Source: Giardia intestinalis | Taxonomy: Eukaryota | Direction: 5' to 3' (one strand) | NCBI GenBank assembly: GCA_000002435.2 | Contig: CM018792.1 | DNA length: 64,000 nt | Shown here: in pieces, positions 1 through 64,000 of the stretch | How positions within the stretch are numbered: position 1 is the stretch's first letter | How the letters are laid out: every line of letters starts with the position of its first letter | Notes under the pieces: generated by a model | Databases searched by the model: none | What the model was told of the DNA's origin: nothing | What the model saw: only the letters and a program-made list of their open reading frames with translations | Position numbers and translations under genes: made by a program

Positions 1-301
1 GTACTCAGTCTGTTCACTAATAACCAGGCAGCGCACCCCTGCCAGCTAAACAACCAGTCCTCTGTCTCTTCGTAGGGAACAGGCAGAGCTACACTTGTTG
101 AAGGAGCTCGGGTGTCACGCGACGCACGAGGACGTATCCCTTCCAGTCTCTTGCACGACTTCTCCAGCTTGTACTGCACAGTGCGAGCAGGCAAGGTCGA
201 TGCAAAACCGTTTACAAACACCGAACGTGATACTTGGCACCCGCTGAGGTAGAGCAGGCACTGCTGTATCACTAGACATACACCGATGAAGCTTGACAAC
301 C

Positions 302-2755
302 CTACATCGACTTGGAGGAAATGAGCGTCATAGTACTGGGGGACGCATCGATGCGTCTGCCCCTAAAAATGAACCACCAGCAAAGGAAACCGACCAAGAC
401 ACCGACGACAAGCACGGCCATCGTTGTGCCTGCAGCAATTGCCACCAATTTCTTTTTGGTGAGCGTCTTGACCGGAGCGCAGATGCCCTTCGTGAGGACC
501 GCGTCGAGCTCGCACATGCACACCCCCTGGTTCGATGAGGCCCTGGCACCGCACCCTTCTGCACACGTCCGCTGGTCTACTTGAACGTTGTGGCCCGAGG
601 TGGCACACAAGAGGCACCTGCCCGACTCATCGCAGGCAGCACACGACGGCATGCCAGAGGGACACTCGGTTGGGAGCACACACCCGGACCTGTCCAGCGC
701 CGGCAGGAAGCCCCGCTCGCACCAGCACCTCCGCACGCCGCCGGACACCTCTCCCACCACCTTGTCCCCGGTGCACTCCTCCAAGCACGACTGCCCGTCC
801 AGGCTCACGAAGAGCTCCCCCGCGCACTCTGTGCAGAAGGAGGCATGCCCGCAGGTCTTGCACCCCGGAGTGGCGCAGGGCAGGCACGCGTCTCCGTATG
901 CGTAGTACCCGTCCACACAGGCACCGGGGTCGACGCAGCCCCCGGTGGCGGCACCTGAGGCCTTCTTCAGGAGCTTGTCAGAGGGGCACCTGGTGCAGCG
1001 GCCGGGGCCAGGGGCAGTGCACGCCAGACATGTCGGATCGCACTCCAGTAGCTTTCCATCGGGCGATATCCCGTACCCCTCCTTGGTCGTTGTGCACTTC
1101 CCGCCTGACTGCTTGTCACAGATAGTGCTTCCCGGATAGTGTGCCTTTGTGTAGCAGCCCCCGTTCATCAGGAAGGCCGCTCCTGAGCATGTAGTACAAG
1201 TACCATTTGCCGTGCTGGTACAGTACGCGTCTTTTTGTGTGTTCGGAATACACACCCCGTTGAGAGGGTACATATTCGAGTCCTTGCAGCGCGTGCAGTA
1301 CCTGCTGCCATCGATGGTGATGCCGCACTCTGCACAGTCGTCACCAACAGCGCACTCATCTACACACTTTGCATTATCGTCTGCAACGACTAACGACTCC
1401 AGGATCTTGCCGGGGCTGCACTGCTGGCAGCCGGTTGGTGTGCCATCCTTGCAGACAGCACATGAGTCCGTGCATGGTGTACACGTTCCGGAGCTGTTGT
1501 AGAACGTCGGCTTACAGACGCATCGACACGACACTTCAGTTGACTCGCTCCCCTCTGCTACCTTCGTGCACACTCCCTGAGTGTCTCCGCTGCAGCCTTC
1601 ACTGCAGGATCTCCCATCCACTCCTAGGTATCCCGTCGAGCACCGCGTACACGTCACACCGTTATTGTACCCGCATGTAGCGCAGCCACGCACACCACTG
1701 CTGGTATCACCGCACAGGTATCGGTCGCCCCCCTCAGCTTTAGAGAAGGTGAAGTTAAAATTGCTACGCCATTGCTTACACACTCCACCCGCTGCTTCCA
1801 GACAGAGCTTTGAACCAACGTGGGAGTCTCTGTTATAGCAACCACCATAGAACAAGAAAGACTTCCCAGTGCTGGAGCAGTCTGTGCACAACCCTCTACT
1901 TGCATCTTTCGTGCAGTCAGAAAACAGGCTTCTGGAGGCGCTTTCCCCGACGAGAGTGCACCCCCCATTCTTGGGTGCATGCGACGTGTTCACGCACTCC
2001 GTGCAGATCGTCACGTTGTCTAGCTCGTACTGGTTCGCCTCTGCGCATATGGCAAATCCAGTCGAACTGTGTCGGCTGTAGCATCCATATTCATAGAACA
2101 AATGTGTCTTGTAGCATGACGTGCAGTAACCATTGACGCAGTTGTGAAGCCCTTTGGCTTGACACTGATAGTCAACTGGACCGATCCCGTTATTCTGTTT
2201 AGTATAACTGCATTTAGTGCACAACGCTGTACCTATCTCGCCTTTAATCGGTTGGATGCAGTACAGGCAATCGGAAGCGCCCCTGTACCCTCCAAATCCG
2301 ACTGTATCGGAGCACAAGATACACCTTTCAGCTGCACTTGTGTCTGGGTTGGTAAAGACATACTTTTCAGTGGTGCTCACGTTGCACTCAGTGCACCTGC
2401 TGCTTGTTGCTTGACGACAGATCTCGCTCCCGATAGTAGATTGATCTATTGTATAGCAGCCACCGTAGAATAGAAACACGTTTTGCTCTGATTTGCACTC
2501 GACACACCGAGTCGGCGACGAGGTGTCATCTGGAACGCATGTAGAAGAATCATCCAGCAGCTGACACTTTCCATTTATCGGGACGTAGCCAGAAACGCAC
2601 TGGGTGCACAGCTCTTCCCACCCCATAAAGACACACCTATTCTGGGCGCAGCTATCCCTGTGTTTGTTACATTCCACACCGAAGTTGTTGTGATACGTGT
2701 ATGTGGAGGCCCCGCAGGAGGAGGCAAGGAGGAGTAGTGCTGGAAGACCTAGCAT
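302..2755 (-). CDS. High-cysteine membrane protein (HCMP), complete: signal peptide, Cys-rich ectodomain with CxxC and GGCY motifs, single TM, cytoplasmic tail FRGRRIDASPSTMTLISSKSM (not CRGKA)
   Basis: 817-aa ORF starting at ATG 2753-2755. N-terminal MLGLPALLLLASSCGAS is a signal peptide. Many CxxC/CxC motifs and FLFYGGCY repeats. C-terminal hydrophobic [28 protein letters not shown] followed by RGRR..., which distinguishes HCMP from VSP. Confidence 0.7.
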   Translation of the reverse strand: MLGLPALLLLASSCGASTYTYHNNFGVECNKHRDSCAQNRCVFMGWEELCTQCVSGYVPINGKCQLLDDSSTCVPDDTSSPTRCVECKSEQNVFLFYGGCYTIDQSTIGSEICRQATSSRCTECNVSTTEKYVFTNPDTSAAERCILCSDTVGFGGYRGASDCLYCIQPIKGEIGTALCTKCSYTKQNNGIGPVDYQCQAKGLHNCVNGYCTSCYKTHLFYEYGCYSRHSSTGFAICAEANQYELDNVTICTECVNTSHAPKNGGCTLVGESASRSLFSDCTKDASRGLCTDCSSTGKSFLFYGGCYNRDSHVGSKLCLEAAGGVCKQWRSNFNFTFSKAEGGDRYLCGDTSSGVRGCATCGYNNGVTCTRCSTGYLGVDGRSCSEGCSGDTQGVCTKVAEGSESTEVSCRCVCKPTFYNSSGTCTPCTDSCAVCKDGTPTGCQQCSPGKILESLVVADDNAKCVDECAVGDDCAECGITIDGSRYCTRCKDSNMYPLNGVCIPNTQKDAYCTSTANGTCTTCSGAAFLMNGGCYTKAHYPGSTICDKQSGGKCTTTKEGYGISPDGKLLECDPTCLACTAPGPGRCTRCPSDKLLKKASGAATGGCVDPGACVDGYYAYGDACLPCATPGCKTCGHASFCTECAGELFVSLDGQSCLEECTGDKVVGEVSGGVRRCWCERGFLPALDRSGCVLPTECPSGMPSCAACDESGRCLLCATSGHNVQVDQRTCAEGCGARASSNQGVCMCELDAVLTKGICAPVKTLTKKKLVAIAAGTTMAVLVVGVLVGFLCWWFIFRGRRIDASPSTMTLISSKSM

Positions 2756-3443
2756 CGGTTTTTTGATTGTGGAAAGCTGCTGCAGCGTTTATCCAATAGA
2801 CTCTTATGTGCATAAACTCGCCACTCAGCAATGTCTTGGATAAGCGCCTCTGGCTTTGCCGAGTGGAAATTCCTTGAGGTCTACCCTCTGTTCTCTTTGT
2901 TTGTCTCTGTAAATCTAGAGCTTGAGATGCTGCTCTTCGCAGAGATGCGCGTCGAGTGGGCGGTTTCCTTGGGGGCCATGCAACGGGAGACTTGAGTAAG
3001 CTTAGTTATAAGTCCACTATCAGAGGCACTGTCCGTAAGTGCTGAACGGACTGGGCACACAATCTGCACGGTTGAGCCCCGGAACGTGGGCCATCGACAC
3101 TTCTGATTCTGGTCACAGTGAGTGTTATCCTCTTATGAGCAGATGCGCATGGAACCTGTGGCAGGGGAAACAGGGTTACGAGAAGCTGTGGCGATCATGC
3201 CCAGATAGCCGTGGAGGGTACATAAGAATCCATGTGTGGGCGCTCTAGGCATTCCAGGAGGACCCAGTAGAGGCAGCAGTCGATGTCACTGCTAAAAAAT
3301 GACGGCCAGCCGACTTCTCGCCTCTGTGTGGTGGTCCTGAACAGAGCACAGCTGAGGCTTGTCGGCGACTTTTCCTCTTATCCAGGCAGATTGTATGAGA
3401 GCATAGTGAGGTTACATAACGGTGGACGCGTTTACTACCTGAG

Positions 3444-5186
3444 TCACGCCTTCCCCCTACATATGAACCACCAGCAGAGGAAGCCGACGAGGCCCCCCAC
3501 GACGACGACCACGGCGACGGAGATCCCCGCGATGGCGCCTGTGCTGAGGCCGCTCCTGTTGGTGCCAGAGGACACACACTTACCATTGTCTAGACTGAAG
3601 CCACTGTTGCACTCCCCACATATATTATCCATCACACAGCTCTTACAACCACCCACAGAGCACAGGACACACCCACTGCCGTCCCTGTTGGGCTTCCTAT
3701 CACTGTCACAGGAGGTACACACAGCAGCAGCCATACCACCCTCAGTCAGAGCTGTTGGGGCTGTGCACTGTGAGCAGCCATCCACCCCCACGTATGCCTT
3801 AGCAGTATCACCAGTGCCTGTCAGTGTGCCTAGGGGGTTGCTACAAGCCAACACGGACTGATCAGTGTTGGATGCCCCTGGGACCAGGAAGTACTTATTA
3901 CTTGCTGCCTCTGTGCATATCCCATTACTACTTGATGCCTTGCACATGAAGCTACCTGGTTCTTGACCAACCTTATAACAGCCTCCCATATATAAGAAGT
4001 ACCCTTGAGCACACTGTGTACATGTATGACTGTCACAGGTATTAGTTCCTTTCTTATTATTATCACTAGTACATATACCATCAATAGGGAACTTATTAGC
4101 CTCTCCACAGTAAGAACAATAGTGCTTTGTGGTGCCCTGATCATCTATTATCATGGCATCACAGGCGCCAGAGGTACCACCGCAAGCCGTTGTATCCTCG
4201 CAGGTCTTTGTACATGTGACCCCAGTTGAAGGGGTACCGTTTTGCTTGTAGTTGGGCTTACAGGAGTTGCAGGTCAACGAGCCAGAGAAGGTGCACGTTG
4301 CACATCCATCGATGCCCCCCTGTGCATTATCACAAGCAACGCACTCACCAGTAGGACCACTGCCTTTCATGAAGAATCCAGGCTTGCATTTAGTACACTG
4401 ATTATTGCCAGTTTGAGTGCAGGTGGCACAATTATCACCACAGGCTGCGCATGTAACCGTACCACTACCACTACTGTAGTATCCAGCTAAGCACTCTGAG
4501 CAGGTTGGATTGGCACTTGCTGTCTTCGTGCAAGCCTTACAGCCAGCAATGCCTTTGTTCTTTGGGTCTGATCCGCTGGTATCGCTGCACAAGACACACG
4601 CAGCATCACCATCTGCCTTGAAGTGATCAGCATCCTCGCAGCCAGAGCTTATATCGACGCATGTCGTGGTGCCATCGATGGCCGTCTTCACCTTCTTATT
4701 GTTATTACAGGCGGTGCACTGGGGCTTACTGACAGTCGCATTGTACTTACAGGTAGTACATGCTTGATCTATCGTACTGCATTCCTTGCACGTTCCAGAC
4801 TCTGGGTCTGGATAAACGGTGCTCGTGCATTGATCACTAGTTACGCAAGTCTTATCACCCTTCAAGTACTTCCCCTCTGGACACGATGTGCACTGGGCCG
4901 CCGATGTCTCACAGGTCAGACAAGTACCATCACACTTGCTACATGCCTGAAAGTCCTTGTAGTACCCTGCTTGACAGGCAGTACACGTGGCTGCCCCCTT
5001 ATTACTATCTGACTTGGTGCATGTGGCGCAGTTAGCCACCCCCGTATACCCATCTGCTCCCGTGGCATCATGACAGAGTATGCACTCCCTTCCCTTCTCT
5101 GGTGCTGTAGCAGGGTTCTGGAATACGTACTTGTTATCTGTCTTACAAGCAGTGCACAGTCCATTACTGGCTGCTGTGCATATCAC
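3444..5186 (-). CDS. VSP cassette U1 (family A N-terminal body, C/D-type C-terminal block), 5'-truncated: no signal peptide; ORF opens at GTG
   Basis: 580-aa open frame. ...[16 protein letters not shown] then stop TGA at 3444-3446. Polyadenylation motif ACTCAGGTAGTAAAC at 3430-3444. Begins ICTAASNGLCTAC... with no ATG or signal peptide. Confidence 0.8.
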   Translation of the reverse strand: MICTAASNGLCTACKTDNKYVFQNPATAPEKGRECILCHDATGADGYTGVANCATCTKSDSNKGAATCTACQAGYYKDFQACSKCDGTCLTCETSAAQCTSCPEGKYLKGDKTCVTSDQCTSTVYPDPESGTCKECSTIDQACTTCKYNATVSKPQCTACNNNKKVKTAIDGTTTCVDISSGCEDADHFKADGDAACVLCSDTSGSDPKNKGIAGCKACTKTASANPTCSECLAGYYSSGSGTVTCAACGDNCATCTQTGNNQCTKCKPGFFMKGSGPTGECVACDNAQGGIDGCATCTFSGSLTCNSCKPNYKQNGTPSTGVTCTKTCEDTTACGGTSGACDAMIIDDQGTTKHYCSYCGEANKFPIDGICTSDNNKKGTNTCDSHTCTQCAQGYFLYMGGCYKVGQEPGSFMCKASSSNGICTEAASNKYFLVPGASNTDQSVLACSNPLGTLTGTGDTAKAYVGVDGCSQCTAPTALTEGGMAAAVCTSCDSDRKPNRDGSGCVLCSVGGCKSCVMDNICGECNSGFSLDNGKCVSSGTNRSGLSTGAIAGISVAVVVVVGGLVGFLCWWFICRGKA

Positions 5187-5208
5187 CCACTATCACACAC
5201 TGCACAGC

Positions 5209-5225
5209 ATTCACTACCTAAGTCA
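5209..5225 (-). promoter_or_regulatory. VSP stop codon plus extended polyadenylation signal TGACTTAGGTAGTGAAT (AGTRAAY core); representative of a site repeated after every cassette
   Basis: The motif immediately follows or overlaps the TGA after ...CRGKA in every unit. U1 has ACTCAGGTAGTAAAC at 3430-3444. It matches the conserved Giardia VSP 3' element. Confidence 0.75.
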
Positions 5226-7046
5226 CGCCTTCCCTCTACACACGAACCACCAGCAGAGGAAGCCGACGAGGCCCCCCACGACGGCGACCACAGCCACGGA
5301 GATCCCCGCGATGGCCCCCGCGGAGAGCCCGCTCCTGTTGGCGCCAGAGGACACGCACCTGCCACCCTCTAGTCTGTACCCATCACTGCACTGGCCGCAC
5401 TTGTTCTCCTCGCTGCACCTGACGCACCCGTCGATACTGCAGGCGATGCACTGGGAGCCGTCCAGGCTGGGCCTCTGGTCTTTACTGGTACAGCCCTCGC
5501 ACTTATCGCCTGCTCCACAGTGCGAACATCCACTAACGGTACATGCGAAGCACCCGCTCCCAGCCAGGTTGGGCTTGTTGTTGCCGCTACACGCTGTGCA
5601 CGTGGCGGGGGCCATGCCAGGAGCCTCTAGCTGTGTCGGGGCTGTACATGCTGAGCAGCCATCTACTCCCACATATGCCTTAGCAGTATCACCAGTGCCT
5701 GTCAGTGTGCCTAGGGGGTTGCTACAAGCCAACACGGACTGATCAGTGTTGGATGCCCCTGGGACCAGGAAGTACCTATTGTTGGCCGCCTCTGTGCATA
5801 TCCCACTACTATCTGCTGTCTTGCACATATAGTTGCCAGGCTGAGCTGATACACTATAACAGCCACCCATGTATAGGAAGTACCCCGTAGTACATGATGT
5901 ACAGACATGGTTGTTACAAGTATTACTTTGAGCATCACTATTACATATACCATCGATAGGGAACTTATTGGTCTCTCCACAGTATGAACAATAGTGCTTT
6001 GCATTGCCCTTATCATCTATTATCATGGCATCGCAAGCTCCAGAGGTACCACCACAAGCTGTAGGATCCTCACAAGTCTTGGTACATGTGACAGAGCCAG
6101 GACTGCTATCGCTCTGCTTGCGATAGTTGGGCTTACAATCGGTGCACTTGAAAGTATTGCCATCATTCGAGCAGACACTGCATCCATCGATGCCACCTTT
6201 GGCTGTGTCACTACAAGGGACGCACTCCTTTGTTACACCCTCGGTTTTTAGGAAGTATCCCGGCATGCATTCAGTACATTTGTTAATGTCAGTTTCAGCA
6301 GTACACTTTGCACAGGTATCAGCGCATTTCTTCGTACAAGTATTAGTCTCAAGAAAACGACCCGATAGGCATTCAGAGCACGTTGTTTTGGTACCTGCCT
6401 CCTTGGTGCATTTGTTGCAATCGGCAACACCCTTGTTTGTATTCTCATTATTTCCACTAATATCACCACATAGATAACAGGCTGAGTCATCGTCTGCCTT
6501 GAAGTGATTCTCATCCACACATCCAGAGCTCATATCAACACAGGTTGTCGTTCCATCCAGCTCTGTCTTTACCTTCTTATTACCGCAGTCACTGCATACC
6601 GGCTTCTGTAGCTTTGCATCGTACGTGCAAGCAGTGCACTCTGGTATGCCCCCCTGCTCTGCTGCACCGTTACAGGCTGTGCACTTGCCGGTGCTTGGGT
6701 CGGGGTACTGGTTATTATCGCAGGTTTTTGAGCACGACCCGTCTGACTTCAGATAGAAGCCCGCTTTACAAGATGAACACTGATTCTGACCGGCCCCGGT
6801 ACATGTGGCACAGTTGTCATTACATTTGGTACATGCCTGAGAGTCCATGTAGTATCCATCTCTGCAGGTACTACACGTGGCAGGTCCTGTACTACTGTCT
6901 GACTTGGTACACTGTGCGCAGTTAGCCACCCCCGTATATCCATCTGCTCCATTGATATCGGAGCACAGTATGCACTCCCTTCCCTTCTCTGGTGTTGCAG
7001 CCGGGTTCTTGAACAGGCCGTTAGCTGTATTACACTCAGTGCACAC
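5223..7046 (-). CDS. VSP cassette U2 (family B), 5'-truncated; identical to U5 and U7
   Basis: 607 aa ending [10 protein letters not shown], then TGA and ACTTAGGTAGTGAAT. The ORF 'M' is GTG at 7044-7046. The frame is open upstream only to a TAG in the spacer (W-S-E-I-CTKAEGGVCTEC...). Confidence 0.8.
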   Translation of the reverse strand: MCTECNTANGLFKNPAATPEKGRECILCSDINGADGYTGVANCAQCTKSDSSTGPATCSTCRDGYYMDSQACTKCNDNCATCTGAGQNQCSSCKAGFYLKSDGSCSKTCDNNQYPDPSTGKCTACNGAAEQGGIPECTACTYDAKLQKPVCSDCGNKKVKTELDGTTTCVDMSSGCVDENHFKADDDSACYLCGDISGNNENTNKGVADCNKCTKEAGTKTTCSECLSGRFLETNTCTKKCADTCAKCTAETDINKCTECMPGYFLKTEGVTKECVPCSDTAKGGIDGCSVCSNDGNTFKCTDCKPNYRKQSDSSPGSVTCTKTCEDPTACGGTSGACDAMIIDDKGNAKHYCSYCGETNKFPIDGICNSDAQSNTCNNHVCTSCTTGYFLYMGGCYSVSAQPGNYMCKTADSSGICTEAANNRYFLVPGASNTDQSVLACSNPLGTLTGTGDTAKAYVGVDGCSACTAPTQLEAPGMAPATCTACSGNNKPNLAGSGCFACTVSGCSHCGAGDKCEGCTSKDQRPSLDGSQCIACSIDGCVRCSEENKCGQCSDGYRLEGGRCVSSGANRSGLSAGAIAGISVAVVAVVGGLVGFLCWWFVCRGKA

Positions 7047-7168
7047 TCCTCCCTCAGCCTTTGTACATATCTCACTCCACTATCATACTATCACACGCTA
7101 TCACCCATTATCACCCTCTATCACACATTATCACCCATTATCATCACTCATAGCATTCACTACCTAAG
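7047..7168 (-). repeat. Inter-cassette spacer (122-nt class) made of imperfect GTGATA-rich ~20-nt tandem repeats (minus strand GGGTGATAATGTGTGATAGAGGGTGATAATGGGTGATAGCGTGTGATAGTATGATAGTGGAGTGAG)
   Basis: On the plus strand: tatcacacattatcacccattatcatcac.... It recurs at 10841-10962, 12787-12908, 14604-14725, 16550-16671, 18367-18488, 23903-24024, 31549-31670 and 40871-40992. Shorter 36-, 59- and 67-nt versions occur at the other junctions. Confidence 0.85.
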
Positions 7169-9013
7169 TCACGCCTTCCCTCTACACACGAACCACCAGC
7201 AGAGGAAGCCCACGAGGCCCCCCACGACAGCGACCACAGCCACGGAGATCCCCGCGATGGCCCCCGCGGAGAGCCCGCTCCTGTTGGCGCCAGAGGACAC
7301 GCACCTGCCACCCTCTAGTCTGTACCCATCACTGCACTGGCCGCACTTGTTCTCCTCGCTGCACCTGACGCACCCGTCGATACTGCAGGCGATGCACTGG
7401 GAGCCGTCCAGGCTGGGCCTCTGGTCTTTACTGGTACAGCCCTCGCACTTATCGCCTGCTCCACAGTGCGAACATCCACTAACGGTACATGCGAAGCACC
7501 CGCTCCCAGCCAGGTTGGGCTTGTTGTTGCCGCTACACGCTGTGCACGTGGCGGGGGCCATGCCAGGAGCCTCTAGCTGTGTCGGGGCTGTACATGCTGA
7601 GCAGCCATCTACTCCCACATATGCCTTAGCAGTATCACCAGTGCCTGTCAGTGTGCCTAGGGGGTTGCTACAAGCCAACACGGACTGATCAGTGTTGGAT
7701 GCCCCTGGGACCAGGAAGTACTTATTACTTGCTGCCTCTGTGCATATCCCATTACTACTTGATGCCTTGCACATGAAGCTACCTGGTTCTTGACCAACCT
7801 TATAACAGCCTCCCATATATAAGAAGTACCCTTGAGCACACTGTGTACATGTATGACTGTCACAGGTATTAGTTCCTTTCTTATTATTATCACTAGTACA
7901 TATACCATCAATAGGGAACTTATTAGCCTCTCCACAGTAAGAACAATAGTGCTTTGTGGTGCCCTGATCATCTATTATCATGGCATCACAGGCGCCAGAG
8001 GTACCACCGCAAGCCGTTGTATCCTCGCAGGTCTTTGTACATGTGACCCCAGTTGAAGGGGTACCGTTTTGCTTGTAGTTGGGCTTACAGGAGTTGCAGG
8101 TCAACGAGCCAGAGAAGGTGCACGTTGCACATCCATCGATGCCCCCCTGTGCATTATCACAAGCAACGCACTCACCAGTAGGACCACTGCCTTTCATGAA
8201 GAATCCAGGCTTGCATTTAGTACACTGATTATTGCCAGTTTGAGTGCAGGTGGCACAATTATCACCACAGGCTGCGCATGTAACCGTACCACTACCACTA
8301 CTGTAGTATCCAGCTAAGCACTCTGAGCAGGTTGGATTGGCACTTGCTGTCTTCGTGCAAGCCTTACAGCCAGCAATGCCTTTGTTCTTTGGGTCTGATC
8401 CGCTGGTATCGCTGCACAAGACACACGCAGCATCACCATCTGCCTTGAAGTGATCAGCATCCTCGCAGCCAGAGCTTATATCGACGCATGTCGTGGTGCC
8501 ATCGATGGCCGTCTTCACCTTCTTATTGTTATTACAGGCGGTGCACTGGGGCTTACTGACAGTCGCATTGTACTTACAGGTAGTACATGCTTGATCTATC
8601 GTACTGCATTCCTTGCACGTTCCAGACTCTGGGTCTGGATAAACGGTGCTCGTGCATTGATCACTAGTTACGCAAGTCTTATCACCCTTCAAGTACTTCC
8701 CCTCTGGACACGATGTGCACTGGGCCGCCGATGTCTCACAGGTCAGACAAGTACCATCACACTTGCTACATGCCTGAAAGTCCTTGTAGTACCCTGCTTG
8801 ACAGGCAGTACACGTGGCTGCCCCCTTATTACTATCTGACTTGGTGCATGTGGCGCAGTTAGCCACCCCCGTATACCCATCTGCTCCCGTGGCATCATGA
8901 CAGAGTATGCACTCCCTTCCCTTCTCTGGTGCTGTAGCAGGGTTCTGGAATACGTACTTGTTATCTGTCTTACAAGCAGTGCACAGTCCATTACTGGCTG
9001 CTGTGCATATCAC
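7169..9013 (-). CDS. VSP cassette U3 (A body + B C-terminal block), 5'-truncated
   Basis: 614 aa. Identical to U1 up to ...AKAYVGVDGCS, then switches to the B-type tail ACTAPTQLEAPGMAPATC...SDGYRLEGGRCVSSGANRSG. CRGKA tail and polyA motif present. Confidence 0.8.
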   Translation of the reverse strand: MICTAASNGLCTACKTDNKYVFQNPATAPEKGRECILCHDATGADGYTGVANCATCTKSDSNKGAATCTACQAGYYKDFQACSKCDGTCLTCETSAAQCTSCPEGKYLKGDKTCVTSDQCTSTVYPDPESGTCKECSTIDQACTTCKYNATVSKPQCTACNNNKKVKTAIDGTTTCVDISSGCEDADHFKADGDAACVLCSDTSGSDPKNKGIAGCKACTKTASANPTCSECLAGYYSSGSGTVTCAACGDNCATCTQTGNNQCTKCKPGFFMKGSGPTGECVACDNAQGGIDGCATCTFSGSLTCNSCKPNYKQNGTPSTGVTCTKTCEDTTACGGTSGACDAMIIDDQGTTKHYCSYCGEANKFPIDGICTSDNNKKGTNTCDSHTCTQCAQGYFLYMGGCYKVGQEPGSFMCKASSSNGICTEAASNKYFLVPGASNTDQSVLACSNPLGTLTGTGDTAKAYVGVDGCSACTAPTQLEAPGMAPATCTACSGNNKPNLAGSGCFACTVSGCSHCGAGDKCEGCTSKDQRPSLDGSQCIACSIDGCVRCSEENKCGQCSDGYRLEGGRCVSSGANRSGLSAGAIAGISVAVVAVVGGLVGFLCWWFVCRGKA

Positions 9014-9049
9014 CCACTATCACACACTGCACAGCATTCACTACCTAAG

Positions 9050-10840
9050 TCACGCCTTCCCTCTACACACGAACCACCAGCAGAGGAAGCCGACGAGGCC
9101 CCCCACGACGGCGACCACAGCCACGGAGATCCCCGCGATGGCGCCCGTGGAGAGCCCGCTCCTGTTGGTGCTCGTAGACACACAGGAGGTCCCACTGCTG
9201 TCAGGGCTGTATCCACTGTTGCACACACAGACAGAGTTATCATCAGTGGAGTTGCTGGGGCAGCCATCCACGCATGACTTCCTCCCAGGGCTCACCTTCT
9301 TACCACTACTACACACCTCGCACATGTCATCCCTGTTGCAGTGGGAGCATCCACTAATGGCACATGAGAAGCACCCACTGCCGTCCCTGTTGGGCTTCCT
9401 ATCACTGTCACAGGAGGTACACACAGCAGCAGCCATACCACCCTCAGTCAGAGCTGTTGGGGCTGTGCACTGTGAGCAGCCATCCACCCCCACGTATGCC
9501 TTAGCAGTACCTTGAGGGTCTACTAGTGTGCCTAGGGGGTTGCCACAGGCTAGTACAGACTGATCAGTAGCCTTTGCTTCTGGGACTACGAAGTACCTAT
9601 CATTGGCATTGGGAGTAGTACAGACACCAGCTGTTGTTGCTTCGGAGCACATGAGGCTACCAGGCACCTCTGTTGCTTTATAACAGCCACCCATATAGAG
9701 GAAGTAGTTGTTGGTGCACCGCGTACATACACCATCGGCGCAGGTATTACCTGCAAGTGCATTGGTGCACTTCCCATTAATGGGGCCATAGCCGGCGCCA
9801 ACACACTTTGAACAGTAAGAGAGCATGCTGCCGTCGTTGCCGACCACGATGGCGTCGCAGGCCCCTGCTGTCCCCCCGCATGCAGTCTCATCTTCACAGG
9901 TCTTTGTACACGTATAGTCATCCCCTGCATCTCCATTAAGCTGTTTCTTATAGTTAGGCTTACAGTCAGTACATTTGAATCCACCACTGTTAGAGCATGC
10001 ACTGCACCCATCGCGGCCACCATTTGCTGTATCACTACATGAGATGCACTCACCAGAGGAGCTATCCTTCAAGAAGTACCCTTGCTTGCAGGTCGTGCAT
10101 TGGTCTTTTGTATCCTTAGCACAGGTGGCACAGTTCTCACCACAGGCTGTGCATGTAGCGGTATTACCACTTGCACTATTGTAATATCCATCGAGGCACT
10201 TTGTACATGTAGTTTTAGAGGAGCAGGTATCACAACCTAGAATCCCACCATTTTTAGTATCACCACATGGAACACAAGCTTTTGGAGATTGTTCAAGGAA
10301 GTGCGTATTGCCACTTGTGCACTCTGCCTCCGCAACACACGTCGCTGACCCATCGGGGTTCACCTTAAGAAGCAGGTTTCCTCCACTATTACACCCAGTG
10401 CACACAGGCTTCTGAAGAGTGTCGCTGTATGCACACGTAGCACATTCATTGACACTTGTGTCCGTGCAGGCCTTGCATTGGCCTGTTTTTGGGTCTGCAT
10501 ACTTACCATTGTCACATTGATTAGCATCCACACACTTGTCAGCCTTCAGGAACTTCCCCTCAACGCAGGCGGTACACTGAGTCGGAGTATCAGCTGAGCA
10601 GGCAGAGCAGCCCTCTCCGCACTTCACACATGCACTGTCCTTCTTAACGAACCCATCTTGACAGGCAGTACATGTGACAGGTCCTGCACTCTGTGGTGCC
10701 TGACACTGTGCGCAGTTAGCCACCCCCGTATATCCATCTGCTCCCTTGATATCATGACAGAGGATGCACTCACTACCCTTCTCTGGTGTTGCAGCAGGGT
10801 TCTTGAACAGGCCGTTATCTGCCTTACAAGTAGTGCACAC
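9050..10840 (-). CDS. VSP cassette U4 (family C with long C-terminal variant), 5'-truncated
   Basis: 596 aa beginning CTTCKADNGLFKNPAATPEKGSECILCHDIKGADGY. C-terminal block ...CFSCAISGCSHCNRDDMCEVCSSGKKVSPGRKSCVDGCPSNSTDDNSVCVCNSGYSPDSSGTSCVSTSTNRSG..CRGKA. Confidence 0.8.
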   Translation of the reverse strand: MCTTCKADNGLFKNPAATPEKGSECILCHDIKGADGYTGVANCAQCQAPQSAGPVTCTACQDGFVKKDSACVKCGEGCSACSADTPTQCTACVEGKFLKADKCVDANQCDNGKYADPKTGQCKACTDTSVNECATCAYSDTLQKPVCTGCNSGGNLLLKVNPDGSATCVAEAECTSGNTHFLEQSPKACVPCGDTKNGGILGCDTCSSKTTCTKCLDGYYNSASGNTATCTACGENCATCAKDTKDQCTTCKQGYFLKDSSSGECISCSDTANGGRDGCSACSNSGGFKCTDCKPNYKKQLNGDAGDDYTCTKTCEDETACGGTAGACDAIVVGNDGSMLSYCSKCVGAGYGPINGKCTNALAGNTCADGVCTRCTNNYFLYMGGCYKATEVPGSLMCSEATTAGVCTTPNANDRYFVVPEAKATDQSVLACGNPLGTLVDPQGTAKAYVGVDGCSQCTAPTALTEGGMAAAVCTSCDSDRKPNRDGSGCFSCAISGCSHCNRDDMCEVCSSGKKVSPGRKSCVDGCPSNSTDDNSVCVCNSGYSPDSSGTSCVSTSTNRSGLSTGAIAGISVAVVAVVGGLVGFLCWWFVCRGKA

Positions 10841-10962
10841 TCCTCCCTCAGCCTTTGTACATATCTCACTCCACTATCATACTATCACACACTATCACCC
10901 ATTATCACCCTCTATCACACATTATCACCCATTATCATCACTCATAGCATTCACTACCTAAG

Positions 10963-12786
10963 TCACGCCTTCCCTCTACACACGAACCACCAGCAGAGGA
11001 AGCCCACGAGGCCCCCCACGACAGCGACCACAGCCACGGAGATCCCCGCGATGGCCCCCGCGGAGAGCCCGCTCCTGTTGGCGCCAGAGGACACGCACCT
11101 GCCACCCTCTAGTCTGTACCCATCACTGCACTGGCCGCACTTGTTCTCCTCGCTGCACCTGACGCACCCGTCGATACTGCAGGCGATGCACTGGGAGCCG
11201 TCCAGGCTGGGCCTCTGGTCTTTACTGGTACAGCCCTCGCACTTATCGCCTGCTCCACAGTGCGAACATCCACTAACGGTACATGCGAAGCACCCGCTCC
11301 CAGCCAGGTTGGGCTTGTTGTTGCCGCTACACGCTGTGCACGTGGCGGGGGCCATGCCAGGAGCCTCTAGCTGTGTCGGGGCTGTACATGCTGAGCAGCC
11401 ATCTACTCCCACATATGCCTTAGCAGTATCACCAGTGCCTGTCAGTGTGCCTAGGGGGTTGCTACAAGCCAACACGGACTGATCAGTGTTGGATGCCCCT
11501 GGGACCAGGAAGTACCTATTGTTGGCCGCCTCTGTGCATATCCCACTACTATCTGCTGTCTTGCACATATAGTTGCCAGGCTGAGCTGATACACTATAAC
11601 AGCCACCCATGTATAGGAAGTACCCCGTAGTACATGATGTACAGACATGGTTGTTACAAGTATTACTTTGAGCATCACTATTACATATACCATCGATAGG
11701 GAACTTATTGGTCTCTCCACAGTATGAACAATAGTGCTTTGCATTGCCCTTATCATCTATTATCATGGCATCGCAAGCTCCAGAGGTACCACCACAAGCT
11801 GTAGGATCCTCACAAGTCTTGGTACATGTGACAGAGCCAGGACTGCTATCGCTCTGCTTGCGATAGTTGGGCTTACAATCGGTGCACTTGAAAGTATTGC
11901 CATCATTCGAGCAGACACTGCATCCATCGATGCCACCTTTGGCTGTGTCACTACAAGGGACGCACTCCTTTGTTACACCCTCGGTTTTTAGGAAGTATCC
12001 CGGCATGCATTCAGTACATTTGTTAATGTCAGTTTCAGCAGTACACTTTGCACAGGTATCAGCGCATTTCTTCGTACAAGTATTAGTCTCAAGAAAACGA
12101 CCCGATAGGCATTCAGAGCACGTTGTTTTGGTACCTGCCTCCTTGGTGCATTTGTTGCAATCGGCAACACCCTTGTTTGTATTCTCATTATTTCCACTAA
12201 TATCACCACATAGATAACAGGCTGAGTCATCGTCTGCCTTGAAGTGATTCTCATCCACACATCCAGAGCTCATATCAACACAGGTTGTCGTTCCATCCAG
12301 CTCTGTCTTTACCTTCTTATTACCGCAGTCACTGCATACCGGCTTCTGTAGCTTTGCATCGTACGTGCAAGCAGTGCACTCTGGTATGCCCCCCTGCTCT
12401 GCTGCACCGTTACAGGCTGTGCACTTGCCGGTGCTTGGGTCGGGGTACTGGTTATTATCGCAGGTTTTTGAGCACGACCCGTCTGACTTCAGATAGAAGC
12501 CCGCTTTACAAGATGAACACTGATTCTGACCGGCCCCGGTACATGTGGCACAGTTGTCATTACATTTGGTACATGCCTGAGAGTCCATGTAGTATCCATC
12601 TCTGCAGGTACTACACGTGGCAGGTCCTGTACTACTGTCTGACTTGGTACACTGTGCGCAGTTAGCCACCCCCGTATATCCATCTGCTCCATTGATATCG
12701 GAGCACAGTATGCACTCCCTTCCCTTCTCTGGTGTTGCAGCCGGGTTCTTGAACAGGCCGTTAGCTGTATTACACTCAGTGCACAC
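10963..12786 (-). CDS. VSP cassette U5 (family B), identical to U2 and U7
   Basis: The 607-aa translation is identical to U2 and U7. CRGKA tail present. Confidence 0.8.
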   Translation of the reverse strand: MCTECNTANGLFKNPAATPEKGRECILCSDINGADGYTGVANCAQCTKSDSSTGPATCSTCRDGYYMDSQACTKCNDNCATCTGAGQNQCSSCKAGFYLKSDGSCSKTCDNNQYPDPSTGKCTACNGAAEQGGIPECTACTYDAKLQKPVCSDCGNKKVKTELDGTTTCVDMSSGCVDENHFKADDDSACYLCGDISGNNENTNKGVADCNKCTKEAGTKTTCSECLSGRFLETNTCTKKCADTCAKCTAETDINKCTECMPGYFLKTEGVTKECVPCSDTAKGGIDGCSVCSNDGNTFKCTDCKPNYRKQSDSSPGSVTCTKTCEDPTACGGTSGACDAMIIDDKGNAKHYCSYCGETNKFPIDGICNSDAQSNTCNNHVCTSCTTGYFLYMGGCYSVSAQPGNYMCKTADSSGICTEAANNRYFLVPGASNTDQSVLACSNPLGTLTGTGDTAKAYVGVDGCSACTAPTQLEAPGMAPATCTACSGNNKPNLAGSGCFACTVSGCSHCGAGDKCEGCTSKDQRPSLDGSQCIACSIDGCVRCSEENKCGQCSDGYRLEGGRCVSSGANRSGLSAGAIAGISVAVVAVVGGLVGFLCWWFVCRGKA

Positions 12787-12908
12787 TCCTCCCTCAGCCT
12801 TTGTACATATCTCACTCCACTATCATACTATCACACACTATCACCCATTATCACCCTCTATCACACATTATCACCCATTATCATCACTCATAGCATTCAC
12901 TACCTAAG

Positions 12909-14603
12909 TCACGCCTTCCCTCTACACACGAACCACCAGCAGAGGAAGCCCACGAGGCCCCCCACGACAGCGACCACAGCCACGGAGATCCCCGCGATGG
13001 CCCCCGCGGAGAGCCCGCTCCTGTTGGCGCCAGAGGACACACACTTACCATTGTCTAGACTGAAGCCACTGTTGCACTCCCCACACACACCGTCCACCAC
13101 ACAGCTCTTACAACCACCCACAGAGCACAGGACACACCCACTGCCGTCCCTGTTGGGCTTCCTATCACTGTCACAGGAGGTACACACAGCAGCAGCCATA
13201 CCACCCTCAGTCAGAGCTGTTGGGGCTGTGCACTGTGAGCAGCCATCCACCCCCACGTATGCCTTAGCAGTACCTTGAGGGTCTACTAGTGTGCCTAGGG
13301 GGTTGCCACAGGCTAGTACAGACTGATCAGTAGCCTTTGCTTCTGGGACTACGAAGTACCTATCATTGGCATTGGGAGTAGTACAGACACCAGCTGTTGT
13401 TGCTTCGGAGCACATGAGGCTACCAGGCACCTCTGTTGCTTTATAACAGCCACCCATATAGAGGAAGTAGTTGTTGGTGCACCGCGTACATACACCATCG
13501 GCGCAGGTATTACCTGCAAGTGCATTGGTGCACTTCCCATTAATGGGGCCATAGCCGGCGCCAACACACTTTGAACAGTAAGAGAGCATGCTGCCGTCGT
13601 TGCCGACCACGATGGCGTCGCAGGCCCCTGCTGTCCCCCCGCATGCAGTCTCATCTTCACAGGTCTTTGTACACGTATAGTCATCCCCTGCATCTCCATT
13701 AAGCTGTTTCTTATAGTTAGGCTTACAGTCAGTACATTTGAATCCACCACTGTTAGAGCATGCACTGCACCCATCGCGGCCACCATTTGCTGTATCACTA
13801 CATGAGATGCACTCACCAGAGGAGCTATCCTTCAAGAAGTACCCTTGCTTGCAGGTCGTGCATTGGTCTTTTGTATCCTTAGCACAGGTGGCACAGTTCT
13901 CACCACAGGCTGTGCATGTAGCGGTATTACCACTTGCACTATTGTAATATCCATCGAGGCACTTTGTACATGTAGTTTTAGAGGAGCAGGTATCACAACC
14001 TAGAATCCCACCATTTTTAGTATCACCACATGGAACACAAGCTTTTGGAGATTGTTCAAGGAAGTGCGTATTGCCACTTGTGCACTCTGCCTCCGCAACA
14101 CACGTCGCTGACCCATCGGGGTTCACCTTAAGAAGCAGGTTTCCTCCACTATTACACCCAGTGCACACAGGCTTCTGAAGAGTGTCGCTGTATGCACACG
14201 TAGCACATTCATTGACACTTGTGTCCGTGCAGGCCTTGCATTGGCCTGTTTTTGGGTCTGCATACTTACCATTGTCACATTGATTAGCATCCACACACTT
14301 GTCAGCCTTCAGGAACTTCCCCTCAACGCAGGCGGTACACTGAGTCGGAGTATCAGCTGAGCAGGCAGAGCAGCCCTCTCCGCACTTCACACATGCACTG
14401 TCCTTCTTAACGAACCCATCTTGACAGGCAGTACATGTGACAGGTCCTGCACTCTGTGGTGCCTGACACTGTGCGCAGTTAGCCACCCCCGTATATCCAT
14501 CTGCTCCCTTGATATCATGACAGAGGATGCACTCACTACCCTTCTCTGGTGTTGCAGCCGGGTTCTTGAACAGGCCGTTAGCTGTATTACACTCAGTGCA
14601 CAC
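12909..14603 (-). CDS. VSP cassette U6 (B-type first 22 aa, C body, short C/D tail), 5'-truncated
   Basis: 564 aa. Starts CTECNTANGLFKNPAATPEKG (B), then SECILCHDIKGADGY... (C). Tail ...CVLCSVGGCKSCVVDGVCGECNSGFSLDNGKCVSSGANRSG..CRGKA. Confidence 0.8.
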   Translation of the reverse strand: MCTECNTANGLFKNPAATPEKGSECILCHDIKGADGYTGVANCAQCQAPQSAGPVTCTACQDGFVKKDSACVKCGEGCSACSADTPTQCTACVEGKFLKADKCVDANQCDNGKYADPKTGQCKACTDTSVNECATCAYSDTLQKPVCTGCNSGGNLLLKVNPDGSATCVAEAECTSGNTHFLEQSPKACVPCGDTKNGGILGCDTCSSKTTCTKCLDGYYNSASGNTATCTACGENCATCAKDTKDQCTTCKQGYFLKDSSSGECISCSDTANGGRDGCSACSNSGGFKCTDCKPNYKKQLNGDAGDDYTCTKTCEDETACGGTAGACDAIVVGNDGSMLSYCSKCVGAGYGPINGKCTNALAGNTCADGVCTRCTNNYFLYMGGCYKATEVPGSLMCSEATTAGVCTTPNANDRYFVVPEAKATDQSVLACGNPLGTLVDPQGTAKAYVGVDGCSQCTAPTALTEGGMAAAVCTSCDSDRKPNRDGSGCVLCSVGGCKSCVVDGVCGECNSGFSLDNGKCVSSGANRSGLSAGAIAGISVAVVAVVGGLVGFLCWWFVCRGKA

Positions 14604-14725
14604 TCCTCCCTCAGCCTTTGTACATATCTCACTCCACTATCATACTATCACACGCTATCACCCATTATCACCCTCTATCACACATTATCACCCATTATCA
14701 TCACTCATAGCATTCACTACCTAAG

Positions 14726-16549
14726 TCACGCCTTCCCTCTACACACGAACCACCAGCAGAGGAAGCCCACGAGGCCCCCCACGACAGCGACCACAGCCAC
14801 GGAGATCCCCGCGATGGCCCCCGCGGAGAGCCCGCTCCTGTTGGCGCCAGAGGACACGCACCTGCCACCCTCTAGTCTGTACCCATCACTGCACTGGCCG
14901 CACTTGTTCTCCTCGCTGCACCTGACGCACCCGTCGATACTGCAGGCGATGCACTGGGAGCCGTCCAGGCTGGGCCTCTGGTCTTTACTGGTACAGCCCT
15001 CGCACTTATCGCCTGCTCCACAGTGCGAACATCCACTAACGGTACATGCGAAGCACCCGCTCCCAGCCAGGTTGGGCTTGTTGTTGCCGCTACACGCTGT
15101 GCACGTGGCGGGGGCCATGCCAGGAGCCTCTAGCTGTGTCGGGGCTGTACATGCTGAGCAGCCATCTACTCCCACATATGCCTTAGCAGTATCACCAGTG
15201 CCTGTCAGTGTGCCTAGGGGGTTGCTACAAGCCAACACGGACTGATCAGTGTTGGATGCCCCTGGGACCAGGAAGTACCTATTGTTGGCCGCCTCTGTGC
15301 ATATCCCACTACTATCTGCTGTCTTGCACATATAGTTGCCAGGCTGAGCTGATACACTATAACAGCCACCCATGTATAGGAAGTACCCCGTAGTACATGA
15401 TGTACAGACATGGTTGTTACAAGTATTACTTTGAGCATCACTATTACATATACCATCGATAGGGAACTTATTGGTCTCTCCACAGTATGAACAATAGTGC
15501 TTTGCATTGCCCTTATCATCTATTATCATGGCATCGCAAGCTCCAGAGGTACCACCACAAGCTGTAGGATCCTCACAAGTCTTGGTACATGTGACAGAGC
15601 CAGGACTGCTATCGCTCTGCTTGCGATAGTTGGGCTTACAATCGGTGCACTTGAAAGTATTGCCATCATTCGAGCAGACACTGCATCCATCGATGCCACC
15701 TTTGGCTGTGTCACTACAAGGGACGCACTCCTTTGTTACACCCTCGGTTTTTAGGAAGTATCCCGGCATGCATTCAGTACATTTGTTAATGTCAGTTTCA
15801 GCAGTACACTTTGCACAGGTATCAGCGCATTTCTTCGTACAAGTATTAGTCTCAAGAAAACGACCCGATAGGCATTCAGAGCACGTTGTTTTGGTACCTG
15901 CCTCCTTGGTGCATTTGTTGCAATCGGCAACACCCTTGTTTGTATTCTCATTATTTCCACTAATATCACCACATAGATAACAGGCTGAGTCATCGTCTGC
16001 CTTGAAGTGATTCTCATCCACACATCCAGAGCTCATATCAACACAGGTTGTCGTTCCATCCAGCTCTGTCTTTACCTTCTTATTACCGCAGTCACTGCAT
16101 ACCGGCTTCTGTAGCTTTGCATCGTACGTGCAAGCAGTGCACTCTGGTATGCCCCCCTGCTCTGCTGCACCGTTACAGGCTGTGCACTTGCCGGTGCTTG
16201 GGTCGGGGTACTGGTTATTATCGCAGGTTTTTGAGCACGACCCGTCTGACTTCAGATAGAAGCCCGCTTTACAAGATGAACACTGATTCTGACCGGCCCC
16301 GGTACATGTGGCACAGTTGTCATTACATTTGGTACATGCCTGAGAGTCCATGTAGTATCCATCTCTGCAGGTACTACACGTGGCAGGTCCTGTACTACTG
16401 TCTGACTTGGTACACTGTGCGCAGTTAGCCACCCCCGTATATCCATCTGCTCCATTGATATCGGAGCACAGTATGCACTCCCTTCCCTTCTCTGGTGTTG
16501 CAGCCGGGTTCTTGAACAGGCCGTTAGCTGTATTACACTCAGTGCACAC
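14726..16549 (-). CDS. VSP cassette U7 (family B), identical to U2 and U5
   Basis: 607-aa translation identical to U2 and U5. The 3763-bp period U5+U6 = U7+U8 marks a higher-order repeat. Confidence 0.8.
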   Translation of the reverse strand: MCTECNTANGLFKNPAATPEKGRECILCSDINGADGYTGVANCAQCTKSDSSTGPATCSTCRDGYYMDSQACTKCNDNCATCTGAGQNQCSSCKAGFYLKSDGSCSKTCDNNQYPDPSTGKCTACNGAAEQGGIPECTACTYDAKLQKPVCSDCGNKKVKTELDGTTTCVDMSSGCVDENHFKADDDSACYLCGDISGNNENTNKGVADCNKCTKEAGTKTTCSECLSGRFLETNTCTKKCADTCAKCTAETDINKCTECMPGYFLKTEGVTKECVPCSDTAKGGIDGCSVCSNDGNTFKCTDCKPNYRKQSDSSPGSVTCTKTCEDPTACGGTSGACDAMIIDDKGNAKHYCSYCGETNKFPIDGICNSDAQSNTCNNHVCTSCTTGYFLYMGGCYSVSAQPGNYMCKTADSSGICTEAANNRYFLVPGASNTDQSVLACSNPLGTLTGTGDTAKAYVGVDGCSACTAPTQLEAPGMAPATCTACSGNNKPNLAGSGCFACTVSGCSHCGAGDKCEGCTSKDQRPSLDGSQCIACSIDGCVRCSEENKCGQCSDGYRLEGGRCVSSGANRSGLSAGAIAGISVAVVAVVGGLVGFLCWWFVCRGKA

Positions 16550-16671
16550 TCCTCCCTCAGCCTTTGTACATATCTCACTCCACTATCATACTATCACACA
16601 CTATCACCCATTATCACCCTCTATCACACATTATCACCCATTATCATCACTCATAGCATTCACTACCTAAG

Positions 16672-18366
16672 TCACGCCTTCCCTCTACACACGAACCACC
16701 AGCAGAGGAAGCCCACGAGGCCCCCCACGACAGCGATGACAGCGACGGAGATCCCCGCGATGGCCCCCGTGGAGAGCCCGCTCCTGTTGGCGCCAGAGGA
16801 CACACACTTACCATTGTCTAGACTGAAGCCACTGTTGCACTCCCCACACACACCGTCCACCACACAGCTCTTACAACCACCCACAGAGCACAGGACACAC
16901 CCACTGCCGTCCCTGTTGGGCTTCCTATCACTGTCACAGGAGGTACACACAGCAGCAGCCATACCACCCTCAGTCAGAGCTGTTGGGGCTGTGCACTGTG
17001 AGCAGCCATCCACCCCCACGTATGCCTTAGCAGTACCTTGAGGGTCTACTAGTGTGCCTAGGGGGTTGCCACAGGCTAGTACAGACTGATCAGTAGCCTT
17101 TGCTTCTGGGACTACGAAGTACCTATCATTGGCATTGGGAGTAGTACAGACACCAGCTGTTGTTGCTTCGGAGCACATGAGGCTACCAGGCACCTCTGTT
17201 GCTTTATAACAGCCACCCATATAGAGGAAGTAGTTGTTGGTGCACCGCGTACATACACCATCGGCGCAGGTATTACCTGCAAGTGCATTGGTGCACTTCC
17301 CATTAATGGGGCCATAGCCGGCGCCAACACACTTTGAACAGTAAGAGAGCATGCTGCCGTCGTTGCCGACCACGATGGCGTCGCAGGCCCCTGCTGTCCC
17401 CCCGCATGCAGTCTCATCTTCACAGGTCTTTGTACACGTATAGTCATCCCCTGCATCTCCATTAAGCTGTTTCTTATAGTTAGGCTTACAGTCAGTACAT
17501 TTGAATCCACCACTGTTAGAGCATGCACTGCACCCATCGCGGCCACCATTTGCTGTATCACTACATGAGATGCACTCACCAGAGGAGCTATCCTTCAAGA
17601 AGTACCCTTGCTTGCAGGTCGTGCATTGGTCTTTTGTATCCTTAGCACAGGTGGCACAGTTCTCACCACAGGCTGTGCATGTAGCGGTATTACCACTTGC
17701 ACTATTGTAATATCCATCGAGGCACTTTGTACATGTAGTTTTAGAGGAGCAGGTATCACAACCTAGAATCCCACCATTTTTAGTATCACCACATGGAACA
17801 CAAGCTTTTGGAGATTGTTCAAGGAAGTGCGTATTGCCACTTGTGCACTCTGCCTCCGCAACACACGTCGCTGACCCATCGGGGTTCACCTTAAGAAGCA
17901 GGTTTCCTCCACTATTACACCCAGTGCACACAGGCTTCTGAAGAGTGTCGCTGTATGCACACGTAGCACATTCATTGACACTTGTGTCCGTGCAGGCCTT
18001 GCATTGGCCTGTTTTTGGGTCTGCATACTTACCATTGTCACATTGATTAGCATCCACACACTTGTCAGCCTTCAGGAACTTCCCCTCAACGCAGGCGGTA
18101 CACTGAGTCGGAGTATCAGCTGAGCAGGCAGAGCAGCCCTCTCCGCACTTCACACATGCACTGTCCTTCTTAACGAACCCATCTTGACAGGCAGTACATG
18201 TGACAGGTCCTGCACTCTGTGGTGCCTGACACTGTGCGCAGTTAGCCACCCCCGTATATCCATCTGCTCCCTTGATATCATGACAGAGGATGCACTCACT
18301 ACCCTTCTCTGGTGTTGCAGCAGGGTTCTTGAACAGGCCGTTATCTGCCTTACAAGTAGTGCACAC
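16672..18366 (-). CDS. VSP cassette U8 (family C), near-identical to U6
   Basis: 564 aa. Differs from U6 only in the first ~8 aa and in the TM region (STGAIAGISVAVIAVV). Confidence 0.8.
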   Translation of the reverse strand: MCTTCKADNGLFKNPAATPEKGSECILCHDIKGADGYTGVANCAQCQAPQSAGPVTCTACQDGFVKKDSACVKCGEGCSACSADTPTQCTACVEGKFLKADKCVDANQCDNGKYADPKTGQCKACTDTSVNECATCAYSDTLQKPVCTGCNSGGNLLLKVNPDGSATCVAEAECTSGNTHFLEQSPKACVPCGDTKNGGILGCDTCSSKTTCTKCLDGYYNSASGNTATCTACGENCATCAKDTKDQCTTCKQGYFLKDSSSGECISCSDTANGGRDGCSACSNSGGFKCTDCKPNYKKQLNGDAGDDYTCTKTCEDETACGGTAGACDAIVVGNDGSMLSYCSKCVGAGYGPINGKCTNALAGNTCADGVCTRCTNNYFLYMGGCYKATEVPGSLMCSEATTAGVCTTPNANDRYFVVPEAKATDQSVLACGNPLGTLVDPQGTAKAYVGVDGCSQCTAPTALTEGGMAAAVCTSCDSDRKPNRDGSGCVLCSVGGCKSCVVDGVCGECNSGFSLDNGKCVSSGANRSGLSTGAIAGISVAVIAVVGGLVGFLCWWFVCRGKA

Positions 18367-18488
18367 TCCTCCCTCAGCCTTTGTACATATCTCACTCCAC
18401 TATCATACTATCACACACTATCACCCATTATCACCCTCTATCACACATTATCACCCATTATCATCACTCATAGCATTCACTACCTAAG

Positions 18489-20333
18489 TCACGCCTTCCC
18501 TCTACACACGAACCACCAGCAGAGGAAGCCCACGAGGCCCCCCACGACAGCGACCACAGCCACGGAGATCCCCGCGATGGCCCCCGCGGAGAGCCCGCTC
18601 CTGTTGGCGCCAGAGGACACGCACCTGCCACCCTCTAGTCTGTACCCATCACTGCACTGGCCGCACTTGTTCTCCTCGCTGCACCTGACGCACCCGTCGA
18701 TACTGCAGGCGATGCACTGGGAGCCGTCCAGGCTGGGCCTCTGGTCTTTACTGGTACAGCCCTCGCACTTATCGCCTGCTCCACAGTGCGAACATCCACT
18801 AACGGTACATGCGAAGCACCCGCTCCCAGCCAGGTTGGGCTTGTTGTTGCCGCTACACGCTGTGCACGTGGCGGGGGCCATGCCAGGAGCCTCTAGCTGT
18901 GTCGGGGCTGTACATGCTGAGCAGCCATCTACTCCCACATATGCCTTAGCAGTATCACCAGTGCCTGTCAGTGTGCCTAGGGGGTTGCTACAAGCCAACA
19001 CGGACTGATCAGTGTTGGATGCCCCTGGGACCAGGAAGTACTTATTACTTGCTGCCTCTGTGCATATCCCATTACTACTTGATGCCTTGCACATGAAGCT
19101 ACCTGGTTCTTGACCAACCTTATAACAGCCTCCCATATATAAGAAGTACCCTTGAGCACACTGTGTACATGTATGACTGTCACAGGTATTAGTTCCTTTC
19201 TTATTATTATCACTAGTACATATACCATCAATAGGGAACTTATTAGCCTCTCCACAGTAAGAACAATAGTGCTTTGTGGTGCCCTGATCATCTATTATCA
19301 TGGCATCACAGGCGCCAGAGGTACCACCGCAAGCCGTTGTATCCTCGCAGGTCTTTGTACATGTGACCCCAGTTGAAGGGGTACCGTTTTGCTTGTAGTT
19401 GGGCTTACAGGAGTTGCAGGTCAACGAGCCAGAGAAGGTGCACGTTGCACATCCATCGATGCCCCCCTGTGCATTATCACAAGCAACGCACTCACCAGTA
19501 GGACCACTGCCTTTCATGAAGAATCCAGGCTTGCATTTAGTACACTGATTATTGCCAGTTTGAGTGCAGGTGGCACAATTATCACCACAGGCTGCGCATG
19601 TAACCGTACCACTACCACTACTGTAGTATCCAGCTAAGCACTCTGAGCAGGTTGGATTGGCACTTGCTGTCTTCGTGCAAGCCTTACAGCCAGCAATGCC
19701 TTTGTTCTTTGGGTCTGATCCGCTGGTATCGCTGCACAAGACACACGCAGCATCACCATCTGCCTTGAAGTGATCAGCATCCTCGCAGCCAGAGCTTATA
19801 TCGACGCATGTCGTGGTGCCATCGATGGCCGTCTTCACCTTCTTATTGTTATTACAGGCGGTGCACTGGGGCTTACTGACAGTCGCATTGTACTTACAGG
19901 TAGTACATGCTTGATCTATCGTACTGCATTCCTTGCACGTTCCAGACTCTGGGTCTGGATAAACGGTGCTCGTGCATTGATCACTAGTTACGCAAGTCTT
20001 ATCACCCTTCAAGTACTTCCCCTCTGGACACGATGTGCACTGGGCCGCCGATGTCTCACAGGTCAGACAAGTACCATCACACTTGCTACATGCCTGAAAG
20101 TCCTTGTAGTACCCTGCTTGACAGGCAGTACACGTGGCTGCCCCCTTATTACTATCTGACTTGGTGCATGTGGCGCAGTTAGCCACCCCCGTATACCCAT
20201 CTGCTCCCGTGGCATCATGACAGAGTATGCACTCATTACCAGGGGTCACCTTCTCTGCCCCATTCTGGAATATGTACTGGTTATCTGTCTTACAAGCAGT
20301 GCACACTCCATCCTTGGCTGCTGTGCATATCAT
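18489..20333 (-). CDS. VSP cassette U9 (D-type first ~35 aa, A body, B tail); fortuitous ATG, no signal peptide
   Basis: 614 aa. MICTAAKDGVCTACKTDNQYIFQNGAEKVTPGNECILCHDATGADGY, then A-type body, then B-type C-terminal block. ATG at 20331-20333 but no signal sequence. Confidence 0.8.
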   Translation of the reverse strand: MICTAAKDGVCTACKTDNQYIFQNGAEKVTPGNECILCHDATGADGYTGVANCATCTKSDSNKGAATCTACQAGYYKDFQACSKCDGTCLTCETSAAQCTSCPEGKYLKGDKTCVTSDQCTSTVYPDPESGTCKECSTIDQACTTCKYNATVSKPQCTACNNNKKVKTAIDGTTTCVDISSGCEDADHFKADGDAACVLCSDTSGSDPKNKGIAGCKACTKTASANPTCSECLAGYYSSGSGTVTCAACGDNCATCTQTGNNQCTKCKPGFFMKGSGPTGECVACDNAQGGIDGCATCTFSGSLTCNSCKPNYKQNGTPSTGVTCTKTCEDTTACGGTSGACDAMIIDDQGTTKHYCSYCGEANKFPIDGICTSDNNKKGTNTCDSHTCTQCAQGYFLYMGGCYKVGQEPGSFMCKASSSNGICTEAASNKYFLVPGASNTDQSVLACSNPLGTLTGTGDTAKAYVGVDGCSACTAPTQLEAPGMAPATCTACSGNNKPNLAGSGCFACTVSGCSHCGAGDKCEGCTSKDQRPSLDGSQCIACSIDGCVRCSEENKCGQCSDGYRLEGGRCVSSGANRSGLSAGAIAGISVAVVAVVGGLVGFLCWWFVCRGKA

Positions 20334-20392
20334 ACTCCACTATCACCCTCTATCACACACTATCACACACTGTACAGCATTCACTACCTAAG

Positions 20393-31670: not shown

Positions 31671-33428
31671 TCACGCCTTCCCTCTACACACGAACCACCA
31701 GCAGAGGAAGCCCACGAGGCCCCCCACGACAGCGACCACAGCCACGGAGATCCCCGCGATGGCCCCCGCGGAGAGCCCGCTCCTGTTGGCGCCAGAGGAC
31801 ACACACTTACCATTGTCTAGACTGAAGCCACTGTTGCACTCCCCACACACACCGTCCACCACACAGCTCTTGCAGTTGGTGTCAGAGCATACTACACACC
31901 CACTGCCATCCTTGTTGGGCTTTTTATCACTGTCACAGGAGGTGCACACAGCGGGGGTCATACCACCATCAGACAGACCTGCTGGGGCTGTACATGCTGA
32001 ACAGCCATCTATTCCCACATATGCCTTAGCAGCACTATCAGTGCCTGTTGATGTGCCTAGGGGGTTACTACATGCCAACACGGACTGCTGAGCATTGGTT
32101 GCCCCCGGAACCAGGAAGTATCTATTGTTGGCTGCTTCTGTACAGACACCCTCCTTACTTGATGTCTTGCACATGAGGCTACCTGGTTCTGTATTAACCT
32201 TGTAACAACCATTCATATACATAAAGTACCCTGTAGTACAAGACTCACAGACATGGTTGTTACAAGTATTACTTTGAGCCTCACTAGCACAGAGACCATC
32301 TATAGGATACTTACTGCTATCCCCACAATAGGAACAGTAATGATGCTCTACTCCATCATTGTCGATCACTATAGCATCGCAGGCCCCTGCTGTCCCACCA
32401 CACGCAGTATCATCTTCACAGGCCTTTGTACATGTGACCCCAGTTGAAGGTTCTCCACTGGGTCTGTAGTTCACCTTGCATTTTGTGCACTTAAATGTGC
32501 CACTATTTGTGCACTCGGCACACCCCTCGATGCCACCTTTGGTTGTGTCACTACATGAGATGCACTCACCAGAGGAGCTATCCTTCAAGAAGTACCCTTG
32601 CTTACATGTCAGGCACTTACTCGGATCTTCCTTCTTGGAGCATGTCGCACAGCCTGGAGCGCACGGATCGCATGTAAAGCCCCCGCTTCTGTTCTCGATG
32701 TATCCCTCCAGGCATTCTGTGCAGGCTGGATTGGCACTCGCTGTCTTCGTGCAAGCCTTACAGCCAGCAATGCCTTTGTTCTTTTGTTCTGAATCCGACG
32801 CTGCGGGATCACTGCACAAACGACACACGTTGTCCTCGGTCATAAAGAGACCGTTATCAGCTCCTTGACACCCGGCGTAGTTCTTCGCCACGCAGGTCGA
32901 GGTTCCATCAAGGGTCGTCCTGGGGATCTTGGTTCCATCATCGCCACACTTACTGCACTTCGGCTTCTTGGTAGTCGAATCAACTTCACACTGGGTACAG
33001 CTGGGATCTATCGTACTACATTCCTTGCACGTTCTGGTAGCTTCGTCAGTATAGTGTGTGCCTGTGCATGAGCCAGCTACGACACAATCAGTCCCCTTCA
33101 GGTACTTCCCCGCTACGCAGAGGGTGCATGCATTCTGACCGGTTCCACTACACGTCTCGCAGTCGGTATGACATTTGACACATGCACCGTTACCATCTTT
33201 ATAGTACCCTGCTTGACACTCTGTACACGTGGCAGCTCCTGGACTACCACTTGGTTCCGTGCACTTGAGGCAGTTAGCCACTCCTTTGTTCTCATTCGCT
33301 CCCGTGGCATCATGGCACAGGATGCACTCCCCACCAGGGGTCACCTTCTCTGCCCTGTTCTGGAATATGTACTGACTATCTGTATTACAAGCAGTGCACA
33401 GTCCATTACTGGCCTTTGTACATATCAC
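31671..33428 (-). CDS. VSP cassette U16 (family D), identical to U21
   Basis: 585 aa identical to U21. Differs from U10 only in the first ~17 aa and a few tail residues. Confidence 0.8.
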   Translation of the reverse strand: MICTKASNGLCTACNTDSQYIFQNRAEKVTPGGECILCHDATGANENKGVANCLKCTEPSGSPGAATCTECQAGYYKDGNGACVKCHTDCETCSGTGQNACTLCVAGKYLKGTDCVVAGSCTGTHYTDEATRTCKECSTIDPSCTQCEVDSTTKKPKCSKCGDDGTKIPRTTLDGTSTCVAKNYAGCQGADNGLFMTEDNVCRLCSDPAASDSEQKNKGIAGCKACTKTASANPACTECLEGYIENRSGGFTCDPCAPGCATCSKKEDPSKCLTCKQGYFLKDSSSGECISCSDTTKGGIEGCAECTNSGTFKCTKCKVNYRPSGEPSTGVTCTKACEDDTACGGTAGACDAIVIDNDGVEHHYCSYCGDSSKYPIDGLCASEAQSNTCNNHVCESCTTGYFMYMNGCYKVNTEPGSLMCKTSSKEGVCTEAANNRYFLVPGATNAQQSVLACSNPLGTSTGTDSAAKAYVGIDGCSACTAPAGLSDGGMTPAVCTSCDSDKKPNKDGSGCVVCSDTNCKSCVVDGVCGECNSGFSLDNGKCVSSGANRSGLSAGAIAGISVAVVAVVGGLVGFLCWWFVCRGKA

Positions 33429-33495
33429 ACTCCACTATCACACTATCACCCTCTATTACCCATTATCACACATTGTATAGCATTCACTACCTAAG

Positions 33496-35229
33496 TCACG
33501 CCTTCCCCCTGCACACGAACCACCAGCAGAGGAAGCCCACGAGGCCCCCCACGACAGCGACCACAGCCACGGAGATCCCCGCGATGGCCCCCGCGGAGAG
33601 CCCGCTCCTGTTGGCGCCAGAGGACACACACTTACCATTGTCTAGACTGAAGCCACTGTTGCACTCCCCACATATATTATCCATCACACAGCTCTTACAA
33701 CCACCCACAGAGCACAGGACACACCCACTGCCGTCCCTGTTGGGCTTCCTATCACTGTCACAGGAGGTACAGACAGCGGGGGTCATACCAGCTGTTGTTA
33801 GAGCTGTCGGGGCTGTGCACTGGGAGCAGCCATCTACCCCCACATATGCCTTAGCAGTATTACCAGTGCCTGTCAGTGTGCCAAGGGGGTTACTACAAGC
33901 CAACACAGACTGATCAGTGTTGGATGCACCAGGCACTACGAAGTACCTATTGTTGGCTGCTTCTGTGCAGATCCCAGTATTACCTGCTGTCTTGCACATG
34001 AAGCTACCAGGAGCCTTCTGAGTGCTATAACAGCCACCCATATATAAGAAATATCCTGTAGTACAAGACTCACAGACATGGTTGTTACAAGTATTACTTT
34101 GAGCCTCACTAGCACAGAGACCATCTATAGGATACTTACTGCTATCCCCACAGTATGAACAATAGTGCTTTGTGGTGCCCTGATCATCTATTATCATGGC
34201 ATCACAGGCGCCAGAGGTACCACCGCAAGCCGTTGTATCCTCGCAGGTCTTTGTACATGTGACCCCAGTTGAAGGGGTACCGTTTTGCTTGTAGTTGGGC
34301 TTACAGGAGTTGCAGGTCAACGAGCCAGAGAAGGTGCACGTTGCACATCCATCGATGCCCCCCTGTGCATTATCACAAGCAACGCACTCACCAGTAGGAC
34401 CACTGCCTTTCATGAAGAATCCAGGCTTGCATTTAGTACACTGATTATTGCCAGTTTGAGTGCAGGTGGCACAATTATCACCACAGGCTGCGCATGTAAC
34501 CGTACCACTACCACTACTGTAGTATCCAGCTAAGCACTCTGAGCAGGTTGGATTGGCACTTGCTGTCTTCGTGCAAGCCTTACAGCCAGCAATGCCTTTG
34601 TTCTTTGGGTCTGATCCGCTGGTATCGCTGCACAAGACACACGCAGCATCACCATCTGCCTTGAAGTGATCAGCATCCTCGCAGCCAGAGCTTATATCGA
34701 CGCATGTCGTGGTGCCATCGATGGCCGTCTTCACCTTCTTATTGTTATTACAGGCGGTGCACTGGGGCTTACTGACAGTCGCATTGTACTTACAGGTAGT
34801 ACATGCTTGATCTATCGTACTGCATTCCTTGCACGTTCCAGACTCTGGGTCTGGATAAACGGTGCTCGTGCATTGATCACTAGTTACGCAAGTCTTATCA
34901 CCCTTCAAGTACTTCCCCTCTGGACACGATGTGCACTGGGCCGCCGATGTCTCACAGGTCAGACAAGTACCATCACACTTGCTACATGCCTGAAAGTCCT
35001 TGTAGTACCCTGCTTGACAGGCAGTACACGTGGCTGCCCCCTTATTACTATCTGACTTGGTGCATGTGGCGCAGTTAGCCACCCCCGTATACCCATCTGC
35101 TCCCGTGGCATCATGACAGAGTATGCACTCCCTTCCCTTCTCTGGTGCTGTAGCAGGGTTCTGGAATACGTACTTGTTATCTGTCTTACAAGCAGTGCAC
35201 AGTCCATTACTGGCTGCTGTGCATATCAC
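33496..35229 (-). CDS. VSP cassette U17 (A N-terminal half + E/B middle + C/D tail)
   Basis: 577 aa. A-type to ...DDQGTTKHYCSYCG, then DSSKYPIDGLCASEAQSNTC...STQKAPGSFMCKTAGNTGICTEAANNRYFVVPGASNTD. Tail CVLCSVGGCKSCVMDNICGECNSGFSLDNGKCVSSGANRSG..CRGKA. Confidence 0.8.
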   Translation of the reverse strand: MICTAASNGLCTACKTDNKYVFQNPATAPEKGRECILCHDATGADGYTGVANCATCTKSDSNKGAATCTACQAGYYKDFQACSKCDGTCLTCETSAAQCTSCPEGKYLKGDKTCVTSDQCTSTVYPDPESGTCKECSTIDQACTTCKYNATVSKPQCTACNNNKKVKTAIDGTTTCVDISSGCEDADHFKADGDAACVLCSDTSGSDPKNKGIAGCKACTKTASANPTCSECLAGYYSSGSGTVTCAACGDNCATCTQTGNNQCTKCKPGFFMKGSGPTGECVACDNAQGGIDGCATCTFSGSLTCNSCKPNYKQNGTPSTGVTCTKTCEDTTACGGTSGACDAMIIDDQGTTKHYCSYCGDSSKYPIDGLCASEAQSNTCNNHVCESCTTGYFLYMGGCYSTQKAPGSFMCKTAGNTGICTEAANNRYFVVPGASNTDQSVLACSNPLGTLTGTGNTAKAYVGVDGCSQCTAPTALTTAGMTPAVCTSCDSDRKPNRDGSGCVLCSVGGCKSCVMDNICGECNSGFSLDNGKCVSSGANRSGLSAGAIAGISVAVVAVVGGLVGFLCWWFVCRGKA

Positions 35230-35265
35230 CCACTATCACACATTGTACAGCATTCACTACCCAAG

Positions 35266-37032
35266 TCACGCCTTCCCCCTGCACACGAACCACCAGCAGA
35301 GGAAGCCCACGAGGCCCCCCACGACAGCGACCACAGCGACGGAGATCCCCGCGATGGCCCCCGTGGAGAGCCCGCTCCTGTTGGTACTCATAGACACACA
35401 GGAGGTCCCACTGCTGTCTAGACTGAAGCCACTGTTGCACTCCCCACACACATCATCCACCACACAGCTCTTGCAATCACCCACAGAGCACAGCACACAC
35501 CCGGTGCCATCCTTGTTGGGCTTCTTATCACTGTCACAGGAGGTGCATGTAGCGGCAGTCATACCACCATCAGACAGAGCTGTTGGGGCCGTGCATGCTG
35601 AGCAGTTGAGTACCCCAACGTATGCCTTAGCATTGTCTTGAGTACCTATTAGTGTGCCTAATGGGTTACCACATGCTAGTACAGACTGCTGAGCATTGGT
35701 TGCCTCTGGGACTACGAAGTATCTATTGTTGGCCGCTTCTGTGCATATCCCAGTATTACCTGCTGTCTTGCACATGAAGCTACCAGGAGCCTTCTGAGTG
35801 CTATAACAGCCACCCATGTATAGGAAGTAGTTGTTGGTGCACTGTGTACATACACCATTAGCACAAGTATTCCCAGCCTTTTGAGCCTCACTAGCACAGA
35901 GACCATCTATAGGAGCTTGTGAACTATCTCCACAATAGGAACAGTAGTGCTTTGTGGTGCCCTGATCATCTATTACGATGGCATCACAAGAGCCAGCTGT
36001 CCCCCCACAAGCCGTGGGGTCCTCGCAGGTCTTCTCTGTGCATGTATAGTTGTCTGAGGTTCCAGCGGGCTTCCTGTTAGGCTTGCACTTTGTGCACTTG
36101 AGAGGTCCTGTAGACTCCTTTGTGCACTCGGCACACCCATCGATGCCCCCCTGTGCATTATCACAAGCAACGCACTCACCAGTAGGACCATTGCCTTTCA
36201 TGAAGAACCCAGGCTTGCATGTATCACACTTATCATTGCCAGTTTGAGTGCAGGTGGCACAGTTAGCACCTGGACAAGCGGTGCATGTAACCGTACCACT
36301 ACCACTACTGTAGTATCCATCGAGGCACTCCGAGCAGGTCGGCGGTGTCGCCGAGTCCTTGGTACACTTCTTACACCCGGCAATGCCCTGGTAATTTGGA
36401 TCGGCTCCAGCTGAAACGGTACTGCATAAAACACATGTTTTGTCCTCCTTCATAAATAGGGCCTCGTCAGCGCCTTTACATCCAGCGTAGTCTTTTGTCA
36501 CGCACGTCGAGGTCCCATCAAGGGCCGTCCTGGGGATCTTACTGTTATCACAAGCTGTGCACTTCGGCTTCTTGGTAGTCGAATCAACCTCACACTGGGT
36601 ACATGCTTGATCTATCGTGTTGCAAGGAAGGCACTTCCCCGACTCCGGGTCAGCATAAGTGTTTCCAGTGCATCCATTATTATTCACGCATGACTTGTCA
36701 GTCTTCAGGTACTTCCCCTCTGGACACGATGTACACTGATTCGGACCACTTCCATCGCAGGTCAGACAAGACTGATCACACTGCATACATACCAGAGAGT
36801 CCTTGTAGTATCCATCTTGGCAGGTATCACACGTGGCAGCCCCTGGACTATTAGCTGGTGCCGTGCACTTGAGGCAATTAGCCACTCCCTTGTTCTCATT
36901 CGCTCCCGTGGCATCATGGCACAGGATGCACTCATTACCAGGGGTCACTGTCGTAGCCTTGTTCTGGAATATGTACTGGTTATCTACCTTACAAGCAGTG
37001 CACACTCCATCACTGGCTGCTGTGCATATCAC
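35266..37032 (-). CDS. VSP cassette U18 (family F N-terminal half + E middle + unique tail)
   Basis: 588 aa. ...CMQCDQSCLTCDGSGPNQCTSC...TACDNSKIPRTALDGTSTCVTKDYAGCKGADEALFMKEDKTCVLC.... Tail ...CVLCSVGDCKSCVVDDVCGECNSGFSLDSSGTSCVSMSTNRSG..CRGKA. Confidence 0.8.
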   Translation of the reverse strand: MICTAASDGVCTACKVDNQYIFQNKATTVTPGNECILCHDATGANENKGVANCLKCTAPANSPGAATCDTCQDGYYKDSLVCMQCDQSCLTCDGSGPNQCTSCPEGKYLKTDKSCVNNNGCTGNTYADPESGKCLPCNTIDQACTQCEVDSTTKKPKCTACDNSKIPRTALDGTSTCVTKDYAGCKGADEALFMKEDKTCVLCSTVSAGADPNYQGIAGCKKCTKDSATPPTCSECLDGYYSSGSGTVTCTACPGANCATCTQTGNDKCDTCKPGFFMKGNGPTGECVACDNAQGGIDGCAECTKESTGPLKCTKCKPNRKPAGTSDNYTCTEKTCEDPTACGGTAGSCDAIVIDDQGTTKHYCSYCGDSSQAPIDGLCASEAQKAGNTCANGVCTQCTNNYFLYMGGCYSTQKAPGSFMCKTAGNTGICTEAANNRYFVVPEATNAQQSVLACGNPLGTLIGTQDNAKAYVGVLNCSACTAPTALSDGGMTAATCTSCDSDKKPNKDGTGCVLCSVGDCKSCVVDDVCGECNSGFSLDSSGTSCVSMSTNRSGLSTGAIAGISVAVVAVVGGLVGFLCWWFVCRGKA

Positions 37033-37099
37033 ACTCCACTATCACACATTATCACACTATCACCTTCTATCACACATTGTACAGCATTCACTACCTAAG

Positions 37100-39070
37100 T
37101 CACGCCTTCCCCCTGCACACGAACCACCAGCAGAGGAAGCCCACGAGGCCCCCCACGACAGCGATGACAGCCACGGAGATCCCTGCTATGGCACCAGTAC
37201 TGAGGCCGCTTCTGTTGCCCCCGCTGGGCTTGGTGGACACGCACGCCTCACCCTCCAGCCTGTAGTCGTCCCCACACTGGCCGCACTTGTTCTCCTCGCT
37301 GCACCTGACGCACCCGTCGATACTGCAGGCGATGCACTGGGAGCCGTCCAGGCTGGGCCTCTGGTCTTTACTGGTACAGCCCTCGCACTTATCGCCTGCT
37401 CCACAGTGCGAACATCCACTAACGGTACATGCGAAGCACCCGCTCCCAGCCAGGTTGGGCTTGTTGTTGCCGCTACACGCTGTGCACGTGGCGGGGGCCA
37501 TGCCAGGAGCCTCTAGCTGTGTCGGGGCTGTACATGCTGAGCAGCCATCTACTCCCACATATGCCTTAGCAGTATCACCAGTGCCTGTCAGTGTGCCTAG
37601 GGGGTTGCTACAAGCCAACACGGACTGATCAGTGTTGGATGCCCCTGGGACCAGGAAGTACTTATTACTTGCTGCCTCTGTGCATATCCCATTACTACTT
37701 GATGCCTTGCACATGAAGCTACCTGGTTCTTGACCAACCTTATAACAGCCTCCCATATATAAGAAGTACCCTTGAGCACACTGTGTACATGTATGACTGT
37801 CACAGGTATTAGTTCCTTTCTTATTATTATCACTAGTACATATACCATCAATAGGGAACTTATTAGCCTCTCCACAGTAAGAACAATAGTGCTTTGTGGT
37901 GCCCTGATCATCTATTATCATGGCATCACAGGCGCCAGAGGTACCACCGCAAGCCGTTGTATCCTCGCAGGTCTTTGTACATGTGACCCCAGTTGAAGGG
38001 GTACCGTTTTGCTTGTAGTTGGGCTTACAGGAGTTGCAGGTCAACGAGCCAGAGAAGGTGCACGTTGCACATCCATCGATGCCCCCCTGTGCATTATCAC
38101 AAGCAACGCACTCACCAGTAGGACCATTGCCTTTCATGAAGAACCCAGGCTTGCATGTATCACACTTATCATTGCCAGTTTGAGTGCAGGTGGCACAGTT
38201 AGCACCTGGACAAGCGGTGCATGTAACCGTACCACTACCACTACTGTAGTATCCATCGAGGCACTCCGAGCAGGTCGGCGGTGTCGCCGAGTCCTTGGTA
38301 CACTTCTTACACCCGGCAATGCCCTGGTAATTTGGATCGGCTCCAGCTGAAACGGTACTGCATAAAACACATGTTTTGTCCTCCTTCATAAATAGGGCCT
38401 CGTCAGCGCCTTTACATCCAGCGTAGTCTTTTGTCACGCACGTCGAGGTCCCATCAAGGGCCGTCCTGGGGATCTTACTGTTATCACAAGCTGTGCACTT
38501 CGGCTTCTTGGTAGTCGAATCAACCTCACACTGGGTACATGCTTGATCTATCGTGTTGCAAGGAAGGCACTTCCCCGACTCCGGGTCAGCATAAGTGTTT
38601 CCAGTGCATCCATTATTATTCACGCATGACTTGTCAGTCTTCAGGTACTTCCCCTCTGGACACGATGTGCAATGATTCGGACCACTTCCATCGCAGGTCA
38701 GACAGGACGGATCACACTTCTCACATGCATCACCCTTCTTAATGTATCCATCTTGGCAGACAGTGCATGTGGCCGGTCCGCTAGTGCCCGTGTGGGAGCA
38801 TTCTGAGCATCCAGCGACTCCCATGACCCCGTTTCTATCTATAGTATCGGAGCACAAGATGCACTCACTACCCTTCTCTGATGGTGTAACTGGGTTCTTG
38901 AACAGGCCGTTAGCTGTATTACAAGCAGTGCACAGTCCTCCCTCAGCCTTTGTGCATATCTCACTGCCAGGGTGTGCATCCTTGTTGTAGCACCCGCCCA
39001 TGAAGAGGAGTCTCATACTATCACTATCACCCCCACACCACATAGCACTATCACTATCACTGTACAGCAT
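37100..39070 (-). CDS. VSP cassette U19 (E start + F block + A block + B-variant tail); E-type extended 5' boundary
   Basis: 656-aa ORF. The first residues LYSDSDS... are spacer read-through. Successive blocks match U12, U18, U1 and U15. Confidence 0.75.
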   Translation of the reverse strand: MLYSDSDSAMWCGGDSDSMRLLFMGGCYNKDAHPGSEICTKAEGGLCTACNTANGLFKNPVTPSEKGSECILCSDTIDRNGVMGVAGCSECSHTGTSGPATCTVCQDGYIKKGDACEKCDPSCLTCDGSGPNHCTSCPEGKYLKTDKSCVNNNGCTGNTYADPESGKCLPCNTIDQACTQCEVDSTTKKPKCTACDNSKIPRTALDGTSTCVTKDYAGCKGADEALFMKEDKTCVLCSTVSAGADPNYQGIAGCKKCTKDSATPPTCSECLDGYYSSGSGTVTCTACPGANCATCTQTGNDKCDTCKPGFFMKGNGPTGECVACDNAQGGIDGCATCTFSGSLTCNSCKPNYKQNGTPSTGVTCTKTCEDTTACGGTSGACDAMIIDDQGTTKHYCSYCGEANKFPIDGICTSDNNKKGTNTCDSHTCTQCAQGYFLYMGGCYKVGQEPGSFMCKASSSNGICTEAASNKYFLVPGASNTDQSVLACSNPLGTLTGTGDTAKAYVGVDGCSACTAPTQLEAPGMAPATCTACSGNNKPNLAGSGCFACTVSGCSHCGAGDKCEGCTSKDQRPSLDGSQCIACSIDGCVRCSEENKCGQCGDDYRLEGEACVSTKPSGGNRSGLSTGAIAGISVAVIAVVGGLVGFLCWWFVCRGKA

Positions 39071-39082
39071 TCACTACCTAAG

Positions 39083-40870
39083 TCACGCCTTCCCCCTGCA
39101 CAGGAACCACCAGCAGAGGAAGCCCACGAGGCCCCCCACGACAGCGACCACGGCGACGGCAATGCCCGCGATGGCGCCCGTGGAGAGCCCGCTCCTGTTG
39201 GTGCTCGTAGACACACAGGAGGTCCCACTGCTGTCAGGGCTGTATCCACTGTTGCACACACAGACAGAGTTATCATCAGTGGAGTTGCTGGGGCAGCCAT
39301 CCACGCATGACTTCCTCCCAGGGCTCACCTTCTTACCACTACTACACACCTCGCACATGTCATCCCTGTTGCAGTGGGAGCATCCACTAATGGCACATGA
39401 GAAGCACCCACTGCCGTCCCTGTTGGGCTTCCTATCACTGTCACAGGAGGTACACACAGCAGCAGCCATACCACCCTCAGTCAGAGCTGTTGGGGCTGTG
39501 CACTGTGAGCAGCCATCCACCCCCACGTATGCCTTAGCAGTATCACCAGTGCCTGTCAGTGTGCCTAGGGGGTTGCTACAAGCCAACACGGACTGATCAG
39601 TGTTGGATGCCCCTGGGACCAGGAAGTACTTATTACTTGCTGCCTCTGTGCATATCCCATTACTACTTGATGCCTTGCACATGAAGCTACCTGGTTCTTG
39701 ACCAACCTTATAACAGCCTCCCATATATAAGAAGTACCCTTGAGCACACTGTGTACATGTATGACTGTTACAAGTATTACCTTTCTTATCAGTAGCACAG
39801 ATGCCATCAATTGGTACCTTAGTACTCTCCCCACAGTATGAGCAATAGTGAAGCTCCTTTCCATCAGCACCGATCACTATGGCATCACAAGAGCCAGCTG
39901 TCCCCCCGCATGCAGTCTCATCTTCACAGGTCTTTGTACACGTATAGTCATCCCCTGCATCTCCATTAAGCTGTTTCTTATAGTTAGGCTTACAGTCAGT
40001 ACATTTGAATCCACCACTGTTAGAGCATGCACTGCACCCATCGCGGCCACCATTTGCTGTATCACTACATGAGATGCACTCACCAGAGGAGCTATCCTTC
40101 AAGAAGTACCCTTGCTTGCAGGTCGTGCATTGGTCTTTTGTATCCTTAGCACAGGTGGCACAGTTCTCACCACAGGCTGTGCATGTAGCGGTATTACCAC
40201 TTGCACTATTGTAATATCCATCGAGGCACTTTGTACATGTAGTTTTAGAGGAGCAGGTATCACAACCTAGAATCCCACCATTTTTAGTATCACCACATGG
40301 AACACAAGCTTTTGGAGATTGTTCAAGGAAGTGCGTATTGCCACTTGTGCACTCTGCCTCCGCAACACACGTCGCTGACCCATCGGGGTTCACCTTAAGA
40401 AGCAGGTTTCCTCCACTATTACACCCAGTGCACACAGGCTTCTGAAGAGTGTCGCTGTATGCACACGTAGCACATTCATTGACACTTGTGTCCGTGCAGG
40501 CCTTGCATTGGCCTGTTTTTGGGTCTGCATACTTACCATTGTCACATTGATTAGCATCCACACACTTGTCAGCCTTCAGGAACTTCCCCTCAACGCAGGC
40601 GGTACACTGAGTCGGAGTATCAGCTGAGCAGGCAGAGCAGCCCTCTCCGCACTTCACACATGCACTGTCCTTCTTAACGAACCCATCTTGACAGGCAGTA
40701 CATGTGACAGGTCCTGCACTCTGTGGTGCCTGACACTGTGCGCAGTTAGCCACCCCCGTATATCCATCTGCTCCCTTGATATCATGACAGAGGATGCACT
40801 CACTACCCTTCTCTGGTGTTGCAGCAGGGTTCTTGAACAGGCCGTTATCTGCCTTACAAGTAGTGCACAC
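39083..40870 (-). CDS. VSP cassette U20 (C N-terminal half + A middle + long C-type tail)
   Basis: 595 aa. C-type to ...TCTKTCEDETACGGTAGSCDAIVIGADGKELHYCSYCGESTKVPIDGICATDKKGNTCNSHTCTQCAQGYFLYMGGCYKVGQEPGSFMCKASSSNGICTEAASNKYF (A-type block), then the U4-type tail. Confidence 0.8.
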   Translation of the reverse strand: MCTTCKADNGLFKNPAATPEKGSECILCHDIKGADGYTGVANCAQCQAPQSAGPVTCTACQDGFVKKDSACVKCGEGCSACSADTPTQCTACVEGKFLKADKCVDANQCDNGKYADPKTGQCKACTDTSVNECATCAYSDTLQKPVCTGCNSGGNLLLKVNPDGSATCVAEAECTSGNTHFLEQSPKACVPCGDTKNGGILGCDTCSSKTTCTKCLDGYYNSASGNTATCTACGENCATCAKDTKDQCTTCKQGYFLKDSSSGECISCSDTANGGRDGCSACSNSGGFKCTDCKPNYKKQLNGDAGDDYTCTKTCEDETACGGTAGSCDAIVIGADGKELHYCSYCGESTKVPIDGICATDKKGNTCNSHTCTQCAQGYFLYMGGCYKVGQEPGSFMCKASSSNGICTEAASNKYFLVPGASNTDQSVLACSNPLGTLTGTGDTAKAYVGVDGCSQCTAPTALTEGGMAAAVCTSCDSDRKPNRDGSGCFSCAISGCSHCNRDDMCEVCSSGKKVSPGRKSCVDGCPSNSTDDNSVCVCNSGYSPDSSGTSCVSTSTNRSGLSTGAIAGIAVAVVAVVGGLVGFLCWWFLCRGKA

Positions 40871-40992
40871 TCCTCCCTCAGCCTTTGTACATATCTCACT
40901 CCACTATCATACTATCACACACTATCACCCATTATCACCCTCTATCACACATTATCACCCATTATCATCACTCATAGCATTCACTACCTAAG

Positions 40993-42750
40993 TCACGCCT
41001 TCCCTCTACACACGAACCACCAGCAGAGGAAGCCCACGAGGCCCCCCACGACAGCGACCACAGCCACGGAGATCCCCGCGATGGCCCCCGCGGAGAGCCC
41101 GCTCCTGTTGGCGCCAGAGGACACACACTTACCATTGTCTAGACTGAAGCCACTGTTGCACTCCCCACACACACCGTCCACCACACAGCTCTTGCAGTTG
41201 GTGTCAGAGCATACTACACACCCACTGCCATCCTTGTTGGGCTTTTTATCACTGTCACAGGAGGTGCACACAGCGGGGGTCATACCACCATCAGACAGAC
41301 CTGCTGGGGCTGTACATGCTGAACAGCCATCTATTCCCACATATGCCTTAGCAGCACTATCAGTGCCTGTTGATGTGCCTAGGGGGTTACTACATGCCAA
41401 CACGGACTGCTGAGCATTGGTTGCCCCCGGAACCAGGAAGTATCTATTGTTGGCTGCTTCTGTACAGACACCCTCCTTACTTGATGTCTTGCACATGAGG
41501 CTACCTGGTTCTGTATTAACCTTGTAACAACCATTCATATACATAAAGTACCCTGTAGTACAAGACTCACAGACATGGTTGTTACAAGTATTACTTTGAG
41601 CCTCACTAGCACAGAGACCATCTATAGGATACTTACTGCTATCCCCACAATAGGAACAGTAATGATGCTCTACTCCATCATTGTCGATCACTATAGCATC
41701 GCAGGCCCCTGCTGTCCCACCACACGCAGTATCATCTTCACAGGCCTTTGTACATGTGACCCCAGTTGAAGGTTCTCCACTGGGTCTGTAGTTCACCTTG
41801 CATTTTGTGCACTTAAATGTGCCACTATTTGTGCACTCGGCACACCCCTCGATGCCACCTTTGGTTGTGTCACTACATGAGATGCACTCACCAGAGGAGC
41901 TATCCTTCAAGAAGTACCCTTGCTTACATGTCAGGCACTTACTCGGATCTTCCTTCTTGGAGCATGTCGCACAGCCTGGAGCGCACGGATCGCATGTAAA
42001 GCCCCCGCTTCTGTTCTCGATGTATCCCTCCAGGCATTCTGTGCAGGCTGGATTGGCACTCGCTGTCTTCGTGCAAGCCTTACAGCCAGCAATGCCTTTG
42101 TTCTTTTGTTCTGAATCCGACGCTGCGGGATCACTGCACAAACGACACACGTTGTCCTCGGTCATAAAGAGACCGTTATCAGCTCCTTGACACCCGGCGT
42201 AGTTCTTCGCCACGCAGGTCGAGGTTCCATCAAGGGTCGTCCTGGGGATCTTGGTTCCATCATCGCCACACTTACTGCACTTCGGCTTCTTGGTAGTCGA
42301 ATCAACTTCACACTGGGTACAGCTGGGATCTATCGTACTACATTCCTTGCACGTTCTGGTAGCTTCGTCAGTATAGTGTGTGCCTGTGCATGAGCCAGCT
42401 ACGACACAATCAGTCCCCTTCAGGTACTTCCCCGCTACGCAGAGGGTGCATGCATTCTGACCGGTTCCACTACACGTCTCGCAGTCGGTATGACATTTGA
42501 CACATGCACCGTTACCATCTTTATAGTACCCTGCTTGACACTCTGTACACGTGGCAGCTCCTGGACTACCACTTGGTTCCGTGCACTTGAGGCAGTTAGC
42601 CACTCCTTTGTTCTCATTCGCTCCCGTGGCATCATGGCACAGGATGCACTCCCCACCAGGGGTCACCTTCTCTGCCCTGTTCTGGAATATGTACTGACTA
42701 TCTGTATTACAAGCAGTGCACAGTCCATTACTGGCCTTTGTACATATCAC
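40993..42750 (-). CDS. VSP cassette U21 (family D), identical to U16
   Basis: 585 aa identical to U16. CRGKA tail. The 67-nt spacer to U22 is identical to the U16/U17 spacer. Confidence 0.8.
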   Translation of the reverse strand: MICTKASNGLCTACNTDSQYIFQNRAEKVTPGGECILCHDATGANENKGVANCLKCTEPSGSPGAATCTECQAGYYKDGNGACVKCHTDCETCSGTGQNACTLCVAGKYLKGTDCVVAGSCTGTHYTDEATRTCKECSTIDPSCTQCEVDSTTKKPKCSKCGDDGTKIPRTTLDGTSTCVAKNYAGCQGADNGLFMTEDNVCRLCSDPAASDSEQKNKGIAGCKACTKTASANPACTECLEGYIENRSGGFTCDPCAPGCATCSKKEDPSKCLTCKQGYFLKDSSSGECISCSDTTKGGIEGCAECTNSGTFKCTKCKVNYRPSGEPSTGVTCTKACEDDTACGGTAGACDAIVIDNDGVEHHYCSYCGDSSKYPIDGLCASEAQSNTCNNHVCESCTTGYFMYMNGCYKVNTEPGSLMCKTSSKEGVCTEAANNRYFLVPGATNAQQSVLACSNPLGTSTGTDSAAKAYVGIDGCSACTAPAGLSDGGMTPAVCTSCDSDKKPNKDGSGCVVCSDTNCKSCVVDGVCGECNSGFSLDNGKCVSSGANRSGLSAGAIAGISVAVVAVVGGLVGFLCWWFVCRGKA

Positions 42751-42817
42751 ACTCCACTATCACACTATCACCCTCTATTACCCATTATCACACATTGTAT
42801 AGCATTCACTACCTAAG

Positions 42818-44887
42818 TCACGCCTTCCCCCTGCACACGAACCACCAGCAGAGGAAGCCCACGAGGCCCCCCACGACAGCGACCACAGCCACGGAGATCC
42901 CCGCGATGGCCCCCGCGGAGAGCCCGCTCCTGTTGGCGCCAGAGGACACACACTTACCATTGTCTAGACTGAAGCCACTGTTGCACTCCCCACATATATT
43001 ATCCATCACACAGCTCTTACAACCACCCACAGAGCACAGGACACACCCACTGCCGTCCCTGTTGGGCTTCTTACTACTGTCACAGGAGGTACAGACAGCG
43101 GGGGCCATACCACCATCAGACAGAGCTGCTGGGGCTGTACACTGGGAGCAGCCCTCTACTCCCACATATGCCTTAGCAGTATCACCAGTGCCTGTCAGTG
43201 TGCCTAGGGGGTTGCTACAAGCCAACACAGACTGATCAGTGTTGGATGCACCAGGCACTACGAAGTACCTATTGTTGGCTGCTTCTGTGCAGATCCCAGT
43301 ATTACCTGCTGTCTTGCACATGAAGCTACCAGGAGCCTTCTGAGTGCTATAACAGCCACCCATGTATAGGAAGTAGTTGTTGGTGCACTGTGTACATACA
43401 CCATTAGCACAAGTATTCCCAGCCTTTTGAGCCTCACTAGCACAGAGACCATCTATAGGAGCTTGTGAACTATCTCCACAATAGGAACAGTAGTGCTTTG
43501 TGGTGCCCTGATCATCTATTACGATGGCATCACAAGAGCCAGCTGTCCCCCCACAAGCCGTGGGGTCCTCGCAGGTCTTCTCTGTGCATGTATAGTTGTC
43601 TGAGGTTCCAGCGGGCTTCCTGTTAGGCTTGCACTTTGTGCACTTGAGAGGTCCTGTAGACTCCTTTGTGCACTCGGCACACCCATCGATGCCCCCCTGT
43701 GCATTATCACAAGCAACGCACTCACCAGTAGGACCATTGCCTTTCATGAAGAATCCAGGCTTGCATTTAGTGCACTTATCATTGCCAGCTTGAGTGCAGG
43801 TGGCACAGTTGGCACCACAGGCTTCACATGTAACCGTACCACCATTTCCACTATTGTAATATCCGTCGAGGCACTCCGAGCAGGTCGGCTTGGCTCCGTT
43901 CTTCTTACATGTTTTACACCCAGGCGTCCCTTTATTAGCTTCTAAACTTTCACTATCATCACTACACAATATGCACTTGGTGCTACCATCATTTAGAAAG
44001 TGGGATCCGTCAACGTTACTTGTTGCGCACCCATTTGCATCGACACAGGTTGTCGTGCCATCGATGGCCGTCTTCACCATCTTCTGACCACCGCAGTTAG
44101 TGCACTTCGGCTTCTTGGTAGTCGAATCAACCTCACACTGGGTACATGCTTGATCTATCGTGTTGCAAGGAAGGCACTTCCCCGACTCCGGGTCAGCATA
44201 AGTGTTTCCAGTGCATCCATTATTATTCACGCATGACTTGTCACCCTTCAAGTACTTCCCCTCTGGACACGATGTGCACTGGGCCGCCGATGTCTCACAG
44301 GTCAGACAAGTACCATCACACTTGCTACATGCCTGAAAGTCCTTGTAGTACCCTGCTTGACAGGCAGTACACGTGGCTGCCCCCTTATTACTGTCTGACT
44401 TGGTACACTGTGCGCAGTTAGCCACCCCCGTATATCCATCTGCTCCATTGATATCGGAGCACAGTATGCACTCACTACCCTTCTCTGGTGTTGCAGCAGG
44501 GTTCTTGAACAGGCCGTTAGCTGTCTTACACTCAGTGCACAGTCCTCCCTCAGCCTTTGTGCATATCTCGCTGCCGGGCCCGTCGGTTGTCTTGTAGCAC
44601 CCGCCCATGAAGAGGAAGTACCCGTCGCCGCACTTCTCGCAGGTTGCTGTCATCTTGTCAAGGGCAGCCCCGCCCGCTTTGGTGCACCCGGCTGCCGCGG
44701 CCTGGGGGGAGCCGAAGGGTCGGCAGAAGCCGTCGACCGGGACGCCCCCGGTCTTGCACTCGGTGCAGATCTCGGCTGACCCGACCGTCTCGCACTTGCC
44801 GGTCTGGCAGGTCGCGGCGTGGTCTCCGTCTGGCTGGCAGGCCGCCATGAGCGCGCTCGCTACGAACAGGGGTATCAGTTGGAACAT
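42818..44887 (-). CDS. Complete variant-specific surface protein (VSP) gene: signal peptide, unique N-terminal ~180 aa, mosaic Cys-rich body, TM, CRGKA
   Basis: ATG at 44885-44887 (minus strand) gives MFQLIPLFVASALMAACQPDGDHAATCQ.... This is 690 aa to CRGKA, with stop at 42818. The ORF-track extension to 45076 (752 aa) is GC-rich stop-free flank with no start or signal context. It is the only unit in the array with a signal peptide and a body upstream of ...SEICTKAEGGLCTEC. Confidence 0.8.
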   Translation of the reverse strand: MFQLIPLFVASALMAACQPDGDHAATCQTGKCETVGSAEICTECKTGGVPVDGFCRPFGSPQAAAAGCTKAGGAALDKMTATCEKCGDGYFLFMGGCYKTTDGPGSEICTKAEGGLCTECKTANGLFKNPAATPEKGSECILCSDINGADGYTGVANCAQCTKSDSNKGAATCTACQAGYYKDFQACSKCDGTCLTCETSAAQCTSCPEGKYLKGDKSCVNNNGCTGNTYADPESGKCLPCNTIDQACTQCEVDSTTKKPKCTNCGGQKMVKTAIDGTTTCVDANGCATSNVDGSHFLNDGSTKCILCSDDSESLEANKGTPGCKTCKKNGAKPTCSECLDGYYNSGNGGTVTCEACGANCATCTQAGNDKCTKCKPGFFMKGNGPTGECVACDNAQGGIDGCAECTKESTGPLKCTKCKPNRKPAGTSDNYTCTEKTCEDPTACGGTAGSCDAIVIDDQGTTKHYCSYCGDSSQAPIDGLCASEAQKAGNTCANGVCTQCTNNYFLYMGGCYSTQKAPGSFMCKTAGNTGICTEAANNRYFVVPGASNTDQSVLACSNPLGTLTGTGDTAKAYVGVEGCSQCTAPAALSDGGMAPAVCTSCDSSKKPNRDGSGCVLCSVGGCKSCVMDNICGECNSGFSLDNGKCVSSGANRSGLSAGAIAGISVAVVAVVGGLVGFLCWWFVCRGKA

Positions 44888-47675
44888 TAGAGGGTCCCCT
44901 GCTGTGGCCTCTACCCCGTCTGTGGCTACCCAGCACGGCACACGGGGGGAGCGCTGTTCCACCCCTGCCTTGGAGGCCCCTGTCTCGACTCGGCCCACAG
45001 CACCAGAGCGTGGTGGTCTTCCACTCTTGGGCCCCGCACAGCCCGTCTCTGTGCCCAAGCGACTCACCCCAGGCACTCACACGACGGAGACCCCCGCGGC
45101 AGTGCTCCGGCAGGCGGGCTGCGCTGATGTCCGGCCCGGCGCAGAGCCCAGAAGGCTCAGAGGTCATGGCTCCTTGATGACTGCCATGTCGTTCTCCTCG
45201 CTCGGTTGACATGCACCCTGCTAGAAGGCTCCCACTTACTCGAGCTCATGCCCCCCTGTGGTGACTCTGCTCGACCATCAGCGAGGGTCCCGGTCCTCCT
45301 CCCAATAGGCCGGCCTCAGGTCCCCCGTGATCTGCCAGACCGGGCAGAGTGATCGCGGCGCCCGTCAGAGCCTGAGCCGACAGGCCCGCAGTGAAGTGCG
45401 CCTGGATCCACGGAGATCGTTCACTCCCCCAGTGGGCCGCAGCTTCCCCTGCCCTGCTGACAGTCCTCCAGCGAGGGCATGTCGTTGTGGGGCAGTCTTC
45501 TCGTCCTGCCGTGCACACAGGGCCCGACTGGTGACTTTCGGACAGTCCCGATGGTATGCCTGAAGCCCCGCCACGGCAGAGGGGGCAGCACACGGGGCGG
45601 CCCCTACGCTGCTACAGATTGCAATGGCAGCAGAGACCCCCTGCCCGAGAGGCCCGTGCATTGGCTGTGGCGGCCATCCACTCCATGCGGGCCCGGTGCG
45701 GCGCTCCTGGAGAGCCCTTGCCTCTGGTGGTGCTGACAGGGCTCCCGAGGGACCAAGGCGTCAGACGAGGGACGGGCCGAGCAGGACTCCCAGCCCACAT
45801 GCAGATGTCCCTGCCGTGTGCCCGGTCCTGTAGAGACCCGAGCCGCTGGAGGTGTCCCTCGGCATCCGGCCCCCTGCTGTGCCAGTCGGTGCAGGGGAGC
45901 AGCGTACAGGGCCCTCATGGGCAGTCTCCTCTCACAGACAGGGCACCAGGGGTCTCAGCAACCGACCGGCCGATGCAAGGGACAGGCTCTCCTGCCACGA
46001 CGGCGCTCTGCTGCTAGGAGGGTCTGGCGGACAAGCTATCAGCACACGCACTCTCCTGGGCCGCCTCGGGGCACTCCAGCGTGGCCAGCGGCTTGCGGAT
46101 CAGTCTGGTGTCCCGGAGCGTGTGAGGAAGATGAGGGGTTTACTCTGGGCTGCCGTCTTGTCGAGGGCAGTCCCGTGCATGAAGCTCTGAACTCATGTGA
46201 TGCCGGTCCAGAGGCACCTCTGACGAGAGCATTAACAAGAGAAGCGTTGAGTAGTCAATGGTCCATCCTGTAAGCAAGCTGCTAGGTGCGAAGGCATTGA
46301 ATCTGTGTGCGGTCGCATGGCCACACATCACGACCCACAACGTCATAGCGCACCGCATAGCTGGCACACCCCAAGGGTGTATGGAGACAGTAGACCAGTA
46401 GTTTAATGGATCAAGGCAGAGACTGTGCCACAAAGCGTGGAAAGACGGGTTCCACAGAAGCTGGTAAGCTACGATCACCAGTCTTCTATAATAGTGAGTG
46501 ATGTCAACAATCTCTTCCCGAAGGAGCTTACAGATCTATCTCTAATCAGCTAACTGGGGGATAAAGAAAAACAACTAGGGTCTACCGTGAGGCACCCTGC
46601 CACAGTTGATCATGGCAGCCACCGATGAATGCACTCCATTCCACAGAATAATAGACACCCGGAGTCCTTTCAATCTGATCGAGTCTAAGTCCACAGCAGA
46701 CCGCCCGGCCCGAGAGCCTACTGTTGCTGGGCGAGGGGCGTCAGTGGACCGTAGCCTTCCATAGACTGGGATAGGTGACCAGTGTCGGGGCTCGTCAACC
46801 ATGATGAATCGGCTGTGATCGGGTATTTCCCTGCCGCATAACTGGGACATGCAGAACAGCTCTGGGCAGAGCGAGAAATTGACTGGAGTGGCGGGGCTGA
46901 ATCCCTCGATTGATGCCAATCTCTGACTACGATATCGGGCGACTCATCGATCTTTTTAGCGATACTAGCCGAGAGTTACAGCTGTCTTTACTTAAGCTAT
47001 CTTTGCGCTTCACTATGCTGATGTTGCTTGTTGTACAGTAAGTCTGTGCTTGCTTAATCTAGATGCCTTTGCACAATAATACCGTAGATGCGCTTAACGA
47101 TTACCCATCAATGCAACTTTTTGCTGAGCTGATTGCATATTATAAAAGTCAATTGTGTCTAAGAAGCTAGCGCCTCAGTAAACCAAAGGAAGGCATATAC
47201 GATGTTAAAAAGTGCCTCTCTAACGTACAATTGACACCTTAATATTCTTCTGATTGTCAATGGCTATAAAGTGAATCTCGTCCGTAGTAAATTCTTAGAG
47301 GAGTTCACAGCTTCTTTGTTATAGCGGACTTGCACACAAATGCACCTCACTTGATGGTCAACACATTTCAATCAGATCAATCAAAAAAATTATTACAATT
47401 CTAGCCAAGTAAAAATCCAATCTTGAGTAAAGATTGAGTTCGATGGCGGCGTGGCAGTCTACATTATAACATCCCTAGGATTTACTGCTGAAAATTGCTG
47501 AGCAATGGCCAATGTGGATACAATTAGATCGTATTAAATAATTGCAATCACTTTAACTGTACATCGCTTGGGGCAGTAAGCAGTTCAGCAGTGCTGGTTT
47601 AGCTTTAGCAAACAAATAAGGTTTGGAAAGACGGTGACTTTATTTTGAATCGATGTTTTTAATAACTTTTATCCT

Positions 47676-48494
47676 ATGAGCGGGTACTGGACTGGAACTA
47701 CAAAGATACTGCTTCTGGTGGGGATTCCATGCATTATTACCACATATACGATAGCCGTTGTTCCACGCAGTCTCATTGGCGTTATTAACGTACTAAACTT
47801 GGAATATAGCTTCAGTTGGAAACTACACTTTTTCTATGAGTTTAGAGCATGGTTTGGAACAGTTATAGTGCTCTCTATTTTAGTTCTTTACTTCTTTGTG
47901 TCCCATTTGATGCTATGTTGCAGCTGCAGTAAAACTCGGAATGTGGTTGTCTATTGCTATCTAGCGTCAATTGGAACTGGGTATTGTGCAATTGTAGATC
48001 TATTTTCCTGCATAGTTACGCCATTTGTTAACCTCGAATCTGCCTATATTTCTTTATTACTCATAGGAGATCTATCCAAATACGCCACATTGAGTGTCGG
48101 GATTGCCTGGCTCTTTACTGTCACTGCAGGAGTACTTCTCCTAAATACCGAGTCAGCTTGCTTGCGAGCCCTTACGCCGACCATTGGCTCACTAATTTCA
48201 TTTGGACTTCCTTTATTCATCGTATTGATAAATGGTGTCGGGCACTACAATGTGTATACAACTCCACATTATATTATAGCCAGCTTTGTTCTAGCATTTC
48301 TAAGTCTGGTCTGCTATTTGCTCGCATATTTTGTGGAATTTCAAAAGACAAAGATTCTGAACAAGTATGATGTATTTGGTGGTCCTTCCACTTCGTTTGG
48401 GAGAACCCCGGCCTCCTCTACTACGATGCTAAGCACTGCCCACGATTCATCTACGTATCGAGGCTACTCAAATGATGCCTATTTGTATGCTTAG
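47676..48494 (+). CDS. Hypothetical polytopic membrane protein (about 6-7 predicted TM helices)
   Basis: 272-aa ORF with multiple ~20-aa hydrophobic stretches (LLLVGIPCIITTYTIAVV, FGTVIVLSILVLYFFV, YCYLASIGTGYCAIVDLF, ...). No recognised family. Confidence 0.5.
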   Translation: MSGYWTGTTKILLLVGIPCIITTYTIAVVPRSLIGVINVLNLEYSFSWKLHFFYEFRAWFGTVIVLSILVLYFFVSHLMLCCSCSKTRNVVVYCYLASIGTGYCAIVDLFSCIVTPFVNLESAYISLLLIGDLSKYATLSVGIAWLFTVTAGVLLLNTESACLRALTPTIGSLISFGLPLFIVLINGVGHYNVYTTPHYIIASFVLAFLSLVCYLLAYFVEFQKTKILNKYDVFGGPSTSFGRTPASSTTMLSTAHDSSTYRGYSNDAYLYA

Positions 48495-48747
48495 TGTTTT
48501 ATTGGGCCAATGCCACTATGCAATCTACTCTGCTACTGATGTGATATCGGAATACAGATCCTGCAAACGCTCATAATGCACAGTACTGAGTGTTAGTAAA
48601 TTTTGTTCATCAGATCACGAAGAAGCAAGATCTTGTCGTAGAAAAGATGCTAGTATGCAGGTCTGCTAAATGAATAGCAGAATAGCAGGTTCATTGGACG
48701 CCTTCTCACAAGTAGACATCTGTCCGCCGGCAAAAAATTGAGATTTC

Positions 48748-49668
48748 ATGCAGGTTCAGCAGAACCCAGAATTCCTCGGCTCGCAGCAAGTTACCGAAAG
48801 AACTCAGAGCCTCTTTCGCCCAGTTAATTCGATGAGTGATCCGCGTGTGGCGAAGGGCAGCACATGGGCTCGGGAAGCAGGCGGATCCAACTATGGCCGC
48901 TCCCTGGGGCTGACGAATACCAGGACTCGTGCACTTCAAAACGCTGCACGAACGGGTGTTAGCGACCTAATGAGCATGGTTCCAGAGAGACCGTCGCTGC
49001 CATCAATTCCTGTCCAAACTGCTCCCTACCTTGAGGCGTATCCAGATAAAATCGAAGAGGCTGGCGCCTGCACCCAGACAGACCCTATGCTTGAAATCAA
49101 GGAACCTGCCCCCTACGTTCCGCCGCCCCAGGGTATCGATGTGTCTACACAGATAGAAGAGGGCGATCTCTTTGACTTTGATAGAGAGGTTCAGCCGATC
49201 CTGGATGTGCTAGTCGGCTCTGTGCTGCAGCAAGCTCTCAGGGAATTTTCAGACGAAGAAGAGTTGCGATTGATTCGCATAGCCAGAGACAAGGTGCGGC
49301 AGCGCCGTGCTGCAGAGCTTCAGGAAGTCCGTCGCTTAGAGGAGGCAGAGCGTCGCAGAAGAGCCGAGATTGTCAAGCGCCAGGTTGAAGACCTCAGGAG
49401 AAAGGAGCTTGAGGAGGCCGTTGCCCGCAAGATGGCTGCCCAAACATTTGCCACAGCATATGCTGCTGAGTTGGAAAAGGATGCTGTGGACTCAATTGAA
49501 ACACGTGGCGGATTTATTTCGCCATTGGAGGCAGCAGTGACCGGCAGCTTCGTTCCGTACATCGTCTCTACCTCTATTACAAAAGCGAAGGCTAGGGGCC
49601 GCATTCATTCTATCTTGCGCTGCATCATAGAAGAGGCAGTCAGGACAGGACTCTCCATGGAAAGTTAA
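48748..49668 (+). CDS. RSP3: Radial spoke protein 3 (RSP3) homologue, flagellar axoneme
   Basis: Conserved RSP3 core ...PPQGIDVSTQIEEGDLFDFDREVQPILDVLVGSVLQQALREF.EEEEL..., followed by a charged coiled coil (RRLEEAERRRRAEIVKRQVEDLRRKELEE). It closely matches the Chlamydomonas RSP3 signature QIENGDLFDFDFEVEPILEVLVGK. Confidence 0.7.
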   Translation: MQVQQNPEFLGSQQVTERTQSLFRPVNSMSDPRVAKGSTWAREAGGSNYGRSLGLTNTRTRALQNAARTGVSDLMSMVPERPSLPSIPVQTAPYLEAYPDKIEEAGACTQTDPMLEIKEPAPYVPPPQGIDVSTQIEEGDLFDFDREVQPILDVLVGSVLQQALREFSDEEELRLIRIARDKVRQRRAAELQEVRRLEEAERRRRAEIVKRQVEDLRRKELEEAVARKMAAQTFATAYAAELEKDAVDSIETRGGFISPLEAAVTGSFVPYIVSTSITKAKARGRIHSILRCIIEEAVRTGLSMES

Positions 49669-49694
49669 TAACCGGCTAATAAACTATTATATTC

Positions 49695-52600
49695 TCAGCT
49701 TTTACTAGGTGACATTTCGTCCTGCATCATGGCTGTTATTATAAGGTTTGAGCTCTCTGTGAATTCCGTCCCTGGTGGCTGAGATCCTACAAAGGGTATC
49801 ACGTCACTCTTCTGGTCTGTGTTCACCATAGCAGAAAACCCGTCTACGGCCAGCACAGGCATGGGACAATCTGGAGCTGGTAACGTACTTTGAGCTAGTT
49901 GGGGAGCAGGACCTGACAACTCCGTTTCTGTCTGAAAATCGTTCAGACCCAGCGAAACGGCGGGGCGCTGAGAAGAGTCTGGATCAGTAGATATGCAATT
50001 AGCAGGCTTTGGTGCCTGATCAATAGACTTTGCTGCAGGCATGTCATCAGGAACTACCTGAGAATTATACCGCTTTTGCGATCTTTGGCCACCGCCAGAG
50101 ACAACTACATGGTGTTCTAAAAGCTCTTTATCCTTTAAGTAGTTCTTTGAGGCGTCGTCACTGAGGTCACTAGTTTCTTCAGTCAGCTCATTGCATCCAG
50201 AAAGGTTTGCGCCGTCCACATACTGCTCTAGCTCTGTCAAGAAAGCATCAGACTTAGCGAGCACCAGTGGTGATTCTTGGCAGGCGACAGACTCTAACGC
50301 ACAGACGACCTCGTCTAGCTTTTTCTGATATCCTGAGAGGACAGCCTCGAATTGCAAAGATTCGTTAAGTGAAGCAGTGGACTTAAACATGCGCGGCAAG
50401 TGTCTAATAAGATTCTTCTGCAAGATCTCATCCGTCCTTTTGGGATGAATTTGTATTCTCTGCAGTTTGGGAGCACTGTATCCCCCAGCTTGCTCTATAT
50501 CAATAACTGATAAAACCCCGCTCTTGAAAAGGGGATCATCCCGATAAGTAGTGCTTATCTGTAAATGCTCCCGTAGTGCTAAGCTATAGAGGCGTCTATG
50601 AGTGGTCTGTGTCACCGCCCGTAATCGTATCTGCTCATTGTAGTACTTTTTCACTCTACTTTCAAGAGCAAGAAGTCTCTTATAATTCTCCTCATCAAAA
50701 AATGGCAACTCAGCGATCCTTTTCCTCGTTGCAGCCAGTTTTGTAAAGAATTGATGCGTTGATGTTGAGAGTTCGCCGACAGAATCAAAGACGCTATCAA
50801 CAGACTCATTTGCACTTGCTTCTGGATAAAGTGTTTCTGTCGGGCCACTCGTGATCATCGCTCTATCTACATGGGTGTGTGGTGATGTATACCCAATCTC
50901 ATTGACTGTGTCTAATCCCCCTAAACTTGTCGAGTTAATATGTAAGTCATCAACTGGTAGTCGTGTGTCTGGCTCAGGACCCTCCGTCCCCGGACTGGTC
51001 TGCCTTGCTGCCTGGATAAATGCGGCCCGAGCCTTTTGCTGAGCCTGTAGTACCTCTGATTGTACTAGGTTTAAATGTGGATAGGATATTCTGGGTTTCT
51101 CTTTCATATTGCTCAAAAATCTGAGAACATCGGCGTGCTGCAAACGCTCATAGTTAGTGGACCTTAGGCGCATCGGCATAGACCCATTAGAAGCATAGTT
51201 CTTGACTAGATCTGCTTCTACAGTCAGGTTTGCTTGTCTTAATGTGTGCTCTTCCATATTCTTCCCCAAAAGGTATGACGGCTGCACTTGAAGCACTTTG
51301 GATTTTTCTATTTGAGGCAGTTGTATTTTGTTTAGATCATATTGAGTTATGTCTGAACCAGCTACTATTGAGCCATTGGGCTCTTCTGGTGAATACTTAA
51401 AATCTGGAGAGATATAAACTCTTGACTTATGATATTGCCCTGCGCAGAATGTTGTGGTTATGTGGCTATTAGATAAGTTGGTAGGAGCTTTGGTACCCCC
51501 AACGGGATGTGCTCCTTGTGGGTAGATGAATCGCGCGCCTGTCTGCACGAGTTTGTCATACAGGTTGGGCTCTTTGTTGACGTTATTCTTATAAATGGAT
51601 TCTGCAATGGATGCATACTCTGCTGTACTATATTTCTGCTGCTTGGAAATAACTGGGCTGCCGGTCACGGCTGAAAGAGCTGATGAAGCAGGTTGTGTAG
51701 TATTGTGAGTAGTGCTCTTTGATTCTACCCTATGACCAAGCGGCATTTGACAAGGGTGTTCATTTTGCCTACTTAGCGATTTTACAGGCGAGTTAGTTAG
51801 TGGGTCTGAAGCTGCTTCGTCTATCACAGAAAGCTTTCCCTTGTTATCATAAGACTTTGTCAGGATAGCCATATTTGCAGTGCATATTGCTTTGTGAAGA
51901 TAATGGTCAACGGGTAGACCGTTGGAAGCAGCCTGTTCTGGTGTCTTGAGGTTTCGAGCGGAACCAGATGCTCCCAAACTGTTCAATGGGCTCGCGTCGT
52001 GTTTGTGTGAATACTGTGAAAAGGAAGCCTGCCAAGCAAAGTCGTCCGCAGAGCCTGTAATTTCATTAACTAGAGCTGAGTGAGTGGATTGGAACTTTTC
52101 ATTAAACTCATCAGGAAGAAATCCGTCTCTAATAAACATCTGGGTCTTCGTGTACTCTCTGAATATATTAGCAGCGATGCTTATTGCAACAATTAGATGT
52201 TTAAATAACCCATCAAACCTAGAGTCATAAGGAATAGTAAGATACCATGATACAGTCGTTTCTGTGAGTACATGAAAATCGTAGAAGCTAAACTGGCATC
52301 CACGGCCAATATCCTCCAGCAGGATTGTGTGCAGGACACGTCTGTATTCCGGAGGTTTTGCCACCATGCTGAACCCGAGGCATAGGCCCAAGAGGGTTGT
52401 GCCATAGAGTTCCGAAAGAAGCTCTGTCACTGGCCCATCGCCATAATAATTCCGTAGAACTTCATAGTATATTGCTGAAAGCTTGAATGTATAGCCCAGA
52501 CAACATGAACGTAGTGCCTGCGAAAGGAATCCAAACAGCGGCCCCCCAGACTTTCTCGTTGGTGATGTAACATGTATTGGAGATAAGGAGTATTGATCGC

Positions 52601-53738
52601 GTGCATATTGCGTCTGCAACCCTGCATCACTGTACACCGAAGCGTTAGTAAAAGATGCTGATGTGCGCCGCCTTGGTGTCACAGAAACATCTGATTCACA
52701 CTGAATAGATGCCGTGGACACGGTTGATAGCCCCACCTGTTTGCTGAAGCTCGCCGAAAGGGTCGATTTTGTAAGTCTGGAGCTGGGTGGCCGAGAGGTT
52801 GCCCGTTGTCCTGGTTCAGACGTTTCGATTGCTCGAAGAATCAATGGGAAGTTCTGGAGGGTGAGGGAGTGCATATAAAACATAGCTCCAAATTCAGCCG
52901 GTATCCGCTTCCTGAGAGTGGTAAGCCTGACAAATAAAATGCTGAGATTGTGAGGATAAAGACTTTTGAAGCCTGCTAAGGTGTTAAGAAGCTCTTGAGA
53001 GATAACTAGACTGTTGAGTATATCTCCAGAGAGGTCCTCTCTCGGGGTGATATCAAGGTAATCATTGAAGAGCTTGTTGTACGTTTCATAGATATACGAA
53101 AGTTTATCAGGCACCGAAGCATTGGAGTGCAGGTTCTCAAACTTTGCTCTGTTGAACTTGAGGATCTTATGTGAGGGTTTGGCTGGTGAAAGTAAAGACT
53201 TCGATTCACGATAATGAGGCACAACTACCCCAGCCTTGACAGTCTCTGCCTGTCGCAAGAGGTGCTTTTGAAGCCGCGTCAGCTTCTCGTTATTGTCCTT
53301 TACGGTAAGGAGCCTCCTAGCTAACCTGCGCTCCTCATCTGAAATGTACTCTCCATTAAGACACCAAAGAAGAGGAAATGCCAGAACCATAAATGGCCGG
53401 GAAAATGGCAAACTCTCCAATTCGGGGTTACTCTTAAGGACCAGGTTCATTACTATTACTGACTGCAAAGGAATAAGATGCTTTAGAAGCAATCCATTAC
53501 CGGTAAAATCTAGAATACCCAGGGAGGTAAATAGCGAAAGTGAGCGTATATCTAATAAGGAAGGATTGTATGGTACAAGAATATTGAAAATCTCAAGGTT
53601 TTCGTGAAGTAGTCCAAGACTGCTAAGTCCAGACGCCGGGGAGAAGAAAGTATGGAGGTACGGATACTGAATAGTTGACTTCATATCGAATTTCTGGTTC
53701 GCTGCATTTACAAAAACGCTCTTGCTCCACGCTTTCAT
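49695..53738 (-). CDS. Large hypothetical protein (1347 aa); N-terminal leucine-rich-repeat-like region, Ser/Thr-rich middle
   Basis: Single uninterrupted ORF. N-terminus LSLFTSLGILDFTGNGLLLKHLIPLQSVIVMNLVLKSNPELESL is LRR-like. No family recognised by eye. Confidence 0.55.
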   Translation of the reverse strand: MKAWSKSVFVNAANQKFDMKSTIQYPYLHTFFSPASGLSSLGLLHENLEIFNILVPYNPSLLDIRSLSLFTSLGILDFTGNGLLLKHLIPLQSVIVMNLVLKSNPELESLPFSRPFMVLAFPLLWCLNGEYISDEERRLARRLLTVKDNNEKLTRLQKHLLRQAETVKAGVVVPHYRESKSLLSPAKPSHKILKFNRAKFENLHSNASVPDKLSYIYETYNKLFNDYLDITPREDLSGDILNSLVISQELLNTLAGFKSLYPHNLSILFVRLTTLRKRIPAEFGAMFYMHSLTLQNFPLILRAIETSEPGQRATSRPPSSRLTKSTLSASFSKQVGLSTVSTASIQCESDVSVTPRRRTSASFTNASVYSDAGLQTQYARDQYSLSPIHVTSPTRKSGGPLFGFLSQALRSCCLGYTFKLSAIYYEVLRNYYGDGPVTELLSELYGTTLLGLCLGFSMVAKPPEYRRVLHTILLEDIGRGCQFSFYDFHVLTETTVSWYLTIPYDSRFDGLFKHLIVAISIAANIFREYTKTQMFIRDGFLPDEFNEKFQSTHSALVNEITGSADDFAWQASFSQYSHKHDASPLNSLGASGSARNLKTPEQAASNGLPVDHYLHKAICTANMAILTKSYDNKGKLSVIDEAASDPLTNSPVKSLSRQNEHPCQMPLGHRVESKSTTHNTTQPASSALSAVTGSPVISKQQKYSTAEYASIAESIYKNNVNKEPNLYDKLVQTGARFIYPQGAHPVGGTKAPTNLSNSHITTTFCAGQYHKSRVYISPDFKYSPEEPNGSIVAGSDITQYDLNKIQLPQIEKSKVLQVQPSYLLGKNMEEHTLRQANLTVEADLVKNYASNGSMPMRLRSTNYERLQHADVLRFLSNMKEKPRISYPHLNLVQSEVLQAQQKARAAFIQAARQTSPGTEGPEPDTRLPVDDLHINSTSLGGLDTVNEIGYTSPHTHVDRAMITSGPTETLYPEASANESVDSVFDSVGELSTSTHQFFTKLAATRKRIAELPFFDEENYKRLLALESRVKKYYNEQIRLRAVTQTTHRRLYSLALREHLQISTTYRDDPLFKSGVLSVIDIEQAGGYSAPKLQRIQIHPKRTDEILQKNLIRHLPRMFKSTASLNESLQFEAVLSGYQKKLDEVVCALESVACQESPLVLAKSDAFLTELEQYVDGANLSGCNELTEETSDLSDDASKNYLKDKELLEHHVVVSGGGQRSQKRYNSQVVPDDMPAAKSIDQAPKPANCISTDPDSSQRPAVSLGLNDFQTETELSGPAPQLAQSTLPAPDCPMPVLAVDGFSAMVNTDQKSDVIPFVGSQPPGTEFTESSNLIITAMMQDEMSPSKS

Positions 53739-53835
53739 AGACGCCGGTTGACCGGCTTTTTAATTTTTCTCAGTACACCAATTGTATTTTGCACAAGAGG
53801 CGTTACCTGCTTAGGTAGCAGTGAAAGAAGCTAGC

Positions 53836-55926
53836 TTAGCTCACTACCACCCTAACCCATTTACCTGTTTCGCTCTGTGCGCAACTGGTGCAACATAGGA
53901 ATCCGTCCTCGATCCGACACATTGTCCAATCAAGCGTCTTACACTTTTTGCACCTTTTGTGAACCATGAGGCTGCTAAGAATGTGCTTGCTAGTATCGCT
54001 ACAAGGAAGAGCTCTTATTGTGGCCGTAAGCTTAAGTTGCTCTAAGTACAACGAACAGGCCTGGTTACTGTACTCAAGTCCCACCTCTAATATCTCGTCA
54101 ATCTCGTGATGTGCCGTATCTAGCATTTGCTCGATGGTTTGCTTGTGCTCTAGAAGCATCCCAGAGTACTTGGCTATGGTGGTACTGTTGGTTAGCTGTG
54201 CTTGCTCCTTGGCATATGCGTCAACTTTTGCCTTCACTTGGGACTCCCAGCGCTCAACCTTTGCTGGGATGGTCTTTAGGATGTTACGAAGAGCGGTCAC
54301 TGTGTCGCTGAAGGACTCCACATTATCTTGTCCCCTCACCGCAAAAGGGGAGTCAGATACATCGCCGGCGTGCTCACCGTGTTCATCATGTGCCATCTTA
54401 GTTATGAAACCTGCAAATCTTTTAGTTAGGCTCTTCTCCAAGGCATCTATTGCGTCGTGAATTATATCTCTTGCTGATCCTAGATAGAGTATCATCGACT
54501 GAAAATCTCCTGCTGCGCTATTAAATATTTCTAAATACTCTCTCGATTCCGTACCTGTAAAGCTGCTTTCTGATGTAGATGAAATGGTGGAGGTTGACGT
54601 GGTAATGGTAGATATCAGCCCGTCAAGCTTCTCTTTTTGCCGTATCATCGTCTTTATTTTCTGTACTATGTCTATAATCTCTTTGATTGCAGGAGTTTCC
54701 TTGACGAGGTCAGAGGGATCATTAGATATGCGTGCAGTGTTTAACATGCGTCCAAACAGCTCACCGACGTCATCTGTAGAGACTAAACTAGAGATAATTC
54801 CGTCTAGGAAATCGTCTGGGCTCTTATCATCAATGTCGTCGCTATTCTCTGCGGACTTATCCATAAGCTTTGAGTCTGTACCATTCTGTGCCCAGATATG
54901 TGTGATTTTATCATGGACATCATTCAAGTACTCACTGAGAGACCTTAGAGCCGATAGGTTAACGTTACGAAAAAGCGAGAAAAGCCTTTTTGATCTATCA
55001 TCTAGTGTGGATTGGTCTCTTTGTCCATTACCTGGCCGATCTTCTATTCTACTATTTTCCACTGCACTGCTGTTCAGCGATGACTCATTCTTAATACTGT
55101 GTGGTATATTATCGTGGTTGGTGCTATTGGGTGCATCAGTGTTCTCCGCGTTGAAGAGCTTTAACATGTTTATAACATCTCTGTTCAACCGGTGTAACAG
55201 TTCCACTAAGTCATCATGTTTGTGCTCCTCTGAGTTAGTGAGTGATACGTTACCATGGTTGTCATTGCTATCCTGTTGATTGGAGCCCTTTAGCTCACTA
55301 TTTGATACCATGCTACCGTTATCAATGCTATTACTTGCATAATCACATAGAGCTAGGACGTCTTCTGGAAATAAAAGTCCTATTCCAGGGTCATTAAGAA
55401 ACTGTTCTGAAAGCTGCCCACACAGGATGCGCGGCTTCTGTTCGACATCGCAAATAAGAACTTCGTTTGAAAAGTAGTTAGTACGCAGCTCTTCGAACTT
55501 ATTACTCTTCTTTGAGATGGGCTGAACGAAGTACTTCTGCTCTTTGTCTGTGGCAAACGCCTCGATTAATTGTAAAGCAGAGTTGAAAGCAGTAGATTGG
55601 TCATCTGCTTCAGATATCTTTTGCTCCTCTATACGAAGCATGGTTCCAAAGCATAGCGCGCTAAGAAGCTGAGTGGAGCTTTGTGCACGCTTTAGCTCTG
55701 GCTCACCGACAGTAGAAAAGCTTTCTACCTGATCAAGAGACTCTTCAAGAAGCTCCTCAAGTTTGCAATTGTAGGTGTCAAGAGAGCTTTGAAGCTCGCC
55801 GGCCTGCTCTTTAAGAGTTGCGCTAATCGACTGAAGCGCCCGCCGATACGTATTGAGAGAGGATATTTCTGCCGCTAGGCCCCGAAGGCGGTATTGCGAA
55901 ACGTAGAGCGGGAAGTTTCGAAGCAT
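53836..55926 (-). CDS. Hypothetical coiled-coil protein (696 aa) with C-terminal Cys cluster CKKCKTLDWTMCRIEDGFLCCTSC (possible zinc ribbon)
   Basis: Long ORF, acidic and Ser/Asn-rich with heptad-like stretches. C-terminal Cx2Cx8Cx7CCx2C motif. Confidence 0.5.
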   Translation of the reverse strand: MLRNFPLYVSQYRLRGLAAEISSLNTYRRALQSISATLKEQAGELQSSLDTYNCKLEELLEESLDQVESFSTVGEPELKRAQSSTQLLSALCFGTMLRIEEQKISEADDQSTAFNSALQLIEAFATDKEQKYFVQPISKKSNKFEELRTNYFSNEVLICDVEQKPRILCGQLSEQFLNDPGIGLLFPEDVLALCDYASNSIDNGSMVSNSELKGSNQQDSNDNHGNVSLTNSEEHKHDDLVELLHRLNRDVINMLKLFNAENTDAPNSTNHDNIPHSIKNESSLNSSAVENSRIEDRPGNGQRDQSTLDDRSKRLFSLFRNVNLSALRSLSEYLNDVHDKITHIWAQNGTDSKLMDKSAENSDDIDDKSPDDFLDGIISSLVSTDDVGELFGRMLNTARISNDPSDLVKETPAIKEIIDIVQKIKTMIRQKEKLDGLISTITTSTSTISSTSESSFTGTESREYLEIFNSAAGDFQSMILYLGSARDIIHDAIDALEKSLTKRFAGFITKMAHDEHGEHAGDVSDSPFAVRGQDNVESFSDTVTALRNILKTIPAKVERWESQVKAKVDAYAKEQAQLTNSTTIAKYSGMLLEHKQTIEQMLDTAHHEIDEILEVGLEYSNQACSLYLEQLKLTATIRALPCSDTSKHILSSLMVHKRCKKCKTLDWTMCRIEDGFLCCTSCAQSETGKWVRVVVS

Positions 55927-56053
55927 GGCGCAAGCTCCTCGGCCTCGGACTATTTCAGACTTCCATTTCTTAATTTCATCTGTTAAGTCTTTGCGTCCAC
56001 TTTCTATATTTATATGGCAAATTAACGTTTATCATAAGCACCGGCATCCTTTT

Positions 56054-56347
56054 ATGGCAAATATCGGGATACTAGCTGACGAGGCCACCATCACGGGCTT
56101 CCTTCTTGCTGGTGCAGGTTGCATTAGTAGCGGTAATCAGAAGAATTTTCACGTTGTAGACCAGAATGTGTCCAAAGCAGATGTCGAAGCAGCGTTTGAG
56201 GAGCTAAGGAACAGTCCAGATATCAGCATAATTATGGTGTCCAACGGTGTCATGGAGACAATAAAGGATACTATTGCTGAATACGATCTTCAAGGAAAAG
56301 TGGTAATGCCGTTTCCTACTAAAGATTCAGGTTTGTTCGCAAGCTAA
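56054..56347 (+). CDS. V-type H+-ATPase subunit F
   Basis: MANIGILADEATITGFLLAGAG...NFHVV...EVEAAFEEL...DISIIMVSNGVMETIKDTI...VVMPFPTKD matches the Vma7/ATP6V1F pattern. The ORF-track start at 55925 overlaps the convergent upstream gene. An internal ATG at 56054 gives a 97-aa protein that begins exactly at the conserved N-terminus. Confidence 0.6.
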   Translation: MANIGILADEATITGFLLAGAGCISSGNQKNFHVVDQNVSKADVEAAFEELRNSPDISIIMVSNGVMETIKDTIAEYDLQGKVVMPFPTKDSGLFAS

Positions 56348-56414
56348 GTATTATGTGAAGTAAACCACTTTGTAGCCTTCGCAGACATAGCATGCCTAAT
56401 TTTATTCTTAGACG

Positions 56415-57275
56415 ATGGTTGCGCAGGGCTCCTGCTCACTGTGCTGCGGGCTTTTCTGGAAGACAGCGCCTCCTCTGACAATAGCAATCCCTGCTGTTGT
56501 GCTCCTATGTAGCATTGCGTTCTTTATCACATGCATGAGCATGTACATTCAGTTCCAGTGCTTCCTCATGGACTACACGGCGCTTATGCCCGGTGCTATC
56601 TTTCTTCAAGGTCACGTGTGGAGAATCGTGACGCCGCACCTGGTTCCTGCAACCCTGTGGCAAACACTGTTTATTCTTATGTCGTTTGTTCCGCCCGCGT
56701 TCATTCTAGAGAAGAAGATAGGATCACTGCGGTTCTTCGGATTGTTAGTGTTCTGCATGGCATTTGTATCTCTTACAATATCTGCAATAGCCGCGGTTTT
56801 GTACTACACACCTGGTATCAACAAGTGGAGCTACTTCAAGGCCCAGTGGTTCAGTACTTCCGATCTCGGGCCGACATCGCTGCTTCTCTTTACGATGATT
56901 TGTAGCATCCGAGCGCTCAGACAACGGACTCTCCCTTTCTGCTTTTGCCAAATACCCTCGTGGGCCTACATTCTCATCACATATGTCTTTGCACAACTTA
57001 TGATGTATCCGCCATGGTATGGCATTTTCTATAACCTGATGGCCGTAATAGCAGGACTAATAGTTCCACGATCTTGGCTTCAGGGGGCTGAAGATGTCAC
57101 TAGTATTTATGACATCTATACAGGCGCTGCACAACAGGCTGAATCTAAGGATGTTGAATTGCGTCCGCAAGGCCAGCAAGACATTAGTAATGCTATGAAT
57201 TCTATAAGGCAAGAACAGACAATACCAGCACCTGACAAAAGCGAAGCGTTTACGGCTCGCGGTCGCATTCTTTAA
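56415..57275 (+). CDS. Rhomboid-superfamily membrane protein, probably a derlin-like inactive member
   Basis: 286 aa with about 6 TM helices. HVWRIVTPHL...LEKKIGSLRFFGLLVF resembles the WR-x-T / LE-x-x-G core shared by rhomboids and derlins. No GxSG catalytic motif seen. Confidence 0.4.
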   Translation: MVAQGSCSLCCGLFWKTAPPLTIAIPAVVLLCSIAFFITCMSMYIQFQCFLMDYTALMPGAIFLQGHVWRIVTPHLVPATLWQTLFILMSFVPPAFILEKKIGSLRFFGLLVFCMAFVSLTISAIAAVLYYTPGINKWSYFKAQWFSTSDLGPTSLLLFTMICSIRALRQRTLPFCFCQIPSWAYILITYVFAQLMMYPPWYGIFYNLMAVIAGLIVPRSWLQGAEDVTSIYDIYTGAAQQAESKDVELRPQGQQDISNAMNSIRQEQTIPAPDKSEAFTARGRIL

Positions 57276-57305
57276 AACCCAGCATTTTCCGCGAAAAAAA
57301 ATTGG

Positions 57306-58484
57306 ATGAACTCCCTTACGCTCATACTGGGACCCATGTTCGCTGGCAAGTCCACAGAGCTCGTCGGCATCCATGCCCGGCTTGTAGCTGCCCATAAGCG
57401 CGTCTTAGTTGTTAAGCACACCTTTGACACTCGCTATGATGACAACTCCTTGACTACTCACGACAACACGAGGATAGCTGCGAAGAGAGCGGTACTTCTT
57501 GGCGAACTTGCAACAGAGTTTGGCGACTACGATGCCCTTATAGTAGATGAAGGCCAATTTTTTGCTGATATCGTCTCAGGTGTTCAGGATGCACTCTCGA
57601 AGGGGCTTTATGTGTACGTTTCGGCCCTTTCGGGGAACTTTAAGCGCGAGCCCTTTGAGCTGATACCGCGGTTATTCCCCCTAGCATCTGCTATTTATCT
57701 CCGATCGGCCATATGTGCAATATGCCATGCCCCTGCGCCGTTCTCTGCACGATTCTCTGCTCAGACAGAAGAGATTGTTATCGGTGGGGCCGAACTGTAT
57801 GCTCCTACCTGTCGCACCTGCTGGAAAAGTATAGCACATCAGCGGTCGATCAAGAAGGCCAGGCAACTAACTGACAGCGAAATCAAAAGCTTCGTAAGTG
57901 ATGCAGCAGCAATTCTGGAGAGATCAGCTCTTACAGGGAGCAAATTGCTTCTTGTTCCAGCAGTTACAAGCCCTCTTGATGCAGAGCTGCAATGTGTCTA
58001 CGCGTCCGCCTCAAGTGCAGGCCAGAATATCCTGGTGATAGCCCGGGAGGAATCTCAGGAACTGAACGAAGCGGCAAGTACCTTTGGATTTACTCTTAGA
58101 TACGTCGATTCACTCGTTCAGTCAGAGTCGGAGGACGATTGCACTATCAATAACGAGGTTAAGCATGCCATGGACCCGCACTCTATCGTCCTTGTCTACC
58201 ACGCAGACTCCTACGATCATGCTGATGTGGTTCTCGATGACTGCGTCTTCCAGGGTAAAGTCGTCATCGCAGCAACGTCTGCAAAGGCACCCTATCAGGT
58301 TTTAGGCAGCTTCCTAAGCCACGCAGATATTGTATCTTTTGGTTCGCTCACTAGAAACACAGGTGAAGGCCACGAAAAGCTAGGAGCGTCCGGGGTTTCC
58401 ACTGAAGTGCCACGGTTCTTTAGAACATGCCTTGCAGGACTTCCACTCGAAAAGCTGGTGCTAGGGATCAACGAAGACCTGTGA
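57306..58484 (+). CDS. TK: Thymidine kinase (TK1 family), extended/tandem-type: N-terminal canonical TK1 domain plus divergent C-terminal ~200 aa
   Basis: LILGPMFAGKSTELV (P-loop), VLVVKHTFDTRYD, IVDEGQFF, SALSGNFKREPF, zinc motifs CAICH...CRTCW, all in TK1 order. The total is 392 aa, about twice a normal TK1. The second half is only weakly TK-like. Confidence 0.8.
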   Translation: MNSLTLILGPMFAGKSTELVGIHARLVAAHKRVLVVKHTFDTRYDDNSLTTHDNTRIAAKRAVLLGELATEFGDYDALIVDEGQFFADIVSGVQDALSKGLYVYVSALSGNFKREPFELIPRLFPLASAIYLRSAICAICHAPAPFSARFSAQTEEIVIGGAELYAPTCRTCWKSIAHQRSIKKARQLTDSEIKSFVSDAAAILERSALTGSKLLLVPAVTSPLDAELQCVYASASSAGQNILVIAREESQELNEAASTFGFTLRYVDSLVQSESEDDCTINNEVKHAMDPHSIVLVYHADSYDHADVVLDDCVFQGKVVIAATSAKAPYQVLGSFLSHADIVSFGSLTRNTGEGHEKLGASGVSTEVPRFFRTCLAGLPLEKLVLGINEDL

Positions 58485-58535
58485 TGCATGGGCCTCATCA
58501 CCTTGAAATTTCAGAAGCTCGGCTTGCAGAGTAAC

Positions 58536-61169
58536 TTACCTAAACACCCGTATAGCCTCCTGAGAAACCGCTGGGTCTAGCTTGAGTATGTTAACTACAC
58601 CCTCCAGCTGCCGATCTTTGTAGCAATCTGCCATGGCGAAGATCATGACATACTTAACGTTCTGACTATCTGTCTTGGCAGTCATAACTAGAAAAGATAT
58701 CACGCGTTGCAGGGCCGCGTCCAGCTCTTGCATCTTTGGCTCAAGCACTTTCAGACCTTTTCCAAGTCTATCACTCAATGAATTTATAACCTCGGACAGT
58801 ATACGATATGCAAAGAATAAGATCTCAATGGCGACCGCACGGTAGTAGTATCTAAGAGAAGTGAGTAGATGATCGCAGATATAAATAAGTTTGTTAACTG
58901 TAAGGTGCACGACAGTGTATGCTTCTGGTCGAAGATAAGCATCTAGCTTACTGGCAGCAGGAGACGAGGGATCAGGGAGCTTTAGATTGAGGATCCCAAC
59001 GTCTGTGTCAAAAACCCTTGCGAACCATCCAGAGAATGCTTGAATACACGAGTCTCGGACAACTGCGACGCTGTCGTAACACCAAAGAATAATAGAGACA
59101 GGGATAGAGGACAGACAGTCTCTGTTCATGATGAGGTCGTTGCTCTCGAGCAGGAGGTTCTCAGGGATAGCTGGGTTATACATACTGACGAGATCTGTGA
59201 AGTTATGCCGCGCTAGCATGTTCCACGTCGCTAGGCGAACCCGCCAAGACGGATCAAATAAGCCGTACTTTACGAGGGGCAATATATTGAGCGAAATGTG
59301 CTCCTTGTAGCTCTCTAGCACATGAAATGCAAAGTATCTTGCTAGTGCGTAGTTGGGTGTGACAGTAAATGGAAGGATTGCTTCGATGCACAGGGAAACA
59401 AAGTCTTCAGAAGGGTCTTCGAGGGGTCGCTTCACAAAGTAGGCAAGGAGCTGGTCTATCTGGTGAACAAGTTCAACGAGTAATAGCTTAGTCAGCTTTG
59501 TAATGGGCGCACCACTCATATACGTTATCAAGCTACAATTGGATATGATAATATGCTGGTCACTGGAGTGCACTGGGCTGGTGTCTGCAATATCAGGTTG
59601 AGATAACTTAACCTCAAGATTAAGGTGGTTAAGTATTTGCAGTATGACCTCTCGGGGAACGGTGCAAACCGTAATAGCTGTCTGGTTGATAAGAGTCATG
59701 ACATTTTTAAGGATGCTTGAAGTAAGAGCAGCAAGGCTATACTCTGCATCCATGAAGGATCCTATGCACCCCAGAACTCTAGTAATATGCAAGATCAAGG
59801 TCGGACTAACCACTTCTCTGGGACGGTCGGAGACGTTCTGCTGCCCCTCGATTTCTTTGCAGATATTGATAATCTTTATTGTAATGGAAAGTATGACATC
59901 TAGAACCGCTTGGTTGTGCTCTCTAGTGTGGTGTTTCTCATGTGCCTTAGCCGCCTTGCTGTTAGGGGCTATACTTAAGTTAGTTCCCAGCTTGTGCTGA
60001 AGACTAATTGCCAAGTAGACAACTGTCTCCATTATTATTTCTTTGGTGACTAGCTGTCTGTCGGCAGCCTCAAGTATAAGGGTTATCAGCAACAAGTAGG
60101 CCCCGACGTGGCAGGGCTGTACTACGACAATCACAGACAGTGAATGAAGTATAGATGTGAGCAGGTCAGCATTTTCATATGAAATTTTGGCCGCTGGTGC
60201 AGAGAGGGAGGGGACAAGATCATCCTTTAGCAAACCCTGGAGACGCCTCATGAGGTTCTGAGTATACACAGGCGTCAAATAGTTATTCAGCACGAAGTCT
60301 GCTCCAATAAGTTGCTTGAAAAATAAATCAATGATATGGCTAAAGTCAATGTGACCGGAGAGGCCGAGAATATATACTTGTCTTTCGTCATCGCTGTAAT
60401 TGAGCAGAAAGTCCCCGGTCTTCATGCGCACATGAACCTCCTTTCCACACAGATCGGTCTTAGAGGGAATGTCAAAGAGCTTCTTCTGAATAGCCTCCAT
60501 CTTATCCTCAAAGTATTTAGGCATTGATGATAGAAAGATGGGTCCATAAAGTTCGCACAGTGAGAGCACACCGTCCGCAATCGGGGCAATTCCCTCTGCA
60601 AAGGTCACCTCCTGGACAATATTCCTGATCAGTTCAGTTATCTTGGCATCTGTTATTCCTGTTGGGGTATCAAAGTTTTGCAGAAAGTTGTCCTGGGGAT
60701 CAGGCCCCACATAAAAGTAAGGCAGTAGAGCAAGAATGGACAGCTTAGGGGAAGAGCGCACTTCATCAGGAGACTGGTAGCTATTCATAAAGGTACACAT
60801 GCTATCGAAGATCTCCTGCGGGGCAAAGGGGATAAGCATGCGTATAGACTGAACAGAGTAGAGGATAACATCATACATAGGATGTGTCGTGGTAGAAAAC
60901 AGGATCTTCAACGCCTTAGGGAGGAGCTCAAGGAAGAGTTGTCGATCATCTGCCAAAAGTACCACGATTTTGCGAACACATGATAATATCATGTTAATGA
61001 GGTTCCCCTCTGAAACGATATAAAGCTCATACAGGTGGTCCAGGATGTGATCAGAGTCTCGAGGGTTAGAGAGGGCATACGCAGGTAGCTGATCAAGCGT
61101 TTGAGATACAACAGCCGGGATCGTCGAATTAAGGGAGGCAATTATGGAGTTGAGGCTCAACATGACCAA
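58536..61169 (-). CDS. Hypothetical large protein (877 aa), probably alpha-helical repeat (HEAT/ARM-like)
   Basis: Uninterrupted 877-aa ORF. Leu-rich amphipathic segments throughout. No motif recognised. Confidence 0.5.
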   Translation of the reverse strand: MVMLSLNSIIASLNSTIPAVVSQTLDQLPAYALSNPRDSDHILDHLYELYIVSEGNLINMILSCVRKIVVLLADDRQLFLELLPKALKILFSTTTHPMYDVILYSVQSIRMLIPFAPQEIFDSMCTFMNSYQSPDEVRSSPKLSILALLPYFYVGPDPQDNFLQNFDTPTGITDAKITELIRNIVQEVTFAEGIAPIADGVLSLCELYGPIFLSSMPKYFEDKMEAIQKKLFDIPSKTDLCGKEVHVRMKTGDFLLNYSDDERQVYILGLSGHIDFSHIIDLFFKQLIGADFVLNNYLTPVYTQNLMRRLQGLLKDDLVPSLSAPAAKISYENADLLTSILHSLSVIVVVQPCHVGAYLLLITLILEAADRQLVTKEIIMETVVYLAISLQHKLGTNLSIAPNSKAAKAHEKHHTREHNQAVLDVILSITIKIINICKEIEGQQNVSDRPREVVSPTLILHITRVLGCIGSFMDAEYSLAALTSSILKNVMTLINQTAITVCTVPREVILQILNHLNLEVKLSQPDIADTSPVHSSDQHIIISNCSLITYMSGAPITKLTKLLLVELVHQIDQLLAYFVKRPLEDPSEDFVSLCIEAILPFTVTPNYALARYFAFHVLESYKEHISLNILPLVKYGLFDPSWRVRLATWNMLARHNFTDLVSMYNPAIPENLLLESNDLIMNRDCLSSIPVSIILWCYDSVAVVRDSCIQAFSGWFARVFDTDVGILNLKLPDPSSPAASKLDAYLRPEAYTVVHLTVNKLIYICDHLLTSLRYYYRAVAIEILFFAYRILSEVINSLSDRLGKGLKVLEPKMQELDAALQRVISFLVMTAKTDSQNVKYVMIFAMADCYKDRQLEGVVNILKLDPAVSQEAIRVFR

Positions 61170-61297
61170 AAACTGACAAAGACTCTTTCAGGTTTCTTCC
61201 AGGTTTATCTTGCAAAGAATAAGAACCGGTCTACGAAATCCGTAAATGAAGGAAATGAACTTTCTTTGAAATTGCATAATTAGGGTGGAATTAAATC

Positions 61298-64000: not shown

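Follow-up and report, generated by a model that had tools for sequence, protein, structure and literature searches.

A VSP linear array of 22 units in Giardia intestinalis WB whose complete head gene shares exact sequence tracts with its head-less cassettes

We analysed a 64,000-nucleotide stretch of Giardia intestinalis DNA (the window), which contains a VSP linear array (psiVSP array) of G. intestinalis WB on the 2.76-Mb chromosome, made up of one complete VSP gene followed by 21 head-less cassettes, as the original prediction had it. With a probability of about 0.6, we read this array as a sequence reservoir that unequal crossing-over and gene conversion have shaped, and not as the switch that decides which antigen is displayed. 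Both the locus type and the donor hypothesis are already known. Adam et al. in 2010 (PMC2996952) reported linear VSP arrays of the same architecture, noted there as already described in G. intestinalis, and put forward the same recombination-donor hypothesis; Rodriguez-Walker et al. in 2022 regarded incomplete VSPs as a sequence reservoir, a reading also found in PMC7641422. The idea of a donor archive, originally presented as a new mechanism, is thus 15 years old and stated in the standard genome papers. To our knowledge, the patchwork of exact tracts in the head gene has not previously been spelled out for this locus.

The 22 VSP units lie head-to-tail on the minus strand from 44887 to 3444, and a regex search returned exactly 22 copies of the conserved ...CRGKA+TGA tail. 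The tail stops, each being the lower coordinate of the unit interval given below, run from 42818 to 24025 in the first eleven units (U01-U11) and from 22210 to 3444 in the last eleven (U12-U22), with array unit lengths of 1770-1983 nt. All best protein matches are Giardia VSPs with PF03302, and the units have the features of that family (Pfam PF03302), namely a Cys-rich CXXC ectodomain (26-29 CXXC motifs per unit), a TM helix and the CRGKA tail. The VSP-specific extended polyadenylation signal AGTRAAY (AGTGAAT or AGTAAAC) is found 8 nt past the stop in 22 of 22 units. Linear arrays are defined as at least two adjacent head-to-tail units with spacers of ~60 bp on average (overlap to 241 bp). 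Here the distance from a tail stop to the next open frame is 12-89 nt across the 22 units, the first member has the initiator and an extended non-coding region upstream, and the downstream members have no initiator, proper start codon or signal peptide. All defining features therefore match those of G. intestinalis linear arrays (PMC2996952; psiVSP arrays in the WB reference, Xu et al. 2020, PMC7000408), including long stretches of 100% identity between members, and the difference, 22 units here versus 10 in the longest array resolvable in 2010, is not categorical. Ordinary genes flank the array, RSP3 and thymidine kinase on one side and a Cys-rich membrane protein on the other.

The head gene U01 (42818..44887, minus strand) encodes 689 aa with 28 CXXC motifs and a TM-CRGKA tail, and is identical at 689/689 residues to XP_037902103.1 / KAE8304460.1 of G. 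intestinalis WB C6. Among the 22 units, it alone has the VSP initiator context PyAatgTT (cTAATGTTcc at 44887) and a signal-peptide-like N-terminus, MFQLIPLFVASALMAAC. Upstream of it, on the same strand, ~2.8 kb (44888..47675) contain no recognisable gene and no ORF with a family match, and the part nearest to U01 (~44888-46100) is GC-rich (63%). The first 312 nt of U01 (aa 1-104; 44576..44887, minus strand) are absent from all cassettes, only a 25-nt piece recurring in U04 and U11. Because GSEICTK begins at residue 105 of U01, the cassettes are missing 104 aa (312 nt) and not the ~180 aa that had been estimated.

All cassettes open behind a short spacer, 12-89 nt from the preceding tail stop, which consists of CTTAGGTAGTGAATGC and of GTGATAG-type repeats with TAG stops in them. 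They were predicted to start at one internal point, and this is true of the DNA, since the junction ...GTGATAG|TGGAGTGAGATATG... is common to 21/21 cassettes, but not of the protein, since WSEICTKAEGG opens only 10 of the 21 and the remainder start with WSVICTKASNG, WSVICTAASDG, WVICTAASNG or WSMICTAAKDG. A search of U02-U22 found no PyAatgTT initiator and no in-frame Met followed by a hydrophobic signal-like stretch (judged by our own heuristic, not SignalP), which upholds the view that the cassettes have no promoter, no ATG in context and no signal peptide. An open frame of 575-656 codons is retained in 18 of the 21. The claim that every unit has its own tail, stop and polyadenylation signal stands for all 22, although 1-nt deletions in U09, U10 and U12 put the CRGKA tail out of frame with the body in these three.

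The cassettes, all on the minus strand, fall into families A to F, apart from U05 (35266..37099), which has 461 exact nt in common with U01. Family A includes U02 (40993..42817), U07 (31671..33495) and U13 (20393..22209). U02 and U07 are identical over their whole length, U07 being within a 2209-nt exact repeat at an offset of 9322, and residues 198-587 of U13 match GenBank AAN52101.1, a protein named 'VSP S6', at 100%. Family B contains U03 (39083..40992), the frameshifted U12 (22210..24024), U15 (16672..18488), U17 (12909..14725) and U19 (9050..10962), whereas U08 (29716..31670), U16 (14726..16671), U18 (10963..12908) and U21 (5223..7168) belong to family C. U16 and U18 are identical and form, with U17, a two-unit higher-order repeat of 3763 nt. 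In family D are U06 (33496..35265), U14 (18489..20392), U20 (7169..9049) and the last cassette U22 (3444..5222), which has AGTAAAC 8 nt past its stop and unique sequence beyond. Family E consists of U09 (27868..29715), with one 1-nt deletion, and U10 (25999..27867), with two, and family F of U04 (37100..39082) and U11 (24025..25998). These last two reach ~40 nt further 5' (LFMGGCY) than the other cassettes, and, because their spacer has no stop, they are ATG-initiated ORFs of 656 aa (U04, MLYSDSDS...LFMGGCY...) and 653 aa (U11), beginning MLYSDSDSAMWCGG..., though neither has a signal peptide.

From nt 347 to 2070, U01 is a patchwork of exact matches to U08, U06, U11, U09 and again U06, in that order: nt 347-499 equal U08 (153 exact nt), nt 496-647 equal U06/14/20/22, nt 645-1733 equal U11, nt 1729-1799 equal U09, and nt 1818-2070 equal U06, whose last 253 nt recur exactly at the 3' end of U01. 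With an overall identity of only 88% between U01 and U11, a perfect run of 1089 nt between them has a probability of ~1e-61 per start position. Mosaicism extends over the whole array. A small number of tracts that match other units exactly cover 81-100% of every cassette, cassettes share tracts with each other as much as with the head gene, and they carry U01 tracts too. Exact repeats, the longest of 2209 nt, run across the borders between units, with offsets of 2, 3, 5 and more units. Exact repeats ≥100 nt make up 96% of the array, which contains just 15,250 distinct 100-mers, its unique sequence amounting to only ~8 unit-equivalents. Because these 100%-identical tracts (0.15-2.2 kb) join units that are otherwise only 63-88% identical, the exchanges are recent. 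The tracts show that the complete gene has exchanged sequence with the cassettes recently. The sequence is static and comes from one assembly, so one-way flow into U01 is not readable from them.

The divergence of the cassettes shows constraint at the protein level. For all 66 pairs among 12 units, including pairs with dS >1, dN/dS was 0.25-0.48, and 88 of 92 Cys columns are invariant. Low dN/dS could also be inherited from functional VSPs that were recently copied in, without selection acting on the array.

What the sequence shows directly is the anatomy, the common junction, the mosaicism of exact tracts, the duplications of several units and the constraint on the protein; in which order the events took place, in which direction sequence moved and whether any of it is adaptive are matters of inference. 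Because one truncation junction is common to all 21 copies, they probably descend from a single founding truncated unit, which would have been amplified in tandem through unequal crossing-over. Homologous recombination inside the array would then have kept reshuffling the units, both by short-patch gene conversion and by multi-unit unequal exchange, anchored at the conserved 5' junction and at the conserved TM-CRGKA-polyA 3' end. The head gene is part of this exchange: the promoter, the signal peptide and codons 1-104 are fixed, and the remaining ectodomain is a chimera of cassette-type tracts. Over evolutionary or long clonal spans of time, this putative reservoir, ~15 kb of distinct VSP sequence, may allow new alleles of the head gene, and possibly of other VSPs, to be put together. 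The three frameshifted cassettes fit decay as well as donor use, and it is a long-read assembly that gives the count and the order of the near-identical units; short-read contigs end before the array.

It is rather unlikely, in our view, that the cassettes are an inert by-product, dead fragments made and homogenised by unequal crossing-over with no role as donor or regulator, or 'remains of discarded vsp genes' as Adam 2010 worded it for such arrays. The absence of a start codon in context, promoter and signal peptide, the three frameshifted units, the extreme redundancy (96% exact repeats, ~8 unit-equivalents unique), the higher-order repeats typical of unequal exchange and the essentially untranscribed psiVSPs of G. 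muris (PMC7641422) would all agree with this, but dN/dS of 0.25-0.48 even at dS ~1 between families, the almost invariant Cys columns, the long open frames in 18 of 21 cassettes and the cassette-identical tracts in a functional head gene do not. Low-level transcription of the cassettes, as read-through from U01 or as pervasive or antisense activity, might instead feed VSP-homologous RNA into the Dicer/RdRP/Argonaute pathway, which keeps VSP expression in check. In strand-specific RNA-seq, each of the 178 vsps that start with ATG in the old WB annotation had transcripts (PMC3610916), the 108 of them without the initiator having a median FPKM of 19 versus 42 for the initiator-positive ones; VSP-homologous repeat RNAs have already been proposed as siRNA sources (PMC2817412), and the match of 'VSP S6' to U13 may point the same way. 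We nevertheless hold an RNA role to be improbable, because the polyadenylation signal of each unit argues against long read-through, reads are not assignable to a single unit in sequence that is 96% repetitive, and the G. muris psiVSP arrays are silent. We consider it extremely improbable that, with genuine sequence types, the assembly of near-identical 1.8-1.9 kb repeats has inflated or scrambled the number and order of the 22 units. Exact repeats reach 2.2 kb, the short-read contigs of three runs all end upstream of the array at 46101-46259, the 2007 assembly held fragments only, and the 1-nt deletions sit at short homopolymers. Against this, older entries from the Sanger era agree at 99.7-100% with U01, U13, U17 and U22 and so confirm these unit types independently, unit lengths and spacer types vary in a non-periodic order, and arrays of at least 10 units had been deduced earlier on the strength of Sanger and optical-map data (PMC2996952).

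A further proposal is that of a programmed donor archive, in which U01 is the expression site and conversion by cassettes changes the displayed antigen at a switching-relevant frequency, as in vlsE/vls of Borrelia or pilE/pilS of Neisseria. The likeness is real: here, as there, promoter-less, 5'-truncated silent cassettes with no signal peptide lie near an expressible gene whose 5' region is constant, and that gene is a mosaic of cassette tracts (U01 being an exact patchwork built from five cassette tracts); open frames and the Cys scaffold are also retained in the cassettes. However, vlsE and pilE are single dedicated expression loci, whereas the complete VSP genes of WB number 133-136 and are annotated individually, every one with a signal peptide of its own (PMC7000408; bioRxiv 10.1101/2022.03.07.483299), and our protein search found many further full-length WB VSPs on other chromosomes. 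U01 is one of these genes and not the expression site that had been suggested. Switching in Borrelia and Neisseria depends on recombination, whereas the chromosomal location of vspA6 and vspC5 stayed the same during antigenic variation, the only published data we found that bear on switch-linked sequence change. Because ~135 VSPs are independently expressible and the studied switches involved no change of chromosomal location, a single expression site does not fit. Transfer in those bacteria is one-way and non-reciprocal from stable donors, whereas the cassettes here are mutual mosaics, and this mosaicism is reciprocal, spans the array and has no focus on U01. A G-quadruplex initiator of the kind needed at pilE was sought at the locus and none is present. 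Between the present U01 and an older database entry for this protein, P0001 (677 aa), just 2 residues differ; fragments in the 2007 annotation match U17 and U22 at 100%, and VSP positions are conserved between WB-C6 and Be-2 (PMC11169602). We therefore find this proposal highly unlikely; exchange between U01 and the cassettes (exact tiles, nt 347-2070) stands, but antigen switching by such exchange is not supported. The VSG pseudogene arrays of Trypanosoma brucei are similar in being a large archive of incomplete antigen genes able to give segments to functional genes, but VSG expression there comes from telomeric expression sites and recombination is the main route of switching.

If transfer from cassette to head gene were frequent, the effective antigen repertoire of Giardia would be far above its ~135 intact VSP genes, and chimeric antigens would need to be taken into account in VSP-based vaccines and serotyping. 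Mitotic recombination in the array, either as unequal sister-chromatid exchange or as short-patch conversion, is unlikely to change the head VSP's ectodomain fast enough to matter within an infection or culture history, but if it did, it would constitute a second, recombinational layer of antigenic diversification above expression switching. Because the record of exchange is unusually legible, the locus is a good site for measuring the rate of mitotic recombination in VSP arrays. It is a clean and fully resolved case of a known architecture, with one fixed 5' module, 21 cassettes and ~15 kb of distinct sequence. G. muris has comparable tandem psiVSP arrays of 5-23 signal-peptide-less VSP copies, with phylogenetic evidence for recombination or gene conversion with intact VSPs and a proposed reservoir role (Xu et al. 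2020, PMC7641422); almost all of them are adjacent to telomeres, whereas the array described here is flanked by ordinary genes, and their tail motif is GCRGK as opposed to CRGKA.

Searching for the conserved C-terminal tail of the Giardia variant-specific surface antigens (VSPs), codons for CRGKA plus TGA, located the array units, and exactly 22 such tails, 1770-1983 nt apart, are present in this assembly. The first unit, U01 (44887-42818, minus strand), codes for a complete VSP of 689 aa. It has the VSP initiator context PyAatgTT at its ATG (cTAATGTTcc) and a hydrophobic, signal-peptide-like N-terminus, both of which are missing from the other 21 units, the cassettes U02-U22. Upstream of U01 there are ~2.8 kb without a recognisable gene, with 63% G+C in the proximal 1.2 kb, and the other units have no such region. 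With 22 tails and with the initiator and signal peptide confined to U01, the original prediction of a complete gene followed by head-less units is correct in substance, and the observed architecture is real and far beyond chance. U01 is identical at 689/689 residues to an annotated VSP of G. intestinalis ATCC 50803 / WB clone C6 (XP_037902103.1 / KAE8304460.1), located on a 2,761,001-bp contig, and differs from P0001, an older database entry, at 2 of 677 aa.

All 21 cassettes share one DNA junction, at which GTGATAG is followed directly by TGGAGTGAGATATG. It corresponds to residue 105 of U01, in the GSEICTK motif, and the cassettes lack 104 aa, not the ~180 aa first estimated. The common internal start that had been proposed thus holds for the DNA junction, but the protein start WSEICTKAEGG is found in only 10/21 cassettes. 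The spacer preceding each cassette (12-89 nt, counted from the stop of the CRGKA tail) consists of CTTAGGTAGTGAATGC and then of GTGATAG-like 10-nt repeats, which supply TAG stops; examples with these repeats lie at 40904-40992, 31582-31670 and 18400-18488 on the minus strand. The repeats (GGGTGATAGT / GTGTGATAGA, reported by TRF on the plus strand as ACTATCACCC) are much like the first bases of the cassettes (GTGAGATATG / GTGATATG) and look like junction copies produced by slippage. Spacer lengths fall into discrete classes of 12, 33, 53, 61 and 89 nt, which do not match the cassette families.

Each unit had been said to carry its own tail, stop and polyA signal. This is borne out by the 22/22 tails and by AGTRAAY 8 nt past the stop in 22/22 units, but the tails of U09, U10 and U12 are frameshifted. 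While an open frame of 575-656 codons runs from the junction to CRGKA in 18/21 cassettes, these three have 1-nt deletions at short homopolymers just past the GGM..AVCT motif (about 28110-28170, 26300-26360 and 22430-22500, respectively, minus strand, at most ~60 nt past the motif), and therefore their tails are out of frame. The deletions, one of which is common to U09 and U10, could be inherited real lesions or systematic long-read errors. In agreement with what had been claimed, neither PyAatgTT nor a signal-like N-terminus occurs anywhere in U02-U22; what needs correcting is that U04 and U11 do have start-codon ORFs. They retain ~40 nt more at the 5' end (LFMGGCY). Because the spacer there has no stop, ATG-initiated ORFs of 656 aa (37100-39070, minus strand) and 653 aa (24025-25986, minus strand) are present, beginning MLYSDSDSAMWCGG / MLYSDSDSAMWCGGDSDSMRLLFMGGCY; their ATG overlaps the polyA signal of the preceding unit. 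These are the sole ATG ORFs reading through a spacer, and they start with a non-hydrophobic peptide and have no signal peptide. Since initiator and signal peptide are missing from all cassettes, the reading of cassettes as independently translated genes was rejected. On the plus strand, ORFs of 200-274 aa antisense to cassette 3' ends and spacers recur with the units (e.g., 10658-11482, 14421-15245, 18184-19008 and 23720-24544), and these probably arise incidentally from codon composition.

By sequence, about six families can be told apart among the units: A (U02/07/13), B (U03/12/15/17/19), C (U08/16/18/21), D (U06/14/20/22), E (U09/10) and F (U04/11), with U01 and U05 near the last. Identity is 89-100% within families, except for the looser F (U04/U11 85%), and 63-80% between families. 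They are not clean lineages, because a few exact tracts from other units suffice to cover 81-100% of each unit. In U01, nt 347-499 are exactly those of U08, nt 496-647 those of U06/14/20/22, nt 645-1733 those of U11, nt 1729-1799 those of U09, and nt 1818-2070 those of U06. With an overall identity of only 88% between U01 and U11, their perfect run of 1089 nt has P ~1e-61 per start position, assuming uniform divergence. Unit borders are crossed by exact repeats as long as 2209 nt, which recur at distances of two, three, five and more units. For example, the last 253 nt of U01 followed by U02 and the start of U03 equal the 3' end of U06 followed by U07 and the start of U08, and a two-unit repeat of 3763 nt lies within U15-U19. 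Of the whole array, 96% is within exact repeats of at least 100 nt, and there are only 15,250 distinct 100-mers, or ~eight unit-equivalents of information. An exact-match search was used here; a blastn self-comparison at 99% identity under-reported long repeats. The patterns are footprints of unequal crossing-over and of shorter patches resembling gene conversion, and some are very recent.

The donor-cassette idea is not the new mechanism it was first taken for, and both it and the architecture have been published. Over half of the WB vsp genes are in 'linear arrays' (mean spacer 60 bp), whose first member often has a long upstream region and the initiator while downstream members do not, and GENECONV gave evidence for recombination among vsps (Adam et al. 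2010, PMC2996952). In G. muris, arrays of 5-23 incomplete VSP copies (psiVSPs) with evidence of gene conversion were described, and the repertoire was likened to the silent arrays feeding expression sites in Pneumocystis and T. brucei; the same paper notes that G. intestinalis was already known to have such linear arrays (PMC7641422). Incomplete VSPs have been termed a sequence reservoir, and an extended polyA signal is specific to VSP/psiVSP (Rodriguez-Walker et al. 2022). This locus belongs to a type that is already known, and it lies in the reference genome of the best-studied isolate, with its 136 complete VSPs and 208 psiVSPs. What we add is the explicit exact-tract map: past codon ~116, U01 is made up of cassette-type sequence, and multi-unit exchanges are very recent. 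The array is therefore convenient for measuring the recombination rate that the reservoir hypothesis needs.

We favor, with a probability of about 0.6, the array being an evolutionary reservoir and not a switch. A single truncated VSP unit would have been amplified in tandem. Unequal exchange and gene conversion would then keep the array changing, with the conserved 5' junction and the 3' TM-CRGKA-polyA block as anchors. The head gene, U01, would take part, and new chimeric alleles of one expressible VSP could arise. Among 12 in-frame units, Nei-Gojobori dN/dS was 0.25-0.48 in all 66 pairs, including pairs with dS ~1, and 88/92 Cys columns of the same alignment were invariant; on this basis, divergence among cassette types arose under protein-level constraint, with which long neutral decay is inconsistent. 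The constraint fits sequence tested periodically in an expressed gene, and also recent import from expressed genes. It weakens the idea of an inert by-product of unequal crossing-over, which we consider unlikely. That the array instead supplies VSP-homologous RNA to the RNAi pathway would agree with RNA-seq transcripts detected at those vsps of the old annotation that lack the initiator (PMC3610916), but a separate polyA signal is present in each unit, and reads from 96%-repetitive sequence are unassignable; this seems distinctly improbable.

The donor-archive reading of the original prediction survives insofar as the exact tracts of U01 are identical to cassette sequence, but not in its expression site plus switching. 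Programmed switching through U01 is at odds with the ~135 independently expressible VSP genes of Giardia (PMC7000408; bioRxiv 10.1101/2022.03.07.483299), with control being ascribed to RNAi and epigenetic mechanisms (PMC8957917), and with exchange that within the window is array-wide and reciprocal-looking. Unlike the pilE system, which has a G4 motif, this array shows no canonical pilE-like motif in a G-quadruplex scan of both strands of 3300-47000. In addition, the near-identity of U01 and P0001 and the conserved VSP positions between WB-C6 and Be-2 (PMC11169602) argue against rapid turnover, without excluding it. Overall, we regard such switching as highly improbable. To a partial assembly artefact we give almost no credence, and several unit types are independently confirmed by older entries: 2007-annotation fragments match U22 and U17 at 100%, and residues 198-587 of U13 (20393-21565, minus strand) are found at 100% identity in GenBank 'VSP S6' (AAN52101.1, 390 aa). 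AAN52101.1 begins at an internal Met though an earlier in-frame Met exists in U13. Text searches for the origin of 'VSP S6/S7' yielded spurious matches only; if AAN52101.1 came from cDNA, cassette-type sequence has been seen as RNA.

The read-through start peptide MLYSDSDS..AMWCGGDS..FMGGCY also opens the older WB entries P0002, P0008, P0042 and P0096, from other loci, none of which matches any unit here at ≥90% identity. Judging from this shared peptide, other arrays of this genome have the same truncation junction and spacer, a design not peculiar to this locus. The locus of P0003 (ENA contig L001), the closest non-identical full-length relative, was rejected as a syntenic counterpart, since similarity is confined to VSP coding sequence (75-88%) and flank homology is absent. 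Genomic-context look-ups by exact protein for U01 and the entry P0132 found nothing on record, and one by the RSP3 gene returned only short-read contigs. These, from three independent runs (L002-L004) and 99.8-99.99% identical to the window, all end at 46101-46259, where the 63% G+C block starts, 1.2-1.4 kb upstream of the U01 ATG. That all three stop there suggests that further copies of this block lie elsewhere in the genome.

Scans for tRNAs and Rfam families found nothing in the window. The last cassette is followed directly by a co-oriented gene for a Cys-rich membrane protein of 817 aa (302-2755, minus strand) with 11.5% Cys, 24 CXXC, a signal peptide, a VSP-like TM helix (VGFLCWWF), a Pfam VSP match at 2e-35 and the tail FRGRRIDASPSTMTLISSKSM in place of CRGKA; it is apparently a VSP relative of the HCMP/CRMP type. 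As the other flank (47676-62848) holds ordinary single-copy genes, the array is chromosome-internal and not telomere-adjacent within the window. These genes include radial spoke protein 3 (48748-49668), a weak rhomboid-like match (56415-57275), thymidine kinase (57306-58484) and a WD40/Sof1-like protein (61298-62848). The matching contig L002 also has a call for a V-ATPase F subunit.

Follow-up and report, generated by a model that had tools for sequence, protein, structure and literature searches.

Organization of the array

The locus described here raises the question of how neighbouring copies of one gene come to be composed of the same blocks in different combinations, and whether such copies contribute to genes that can be expressed. 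It lies, with ordinary genes on both sides, in a 64-kb window (the whole stretch of DNA analysed) whose sequence matches the Giardia intestinalis WB C6 reference. The features that define it are:

3444..45076, minus strand: whole head-to-tail VSP array (22 CRGKA-stop ends, ORF list, PF03302 matches)
42818..44887, minus strand: U22, head gene of 689 aa with leader MFQLIPLFVASALMAAC; the one complete VSP and the 5'-most unit
44883..44889, minus strand: TAATGTT initiator (Inr) motif at the U22 start codon
7047..7168, minus strand: example of an inter-unit spacer, beginning with CTTAGGTAGTGAATGCT (the extended VSP poly(A) signal) right after the upstream stop codon

The array is 42 kb in length and consists of 22 Giardia VSP units on the minus strand, numbered U1-U22 by rising plus-strand coordinate (the scheme of the earlier note on this DNA). 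The units are 1770-1983 nt in size, with a longer head unit. The CRGKA-stop ends correspond to 22 reading frames, and all units belong to the Pfam VSP family PF03302 (E-values: 2.5e-43 for U22 and 1.8e-28 for U3). Each has the Cys-rich CXXC ectodomain of the Giardia VSP family, with about 70 Cys per unit kept between families, and the C-terminal transmembrane helix and CRGKA tail; the last roughly 110 nt are almost invariant across units.

A linear array is defined by two or more adjacent head-to-tail units separated by 0-241 bp, with a start in the first member only. Here, 22 units on one strand are separated by spacers of 36-122 nt, and U22 alone has an upstream non-coding region (about 2.6 kb with no convincing ORF) and an Inr as defined by Adam 2010 (PMC2996952). 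This motif, YAATGTT, occurs once in the 64-kb window, compared to 14 matches expected by chance. U22 is the only unit with the signal peptide and Inr of a complete, expressible VSP, and it is 100% identical to KAE8304460.1/XP_037902103.1, a VSP of G. intestinalis WB C6. The other 21 of the 22 units are 5'-truncated cassettes lacking Inr, leader and proper start: in a mechanical ORF list, 17 of the 21 cassette ORFs begin with GTG or TTG, and a leader is present in none. Under the definition in Xu et al. 2020 (PMC7000408), these cassettes are psiVSPs.

The inter-unit spacers fall into seven classes of 36-122 nt. In spacer 7047..7168, the extended poly(A) signal, which is specific to VSP/pVSP (Rodriguez-Walker et al. 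2022 preprint), is followed by imperfect 10-nt GTGATAG-type repeats, after which the reading frame resumes at ...EICTKAEGG. The G-rich spacer was judged by eye as a possible G-quadruplex, a reading dropped because its G-runs are too widely spaced.

Mosaic structure of the cassettes

A nucleotide alignment of all 22 units (2765 columns) resolves six core families that differ at 30-37% of nucleotides (62-70% identical overall), and exact tracts shared between units were identified by a diagonal exact-match scan of the array. The 21 cassettes, all on the minus strand, are composed as follows:

U1, 3444..5222, minus strand: family A body with a tail of its own (QCTAPTALTEGG...); ends the array, with unique sequence beyond it
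U2, 5223..7168, minus strand: family B; 99.8% to U5 and U7
U3, 7169..9049, minus strand: family A body (0 mismatches to U1) and B tail (0 mismatches to U5)
U4, 9050..10962, minus strand: family C with long C tail
U5, 10963..12908, minus strand: family B; 100.0% identical to U7
U6, 12909..14725, minus strand: B-type spacer and first 22 codons, family C body, short tail
U7, 14726..16671, minus strand: family B
U8, 16672..18488, minus strand: family C with short tail
U9, 18489..20392, minus strand: D-type 5' end, family A body, B tail
U10, 20393..22209, minus strand: family D
U11, 22210..24024, minus strand: family C body and D-like tail; frameshift at the junction
U12, 24025..25998, minus strand: family E and B tail; keeps about 20 more 5' codons than other cassettes
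U13, 25999..27867, minus strand: B-type spacer, E blocks, block type common only to U14; 3' end frameshifted
U14, 27868..29715, minus strand: 5' end common to U18, E blocks, U13-type block; 3' end frameshifted
U15, 29716..31670, minus strand: family B to DAMIIDD, U17-shared segment, B, U19-shared tail
U16, 31671..33495, minus strand: family D; identical to U21
U17, 33496..35265, minus strand: family A, U15-shared segment, mixed tail
U18, 35266..37099, minus strand: 5' end common to U14, F core common to U19, E blocks, diverged tail
U19, 37100..39082, minus strand: E, F, A, B, then U15-shared tail
U20, 39083..40992, minus strand: C, 145 columns with no close donor among the units, A, C tail
U21, 40993..42817, minus strand: family D; identical to U16

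The earlier note had described cassettes shuffled in discrete blocks at 7169-18366. That interval covers U3-U8, but the phenomenon spans 3444-45076. The multiple alignment with breakpoint detection that it had called for recovered discrete blocks with junctions, and all six of its statements on individual blocks were borne out (Fisher p from 4e-6 to 1e-143). U1 and U3 are identical over 1430 columns and then carry different tails (201 differences in 451 columns, p=1e-143). The B start of U6 differs from U5 at 1 of 187 columns as far as ...PEKG and at 792 of 1798 thereafter; past that point its C body matches U4 with 0 differences in 1266. U15 follows family B to DAMIIDD (4/1157 differences from U5) and then switches family (56/291), and the E, F, A and B blocks chained in U19 match U12, U18, U1 and U15-type sequence with 1, 0, 0 and 0 mismatches, respectively. 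U20 had been read as C-A-C; these three blocks are present, but 145 columns without a donor (36 mismatches to the best match) make it C-x-A-C.

Seventeen exact tracts are at least 1200 nt in length in the diagonal scan, and several of them span unit borders. The longest (2209 nt, 31540-33748 = 40862-43070) passes through U16. The pairs U5-U6 and U7-U8 constitute a two-unit duplication with a period of 3763 nt (at that offset, tracts of 2082 and 1551 nt match exactly). Shared tracts begin and end abruptly, such that 0.5-2.2 kb without a mismatch lie beside 30-45% divergence; they run across spacers, and their ends are out of register with the unit borders. Segments of about 150 nt to 2.2 kb have recently been copied or exchanged, and at least 16 exchange junctions are needed, based on the number of extra left/right block combinations. 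This count was used in place of a cycle-rank (four-gamete-like) count on block classes, which gave a rank of 0-1 and is too strict for multi-allelic blocks. No proximity effect along the array was detected (Mantel p=0.33), sharing showing no fall-off by distance. Inside identical contexts, point differences are limited to six isolated events, four non-synonymous and two synonymous.

Because tracts of 0.5-2.2 kb with zero mismatches adjoin sequence with 30-45% divergence, the proposal that the blocks were shuffled by intra-array gene conversion and/or unequal exchange holds as a description of what has happened. The block pattern is reticulate, and duplication with divergence cannot have produced it.

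Exchange junctions

Junctions that lie in the conserved motifs are:

14539..14558, minus strand: B to C in U6; 20 nt, AATPEKG, within NPAATPEKG
38073..38126, minus strand: F to A in U19; its two parents agree over all 54 nt (GPTGECVACDNAQGGIDG), the longest such tract between them (P=0.03); motif GECVACDNAQGGIDG
30514..30534, minus strand: B to U17-type in U15; 21 nt, DAMIIDD, motif ...CDAMIIDD
39897-39904: junction in U20 at the ...CDAMIIDD motif
7620..7666, minus strand: switch from A body to B tail in U3, at the ...TAKAY/AKAYVGVDGCS motif; 47 nt (NPLGTLTGTGDTAKAY), recurring in U9 and U19
3793-3807: junction in U1 at the ...TAKAY/AKAYVGVDGCS motif
37560-37606: junction in U19 at the ...TAKAY/AKAYVGVDGCS motif

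Breakpoints had been proposed to recur at four conserved motifs acting as micro-homology anchors. About 45% of the junctions do lie inside these motifs, but roughly half lie outside them, and several "junctions" fall inside shared blocks of more than 100 nt. When conservation was tested against chance, invariant columns made up 34% of the junction zones and 24% of the alignment elsewhere (circular-shift p=0.037), so the zones are modestly more conserved; none falls in alignment columns 1180-1660, where the core is divergent. For about 6 of 10 zones, the parents share a tract of identity 21-74 nt in length, at or near the longest between them (null median 3-5 nt). In four zones, strict identity extends for only 3-12 nt, with the surrounding 30-40 nt nearly identical.

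The proposal of anchors holds only in part: besides these 3-12-nt junctions, the zones show no special conservation at synonymous sites. For invariant amino acids, codon identity was 41% in the zones compared to 40% elsewhere, giving no nucleotide-level signal beyond protein conservation, and the same test on junction zones without the transmembrane tail was likewise negative (41% vs 29%, p=0.11). Constraint on the protein accounts for the conservation of the zones, and the "anchors" look like its by-product rather than a dedicated DNA signal.

The head gene and links to other VSPs

Behind its own 5' end, U22 is a patchwork of at least five segments of U15-, U1-, U12-, U14- and U17-type, which under a copying model show 0, 0, 0, 1 and 0 mismatches to the cassettes, in that order. 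It thus belongs to the exchange network. One of these pieces is short:

44241..44392, minus strand: A-type patch in U22, 155 columns; strict identity at its two junctions covers only 4 nt (44389-44392) and 3 nt (44241-44243)

An old independent clone, UPI000017B5CF, equals U22 at 675 of 677 aa, across all U22 junctions. Because the older clone has the same mosaic except for these 2 aa, the U22 mosaic is stable on a laboratory time-scale.

Between families, dN/dS is 0.26-0.42, dS is near 1 and 69-76 of 70-76 Cys residues are kept. Frames of about 575-656 codons are open in 18 of the 21 cassettes; the remaining three (U11, U13 and U14) have frameshifted tails. These values indicate that the six core families are old and diverged under protein-coding constraint. 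Complete VSPs on other contigs contain exact cassette blocks of 59-83 aa against a background of 52-65%; exact cassette blocks are present in U22, P0015, P0002 and P0016. The blocks that cassettes have in common with U22 and with complete VSPs elsewhere in the genome, on other chromosomes, show that cassettes and expressible genes have exchanged sequence in at least one direction. The exchange footprint was read from one assembly; the direction and timing of transfers, and the "ongoing" exchange of the earlier note, lie outside such data.

Origin of the mosaics

We consider it very probable that this is a psiVSP array, comprising one initiator-bearing gene and 21 cassettes, in which segments have been swapped by ordinary homologous recombination. 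Misaligned tandem paralogues would recombine by gene conversion in break repair and by unequal sister-chromatid exchange. Exchange ends would resolve preferentially at sites of greatest local similarity between families; these places would be the structurally conserved Cys-rich motifs, which are most alike because the protein is conserved there, and a dedicated recombination signal would not be needed. The predicted consequence is new ectodomain combinations that, over evolutionary time, could reach expressible genes such as U22 and VSPs on other chromosomes.

Four points count against this explanation. First, strict identity of 3-12 nt, as in four zones, is short for classical homologous exchange. 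Second, simple neighbour-biased unequal exchange predicts a fall-off of sharing with distance, and none is seen. Third, cassette integrity is not strictly maintained, because three tails are frameshifted. Fourth, perfect identity within repeats of this kind could be overstated as a result of short-read polishing. A use of the cassettes is also disfavoured by the psiVSPs of G. muris, which are reported to be untranscribed (PMC7641422).

It is possible, though we doubt it, that the cassettes are evolutionary junk: discarded, truncated VSP copies, expanding and scrambled like any tandem repeat and adding nothing to expressed VSPs. Adam 2010 (PMC2996952) lists this among the options. It would fit the loss of start codon, leader and Inr in 21 units, the three frameshifted tails and the untranscribed G. 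muris psiVSPs (PMC7641422); the 4:2 ratio of recent non-synonymous to synonymous differences fits neutrality, with six events being too few to inform. The exact cassette blocks in U22 and in complete VSPs on other chromosomes argue against it, as do the 18 of 21 frames that have remained open despite a dS near 1 between families.

The earlier note had likened the array to vls and VSG mosaic formation, a parallel that is one of architecture only. In the vls system, the cassettes are missing both gene ends and do not change, and sequence is transferred in one direction only, at high frequency during infection. Zhang and colleagues reportedly described this arrangement, a vlsE expression site with silent vls cassettes, for Borrelia burgdorferi in 1997. 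The layout of the present array does resemble it, in that one complete, Inr-bearing gene, itself a patchwork of cassette-identical segments, lies beside 21 contiguous promoter-less cassettes that keep open frames and the Cys scaffold. The short B- and A-type patches of U22 (152 and 155 columns) are, moreover, identical to cassettes in which the same sequence has long contiguous family context. Even so, a programmed, high-frequency vls-like or VSG-like system, copying silent donors one-way into U22 during infection to switch antigens, is improbable for four reasons. First, the donors have themselves been altered, and exchange has not been confined to U22: the cassettes, whose 3' end in contrast to that of the Borrelia cassettes is complete with stop codon and poly(A) signal, are patchworks of each other, and exact tracts extend over the spacers. 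Second, the U22 mosaic is the same except for 2 aa in the older clone. Third, WB has more than 130 other complete VSP genes (133-136); with so many, U22 is not the one expression site, and published accounts describe switching as epigenetic. Fourth, the junctions carry no dedicated DNA signal. The mosaic VSGs of Trypanosoma brucei (PMC13233330) also involve a large archive with many pseudogenes, from which new antigen genes are assembled by segmental gene conversion with homology-guided junctions, but there the process follows DNA breaks in a telomeric expression site and has been seen experimentally, whereas the Giardia array, in this comparison as in that with Borrelia, is a static footprint.

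Still less credible is an assembly or polishing artefact, in which chimeric units would result from mis-joined or consensus-polished long reads. A 42-kb array exceeds typical read length, and short-read assemblies break before it: contigs of other assemblies with the flanking gene at 47676-48494 end about 1.1-1.6 kb upstream of that gene, short of the array. Exact look-ups for other assemblies or sublines (the 302-2755 protein, U22, U19, U12, P0015 and P0002) returned no record. Two proteins of the 2007 assembly are different mosaics of the same blocks, from which it follows that there is either an error in at least one assembly or variation at the locus, and polishing could partly account for the near absence of point differences in shared tracts. 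However, the older independent clone reproduces all U22 junctions, XP_001704929.1 of the 2007 Sanger assembly equals U1 exactly across the AKAYVGVDGCS junction, GenBank AAN52101.1 ("VSP S6", 390 aa) is 100% identical to U10, and the junction pattern is coherent over many units.

Simple serial duplication and divergence without reticulation, which would account for U5=U7, U16=U21 and the U5-U6/U7-U8 repeat and had been named as a reading that could overturn block shuffling, is refuted by the extra block combinations and by units such as U3, which is 100% identical to different partners by segment (U1 and U5) where those partners are 30-45% apart in both.

Comparison with published Giardia arrays

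Giardia linear arrays and psiVSP arrays have been published (Adam et al. 2010, PMC2996952; Xu et al. 2020, PMC7000408; Rodriguez-Walker et al. 2022 preprint), with "long regions of 100% identity", recombination tests and a cassette or reservoir hypothesis; linear arrays were proposed to be recombination cassettes in 2010 (PMC2996952) and psiVSP arrays were described in 2020 (PMC7000408). The present array shares with them head-to-tail units, short spacers, a first member that alone has an upstream region and Inr, and downstream members that lack Inr, ATG and signal peptide and keep CRGKA and the extended poly(A) signal. The assembly of 2010 had at most 10 units per array, compared to 22 here. 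Tandem pseudogenised VSPs also characterize the psiVSP arrays of Giardia muris (Xu et al. 2020, PMC7641422), but those are almost all telomere-adjacent with few intact VSPs, whereas this one lies between ordinary genes. Both the kind of array and the cassette idea are thus already published, and the finding re-describes a known feature of the reference genome; the published descriptions of Giardia arrays that were consulted contained no block map of the 22-unit array by unit, no coordinates for its junctions and no test of junctions against conservation.

Implications for antigenic variation

Antigenic variation in Giardia is explained today without DNA rearrangement. The genome has 208 annotated psiVSPs, which amount to about as much sequence as the intact repertoire, and their role is called an open question in the literature. 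We regard it as unlikely, if somewhat less so than a programmed vls-like system, that the array is an active donor archive, in which break repair in U22 and dispersed VSPs would copy cassettes and yield new expressed VSPs within a culture or infection. If true, this would add DNA-level antigen diversification where variation is treated as purely epigenetic or post-transcriptional. The array is a testable substrate for the idea, having exact junction coordinates, a head gene made of cassette-identical pieces and cassette blocks in VSPs on other chromosomes; the coordinates and blocks allow the design of junction-specific assays of cassette-to-gene transfer on an observable time-scale.

Organization of the VSP array

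The array (window 3444-45076) consists of 22 consecutive minus-strand reading frames, each terminating in ...CRGKA and a stop codon. These frames match the Giardia variant-specific surface protein (VSP) family PF03302 in Pfam, and a protein search returned 165 matches at E ≤ 1e-50, exclusively Giardia VSPs. The units are numbered U1-U22 by rising plus-strand coordinate, such that transcription runs from U22 to U1. U22 is the head gene and the sole complete VSP, while U1-U21 are 5'-truncated cassettes (psiVSPs). Given the identity of U22 to a WB clone C6 protein, the window agrees with the WB reference genome as published.

Features of the array and its flanks
42818-44887, minus strand: U22, 100% identical to KAE8304460.1/XP_037902103.1, a VSP of G. 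intestinalis WB clone C6 on a 2,761,001-nt contig
22210-24024, minus strand: U11, frameshifted
25999-27867, minus strand: U13, frameshifted
27868-29715, minus strand: U14, frameshifted
7047-7168, 10841-10962, 12787-12908 and 18367-18488: examples of spacers
10658-11482, 14421-15245, 18184-19008 and 23720-24544, plus strand: examples of antisense ORFs
302-2755, minus strand: HCMP/CRMP-type gene for a Cys-rich membrane protein of 817 aa with a signal peptide and a match to the VSP Pfam domain (E = 2e-35)

Among the 22 units, the leader peptide (MFQLIPLFVASALMAAC...) is confined to U22. The U22 ATG is embedded in TAATGTT (44883-44889, minus strand), the VSP initiator motif (Inr) defined by Adam et al. 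2010 (PMC2996952). The 64-kb window has a single YAATGTT, the one at this start codon, compared to a mean of 14 (sd 3.9) in shuffled sequences; it is strongly depleted elsewhere in the window, non-VSP genes included. Each of U1-U21 opens with CTTAGGTAGTGAATGCT, the extended VSP/pVSP poly(A) signal according to a 2022 preprint, immediately behind the stop codon of the upstream unit. In each cassette spacer, this signal is followed by 36-122 nt of imperfect 10-nt GTGATAG-type repeats (ACTATCACNC on the plus strand). The spacers fall into seven classes that differ in copy number, each of which accompanies the 5'-end class of the unit that follows it. The cassettes rejoin the VSP frame at ...EICTKAEGG, approximately 105 codons into U22. 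U12 and U19 retain approximately 20 codons more than the other cassettes, and their spacer repeats are in frame, translating as ...SDSDS....

Eighteen of the 21 cassettes lack a stop codon from the spacer through CRGKA (575-656 codons), while U11, U13 and U14 carry a frameshift 69-124 codons ahead of the end. All three frameshifts lie within alignment columns 2360-2440, which are also rich in junctions (intervals where a unit switches from one identical partner to another). The U11 frameshift, a 5A-to-4A run located exactly on a junction between families C and D, may reflect genuine slippage, inexact exchange or a homopolymer error of long-read sequencing. On the plus strand, 274-aa ORFs antisense to the cassettes cross unit borders; they follow the repetition of the units and probably arise from the skew in codon composition (GC skew about -0.17).

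Downstream of U1, the array gives way to unique sequence. The protein encoded directly downstream (302-2755) has a longer cytoplasmic tail (...CWWFIFRGRRIDASPSTMTLISSKSM) in place of CRGKA, and is thus an HCMP/CRMP-type relative. Upstream of U22 is a region of approximately 2.6 kb (45077-47675) that is partly G+C-rich (63% at 44-46 kb vs. approximately 52% across the array) and in which no convincing ORF was found. Public short-read contigs carrying the gene at 47676-48494 extend approximately 1.1-1.6 kb upstream of that gene, stopping at approximately 46.1-46.6 kb.

Mosaic structure of the units

Following nucleotide alignment of the 22 units with MAFFT, six core families (A-F) were distinguished that are pairwise 62-70% identical. 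The mosaic pattern was read using a window-by-window class map, a block table and a copying-model parse. All three agree that segments of a unit are identical to differing partners, mostly with 0 mismatches, and the mosaic structure proposed in the earlier note is confirmed far beyond chance. Its six specific block statements all hold (Fisher p 4e-6 to 1e-143). U1 and U3 have the same body (0/1430 differences) followed by different tails (201/451). Up to and including ...PEKG, U6 belongs to family B (1/187 vs. U5), after which it is C-type (0/1266 vs. U4), while U15 is B-type up to DAMIIDD (4/1157 vs. U5) before switching (56/291). U19 is a chain of U12-, U18-, U1- and U15-type blocks, in that order (1, 0, 0 and 0 mismatches). 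U20 does contain the C, A and C blocks ascribed to it, with the qualification that 145 columns between the first C and the A have no array donor.

A single duplication history is ruled out: one stretch of U3 matches U1 perfectly and another matches U5 perfectly, yet U1 and U5 are 30-45% different over both stretches. Over the 11 block boundaries, the pattern calls for at least 16 extra left/right combinations of blocks. The longest exact tract is 2209 nt (31540-33748 = 40862-43070). As several exact tracts continue through spacers into the adjoining unit, the shuffled pieces are not modules delimited by the cassettes but tracts of about unit length in arbitrary register. Plain duplications are also present (U5 = U7, U16 = U21 and the two-unit repeat U5-U6/U7-U8, offset 3763).

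Tracts common to at least two units show merely six isolated point differences in the entire alignment, reflecting either very recent homogenisation or short-read polishing that evened out the copies. These recent differences (four non-synonymous and two synonymous) are too few to judge present constraint on the cassettes. The families themselves diverged as coding sequence, with dN/dS of 0.26-0.42 at dS 0.44-1.25 and 69-76 of 70-76 cysteines kept between families.

Short-read assemblies stop before the array. Parts of it are backed by three independent sequences: UPI000017B5CF (an old UniParc entry of 677 aa), which matches U22 at 675/677 positions and spans all U22 junctions; XP_001704929.1 (2007 Sanger assembly), which is identical to the U1 tail and spans the AKAYVGVDGCS junction; and VSP S6. 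The latter (a partial GenBank entry of 390 aa, AAN52101.1, "variant-specific surface protein S6") matches U10 (20393-22209), a cassette with no start codon, at 100% identity and is nearly identical to U16/U21. This match hints that cassettes may be transcribed: if AAN52101.1 derives from cDNA, a psiVSP cassette is transcribed. Two other proteins of the 2007 WB assembly, XP_001703902.1 (P0001) and XP_001705183.1 (P0008), are mosaics of E, F and U13/U14-type blocks in combinations not present in the array. These could represent another array, a locus that varies from one DNA preparation to the next, or chimeras of the Sanger assembly.

Position of the junctions

Breakpoints had been placed at four conserved motifs. 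Every one of these motifs hosts junctions, but together they cover only approximately 45% of the definable junction intervals.

Junctions at the four motifs
14539-14558: U6, at AATPEKG
38073-38126: U19, at GPTGECVACDNAQGGIDG
30514-30534 (U15) and 39897-39904 (U20): at DAMIIDD/TACGGT
U1, U3, U9, U12, U19 and U20: at ...TAKAY(VGVDGCS)

Other junctions lie at CTSCPEGKYLK, YFLYMGGCY, YFLVPG...SVLAC, CTSCD..KPN and in the tail, and the most divergent 480 columns (1180-1660) are avoided by junction zones (alignment regions holding junctions). The zones exceed the remaining alignment in conservation: 34% of columns in zones are invariant vs. 24% elsewhere (p = 0.037 in a circular-shift test, which takes autocorrelation into account). 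At amino acid positions invariant in the six families, codon identity gave no sign of a dedicated nucleotide signal in the zones (41% within vs. 40% outside; 41% vs. 29%, p = 0.11, with the transmembrane tail left out). In approximately six of ten distinct zones, the junction lies inside a 21-74-nt tract that is the longest or nearly so between both parents. The corresponding null, in which crossovers are uniformly placed between the same two parents and the length bias of identity tracts is included, has a median of 3-5 nt. In four zones, strict identity is limited to 3-12 nt, although the sequence around them is almost the same in both parents. The combined Fisher p-value (6e-5) treats the zones as more independent than they are, and several junctions sit within shared blocks of >100 nt from earlier events. 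Similarity within the zones stems from conservation of the protein scaffold, and given no sign of a dedicated nucleotide signal, we read the junctions as ordinary homology-guided exchange rather than as joining by micro-homology. The interpretation offered previously is, as a whole, partly supported.

The head gene and VSPs elsewhere

The 5' end of U22 is unique. Based on the copying model and the alignment, the rest is made up of five cassette-matching segments.

Segments of U22, in order
1: U15-type, 152 columns, 0 mismatches
2: U1-type, 155 columns, 0 mismatches
3: U12-type, 1141 columns, 0 mismatches
4: U14-type, 1 mismatch
5: U17-type, 0 mismatches

The families of the two short patches also occur as long, uninterrupted units in multiple copies, so that U22 would most parsimoniously be the recipient of these patches.

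Complete VSPs on other WB contigs (4.02, 1.49 and 1.97 Mb) contain 42-83-aa exact cassette blocks, at the protein level, in a background of 52-68% identity. P0015 has 83 aa identical to U4/U6/U8/U11 (from TCTKTCED to YFLYMGGCY), P0016 has 59 aa identical to U22, P0023 has 83 aa identical to U10/U16/U21 and P0002 is a fine patchwork of cassette blocks. Exchange thus reaches beyond the array. The U22 leader peptide is also found in P0015 and P0002.

Mechanism and comparison with other systems

The architecture, the reticulate exact tracts, the distribution of junctions and the participation of U22 and dispersed VSPs are directly observed. The process behind them would be misalignment of the tandem paralogues, followed by gene conversion and unequal exchange between sister chromatids. 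Recombination genes are present in Giardia, there are reports of somatic homologous recombination, and long-read studies have found structural variants to be enriched for VSPs. Among the 22 units, distant pairs share no less than close ones, so purely neighbour-biased exchange is not favoured.

The phenomenon is already known in kind. In the VSP "linear arrays" of Adam et al. 2010 (PMC2996952), the first gene is complete and the members downstream have neither Inr nor ATG; the same paper gives "long regions of 100% identity" among array members and significant recombination tests. According to the G. muris genome paper (PMC7641422), psiVSP arrays engage in recombination or segmental gene conversion and are likened to Pneumocystis and T. 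brucei. The parallel with vls and VSG mosaics is thus already published as an analogy; as a claim of membership it fails on one tested feature, in that the donor cassettes of this array are themselves scrambled. The decisive feature would be frequent one-way transfer into an expression site. For T. brucei VSG, repair products of a Cas9 break have been sequenced (PMC13233330). A unit-level block map, junction coordinates and a junction-vs.-conservation test for the 22-unit array were not found in the published Giardia VSP literature examined.

The 2022 preprint regards psiVSPs as a sequence reservoir. This array could plausibly act as such a reservoir for expressible VSPs, and we consider it rather unlikely that it is instead a graveyard. 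It offers a convenient test case for a long-standing question, namely whether the VSP repertoire that Giardia expresses is fed by DNA recombination.

Follow-up and report, generated by a model that had tools for sequence, protein, structure and literature searches.

Organisation of the VSP array

The 64-kb stretch of DNA analysed here (the window) carries on its minus strand a head-to-tail array of 22 VSP units, in which a complete gene (U1, 42818–44887) is followed by 21 5′-truncated cassettes (U2–U22, 3444–42817). Both U1 and the cassettes matched the Pfam VSP profile (PF03302), and 22 CRGKA-stop modules were found on this strand across the window, with none on the plus strand. U1 encodes a protein of 689 aa with a signal peptide (MFQLIPLFVASALMAAC), identical to KAE8304460.1 (XP_037902103.1). 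Together with a flanking thymidine kinase, which matched KAE8304467.1 exactly, it identifies the source as Giardia intestinalis strain WB, the matched WB C6 proteins deriving from the 2020 chromosome-scale assembly. The first ~320 nt of U1 are GC-rich and unique, and its start codon lies within the VSP initiator motif TAatgTT (44883–44889; motif definition from PMC2996952). This is the single occurrence of YAATGTT in the 64-kb window, compared with a mean of 14 in shuffled sequences and at least one in each of 100 shuffles, so that the heptamer is strongly depleted outside the U1 start. The ~1.4 kb upstream of U1 (44890–46300) has a GC content of ~63%.

Homology of the cassettes to U1 starts at about codon 95–110, at LFMGGCY in the two E-type units (U4 and U11, numbered U19 and U12 in the preliminary description) and at (S)EICT in the others, whose ORFs begin behind a stop, at WSEICT, WSVICT or WVICT. 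All units lie on the minus strand, and each is given below with its spacer and spacer class, the latter being the distance in nt from the preceding stop codon to the TGTGCACT anchor: 64 (n = 3), 87 (n = 2), 95 (n = 4), 123 (n = 10) or 148 (n = 2, E-type). Family A comprises U2 (40993–42817; spacer 42757–42817, class 95), U7 (31671–33495; spacer 33435–33495, class 95), which is identical to U2, and U13 (20393–22209; spacer 22157–22209, class 87). Family B, entirely of class 123, comprises U3 (39083–40992; spacer 40904–40992), U12 (22210–24024; spacer 23936–24024), U15 (16672–18488; spacer 18400–18488), U17 (12909–14725; spacer 14637–14725) and U19 (9050–10962; spacer 10874–10962). Family C is likewise of class 123 and includes U8 (29716–31670; spacer 31582–31670), U16 (14726–16671; spacer 16583–16671), U18 (10963–12908; spacer 12820–12908) and U21 (5223–7168; spacer 7080–7168). 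Family D consists of U6 (33496–35265; spacer 35233–35265, class 64), U14 (18489–20392; spacer 20340–20392, class 87), U20 (7169–9049; spacer 9017–9049, class 64) and the last cassette, U22 (3444–5222; spacer 5190–5222, class 64). Two further groups are formed by the E-type units U4 (37100–39082; spacer 39011–39082) and U11 (24025–25998; spacer 25927–25998), both of class 148, and by the family F units U9 (27868–29715; spacer 29655–29715, class 95) and U10 (25999–27867; spacer 27779–27867, class 123); U5 (35266–37099; spacer 37039–37099, class 95) completes the set. Reading frames are intact in 18 of the 21 cassettes, while U9, U10 and U12 are disrupted in frame within their 3′ third. A higher-order repeat, a two-cassette block of families B and C with a period of ~3.76 kb, spans U14–U19 (9050–20392), and its 98.5% identity over 6.2 kb indicates a recent multi-unit duplication.

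The 3′ end of U22 carries a variant UTR (AGTAAAC) and is followed by unrelated sequence free of the GTGATA repeat described below. Directly 3′ of the array and on the same strand (302–2755) lies an intact gene for a cysteine-rich membrane protein of 817 aa. The protein matches Pfam VSP and has a signal peptide, and its TM segment is VSP-like, but a long cytoplasmic tail replaces CRGKA, so that the gene looks like one of the HCMP/CRMP type. On the U1 side, synteny with the DH isolate (assemblage A2, L004) extends at 97.4% identity over 10.2 kb and breaks off a short way upstream of the start codon of U1 (window 44908, L004 10172), beyond which DH carries one different VSP and then unrelated genes (acyltransferase and others). 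Because DH synteny stops there, the array appears to sit at a strain-specific breakpoint, the alternative being that it was collapsed in the DH short-read assembly.

Tandem VSP loci of this type have been described as "linear arrays" by Adam et al. 2010 (PMC2996952) and also by Xu, Jex & Svärd 2020 (PMC7000408). In a published array, the initiator PyAatgTT and an upstream region are found at the first gene, later members have neither the initiator nor a proper start, and intergenic gaps average 60 bp with a range up to 241 (PMC2996952). The present locus belongs with them: 22 of 22 units are head-to-tail VSP homologues ending in TM-CRGKA, a stop codon and AGTRAAY; the initiator, ATG and signal peptide occur in the first member and are absent from the downstream ones; and the gaps, taken from stop codon to the opening of the cassette ORF, measure 33–89 nt. 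The hypothesis that pseudo-VSPs serve the head gene as recombination cassettes is also in print (PMC2996952). The locus type and the cassette idea have thus been known since 2010 and 2020, and it is the spacer repeat that appears to be undescribed, as a full-text literature search on the spacer and UTR strings returned no description of it.

A GTGATA decamer repeat at cassette junctions

Every cassette junction has the same order of elements, namely TM-CRGKA-TGA, a 17-nt 3′UTR, a GTGATA-rich tandem repeat and a truncated coding start, and the repeat and the CRGKA module noted at cassette junctions in the preliminary description were seen at all 21 of them. The spacer between U18 and U19 (10874–10962, minus strand) may serve as an example. 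Reading 10841–10962 along the minus strand, CRGKA-TGA is followed by the UTR CTTAGGTAGTGAATGCT, the GTGATA-rich repeat, TAG and W-S-E-I-C-T-K-A-E-G-G; the spacer contains the 17-nt 3′UTR and a 78-nt C-free GTGATA decamer repeat running to the in-frame TAG, and 10841–10873 (WSEICTKAEGG, 33 nt) is already cassette coding sequence. Tandem Repeats Finder reported arrays of period 10 and 20 in the spacers, with 2–5.7 copies and the plus-strand consensus TCACCCACTATCACACATTA. With short head-to-tail units whose copy number varies between loci, the element is a minisatellite or short tandem repeat.

Within the window, the repeat is confined to the VSP cassette boundaries. Searches with GTGATARTGKGTGATAG (≤2 mismatches) and GTGATANNNNGTGATA (≤1 mismatch) each gave 65 matches, against 0.08 and 0.33 expected, respectively, and all 65 fell in minus-strand spacers. 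Neither pattern matched in cassette bodies, upstream of U1 or in 19 kb of non-VSP genes, and the pattern scan likewise found no GTGATA repeat inside U1, in agreement with its reported absence upstream of the complete gene. The length classes of 36, 59, 67 and 122 nt originally proposed correspond to real classes, but these had been taken as ending at the first GTG or ATG of a mechanically called ORF. As had been pointed out, the E-type units retain ~50 extra nt (LFMGGCYNKDAHPG), and their spacer motif GTGATAGTGATAGT is read through as DSDS; in U4, where the hexamer GTGATA repeat gives this peptide, the ORF is open from an ATG within the UTR.

Spacer class and the type of coding start that follows are perfectly linked, with one start type to each class. 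The spacers contain 0–2 C each, at least one stop in every frame and 3–8 ATGs. The ten class-123 spacers differ at one site, compared with pS of ~0.55 in the adjoining bodies, and this conservation beyond that of the bodies, together with recurrence of the repeat in other arrays, could mean that the spacer has a function and is not merely hitch-hiking with homogenised junctions. Several candidate identities for the spacer were rejected: it has no predicted hairpin or other secondary structure (folding energy of −0.1 kcal/mol, not different from that of shuffles); inspected by eye for a G-quadruplex, it has ≤3 GGG runs per spacer, separated by long loops; it matches the telomere repeat (TAGGG) at only 4 of 10 positions; and it has no similarity to the missing N-terminal coding region, which is GC-rich, and so is not a decayed remnant of it.

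As the only AT-richer stretch between units, the spacer might be thought to act on RNA, as a weak promoter or terminator yielding sterile cassette transcripts that feed RNAi control of VSPs. Giardia promoters are short and AT-rich, which would suit such a role, and RNAi control of VSPs has been described (PMC8957917). However, no VSP initiator motif was found in any spacer of the 64-kb window, and the ψVSPs of G. muris are essentially all untranscribed (PMC7641422), and we regard a role in RNA as highly improbable.

To place the repeat in a wider context, its distribution was scanned in the 64-kb window and in other Giardia DNA totalling about 110 kb. In two contigs, L009 and L010, drawn from independent ENA assemblies, the identical UTR and GTGATA spacer lie on both sides of cassettes that have 68–80% nucleotide identity to anything in the window, and repeat copy number differs between junctions and between assemblies. 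L009 also holds, at 1880–2150, a mini-cassette of ~70 codons (GGCKSCVVDNICGECSDG...CRGKA) between two GTGATA spacers, where the repeat directly abuts a third, far deeper truncation point. Other WB arrays were judged indirectly, from the N-termini of 2007-annotation proteins: P0020, P0022 and P0031, from other arrays, start with the spacer read-through MLYSDSDS or GDSDS, and P0016 also carries a spacer read-through peptide. That the truncation points at LFMGGCY, at SEICT and in the L009 mini-cassette all abut the repeat suggests that deletions have extended out of the repeat into cassette sequence.

The repeat was absent from about 100 kb of the other Giardia DNA, including the assemblage B array L006. 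It was also absent from the assemblage B-type cassettes L011 and L012, making three assemblage B ψVSP junctions sampled, one array included, and from the sequence downstream of the single P15 (L008) and DH (L004) VSPs sampled; a scan of JGI metagenomes with the UTR-plus-spacer pattern gave 0 matches. The L011 and L012 cassettes have a different 5′ boundary (VNDPAGVSIDSLCRP) behind GC-rich sequence. Headless assemblage B-type VSPs (L011 1–560, L012 1–560, P0026, P0034, P0040, P0046 and others) share the 5′ boundary VNDPAGVSIDSLCRPSSSPQA, which corresponds to about codon 48 of a complete VSP and follows GC-rich sequence several hundred nt long, with no short GTGATA spacer.

Segmental exchange among cassettes and with the head gene

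Exchange tracts were mapped by alignment painting and by exact-repeat mapping (exact repeats ≥100 nt). Painting resolved every unit into a mosaic of blocks common to several units in differing combinations. The head gene is no exception: between nt 347 and 2070 of U1 (window 42818–44541), tracts of 133–1,089 nt that are 100% identical to cassette sequence cover ~95% of the positions, a figure that refers to the cassette-homologous part of the gene alone. These tracts match U8 (U1 nt 347–499), U6/14/20/22 (496–647), U11 (645–1733; at 1,089 nt the longest, with U9/10 over part of it), U5 (1135–1595) and U6 (1818–2070). U1 is therefore a mosaic of segments identical to different cassettes, which records exchange without direction or timing, and the view of the cassettes as a recombination archive is upheld in this respect. 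Polishing of the long-read assembly could inflate perfect identity among paralogues. Internal segments have been swapped among cassettes and with the head gene, leaving tracts of perfect identity.

Breakpoints are not evenly spread. Immediately 5′ of the TM segment lies a variable region that reassorts freely with the following spacer, and excess haplotype combinations number seven (3 + 4) across the 3′ module and three (1 + 1 + 1) in the first ~100 nt after the anchor, with none inside the spacer. Similarly, 35 of 159 abrupt exact-repeat ends fall in the last 160 nt of units, which make up 8.5% of array length, a 2.6-fold enrichment. The data thus support the 3′ TM-CRGKA-UTR module, which the preliminary description had proposed as a homology anchor, as a crossover zone: whole units have been duplicated and reassorted via crossovers in a conserved 3′ module of ~95–160 nt.

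This module had been called invariant, which applies to its end and not to its whole length. All 22 units have CRGKA-TGA, and 20 of them share an identical 17-nt UTR with the poly(A) signal AGTGAAT, but 30 sites vary within the last 120 coding nt, which fall into 13 haplotypes. Over the last 40 codons pS is about 0.27, compared with ~0.55 elsewhere between families. Low pS here, with the near-identical UTRs and class-123 spacers, points to concerted evolution of the junction blocks only.

The spacer itself behaves differently from the 3′ module. None of the 159 abrupt ends, which are evolutionary evidence, falls within the spacer repeat (3.2% of array length); the corresponding probability would be ~0.006 if boundaries were independent, which they are not, and the significance is modest because the spacers form a small target (1.26 kb in total). 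This bears on the earlier proposal of transposable cassettes delimited by the 3′ CRGKA module and, on the 5′ side, by the GTGATA spacer as a dedicated recombination anchor comparable to the 70-bp repeats of trypanosome VSGs. In its favour, the repeat stands at all 21 junctions and nowhere else in the window, it recurs at the junctions of unrelated cassettes in other assemblies, and cassette bodies reassort against the block of spacer and 5′ start, their breakpoints lying no more than about 100 nt past the TGTGCACT anchor. Nevertheless, the head gene is without the repeat, which accordingly cannot pair donor with recipient; tract boundaries and haplotype reassortment are both at zero within the spacer; spacers differ in length, each being perfectly linked to the next coding start; and the sampled assemblage B array and cassettes do without it. 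Its absence at the complete gene had been read as the mark of a recipient, yet both partners must carry a sequence for homologous recombination to use it, and the trypanosome precedent had been misread. An anchor role is, in our view, improbable.

The concentration of breakpoints on either side of the spacer also raises the question of an active cis element (an R-loop, a fragile site or a slippage-prone site) that breaks DNA and drives unit turnover by means other than homology. The extreme base asymmetry of the spacers, with G+T-rich decamers and next to no C, would be in line with this, and the variation in copy number between junctions and assemblies indicates slippage. Conserved flanking sequence, however, explains the flanking breakpoints equally well, no structure is predicted, and no run of four G-tracts is available for a quadruplex. 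We give an element of this kind little credence.

The coding content of the cassettes bears on whether they are roleless debris of tandem duplication, each extending from about VSP codon 95 to past the poly(A) site, with the spacer as a scar. A single founder junction would explain why all units agree in truncation zone and spacer type, the reading frame is disrupted in three cassettes, and "remains of discarded vsp genes" are listed as an alternative in PMC2996952. On the other hand, the ORFs of 18 of the 21 cassettes are intact even though synonymous divergence between cassette families is near saturation (pS ~0.55), Cys columns are invariant in 68 of 70 cases (other columns, 145 of 481), and dN/dS is about 0.3 (0.24–0.48). 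Judged by these measures, the cassettes are not decaying and show constraint at the protein level. Many perfect tracts are, moreover, common to the head gene and different cassettes, and both assemblage B and G. muris have kept comparable ψVSP arrays. Debris without a role is for these reasons unlikely.

A probable silent reservoir and its counterparts in other systems

The reading that we consider reasonably probable is that the locus is a silent pseudo-VSP reservoir exchanging segments with its head gene, and that the GTGATA spacer is a passive junction minisatellite rather than an anchor. U1 is the one expression-competent gene. The 21 cassettes, which have neither promoter or initiator nor signal peptide and offer no start codon that could be used, would serve through segmental gene conversion to patch the variable ectodomain of U1 and possibly those of other VSPs. 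The 5′ homology for transfer into U1 would be provided by the coding sequence itself, from about nt 283 or 318 of U1, and not by the spacer. The latter would be a decamer minisatellite caught between the poly(A) signal of one unit and the truncated 5′ end of the next, probably inherited from the founder junction of assemblage A-type arrays, resized by slippage (13–78 nt) and always travelling with the downstream cassette start, its effect likely being passive. Being C-free and unstructured, with stops in three frames and 3–8 decoy ATGs, the spacer would keep the cassettes untranslatable, a block on translation that may be a side effect and was possibly selected.

The usual account of antigenic variation in Giardia is that RNAi or an epigenetic mechanism selects among intact VSP genes, and the role of the roughly 200 pseudo-VSPs is an open question in the published literature. 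With the variable region of U1 tiled by tracts identical to 21 adjacent, silent and constrained cassettes, VSP gene conversion becomes testable at a single locus. There is a small chance that assemblage A ψVSP arrays possess, in the C-free GTGATA decamer, a cis element specific to their lineage that promotes breakage or recruits a factor at cassette junctions and so drives both the turnover of cassettes and segmental conversion into head genes; if true, antigenic diversification in Giardia would be partly recombination-driven and not purely epigenetic or RNAi-based. On present evidence, the spacer repeat offers a sequence tag for assemblage A-type cassette junctions and no new mechanism.

The closest counterparts are the published Giardia linear arrays, which share with this locus the head-to-tail units, the initiator on the first gene, short gaps, a conserved CRGKA end and long stretches of 100% identity between members. 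The longest array known at that time had 10 members, compared with 22 units here; the array papers give intergenic lengths only and no GTGATA decamer, which is present at the junctions here; and the explicit tiling of a head gene by cassette-identical tracts goes beyond the published accounts. The arrays of G. muris likewise consist of signal-peptide-less VSP copies (Xu et al. 2020, PMC7641422), and gene conversion between ψVSP arrays and intact VSPs has been argued there from phylogeny (PMC7641422). They are, however, telomere-adjacent, with the intact genes elsewhere, whereas here an intact gene heads an array set between ordinary genes, and the tail motif is GCRGK in G. muris and CRGKA here.

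The GTGATA spacer resembles the 70-bp repeats of T. brucei in consisting of imperfect short tandem repeats immediately 5′ of silent antigen-gene copies, although the repeat unit is 10 nt here and about 70 nt in T. brucei. The T. brucei repeat lies upstream of both the donor and the expression-site gene, and the 5′ ends of conversion map within it. At the present locus, by contrast, the silent donors carry the repeat and the head gene has none, and the evolutionary evidence places no tract ends (0 of 159) and no excess haplotype combinations in it. The likeness does extend to the conserved 3′ gene ends, which provide downstream homology in both systems; here reassortment and tract ends cluster in the last ~160 nt.

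A further parallel is offered by vlsE of Borrelia burgdorferi, with its silent vls cassettes and 17-bp direct repeats, and vlhA of Mycoplasma synoviae, with its pseudogene array, where unidirectional conversion during infection has been demonstrated. In Giardia, unlike these bacterial systems, switching is attributed to epigenetic or RNAi-based control, and programmed conversion is not known to occur. The architecture is nonetheless shared: one expressed gene with a unique 5′ end lies beside contiguous, 5′-truncated, promoter-less cassettes with open frames and short repeats at their junctions, and the expressed gene forms a mosaic of segments. In the Giardia array, a single expression-competent gene adjoins contiguous 5′-truncated cassettes, 18 of 21 with intact ORFs, and cassette-identical tracts, which do not in themselves give direction, tile 95% of U1 nt 347–2070.

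Follow-up and report, generated by a model that had tools for sequence, protein, structure and literature searches.

Chromosome 4 of Giardia intestinalis WB-C6 (2.76 Mb in the PacBio reference) contains a region in which kilobase-sized units recur almost letter for letter, which raises the question of what these units are and how they came to be so alike. We analyzed a window of 64 kb, that is, the whole stretch of DNA under study, in which the flanking proteins are exact matches to WB-C6 KAE8304459, KAE8304464, KAE8304467, and KAE8304469. The repeats belong to a linear array of VSP units, with ordinary genes to either side of it in the 64-kb window:

3444..44887, minus strand: the complete VSP linear array (41,444 nt), made up of 22 units arranged head to tail
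42818..44887, minus strand: U22, head gene and only complete VSP, 689 aa, with predicted N-terminal signal peptide MFQLIPLFVASALMAA and CRGKA tail
44883..44889, minus strand: VSP initiator TAATGTT across the U22 ATG, the sole YAATGTT in the 64-kb window
44888..46200, minus strand: GC-rich (64-69%) noncoding region 5' of the head gene
12787..12908, minus strand: example of the 122-nt spacer, with poly(A) signal CTTAGGTAGTGAAT, ∼10-nt GTGATARNGN repeats, and then the remnant codons SEICTKAEGG

The array is composed of one complete gene, U22, followed by 21 pseudo-VSP units that are truncated at their 5' ends, the count of 22 units and the exact identities reported below being as given by one PacBio RS II/Quiver assembly. 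Each of the 22 units ends in the tail CWWF(V/L/I)CRGKA followed by the poly(A) signal CTYRGGTAGTRA, and CRGKA-TGA-CTYRGGTAGTRA occurs 22 times in the array at a spacing of 1.77 to 1.98 kb. The Pfam VSP family PF03302 matched U5 (E = 8.7e-32), U6 (3.9e-38), and U22 (7.4e-44). All 22 units lie on the minus strand and are separated by spacers of 12, 36, 59, 67, or 122 nt, in agreement with the adjacency expected of linear and pseudo-VSP arrays (at least 2 units, or more than 3 for Xu, on one strand, with an intergenic mean of ∼60 bp and up to 241 bp). The 122-nt spacer at 12787..12908 contains 7 stops per frame, the 12-, 36-, 59-, and 67-nt spacers are built to the same plan, and GTGATARTG occurs 60 times versus 1.65 expected. 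No inverted repeats were found in the array.

Only U22 has a proper ATG and a predicted signal peptide, the latter judged from sequence hydropathy (mean KD); its residues 1 to 17 (MFQLIPLFVASALMAA) are hydrophobic, with a mean KD of 1.96. U22 is 99.7% identical to the database VSP P0050, is preceded by an extended noncoding region (the next gene lies ∼2.8 kb upstream, and ∼1.3 kb of the gap is GC rich), and carries the PyAATGTT initiator (Inr) motif defined by Adam 2010 (PMC2996952), both of which the downstream members lack. U1 to U21 instead begin with GSEICT or LLFMGGCY, are hydrophilic there, and have no genuine start codon; unit starts at GTG or TTG were rejected as artifacts of a bacterial ORF rule. 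The junction point lies at codon ∼105 (GSEICT) in all cassettes but two, and in U12 and U19 an ATG follows immediately after the preceding poly(A) signal. An open frame of 564 to 656 codons is kept in 18 of the 21 cassettes, and the other three (U11, U13, and U14) are frameshifted. As the divide between VSPs and pseudo-VSPs in Xu 2020 is the N-terminal signal peptide plus a proper ATG, U1 to U21 are pseudo-VSPs and not VSP genes. The sequence-only reading had missed that the units are 5'-truncated pseudogene copies of VSPs placed after a single intact VSP gene. The array is an instance of the known VSP linear-array or pseudo-VSP array class (Adam 2010; Xu 2020), with the following pseudo-VSP units listed from the head gene outward:

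40993..42817, minus strand: U21, D type, equal to U16
39083..40992, minus strand: U20, 5' part C type, 3' part mosaic
37100..39082, minus strand: U19, longer 5' junction (MLYSDSDS...LLFMGGCY)
35266..37099, minus strand: U18, F/E-type mosaic
33496..35265, minus strand: U17, 5' part A type, 3' 253 nt equal to that of U22
31671..33495, minus strand: U16, D type, equal to U21
29716..31670, minus strand: U15, 5' part B type, 3' part mosaic
27868..29715, minus strand: U14, carrying a frameshifting 1-nt deletion and a deletion of 54 nt, both common to U13
25999..27867, minus strand: U13, two 1-nt deletions, one within a C5 run
24025..25998, minus strand: U12, longer 5' junction, 1089-nt exact tract in common with U22
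22210..24024, minus strand: U11, C type, two 1-nt deletions (frameshift), one within an A5 run
20393..22209, minus strand: U10, D type, differing from U16 at 16 nt
18489..20392, minus strand: U9, A-type body, 3' 553 nt B type and equal to U5, U7, and U3
16672..18488, minus strand: U8, C type, higher-order repeat copy 2
14726..16671, minus strand: U7, B type, higher-order repeat copy 2, matching U5 at every letter, upstream spacer included
12909..14725, minus strand: U6, C type, higher-order repeat copy 1
10963..12908, minus strand: U5, B type, higher-order repeat copy 1
9050..10962, minus strand: U4, 5' part C type (equal to U8 over 1591 nt), other 3' end
7169..9049, minus strand: U3, A/B chimera, 98% identity with U9
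5223..7168, minus strand: U2, B type, differing from U5 and U7 at 2 synonymous positions
3444..5222, minus strand: U1, the last unit, A type, followed by unique nonrepeat DNA

The sequence-only reading had singled out a perfect 3763-bp repeat of two units (U5+U6 and U7+U8) and a second pair of identical units (U16 and U21). The corresponding features are as follows:

9372..19041, minus strand: the two-unit (C+B) higher-order repeat of period 3763 over its entire length, 2.57 copies, from identity at offsets 3763 and 7526
12974..13007, minus strand: exchange patch holding 4 of the 12 copy differences (U6 3' end versus U8), both alleles of each site occurring in other units
14559..14654, minus strand: exchange patch holding 8 of the 12 differences (U6 5' end plus one spacer SNP), U6 carrying B/U2-type alleles
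31540..33748, minus strand: 2209-nt exact tract, copy 1 (U16 plus both flanking junctions)
40862..43070, minus strand: 2209-nt exact tract, copy 2 (U21 plus both flanking junctions)

We confirmed that U5 and U7 are identical (10963-12786 versus 14726-16549, 1,824 of 1,824 nt) and that U2 (5223-7046) encodes the same 607 aa, since it differs only at two synonymous sites, 5265 and 5283. The reported near-identity of U6 and U8 was also borne out, with 11 nt and 6 aa differences clustered at both ends. The repeat is not perfect, since 10963-14725 and 14726-18488 differ by 12 substitutions and 0 indels (99.68% identity). It is present where it had been placed, at 10963-18488, but this interval is too narrow: the true span is 9372-19041, outside which identity at the repeat offsets drops to about 25%. 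U4 supplies the partial third copy, and a stretch of 2144 nt is 100% identical between the first and third partial copies. Neighboring units of different types are only 65 to 70% identical versus 99.7 to 100% between repeat copies; likewise, identity at offset 3763 is 99.68% versus 66 to 67% for adjacent U5/U6-type units, as in a higher-order repeat, but with only 2.57 copies in 9372-19041 and not the many copies of higher-order tandem repeats. An independent repeat search gave the same spacings. The near-identity of the copies is not due to chance. Elsewhere, the array contains single-unit copies and mosaics without a regular period. The identity claimed for U16 and U21 held over an exact tract of 2209 nt, including the 67-nt spacer and part of the neighbor unit; the tract also holds 253 nt of the neighbor U17/U22 and, on the opposite side, the 122-nt spacer. 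The antisense ORFs 33416-33913 and 42738-43235, described as the same, turned out to have 19 nt and 7 aa differences, beyond position 33748.

The repeat phenomenon spans the whole 41-kb array, a second point absent from the first reading. Exact repeats of at least 100, 500, and 1000 nt cover 96%, 84%, and 73% of the array, respectively, distinct 31-mers make up only 29.7% of it, and 94 exact tracts of at least 150 nt are common to different units. Windowed pairwise identity was bimodal (≥99.5% in 13.6% of pair-windows, 98 to 99.5% in 1%, and the bulk at 50 to 80%), and the cassettes fall into six or seven diverged lineages, about 6 per segment in the mosaic table, that are reshuffled in blocks. 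Exact tracts cover 1,954 of the 1,955 nt of U15, and U19 is wholly tiled by tracts of U12, U13, U18, U3/U9, and U15. Tract boundaries fall in conserved islands (0.727 versus 0.682 ± 0.014; 0 of 2,000 random sets reached the observed value).

All 12 mismatches between the copies of the 3763-bp repeat, which lie in three patches, are alleles present in other units, and they therefore represent exchange patches and not private mutations. The same holds for all 14 differences among near-identical units, and 14 of the 22 units carry no private allele, these being counted per alignment column, a procedure that can miss mutations coinciding with a diverged unit. The exact tracts of 2.1 to 2.2 kb contain no private substitutions, while flanking DNA differs by 2.6% between sub-assemblages AI and AII. 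This supports in substance the claim of the sequence-only reading, that of a very recent unequal crossover or amplification; crossover alone is insufficient, because the 12 differences form three patches of other-unit alleles and call for gene conversion or additional exchanges. In particular, U6, the middle C-type unit, is a unique chimera with a B/U2-like patch at its 5' end and a B-like patch at its 3' end, which one crossover between neighbors would not have produced, so extra events have to be assumed. The exchange extends to the head gene. The first 346 nt of U22 are private, with no cassette match, whereas nt 347-2070 (from ∼codon 116) are largely tiled by exact cassette tracts of 71 to 1089 nt from five groups (U15, U1/3/9/17, U12 [1089 nt], U14, and U17). 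Promoterless truncated cassettes thus share segments with an expression-competent gene, the architecture of donor cassettes. The direction of this exchange could be outward from the head gene and not inward.

Together, these results establish the anatomy of the array, its exact tracts, its mosaic structure, and the segments that cassettes and head gene have in common, and we read the locus as a case of recent homology-driven duplication and gene conversion within a known locus class. We consider it probable that the array is a set of silent cassettes behind one expression-competent head gene, evolving by homology-dependent exchange and possibly serving as a reservoir of variants. U22, which owns the upstream region, the Inr, and the predicted signal peptide, would be the sole expression-competent copy, and the 21 truncated cassettes downstream on the same strand, parted by the poly(A) signal and the stop-rich GTGATAG-like spacer, would be untranscribed. 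Misaligned units would exchange by homology, through unequal crossover and short gene conversion patches, yielding altered copy numbers and chimeric units. The 3763-bp repeat would then be a very recent duplication of a block of C-type plus B-type units, now at 2.57 copies, and the identity of U16 and U21 would reflect a one-unit copy event with breakpoints in the conserved 3' tail and spacer. Over evolutionary time, blocks copied into U22 or other VSP genes may generate new antigen variants, an idea of a reservoir first put forward by Adam et al. 2010 (PMC2996952).

The best-surviving alternative, which we nevertheless find rather unlikely, is that the units are decaying remnants of discarded VSPs that homogenize and duplicate passively, their sharing with the head gene being incidental. 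Start codon, Inr, and predicted signal peptide are all missing from the units, and three units are frameshifted, one of the frameshifts having been copied between U13 and U14, in either direction, by duplication. Furthermore, the array is missing from the syntenic site of isolate DH, where there is one VSP, a different one, while the 10 kb upstream is 97.4% identical up to ∼20 nt before the U22 ATG; the array is therefore dispensable, although its absence might in principle stem from the assembly of DH, an older draft. Adam 2010 (PMC2996952) names "remains of discarded vsp genes" as one alternative, and the pseudo-VSPs of G. muris are not transcribed (PMC7641422). Decay is at odds with the open frames intact in 18 of the 21 units, with a dN/dS of 0.25 to 0.43 between lineages and conserved cysteines (65 of the 78 Cys columns show no variation between lineages), and with a variable body of U22 that is a patchwork of exact cassette tracts. 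The low dN/dS may be no more than a legacy of functional ancestors, and very young junk may be compatible with the intact frames, the low dN/dS, and the patchwork U22.

We regard it as improbable that extra periods or identical units were made or homogenized by the assembler, by stitching, or by Quiver/Illumina polishing, with a true locus of fewer or less identical units. Treating the copy number as provisional, as the sequence-only reading advised, is reasonable. The WB reference was built from PacBio RS II CLR reads (N50 of 12.7 kb) with HGAP3, overlap stitching, PBJelly, and Quiver, and polishing with misplaced reads could render near-identical copies identical. The assembly authors report read-length limits, homopolymer frameshift errors, and ∼20 kb as the largest resolvable duplication, and several frameshifts of U11 and U13 are 1-nt deletions within homopolymers. 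VSPs are enriched for structural variants within isolate WB. Four Logan short-read contigs (two identical to WB and two ∼99% identical) end before the array, ∼1.2 to 1.7 kb upstream of the U22 start codon and at the distal edge of the GC-rich region, and the tested pseudo-VSP ORFs had no identical protein in a collection of 15 billion proteins. However, the scaffolds are consistent with optical maps according to the assembly paper, the read N50 of 12.7 kb (200× coverage, with 10% of reads >20 kb) exceeds the 9.7-kb repeat, and the two 2.2-kb tracts of the U16/U21 pair, which lie 9.3 kb apart, are within long-read reach. The 3763-bp copies, with 12 substitutions in three patches, 0 indels, and alleles of other units, do not resemble one consensus placed twice. 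The unique chimera U6 has B-type units on both sides, so that at least two periods exist, which argues against a false duplication.

RNAi is reported by Prucca et al. 2008 to control VSP expression, and array transcripts, whether read-through or independent, might feed RNAi/miRNA-type VSP silencing or be translated from internal ATGs, with copy number tuning dosage. This role would fit the VSP poly(A) signal kept by every unit, the open frames of U12 and U19 with an ATG straight after the preceding poly(A) signal, and UniProt "VSP S6" (390 aa), which is 100% identical to residues 196-585 of U10 and may derive from a cDNA or a genomic clone, but we judge it highly improbable given that no promoter-like Inr precedes any downstream unit in the 64-kb window, that cassette products would lack a signal peptide, that the antisense ORFs have no family match (Pfam) and mirror the sense units, and that the homologous G. 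muris arrays are reported to be transcriptionally silent (PMC7641422).

The interpretation as silent cassettes behind one head gene can be set against known systems. As in the Giardia linear arrays (PMC2996952, PMC7000408), VSP units lie head to tail and are separated by little intergenic DNA, an extended upstream region and an Inr belong to the first member, the later ones have no start codon, Inr, or signal peptide, and members have long 100%-identical stretches in common; duplication and recombination were already invoked for those arrays. The present array has 22 units versus 10 in the longest one resolvable in 2010 and has identical units in tandem orientation, whereas Adam 2010 found identical genes only as inverted pairs. 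The two-unit higher-order period, the array-wide redundancy, and the tiling of the head gene are not described in PMC2996952 or PMC7000408. The G. muris arrays likewise consist of pseudogenized VSPs without signal peptides, which are untranscribed and exchange with VSPs (Xu et al. 2020, PMC7641422). Those arrays are almost all telomere adjacent and have the VSP tail GCRGK, whereas the WB array lies between ordinary genes and has CRGKA.

By analogy, the array resembles silent-cassette systems in its architecture and not in a demonstrated mechanism: promoterless, 5'-truncated donors lie near or behind an expression-competent mosaic copy, with homology-driven exchange bounded by conserved sequence. 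Such systems include the VSG pseudogene arrays and mosaic VSGs of Trypanosoma brucei, vlsE/vls of Borrelia, pilE/pilS of Neisseria, msp2 of Anaplasma, and MSG of Pneumocystis. Unlike them, Giardia has >100 independently expressible VSP genes, and switching among VSPs is generally attributed to epigenetic or posttranscriptional control, without DNA rearrangement; we know of no programmed unidirectional conversion shown for Giardia VSPs. Alpha-satellite higher-order repeats differ in that the WB array has only 2.57 copies, has monomers that are 1.8- to 1.9-kb protein-coding-derived cassettes, and presents no evidence of a structural chromosomal role. What the two have in common is the higher-order period itself, here 3763 bp (C+B), with copies ∼99.7 to 100% alike and adjacent monomers ∼66% alike, and copies far more similar than adjacent monomers are the pattern expected from unequal exchange.

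The array consists of 22 VSP units on the minus strand, U1 to U22, spaced 1.77-1.98 kb apart, and each unit closes with a VSP tail, after which comes the poly(A) signal of Giardia VSPs. Pfam assigned U5, U6, and U22 to the VSP family (PF03302). We found an N-terminal signal peptide (MFQLIPLFVASALMAA) only in the most upstream unit, the head gene U22 (42818-44887), whose ATG lies within TAATGTT; no other PyAATGTT initiator occurs in the 64-kb window. From shuffles, 14 ± 4 YAATGTT sites were expected in the window against the one observed, at the U22 start. The 21 other units begin inside coding sequence: the first residue of 19 corresponds to U22 codon ~105 (GSEICT), and U12 and U19 include ~14 more codons at the 5' side (LLFMGGCY). 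Of these 21 truncated units, 18 retain an open frame of 564-656 codons without interruption. The remaining three, U11, U13, and U14, are frameshifted by 1-nt deletions, some in homopolymers (two convert A5 to A4 and C5 to C4, respectively):

22210-24024, minus strand, U11, frameshifted by 1-nt deletions
25999-29715, minus strand, U13 and U14, frameshifted by 1-nt deletions

U13 and U14 have one 1-nt deletion and a 54-nt deletion in common; judged from sequence, these common deletions look genuine and spread by duplication. Single-nucleotide loss in U11 and U13 may reflect assembly error, and the two homopolymer cases are of the type that the assembly's authors describe.

The units are separated by spacers of 12, 36, 59, 67, or 122 nt, made up of the poly(A) signal and ~10-nt GTGATARNGN repeats (60 occurrences of GTGATARTG, for 1.65 expected). 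Because of its length of ~10 nt, each repeat moves the frame by one, and the 122-nt spacer (e.g., 12787-12908) contains 7 stops per frame in all frames. The repeats are absent after the last unit, U1, and at a singleton VSP of isolate DH, which makes them a feature particular to array junctions. Unit starts at "GTG" or "TTG," as in a bacterial reading, were rejected as artefacts of the table-11 ORF rule, since the frames are open from the last spacer stop. We also rejected the antisense ORFs (274-aa and 165-aa series) as genes, as they have no Pfam match and mirror the sense units. The 274-aa "TTG" ORFs, on the strand opposite the 3' ends of units with a B tail (letters A to F denote diverged cassette lineages), recur because the sense units recur and are a by-product of the codon composition of VSPs:

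10658-11482, plus strand, 274-aa antisense ORF
14421-15245, plus strand, 274-aa antisense ORF
18184-19008, plus strand, 274-aa antisense ORF
23720-24544, plus strand, 274-aa antisense ORF

Two units together form a higher-order block with a period of 3763 bp, and a second pair of units is identical at a distance:

10963-14725, minus strand, two-unit block U5+U6
14726-18488, minus strand, two-unit block U7+U8
31540-33748 and 40862-43070, minus strand, 2209-nt exact tract containing U16 and U21, respectively

As the sequence-only reading had proposed, U5 (10963-12786) and U7 (14726-16549) are identical at 1824/1824 nt, and U6 is close to U8, from which it differs by 11 nt and 6 aa. U2 indeed encodes the same protein as U5 and U7, but its nucleotides carry 2 synonymous differences. 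The two 3763-bp copies, described as a perfect repeat, in fact show 12 mismatches and 0 indels (99.68% identity). The repeat at 10963-18488 is real but was drawn too narrowly, as period-3763 identity spans 9372-19041, which makes 2.57 copies. Partial copies 1 and 3 are 100% identical over 2144 nt, and the middle copy differs from the first and from the third at the same 8 sites. The identity of U16 and U21 extends to both junctions, yet the antisense ORFs at 33416-33913 and 42738-43235, taken to be the same, differ by 19 nt and 7 aa. These measurements were made by offset scans and by a separate repeat search, which independently gave the same spacings, plus identities of either ~100% or 60-80%. 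Tandem Repeats Finder reported no repeat, its 500-nt period limit being shorter than the array period, and inverted-repeat and Rfam scans were negative.

At all 12 differences between the 3763-bp copies and at the 2 between U2 and U5, every allele is carried by other units. Such alleles mark patches of exchange rather than a build-up of point mutations, and the 12 differences fall in three patches:

12974-13007, difference patch
14559-14594, difference patch
14654, spacer SNP

U6 is a unique chimera, composed of a U2-type spacer SNP, a B-type first ~45 nt, and a C body; its neighbors on either side are B-type units. Single unequal crossovers (U8 x U4, or B x C 5' end) were rejected as the origin of the repeat, since they did not reproduce the two end patches of U6, both of which require extra conversion events. 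We consider homology-driven exchange between misaligned units the best explanation: unequal crossover between sister chromatids or homologues would change copy number and create chimeras, and short gene-conversion patches would act together with it. An ancestral U9-C-B-U4 order would already represent 1.57 periods, which one unequal exchange inside the shared 2.1 kb would bring to 2.57.

With no difference across the 2209-nt tract, divergence is at most ~0.14% (95% upper bound). By comparison of DH contig AHGT01000028 (1-22547) with window positions 44908-55076, the 10 kb upstream of U22 are 97.37% identical between WB (sub-assemblage AI) and DH (AII). On this scale, the copying of U16/U21 and the 2.1-kb tracts within the 3763-bp repeat would be younger than ~5% of the AI-AII split, or would have been re-homogenised since. 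Very recent unequal crossover or amplification had been suggested; the recency is borne out by tracts with no differences next to a flank at 97.37%, but a single crossover alone does not account for the U6 end patches.

The pattern to which the 3763-bp repeat belongs extends over the whole array. Alignment of the 22 units resolved ~6 diverged lineages per segment (A to F, 62-75% mutual identity), recombined blockwise. Windowed pairwise identity is bimodal, with 13.6% of pair-windows at 99.5% or above, only 1% at 98-99.5%, and the bulk at 50-80%. We counted 94 exact shared tracts of at least 150 nt, and the share of the 41,444 nt that lies in exact repeats is 96%, 84%, and 73% for minimum lengths of 100, 500, and 1000 nt, respectively. 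Only 29.7% of the 31-mers in the array are distinct, so ~12 kb of unique sequence builds 41 kb. No private allele was found in any alignment column for 14 of the 22 units, and exact tracts present in other units account for 99.9-100% of the length of U12, U15, and U19. Conservation between lineages is 0.727 at tract boundaries versus 0.682 ± 0.014 at random (none of 2000 random sets as high); location of boundaries in conserved segments is a prediction of homology-dependent exchange. The lineages differ from one another with a dS of 0.37-1.30 and a dN/dS of 0.25-0.43, and 65 of 78 cysteine columns are invariant, which implies that the lineages diverged as protein-coding sequences; such past divergence is not proof of present selection.

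The head gene shares this block structure. Exact matches to cassettes downstream of it tile most of U22 between nt 347 and the stop codon:

U15, 153 nt exact
U1/U3/U9/U17, 152 nt exact
U12, 1089 nt exact
U14, 71 nt exact
U17, 253 nt exact

Its first 346 nt (signal peptide and N-terminus) have no other occurrence in the array, and it is preceded by ~1.3 kb of noncoding DNA at 64-69% GC. The block of 64-69% GC (44600-46200) also spans the first ~290 nt of U22, and neighbor genes have ~40-47% GC. An exact look-up of U22 in the contig index gave no match.

Giardia persists in the gut by varying its VSP antigens, and the array bears on how the VSP repertoire itself diversifies. The array is a concrete, fully resolved example, in which ~12 kb of unique cassette sequence is reshuffled to 41 kb and an intact neighbor consists largely of the same blocks. 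The cassettes may serve as a reservoir for building new VSPs, a long-standing idea first put forward by Adam 2010 (PMC2996952) and echoed for G. muris (Xu 2020, PMC7641422); the tiling of U22 supports it, short of proof. A bolder proposal, which we hold to be possible but rather doubtful, is that the array acts as an active donor archive, in which segmental conversion from silent cassettes into the head gene, and possibly other VSP genes, would create new mosaic surface antigens within short times. The same ongoing recombination would then have left the 3763-bp repeat and the units of identical sequence as its footprints. If true, this would add a DNA-level path to antigenic diversification beside epigenetic/RNA-based switching in Giardia. 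The same cassettes might instead be functionless junk under concerted evolution, or they might have a role at the RNA level.

Exact look-ups of U9, U10, U12, and U19 in the protein collection found none, and a homologue search with U5 returned no protein above 66% identity, hence no independent copy of a B-type cassette. Residues 196-585 of U10 (20393-21565) match UniProt Q8I8W3, a 390-aa entry named "Variant-specific surface protein S6," at 100% identity; the entry starts at an internal Met and covers the C-terminal 390 codons of this pseudo-VSP. If the S6 clone was a cDNA, cassette sequence would be transcribed. XP_001703902.1 (645 aa), from the old annotation, resembles an intact chimera that begins like U12 (MLYSDSDS...) and continues with a body (95% identity) and a tail of U13 type. 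The chimera as such does not occur in the window (compare U12 and U13, 24025-27867); it is a paralogue from another locus or else a product of collapse in the Sanger assembly.

Four flanking proteins match WB-C6 exactly, which identifies the window as eukaryotic DNA: SOF1 (KAE8304469), thymidine kinase (KAE8304467), the hypothetical protein GL50803_0095406 (KAE8304464), and high-cysteine membrane protein (HCMP) group 4 (KAE8304459). The last (817 aa; 302-2755, minus strand) adjoins the array on its downstream side and matches the VSP Pfam model, with a cytoplasmic tail different from CRGKA. Its exact sequence was found on only one contig in the protein collection, and an exact look-up in the contig index gave no match. 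On the DH contig, synteny at 97.4% ends ~20 nt before the position of the U22 ATG. The site there holds a single 848-aa VSP with ~60% protein identity to U22 and at most 80% nucleotide identity to any unit, followed 3' by a normal flank without GTGATAG repeats and then an acyltransferase gene; the syntenic site on AHGT01000028 contains no pseudo-VSP array, GTGATAG spacer, or HCMP gene. The comparison indicates that coding content was replaced at a conserved expression site and that the array was gained, lost, or left unassembled between the sub-assemblages.

The WB reference was built from PacBio RS II reads (200x, read N50 12.7 kb, 10% of reads >20 kb) with HGAP3/Quiver, overlap stitching, and optical maps, and its authors report homopolymer frameshift errors and a limit of ~20 kb for resolvable duplications (Xu 2020, PMC7000408). 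VSPs are enriched among structural variants inside isolate WB. Four independent Logan short-read contigs, retrieved via the neighboring 272-aa gene, end at 46124, 46131, 46138, and 46597; two are WB identical, two are ~99% identical to WB, and none of the four reaches the array. These ends at the outer edge of the GC-rich block suggest a repeated element or GC-related coverage loss. Short reads cannot assemble or map the locus, and its unit counts and single-base differences are unsuitable for typing or expression quantification without spanning long reads. Three features speak against false duplication of units during assembly: what separates the copies is a set of patterned substitutions, with no indels; the chimeric U6 between B-type units demands at least two periods; and a typical read is longer than the 9.7-kb repeat. 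Polishing could still have wiped out a few true differences.

The array matches the "vsp linear array" of Adam 2010 (PMC2996952) and the pseudo-VSP arrays of Xu 2020 (PMC7000408). This class and the idea of duplication and recombination are published, and the sequence is in an annotated public reference; our finding is real, already known in kind, and modest in interest. The published array descriptions examined do not spell out the two-unit higher-order period, the tandem byte-identical units, or the extent of redundancy and head-gene tiling. In Adam 2010 (PMC2996952), identical vsp genes occur only as inverted pairs, whereas the byte-identical units described here lie in tandem.

Follow-up and report, generated by a model that had tools for sequence, protein, structure and literature searches.

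Antigenic variation in Giardia is treated as a purely epigenetic or post-transcriptional choice from a fixed repertoire of VSPs, and the roughly 200 psiVSPs that lie in arrays and lack a start have so far been assigned a speculative "reservoir" role. The 64,000-nucleotide stretch of Giardia intestinalis DNA analysed here (the window) contains a complete VSP gene at the head of a long array of such silent units, raising the question of whether this gene has been assembled from its neighbours, and, if so, by what process and on what timescale. The initial annotation of the window had described the gene as a mosaic of blocks found verbatim in different downstream cassettes, as segmental gene conversion from an archive would produce.

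vsp1269 and its downstream psiVSP array

The initial annotation had delimited the complete gene correctly; reading of the minus-strand CDS places the ATG at 44887 and the stop codon at 42820-42818, giving a protein of 689 aa. The protein carries the features by which VSPs are recognized, namely a cysteine-rich ectodomain (80 Cys, 28 CXXC and two GGCY motifs, at aa 95 and 510) and a transmembrane segment at the C-terminus with the invariant CRGKA tail behind it, and it matches PF03302 in Pfam (E=7e-44). Its start codon lies in an Inr of the PyAatgTT form expected of a VSP, and its hydrophobic N-terminus, MFQLIPLFVASALMAAC, is a predicted signal peptide as judged by eye. The VSP and the flanking proteins in the window match WB-C6 entries exactly. 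CRP72 is presumably the antigen of WB clone 1269 (Adam, Yang & Nash 1992). The row for vsp139 "1269" in Additional file 1 of Adam 2010 (PMC2996952) gives M83934, the first position in a linear array, TAATGTT, 689 aa, 69.7 kDa, 80 Cys and 28 CXXC; the properties of the gene in the window equal this row, and the gene is vsp139 "1269".

Within the 22-unit head-to-tail VSP array, vsp1269 is the first unit and the sole unit to combine an ATG, an Inr and a signal peptide; it is thus the promoter-proximal member and, from these sequence features, the only one that looks expressible. All 21 downstream units (numbered here from the gene, so that Un of the initial annotation, which counted from the start of the window, is U(22-n)) lack the Inr and, by eye, a signal peptide. 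Their frames open at W(S)EICT..., directly after a stop-rich spacer, and only those of U3 and U10 start with an ATG, which falls within the poly(A) signal just before and is followed by no signal peptide discernible by eye. Across the 21 units, all of which lie on the minus strand, 12-89 nt separate a stop codon from the open frame that follows, and the spacer repeat places stops in all three frames. This arrangement agrees with the psiVSP linear array as known from Adam 2010 and Xu 2020 (PMC7000408, the source of the psiVSP definition), in which units run head to tail with very short spacers (approximately 60 bp) and the first member alone is equipped with a proper start codon, an Inr and a signal peptide. 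Likewise, the linear-array section of Adam 2010 (PMC2996952) describes arrays whose first gene has an Inr and a long region upstream and whose later members are tightly packed and lack the Inr, and reports PyAatgTT in no downstream member of the linear arrays surveyed there. The extended poly(A) signal of VSPs, given as ACTTAGRTAGTRAAYRY just past the stop codon in a preprint (bioRxiv 10.1101/2022.03.07.483299), is present as TGA-CTTAGGTAGTGAATGCT after vsp1269 and after every cassette but the final one, where CTCAGGTAGTAAACGCG stands instead.

The 21 units fall into seven sequence types. An uninterrupted ORF of 575-656 aa is retained in 18 of them, the remaining three (U8, U9 and U11) having single-base frameshifts. 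As 40 of the 47 indel events among units are multiples of 3, cassette variation looks protein-filtered.

Table 1. Features of the vsp1269 locus, in positions of the window.
Feature	Position	Strand	Description
GC-rich (62-69%) non-coding upstream region	44888..46250	.	Composition runs on into the head
Initiator element TAatgTT at the start codon	44883..44889	-	Sequence reading; consensus PyAatgTT from Adam 2010
vsp1269 / CRP72, complete VSP gene	42818..44887	-	KAE8304460.1, XP_037902103.1
Head, gene nt 1-318 (signal peptide and first ~106 aa)	44570..44887	-	In none of the window's cassettes
Tract 1, gene nt 347-499	44389..44541	-	Exact copy of U7 (31547-31395)
Tract 2, gene nt 496-647	44241..44392	-	Exact in U5, U13, U19 and U21 (35049-34898, 20153-20002, 8833-8682, 5006-4855)
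Tract 3, gene nt 645-1733	43155..44243	-	1089-nt exact copy of U10 (25552-24464)
Tract 4, gene nt 1729-1832	43056..43159	-	Match to U8 (28247-28145) save a 1-nt deletion
Tract 5, 2209-nt exact repeat from gene nt 1818 (gene part 1818-2070, equal to U5)	40862..43070	-	Equal to 33748-31540
21 head-to-tail psiVSP units, 1770-1983 nt each	3444..42817	-	CRGKA-stop and CTTAGGTAGTGAATGCT ends (last unit CTCAGGTAGTAAACGCG)
Example inter-unit spacer	40911..40967	-	Degenerate 10-nt repeat GTGATARTGK (coding strand), variable copy number; sequence reading

Exact tracts and sharp junctions in the gene body

Alignment-free greedy tiling with donors from within the window revealed that gene nt 319-2070 are wholly covered by exact matches to downstream units, with no base among these 1752 that is private to the gene relative to the array. 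The body consists of at least five (five or six) exact tracts, each shared in full identity with a different downstream unit (Table 1), and such a presence of cassette segments in the complete gene is what characterizes silent-cassette systems. Some tracts have further exact partners over part of their length; U15, U17 and U20 match tract 1 exactly across nt 415-499, and sub-parts of tract 3 are exact in U8 and U9 (645-1146), U4 (1135-1595), and U5 and U7 (1525-1673). Breakpoint alignments showed that neighbouring tracts overlap by 3-15 nt (4 nt between tracts 1 and 2), and sliding identity falls from 100% to approximately 55-85% within a few bases beyond the tract ends.

All six peptide blocks quoted in the initial annotation were recovered verbatim in the units that it had named. 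The B block lies at 31545-31396 in U7 (its U15), and the A block at 5003-4851 in U21 (its U1), with further copies at 8830, 20150 and 35046. The three E pieces are present in U10 (its U12; 25545-25366, 24990-24895 and 24657-24544), although in the nucleotide sequence they form one unbroken tract of 1089 nt. The tail block is found at 33723-33601 in U5 (its U17), where the shared tract does not end with the gene; it runs 1.96 kb beyond the stop codon, through the spacer and the entire U1 to approximately 131 nt of U2, and equals the U5 tail together with U6 and the start of U7. The order B, A, E, tail is likewise sustained, except that a short tract from U8 (its U14; tract 4) had been missed between E and the tail.

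The possibility that these similarities reflect common descent within a gene family, with no recombination, might be entertained on the grounds that the gene and the units are on average just 67-88% identical in pairwise comparison, but it is at odds with tracts of 100% identity that drop abruptly at their ends. It is also rejected by a Sawyer-type permutation test limited to the 987 polymorphic sites, which replaced a column permutation blind to rate heterogeneity. The longest concordant runs with U10, U8/U9, U5-type units and U7 comprise 654, 327, 98 and 91 sites, against permutation maxima of 73, 35, 40 and 23, respectively, and the observed runs were reached in none of 5000 permutations (p<=2e-4 for every partner). 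Because the tracts are exact and the breakpoints sharp, the refuting condition named in the initial annotation, family-level similarity below 90% identity that lacks sharp transitions, plainly does not hold; common descent without recombination is already refuted and retains practically no probability.

Could the mosaic instead be produced by assembly or polishing of long reads over a 40-kb repeat array? Perfect repeats within the array reach 2.2 kb, the single-base frameshifts in U8, U9 and U11 could be consensus errors, and short-read assemblies break short of the locus; the contigs of WB-like samples all stop approximately 1.1-1.5 kb past the neighbouring 272-aa gene, and an exact look-up did not find the complete VSP in the assembled contigs of other WB-like samples. 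Nevertheless, P0024, an older deposited protein of 677 aa, has the identical mosaic with the same block order and only two amino acid differences, and independent older WB annotation proteins (XP_0017...) and the VSP S6 deposit match U12, U16 and U21 exactly. The blocks moreover differ from the alternatives by 15-45%, far above any effect of polishing, and an artefact is accordingly considered extremely unlikely.

Direction, timescale and mechanism of exchange

Regarding the direction of exchange, the best-resolved junctions are informative. At nt ~497 and ~646, the ±40-nt haplotype of the gene is the sole singleton among the 22 units, and each parental haplotype is carried by 3-5 cassettes; therefore, the gene is the recombinant at these junctions. 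At nt ~1731, the U10-type parent is common to eight units. If the gene were the donor, its five abutting tract ends would be hard to explain. The traffic does not appear confined to this direction, as exact tracts shared with other units tile the whole (100%) of U3, U7, U9, U10, U13 and U19, so that exchange appears general in the array, in contrast to a one-way flow from an archive to an expression site. In addition, the gene is the sole other carrier of three cassette tracts (U7 140-276, U10 949-1535 and U5 1651-1770), and these may therefore stem from transfer out of the gene into the cassettes or from a third donor since lost; direction cannot be proved from one genome. U8, which is the only exact partner for tract 4, is frameshifted there (a 1-nt deletion shared with U9, opposite gene nt ~1799-1800), and hence the present-day U8 is not the literal donor unless the deletion came later or is an assembly error. 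Base composition (GC3 of 87% in the head and 53% in the body, with a head GC of 68%) was considered as evidence of direction and set aside, since the same step occurs in the DH orthologue and in an unrelated VSP.

Exact repeats also cross unit boundaries (2209 nt for tract 5, and others of 1.6-2.1 kb), and the array has a two-unit higher-order period of 3763 nt. Such boundary-crossing tracts fit unequal exchange or long conversion within a tandem array. As mosaicism is no less marked in the cassettes than in the gene and tracts cross units, the pattern needs no dedicated "archive" function. What is supported of the segmental conversion proposed in the initial annotation is that the gene is a true recombinant mosaic; a one-way flow from the array is not supported. 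These same features lend some weight to a functionless by-product, in which unequal crossing-over and bidirectional conversion homogenize and reshuffle all 22 units, the first being involved solely through its homology, and the psiVSPs are decaying remnants and not a selected reservoir. Its elements are the general mosaicism of the cassettes, the two-unit period together with exact repeats of 1.5-2.2 kb across units, and the frameshifts in three units; "remains of discarded vsp genes" is an alternative given in Adam 2010 as well (PMC2996952). The open frames kept by 18 of 21 units, the predominance of in-frame indels (40/47) and the status of the gene as a unique recombinant at its junctions weigh on the other side. 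A by-product of this kind is doubtful, though it deserves serious consideration, and it differs from the best explanation only over selection of the outcome, the mechanism being the same.

The head stands apart from this exchange. The initial annotation had called the signal peptide and N-terminal domain unique, which holds for the window, where they are absent from every cassette, and not outside it; aa 31-120 of the protein are 93-100% identical to P0056, another complete WB VSP on another chromosome. The syntenic locus in DH (assemblage AII) has 97.4% identity to a point 21 nt upstream of the ATG, and the DH gene shows 82-94% identity to vsp1269 over the head, for approximately 360-420 nt, followed by 57-75%, no closer than to any cassette. 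No exact tract longer than 47 nt shared by the DH gene with any WB unit was found. On this comparison the head behaves as an orthologous segment that is apparently anchored to the locus. At the head/body boundary, cassette homology simply starts at GAGATATGCACAAAGGC; the 10-nt-period spacer repeat that separates the cassettes was not found there, and conserved cis repeats do not flank both ends of the variable region.

The timescale of exchange appears to be evolutionary, falling after the AI/AII split and before the older deposit P0024, and not that of a VSP switch over generations. P0024 would be the product of GenBank M83934, the accession listed for this gene in Additional file 1 of Adam 2010. 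Between P0024 and the chromosome-scale assembly, the sole time-separated comparison and an indirect, in-vitro one, the mosaic is the same, with neither new variants at high frequency nor a sign of rapid turnover. The two residues that differ were considered as micro-conversions, and this was rejected since they match no cassette. The initial annotation had suggested comparing isolates for alternative block combinations; none was found in other isolates in a protein search with aa 1-230, which cover the head and the first junctions.

Taken together, vsp1269 is probably a two-module gene with a fixed head and a patchwork body that arose from recombination among array repeats. The first module would comprise the upstream GC-rich stretch together with the Inr, the signal peptide and ~106-115 aa at the N-terminus, none of which is represented in the array; the second would extend from nt ~319 to the stop codon as a patchwork of segments from 5'-truncated, start-less psiVSPs. 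Homologous recombination among array repeats is the most likely origin of the patchwork. Ectopic gene conversion, unequal sister-chromatid exchange and template switching in repair are candidate routes, with crossovers probably placed in short patches of shared sequence, and the same process may shuffle the cassettes among themselves. The pathway, the order of events and any selection for antigenic diversification are what we infer, whereas the exact tracts, the sharp junctions and the status of the gene as the recombinant at its best-resolved junctions were observed. Since cassette homology ends at nt ~319, the exposed ectodomain and the tail of the one gene with expression signals can be rewritten by exchange while its head stays untouched, and a body rewritten from silent units can provide new VSP variants from silent material.

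A programmed, high-frequency cassette system in the style of vlsE, pilE/pilS or mosaic VSG, with unidirectional copying into the first gene during infection, would suit the architecture (a single gene equipped with Inr and signal peptide, truncated cassettes in cis that have no start, and a head that is constant beside a variable body) and a body made entirely of cassette sequence. However, the same mosaic in the older deposit, cassettes that are not invariant donors, tracts that reach beyond the gene and the head side without a conserved boundary repeat make it very unlikely, and Giardia switching is described as epigenetic in the abstract of Adam 2010 (PMC2996952). What is seen amounts to recombination between members of the array over evolutionary time, and programmed switching is not demonstrated. 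A broader proposal, in which the array-head promoter and signal-peptide "head" serve as an expression site whose ectodomain is continually rebuilt, in the way of mosaic VSGs, by segmental conversion from the silent array, would constitute a second, DNA-level layer of antigenic diversification; we regard this as unlikely. If it were true, variants outside the inherited repertoire would appear during chronic infection, and the abrupt loss of AI/AII orthology at the very point where array homology sets in would be a trace left by continual rebuilding.

Comparison with known systems

The idea of a cassette reservoir is known from Adam 2010 (PMC2996952), where a cassette hypothesis is proposed in the linear-array section and GENECONV evidence for recombination in 3' regions is reported; the present locus adds nucleotide-level support and no new kind of system. 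The literature on psiVSPs as a "reservoir" (PMC2996952, PMC7000408, bioRxiv 10.1101/2022.03.07.483299) concerns the same organism, the same family and even the same gene (vsp139). In the assembly described in Adam 2010, long arrays were unresolved and the longest had 10 members, whereas the full array of 21 units is available here; the tests described there cover only 3' regions (234-657 bp) of small clades, whereas here the whole body is tiled at 100% with named donors and breakpoints. A literature search found no paper that gives this tract map. Giardia muris also has tandem arrays of signal-peptide-less VSP pseudogenes, and the account of Xu et al. 2020 (PMC7641422) concludes on phylogenetic grounds that its VSPs "engage in genetic exchange" with psiVSPs and likens them to the archives of Pneumocystis and T. 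brucei. According to that account, the G. muris arrays are adjacent to telomeres, the intact VSPs are chromosome-internal and the tail is GCRGK, in contrast to the complete gene here, which heads its own array and has a CRGKA tail. An origin of the window in G. muris was considered and set aside on account of this tail and of the exact protein matches to WB-C6.

The locus offers a concrete case in which the body of a named VSP is a base-for-base recombinant of its own downstream pseudogenes and the head is orthologous between sub-assemblages. The hypothesis of 2010 thereby becomes testable at a single specified locus, where five junctions and 21 donors are known. Vaccines and typing schemes based on VSPs are also affected, as repertoires drawn from annotated complete genes would underestimate the reachable sequence space.

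In Trypanosoma brucei, a mosaic VSG is an expressed gene built by homologous recombination from several silent, often incomplete members. These mosaics arise within infections and are tied to DNA breaks at the telomeric expression site; the donors are dispersed, and homology is provided by 70-bp repeats and a conserved 3' end. The likeness to vsp1269 lies in the assembly from silent segments, and the difference in that the Giardia mosaic is unchanged in an older deposit. In Borrelia vlsE/vls, Neisseria pilE/pilS and Anaplasma msp2, the expression locus adjoins promoterless, truncated cassettes in cis and changes segmentally, with constant ends and a variable centre. Transfer in these systems is unidirectional, leaves the cassettes unchanged, occurs at high frequency in infection and involves specific cis elements or recombination factors. 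In contrast, the cassettes of the Giardia array have themselves been shuffled.

The complete gene and its psiVSP array

Five proteins encoded in the window (thymidine kinase, radial spoke protein 3, a hypothetical protein, an HCMP group 4 protein and a VSP) are exactly those of GenBank entries for the 2,761,001-bp contig of G. intestinalis (syn. lamblia/duodenalis) WB clone C6. The complete VSP gene has the initiator start context TAatgTT and encodes a protein of 69.7 kDa with 80 Cys, 28 CXXC and two GGCY motifs, which matches Pfam PF03302 and terminates in a TM segment and CRGKA. We take the gene to be CRP72 of WB clone 1269 (Adam, Yang & Nash 1992). Since its values are identical to those of row vsp139 in Additional file 1 of Adam et al. 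2010 (PMC2996952; clade I, name 1269, GenBank M83934, first in linear array; TAATGTT, 689 aa, 69.7 kDa, 80 Cys, 28 CXXC), it is identified as vsp1269.

Behind vsp1269, 21 more units (cassettes U1–U21, numbered outward from the gene) are arranged head to tail on the strand of the gene, each closing with CRGKA-stop and a VSP-type extended poly(A) signal. An Inr was found at none of the 21 unit starts, and no signal peptide was recognized by eye in U1–U21. The cassette frames open at W(S)EICT... directly behind a short stop-rich spacer (12–89 nt), an uninterrupted frame of 575–656 aa being kept in 18 of 21, and the units comprise seven sequence types with a mutual identity of 62–100%. These units are a psiVSP "linear array" in the sense of Adam et al. 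2010 (PMC2996952) and Xu 2020 (PMC7000408).

The inter-unit spacers (length classes 12, 33, 53, 61 and 89 nt) contain the poly(A) signal and then degenerate repeats (GTGATARTGK on the coding strand) of variable copy number, whose 10-nt period places TGA/TAA/TAG stops in all three frames. In the type c units U3 and U10, the repeat lies in frame and encodes SDSDS; their Met-initiated ORFs of 653–656 aa, without a signal peptide by eye, start at an ATG within the poly(A) signal of the preceding unit (AGTGA-ATG), and the two units themselves reach ~80 nt further 5′ than all other units, into sequence resembling the gene head (nt 1–318 from the ATG, plus upstream signals). Single-base deletions occur in U8, U9 and U11; the four frameshifting deletions of the array all fall in the equivalent of gene nt 1784–1862, an ~80-nt stretch, and could be genuine decay or long-read consensus errors. 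"Variant-specific surface protein S6" (Q8I8W3; AY142127; vsp138/GL50803_135882 in Adam 2010) equals the C-terminal 390 aa of U12; a start-less cassette has therefore entered the databases as a VSP. The next gene, 688 nt beyond the array end and oriented like it, encodes the 817-aa "High cysteine membrane protein Group 4", which also matches the VSP Pfam domain.

Features of vsp1269 and its array (gene nt counted from the vsp1269 ATG)
Feature	Gene nt	Window position	Remarks
vsp1269 CDS		ATG 44887, stop 42820-42818	minus; 689 aa; KAE8304460.1 / XP_037902103.1
GC-rich block		44500-46250	62-69% GC; 1.3 kb upstream + first ~320 nt of vsp1269
Units U1-U21		42817 to 3444	
Inter-unit spacers		all between 3444 and 42817	e.g. 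40896-40967
In-frame spacer repeat		39070-38990; 25986-25906	U3; U10
Tract, U7	347-499	31547-31395	
Tract, U5/U13/U19/U21	496-647	35049-34898	plus three other sites
Tract, U10	645-1733	25552-24464	1089 nt
Tract, U8	1729-1798 and 1800-1832	28247-28145	U8 short of one base
Tract, U5	1818-2070	33748-33496	
2209-nt repeat, copy 1		43070-40862	gene tail, spacer, all U1, U2 start
2209-nt repeat, copy 2		33748-31540	U5 tail, U6, U7 start
2082-nt pair		16736-14655 = 12973-10892	period 3763 nt
2144-nt pair		19041-16898 = 11515-9372	offset 7526 nt = 2x 3763-nt period
Frameshift sites		28177/28178; ~26300-26373; ~22419-22470	U8 (and equivalent site in U9); U9; U11
VSP S6 counterparts		20396-21565; 40996-42165; 31674-32843	U12 (100%); U1 (99.5%); U6 (99.5%)
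HCMP Group 4 gene		302-2755	minus; KAE8304459.1

Exact tracts and mosaicism

The initial annotation described the complete gene as a mosaic of peptide blocks present verbatim in different cassettes; all six peptides occur in the units that it named, its count running from the window start so that its Un corresponds to U(22−n) here, and at the nucleotide level the mosaic is stronger than it had expected. Alignment-free greedy tiling of vsp1269 with exact matches to the units in the window covered gene nt 319–2070 wholly and left no private bases in this interval. Adjacent tracts overlap by 3–15 nt only, and the identity of each partner drops immediately to about 55–85% beyond its own tract. In a Sawyer/GENECONV-style permutation analysis restricted to 987 polymorphic columns, the longest runs concordant with vsp1269 comprised 654 sites for U10, 327 for U8/U9, 273 for U4, 98 for U5-type and 91 for U7, compared with permutation maxima of 23–73, and were reached in none of 5000 permutations. 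The breakpoint mapping and recombination statistics proposed as a check thus clearly returned sharply ending exact tracts and runs far above the permutation maxima, instead of family-level similarity (<90% identity) without sharp transitions.

Regarding the authenticity of the assembly, an older database protein (677 aa, without the first 12 residues), which we infer to be encoded by M83934, listed for this gene by Adam et al. 2010, shows an identical order of blocks and differs at two amino acids, neither of which matches any cassette. In addition, U21, U16 and U12 are exactly matched by older WB annotation proteins and the deposited "VSP S6". A chimeric assembly is very unlikely.

The cassettes were tiled in the same way with near-identical copies left out as partners. 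Coverage by exact tracts from other units, 2–8 of them per unit, is 100% for U3, U7, U9, U10, U13 and U19, and coverage of most remaining units is 79–99%; large type-specific stretches are kept only in types a and b, and hardly any unit carries private bases. The units draw on one closed pool of block alleles, variously combined. The 253-nt tail tract of vsp1269 opens a perfect repeat of 2209 nt; several further perfect repeats of 1.5–2.1 kb extend over two units, and the two-unit period is 3763 nt. Such boundary-crossing tracts are expected where members of a tandem array undergo unequal exchange or long-tract conversion. A two-unit higher-order repeat at 9372–19041 is evident from exact repeats of 2082 and 2144 nt, and U15, U17 and U20 are essentially identical. 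Of the proposed segmental gene conversion from an archive, the recombinant nature of the gene stands, whereas the archive itself fits less well: the cassettes are equally mosaic, tracts cross units, and the older deposit already shows the present mosaic. VSP switching is described as epigenetic in the literature (Adam et al. 2010, PMC2996952).

Direction of transfer and the gene head

Within ±40 nt of the junctions at nt ~497 and ~646, the 22 units form seven haplotypes, six of which are common to 2–5 cassettes each, the sole singleton being vsp1269; the U10-type continuation at nt ~1731 is common to eight units. This sharing indicates that U10, unlike vsp1269, is native at both ends of the 1089-nt tract. 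If the gene had been the outward donor, five independent conversion tracts would end within 3–15 nt of each other. From these patterns, it is concluded that vsp1269, or its direct ancestor at the locus, would have received the tracts. As some cassette tracts have vsp1269 as their sole other carrier, flow from gene to cassette is also possible. The U8 frameshift lies opposite gene nt ~1799–1800; unless this deletion arose later, U8 in its present form is not the literal donor.

Upstream of the VSP in isolate DH (assemblage AII, AHGT01000028.1), 10.2 kb match window 44908–55076 with 97.4% identity until 21 nt before the ATG, and the DH VSP itself is 82–94% identical to vsp1269 over its first ~360–420 nt; beyond this, identity is 57–75%, no closer than to any cassette, and no exact tract between the DH VSP and any WB unit exceeds 47 nt. 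Locus-specific orthology thus stops about where array homology starts (nt ~319–355). In the DH short-read assembly (positions 1–13963), an acyltransferase gene comes directly after the VSP, and both the psiVSP array and the HCMP are absent; the array may be AI-specific or may have collapsed in that assembly. In a comparison over window 44887–44495, residues 31–120 of vsp1269 are 93–100% identical to P0056, a complete WB VSP on another chromosome (1.49-Mb), and an exact 59-aa run covers aa 73–131, whereas the bodies (nt ~319 to stop) are 40–60% identical, so that heads and bodies have separate histories. Between loci, heads seem to exchange as a group of their own. Two other VSP proteins, P0058 and P0060, resemble P0056 in this pattern.

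GC3 is 87% in the head versus ~53% in the body. The step is shared by the DH orthologue (positions 10376–12547) and an unrelated VSP (L007:10001–11974); it is therefore a feature of the VSP family and was ruled out as a sign of transfer direction. Short-read contigs from four independent assemblies of WB-like samples (L008–L011) stop 1.1–1.55 kb past a 272-aa ORF, at about window 46100–46600, within or at the margin of the GC-rich upstream block, which suggests that this block is repeated elsewhere in the genome.

Proposed mechanism and relation to known systems

Homologous recombination among the array repeats is the best-supported account, with pathway, order and rate as its inferred elements; candidate routes are ectopic gene conversion, unequal sister-chromatid exchange and template switching in break repair. 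The vsp1269 junctions sit in short patches of common sequence. Exchange could rewrite the ectodomain and tail of the sole unit with expression signals while preserving the head, which would be spared because cassette homology stops at nt ~319. Among the block alleles, 40 of 47 indels are in frame, suggesting that their variation has passed through protein-level selection at some time.

Adam et al. 2010 (PMC2996952) described linear arrays in which an Inr and a long upstream region mark the first members and are missing from those downstream, obtained GENECONV evidence of recombination within short 3′ stretches, and put forward the cassette reservoir hypothesis. The reservoir idea was repeated in the G. 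muris genome paper (PMC7641422) and a 2022 preprint (bioRxiv 10.1101/2022.03.07.483299), and a literature search for a tract-level map of vsp1269 or any first-in-array gene found no publication. The vsp1269 mosaic is a well-resolved new instance backing the existing reservoir hypothesis, not a new kind of system, and makes a 15-year-old hypothesis a defined locus open to test. The architecture is like that of mosaic VSG formation and of bacterial cassette systems. Of the features that define both, unidirectionality has signs for and against it (vsp1269 as the recombinant at its junctions; cassettes that are themselves mosaic), high frequency is not borne out by the mosaic shared with the older deposit, and boundary repeats are absent from the head/body border of vsp1269.
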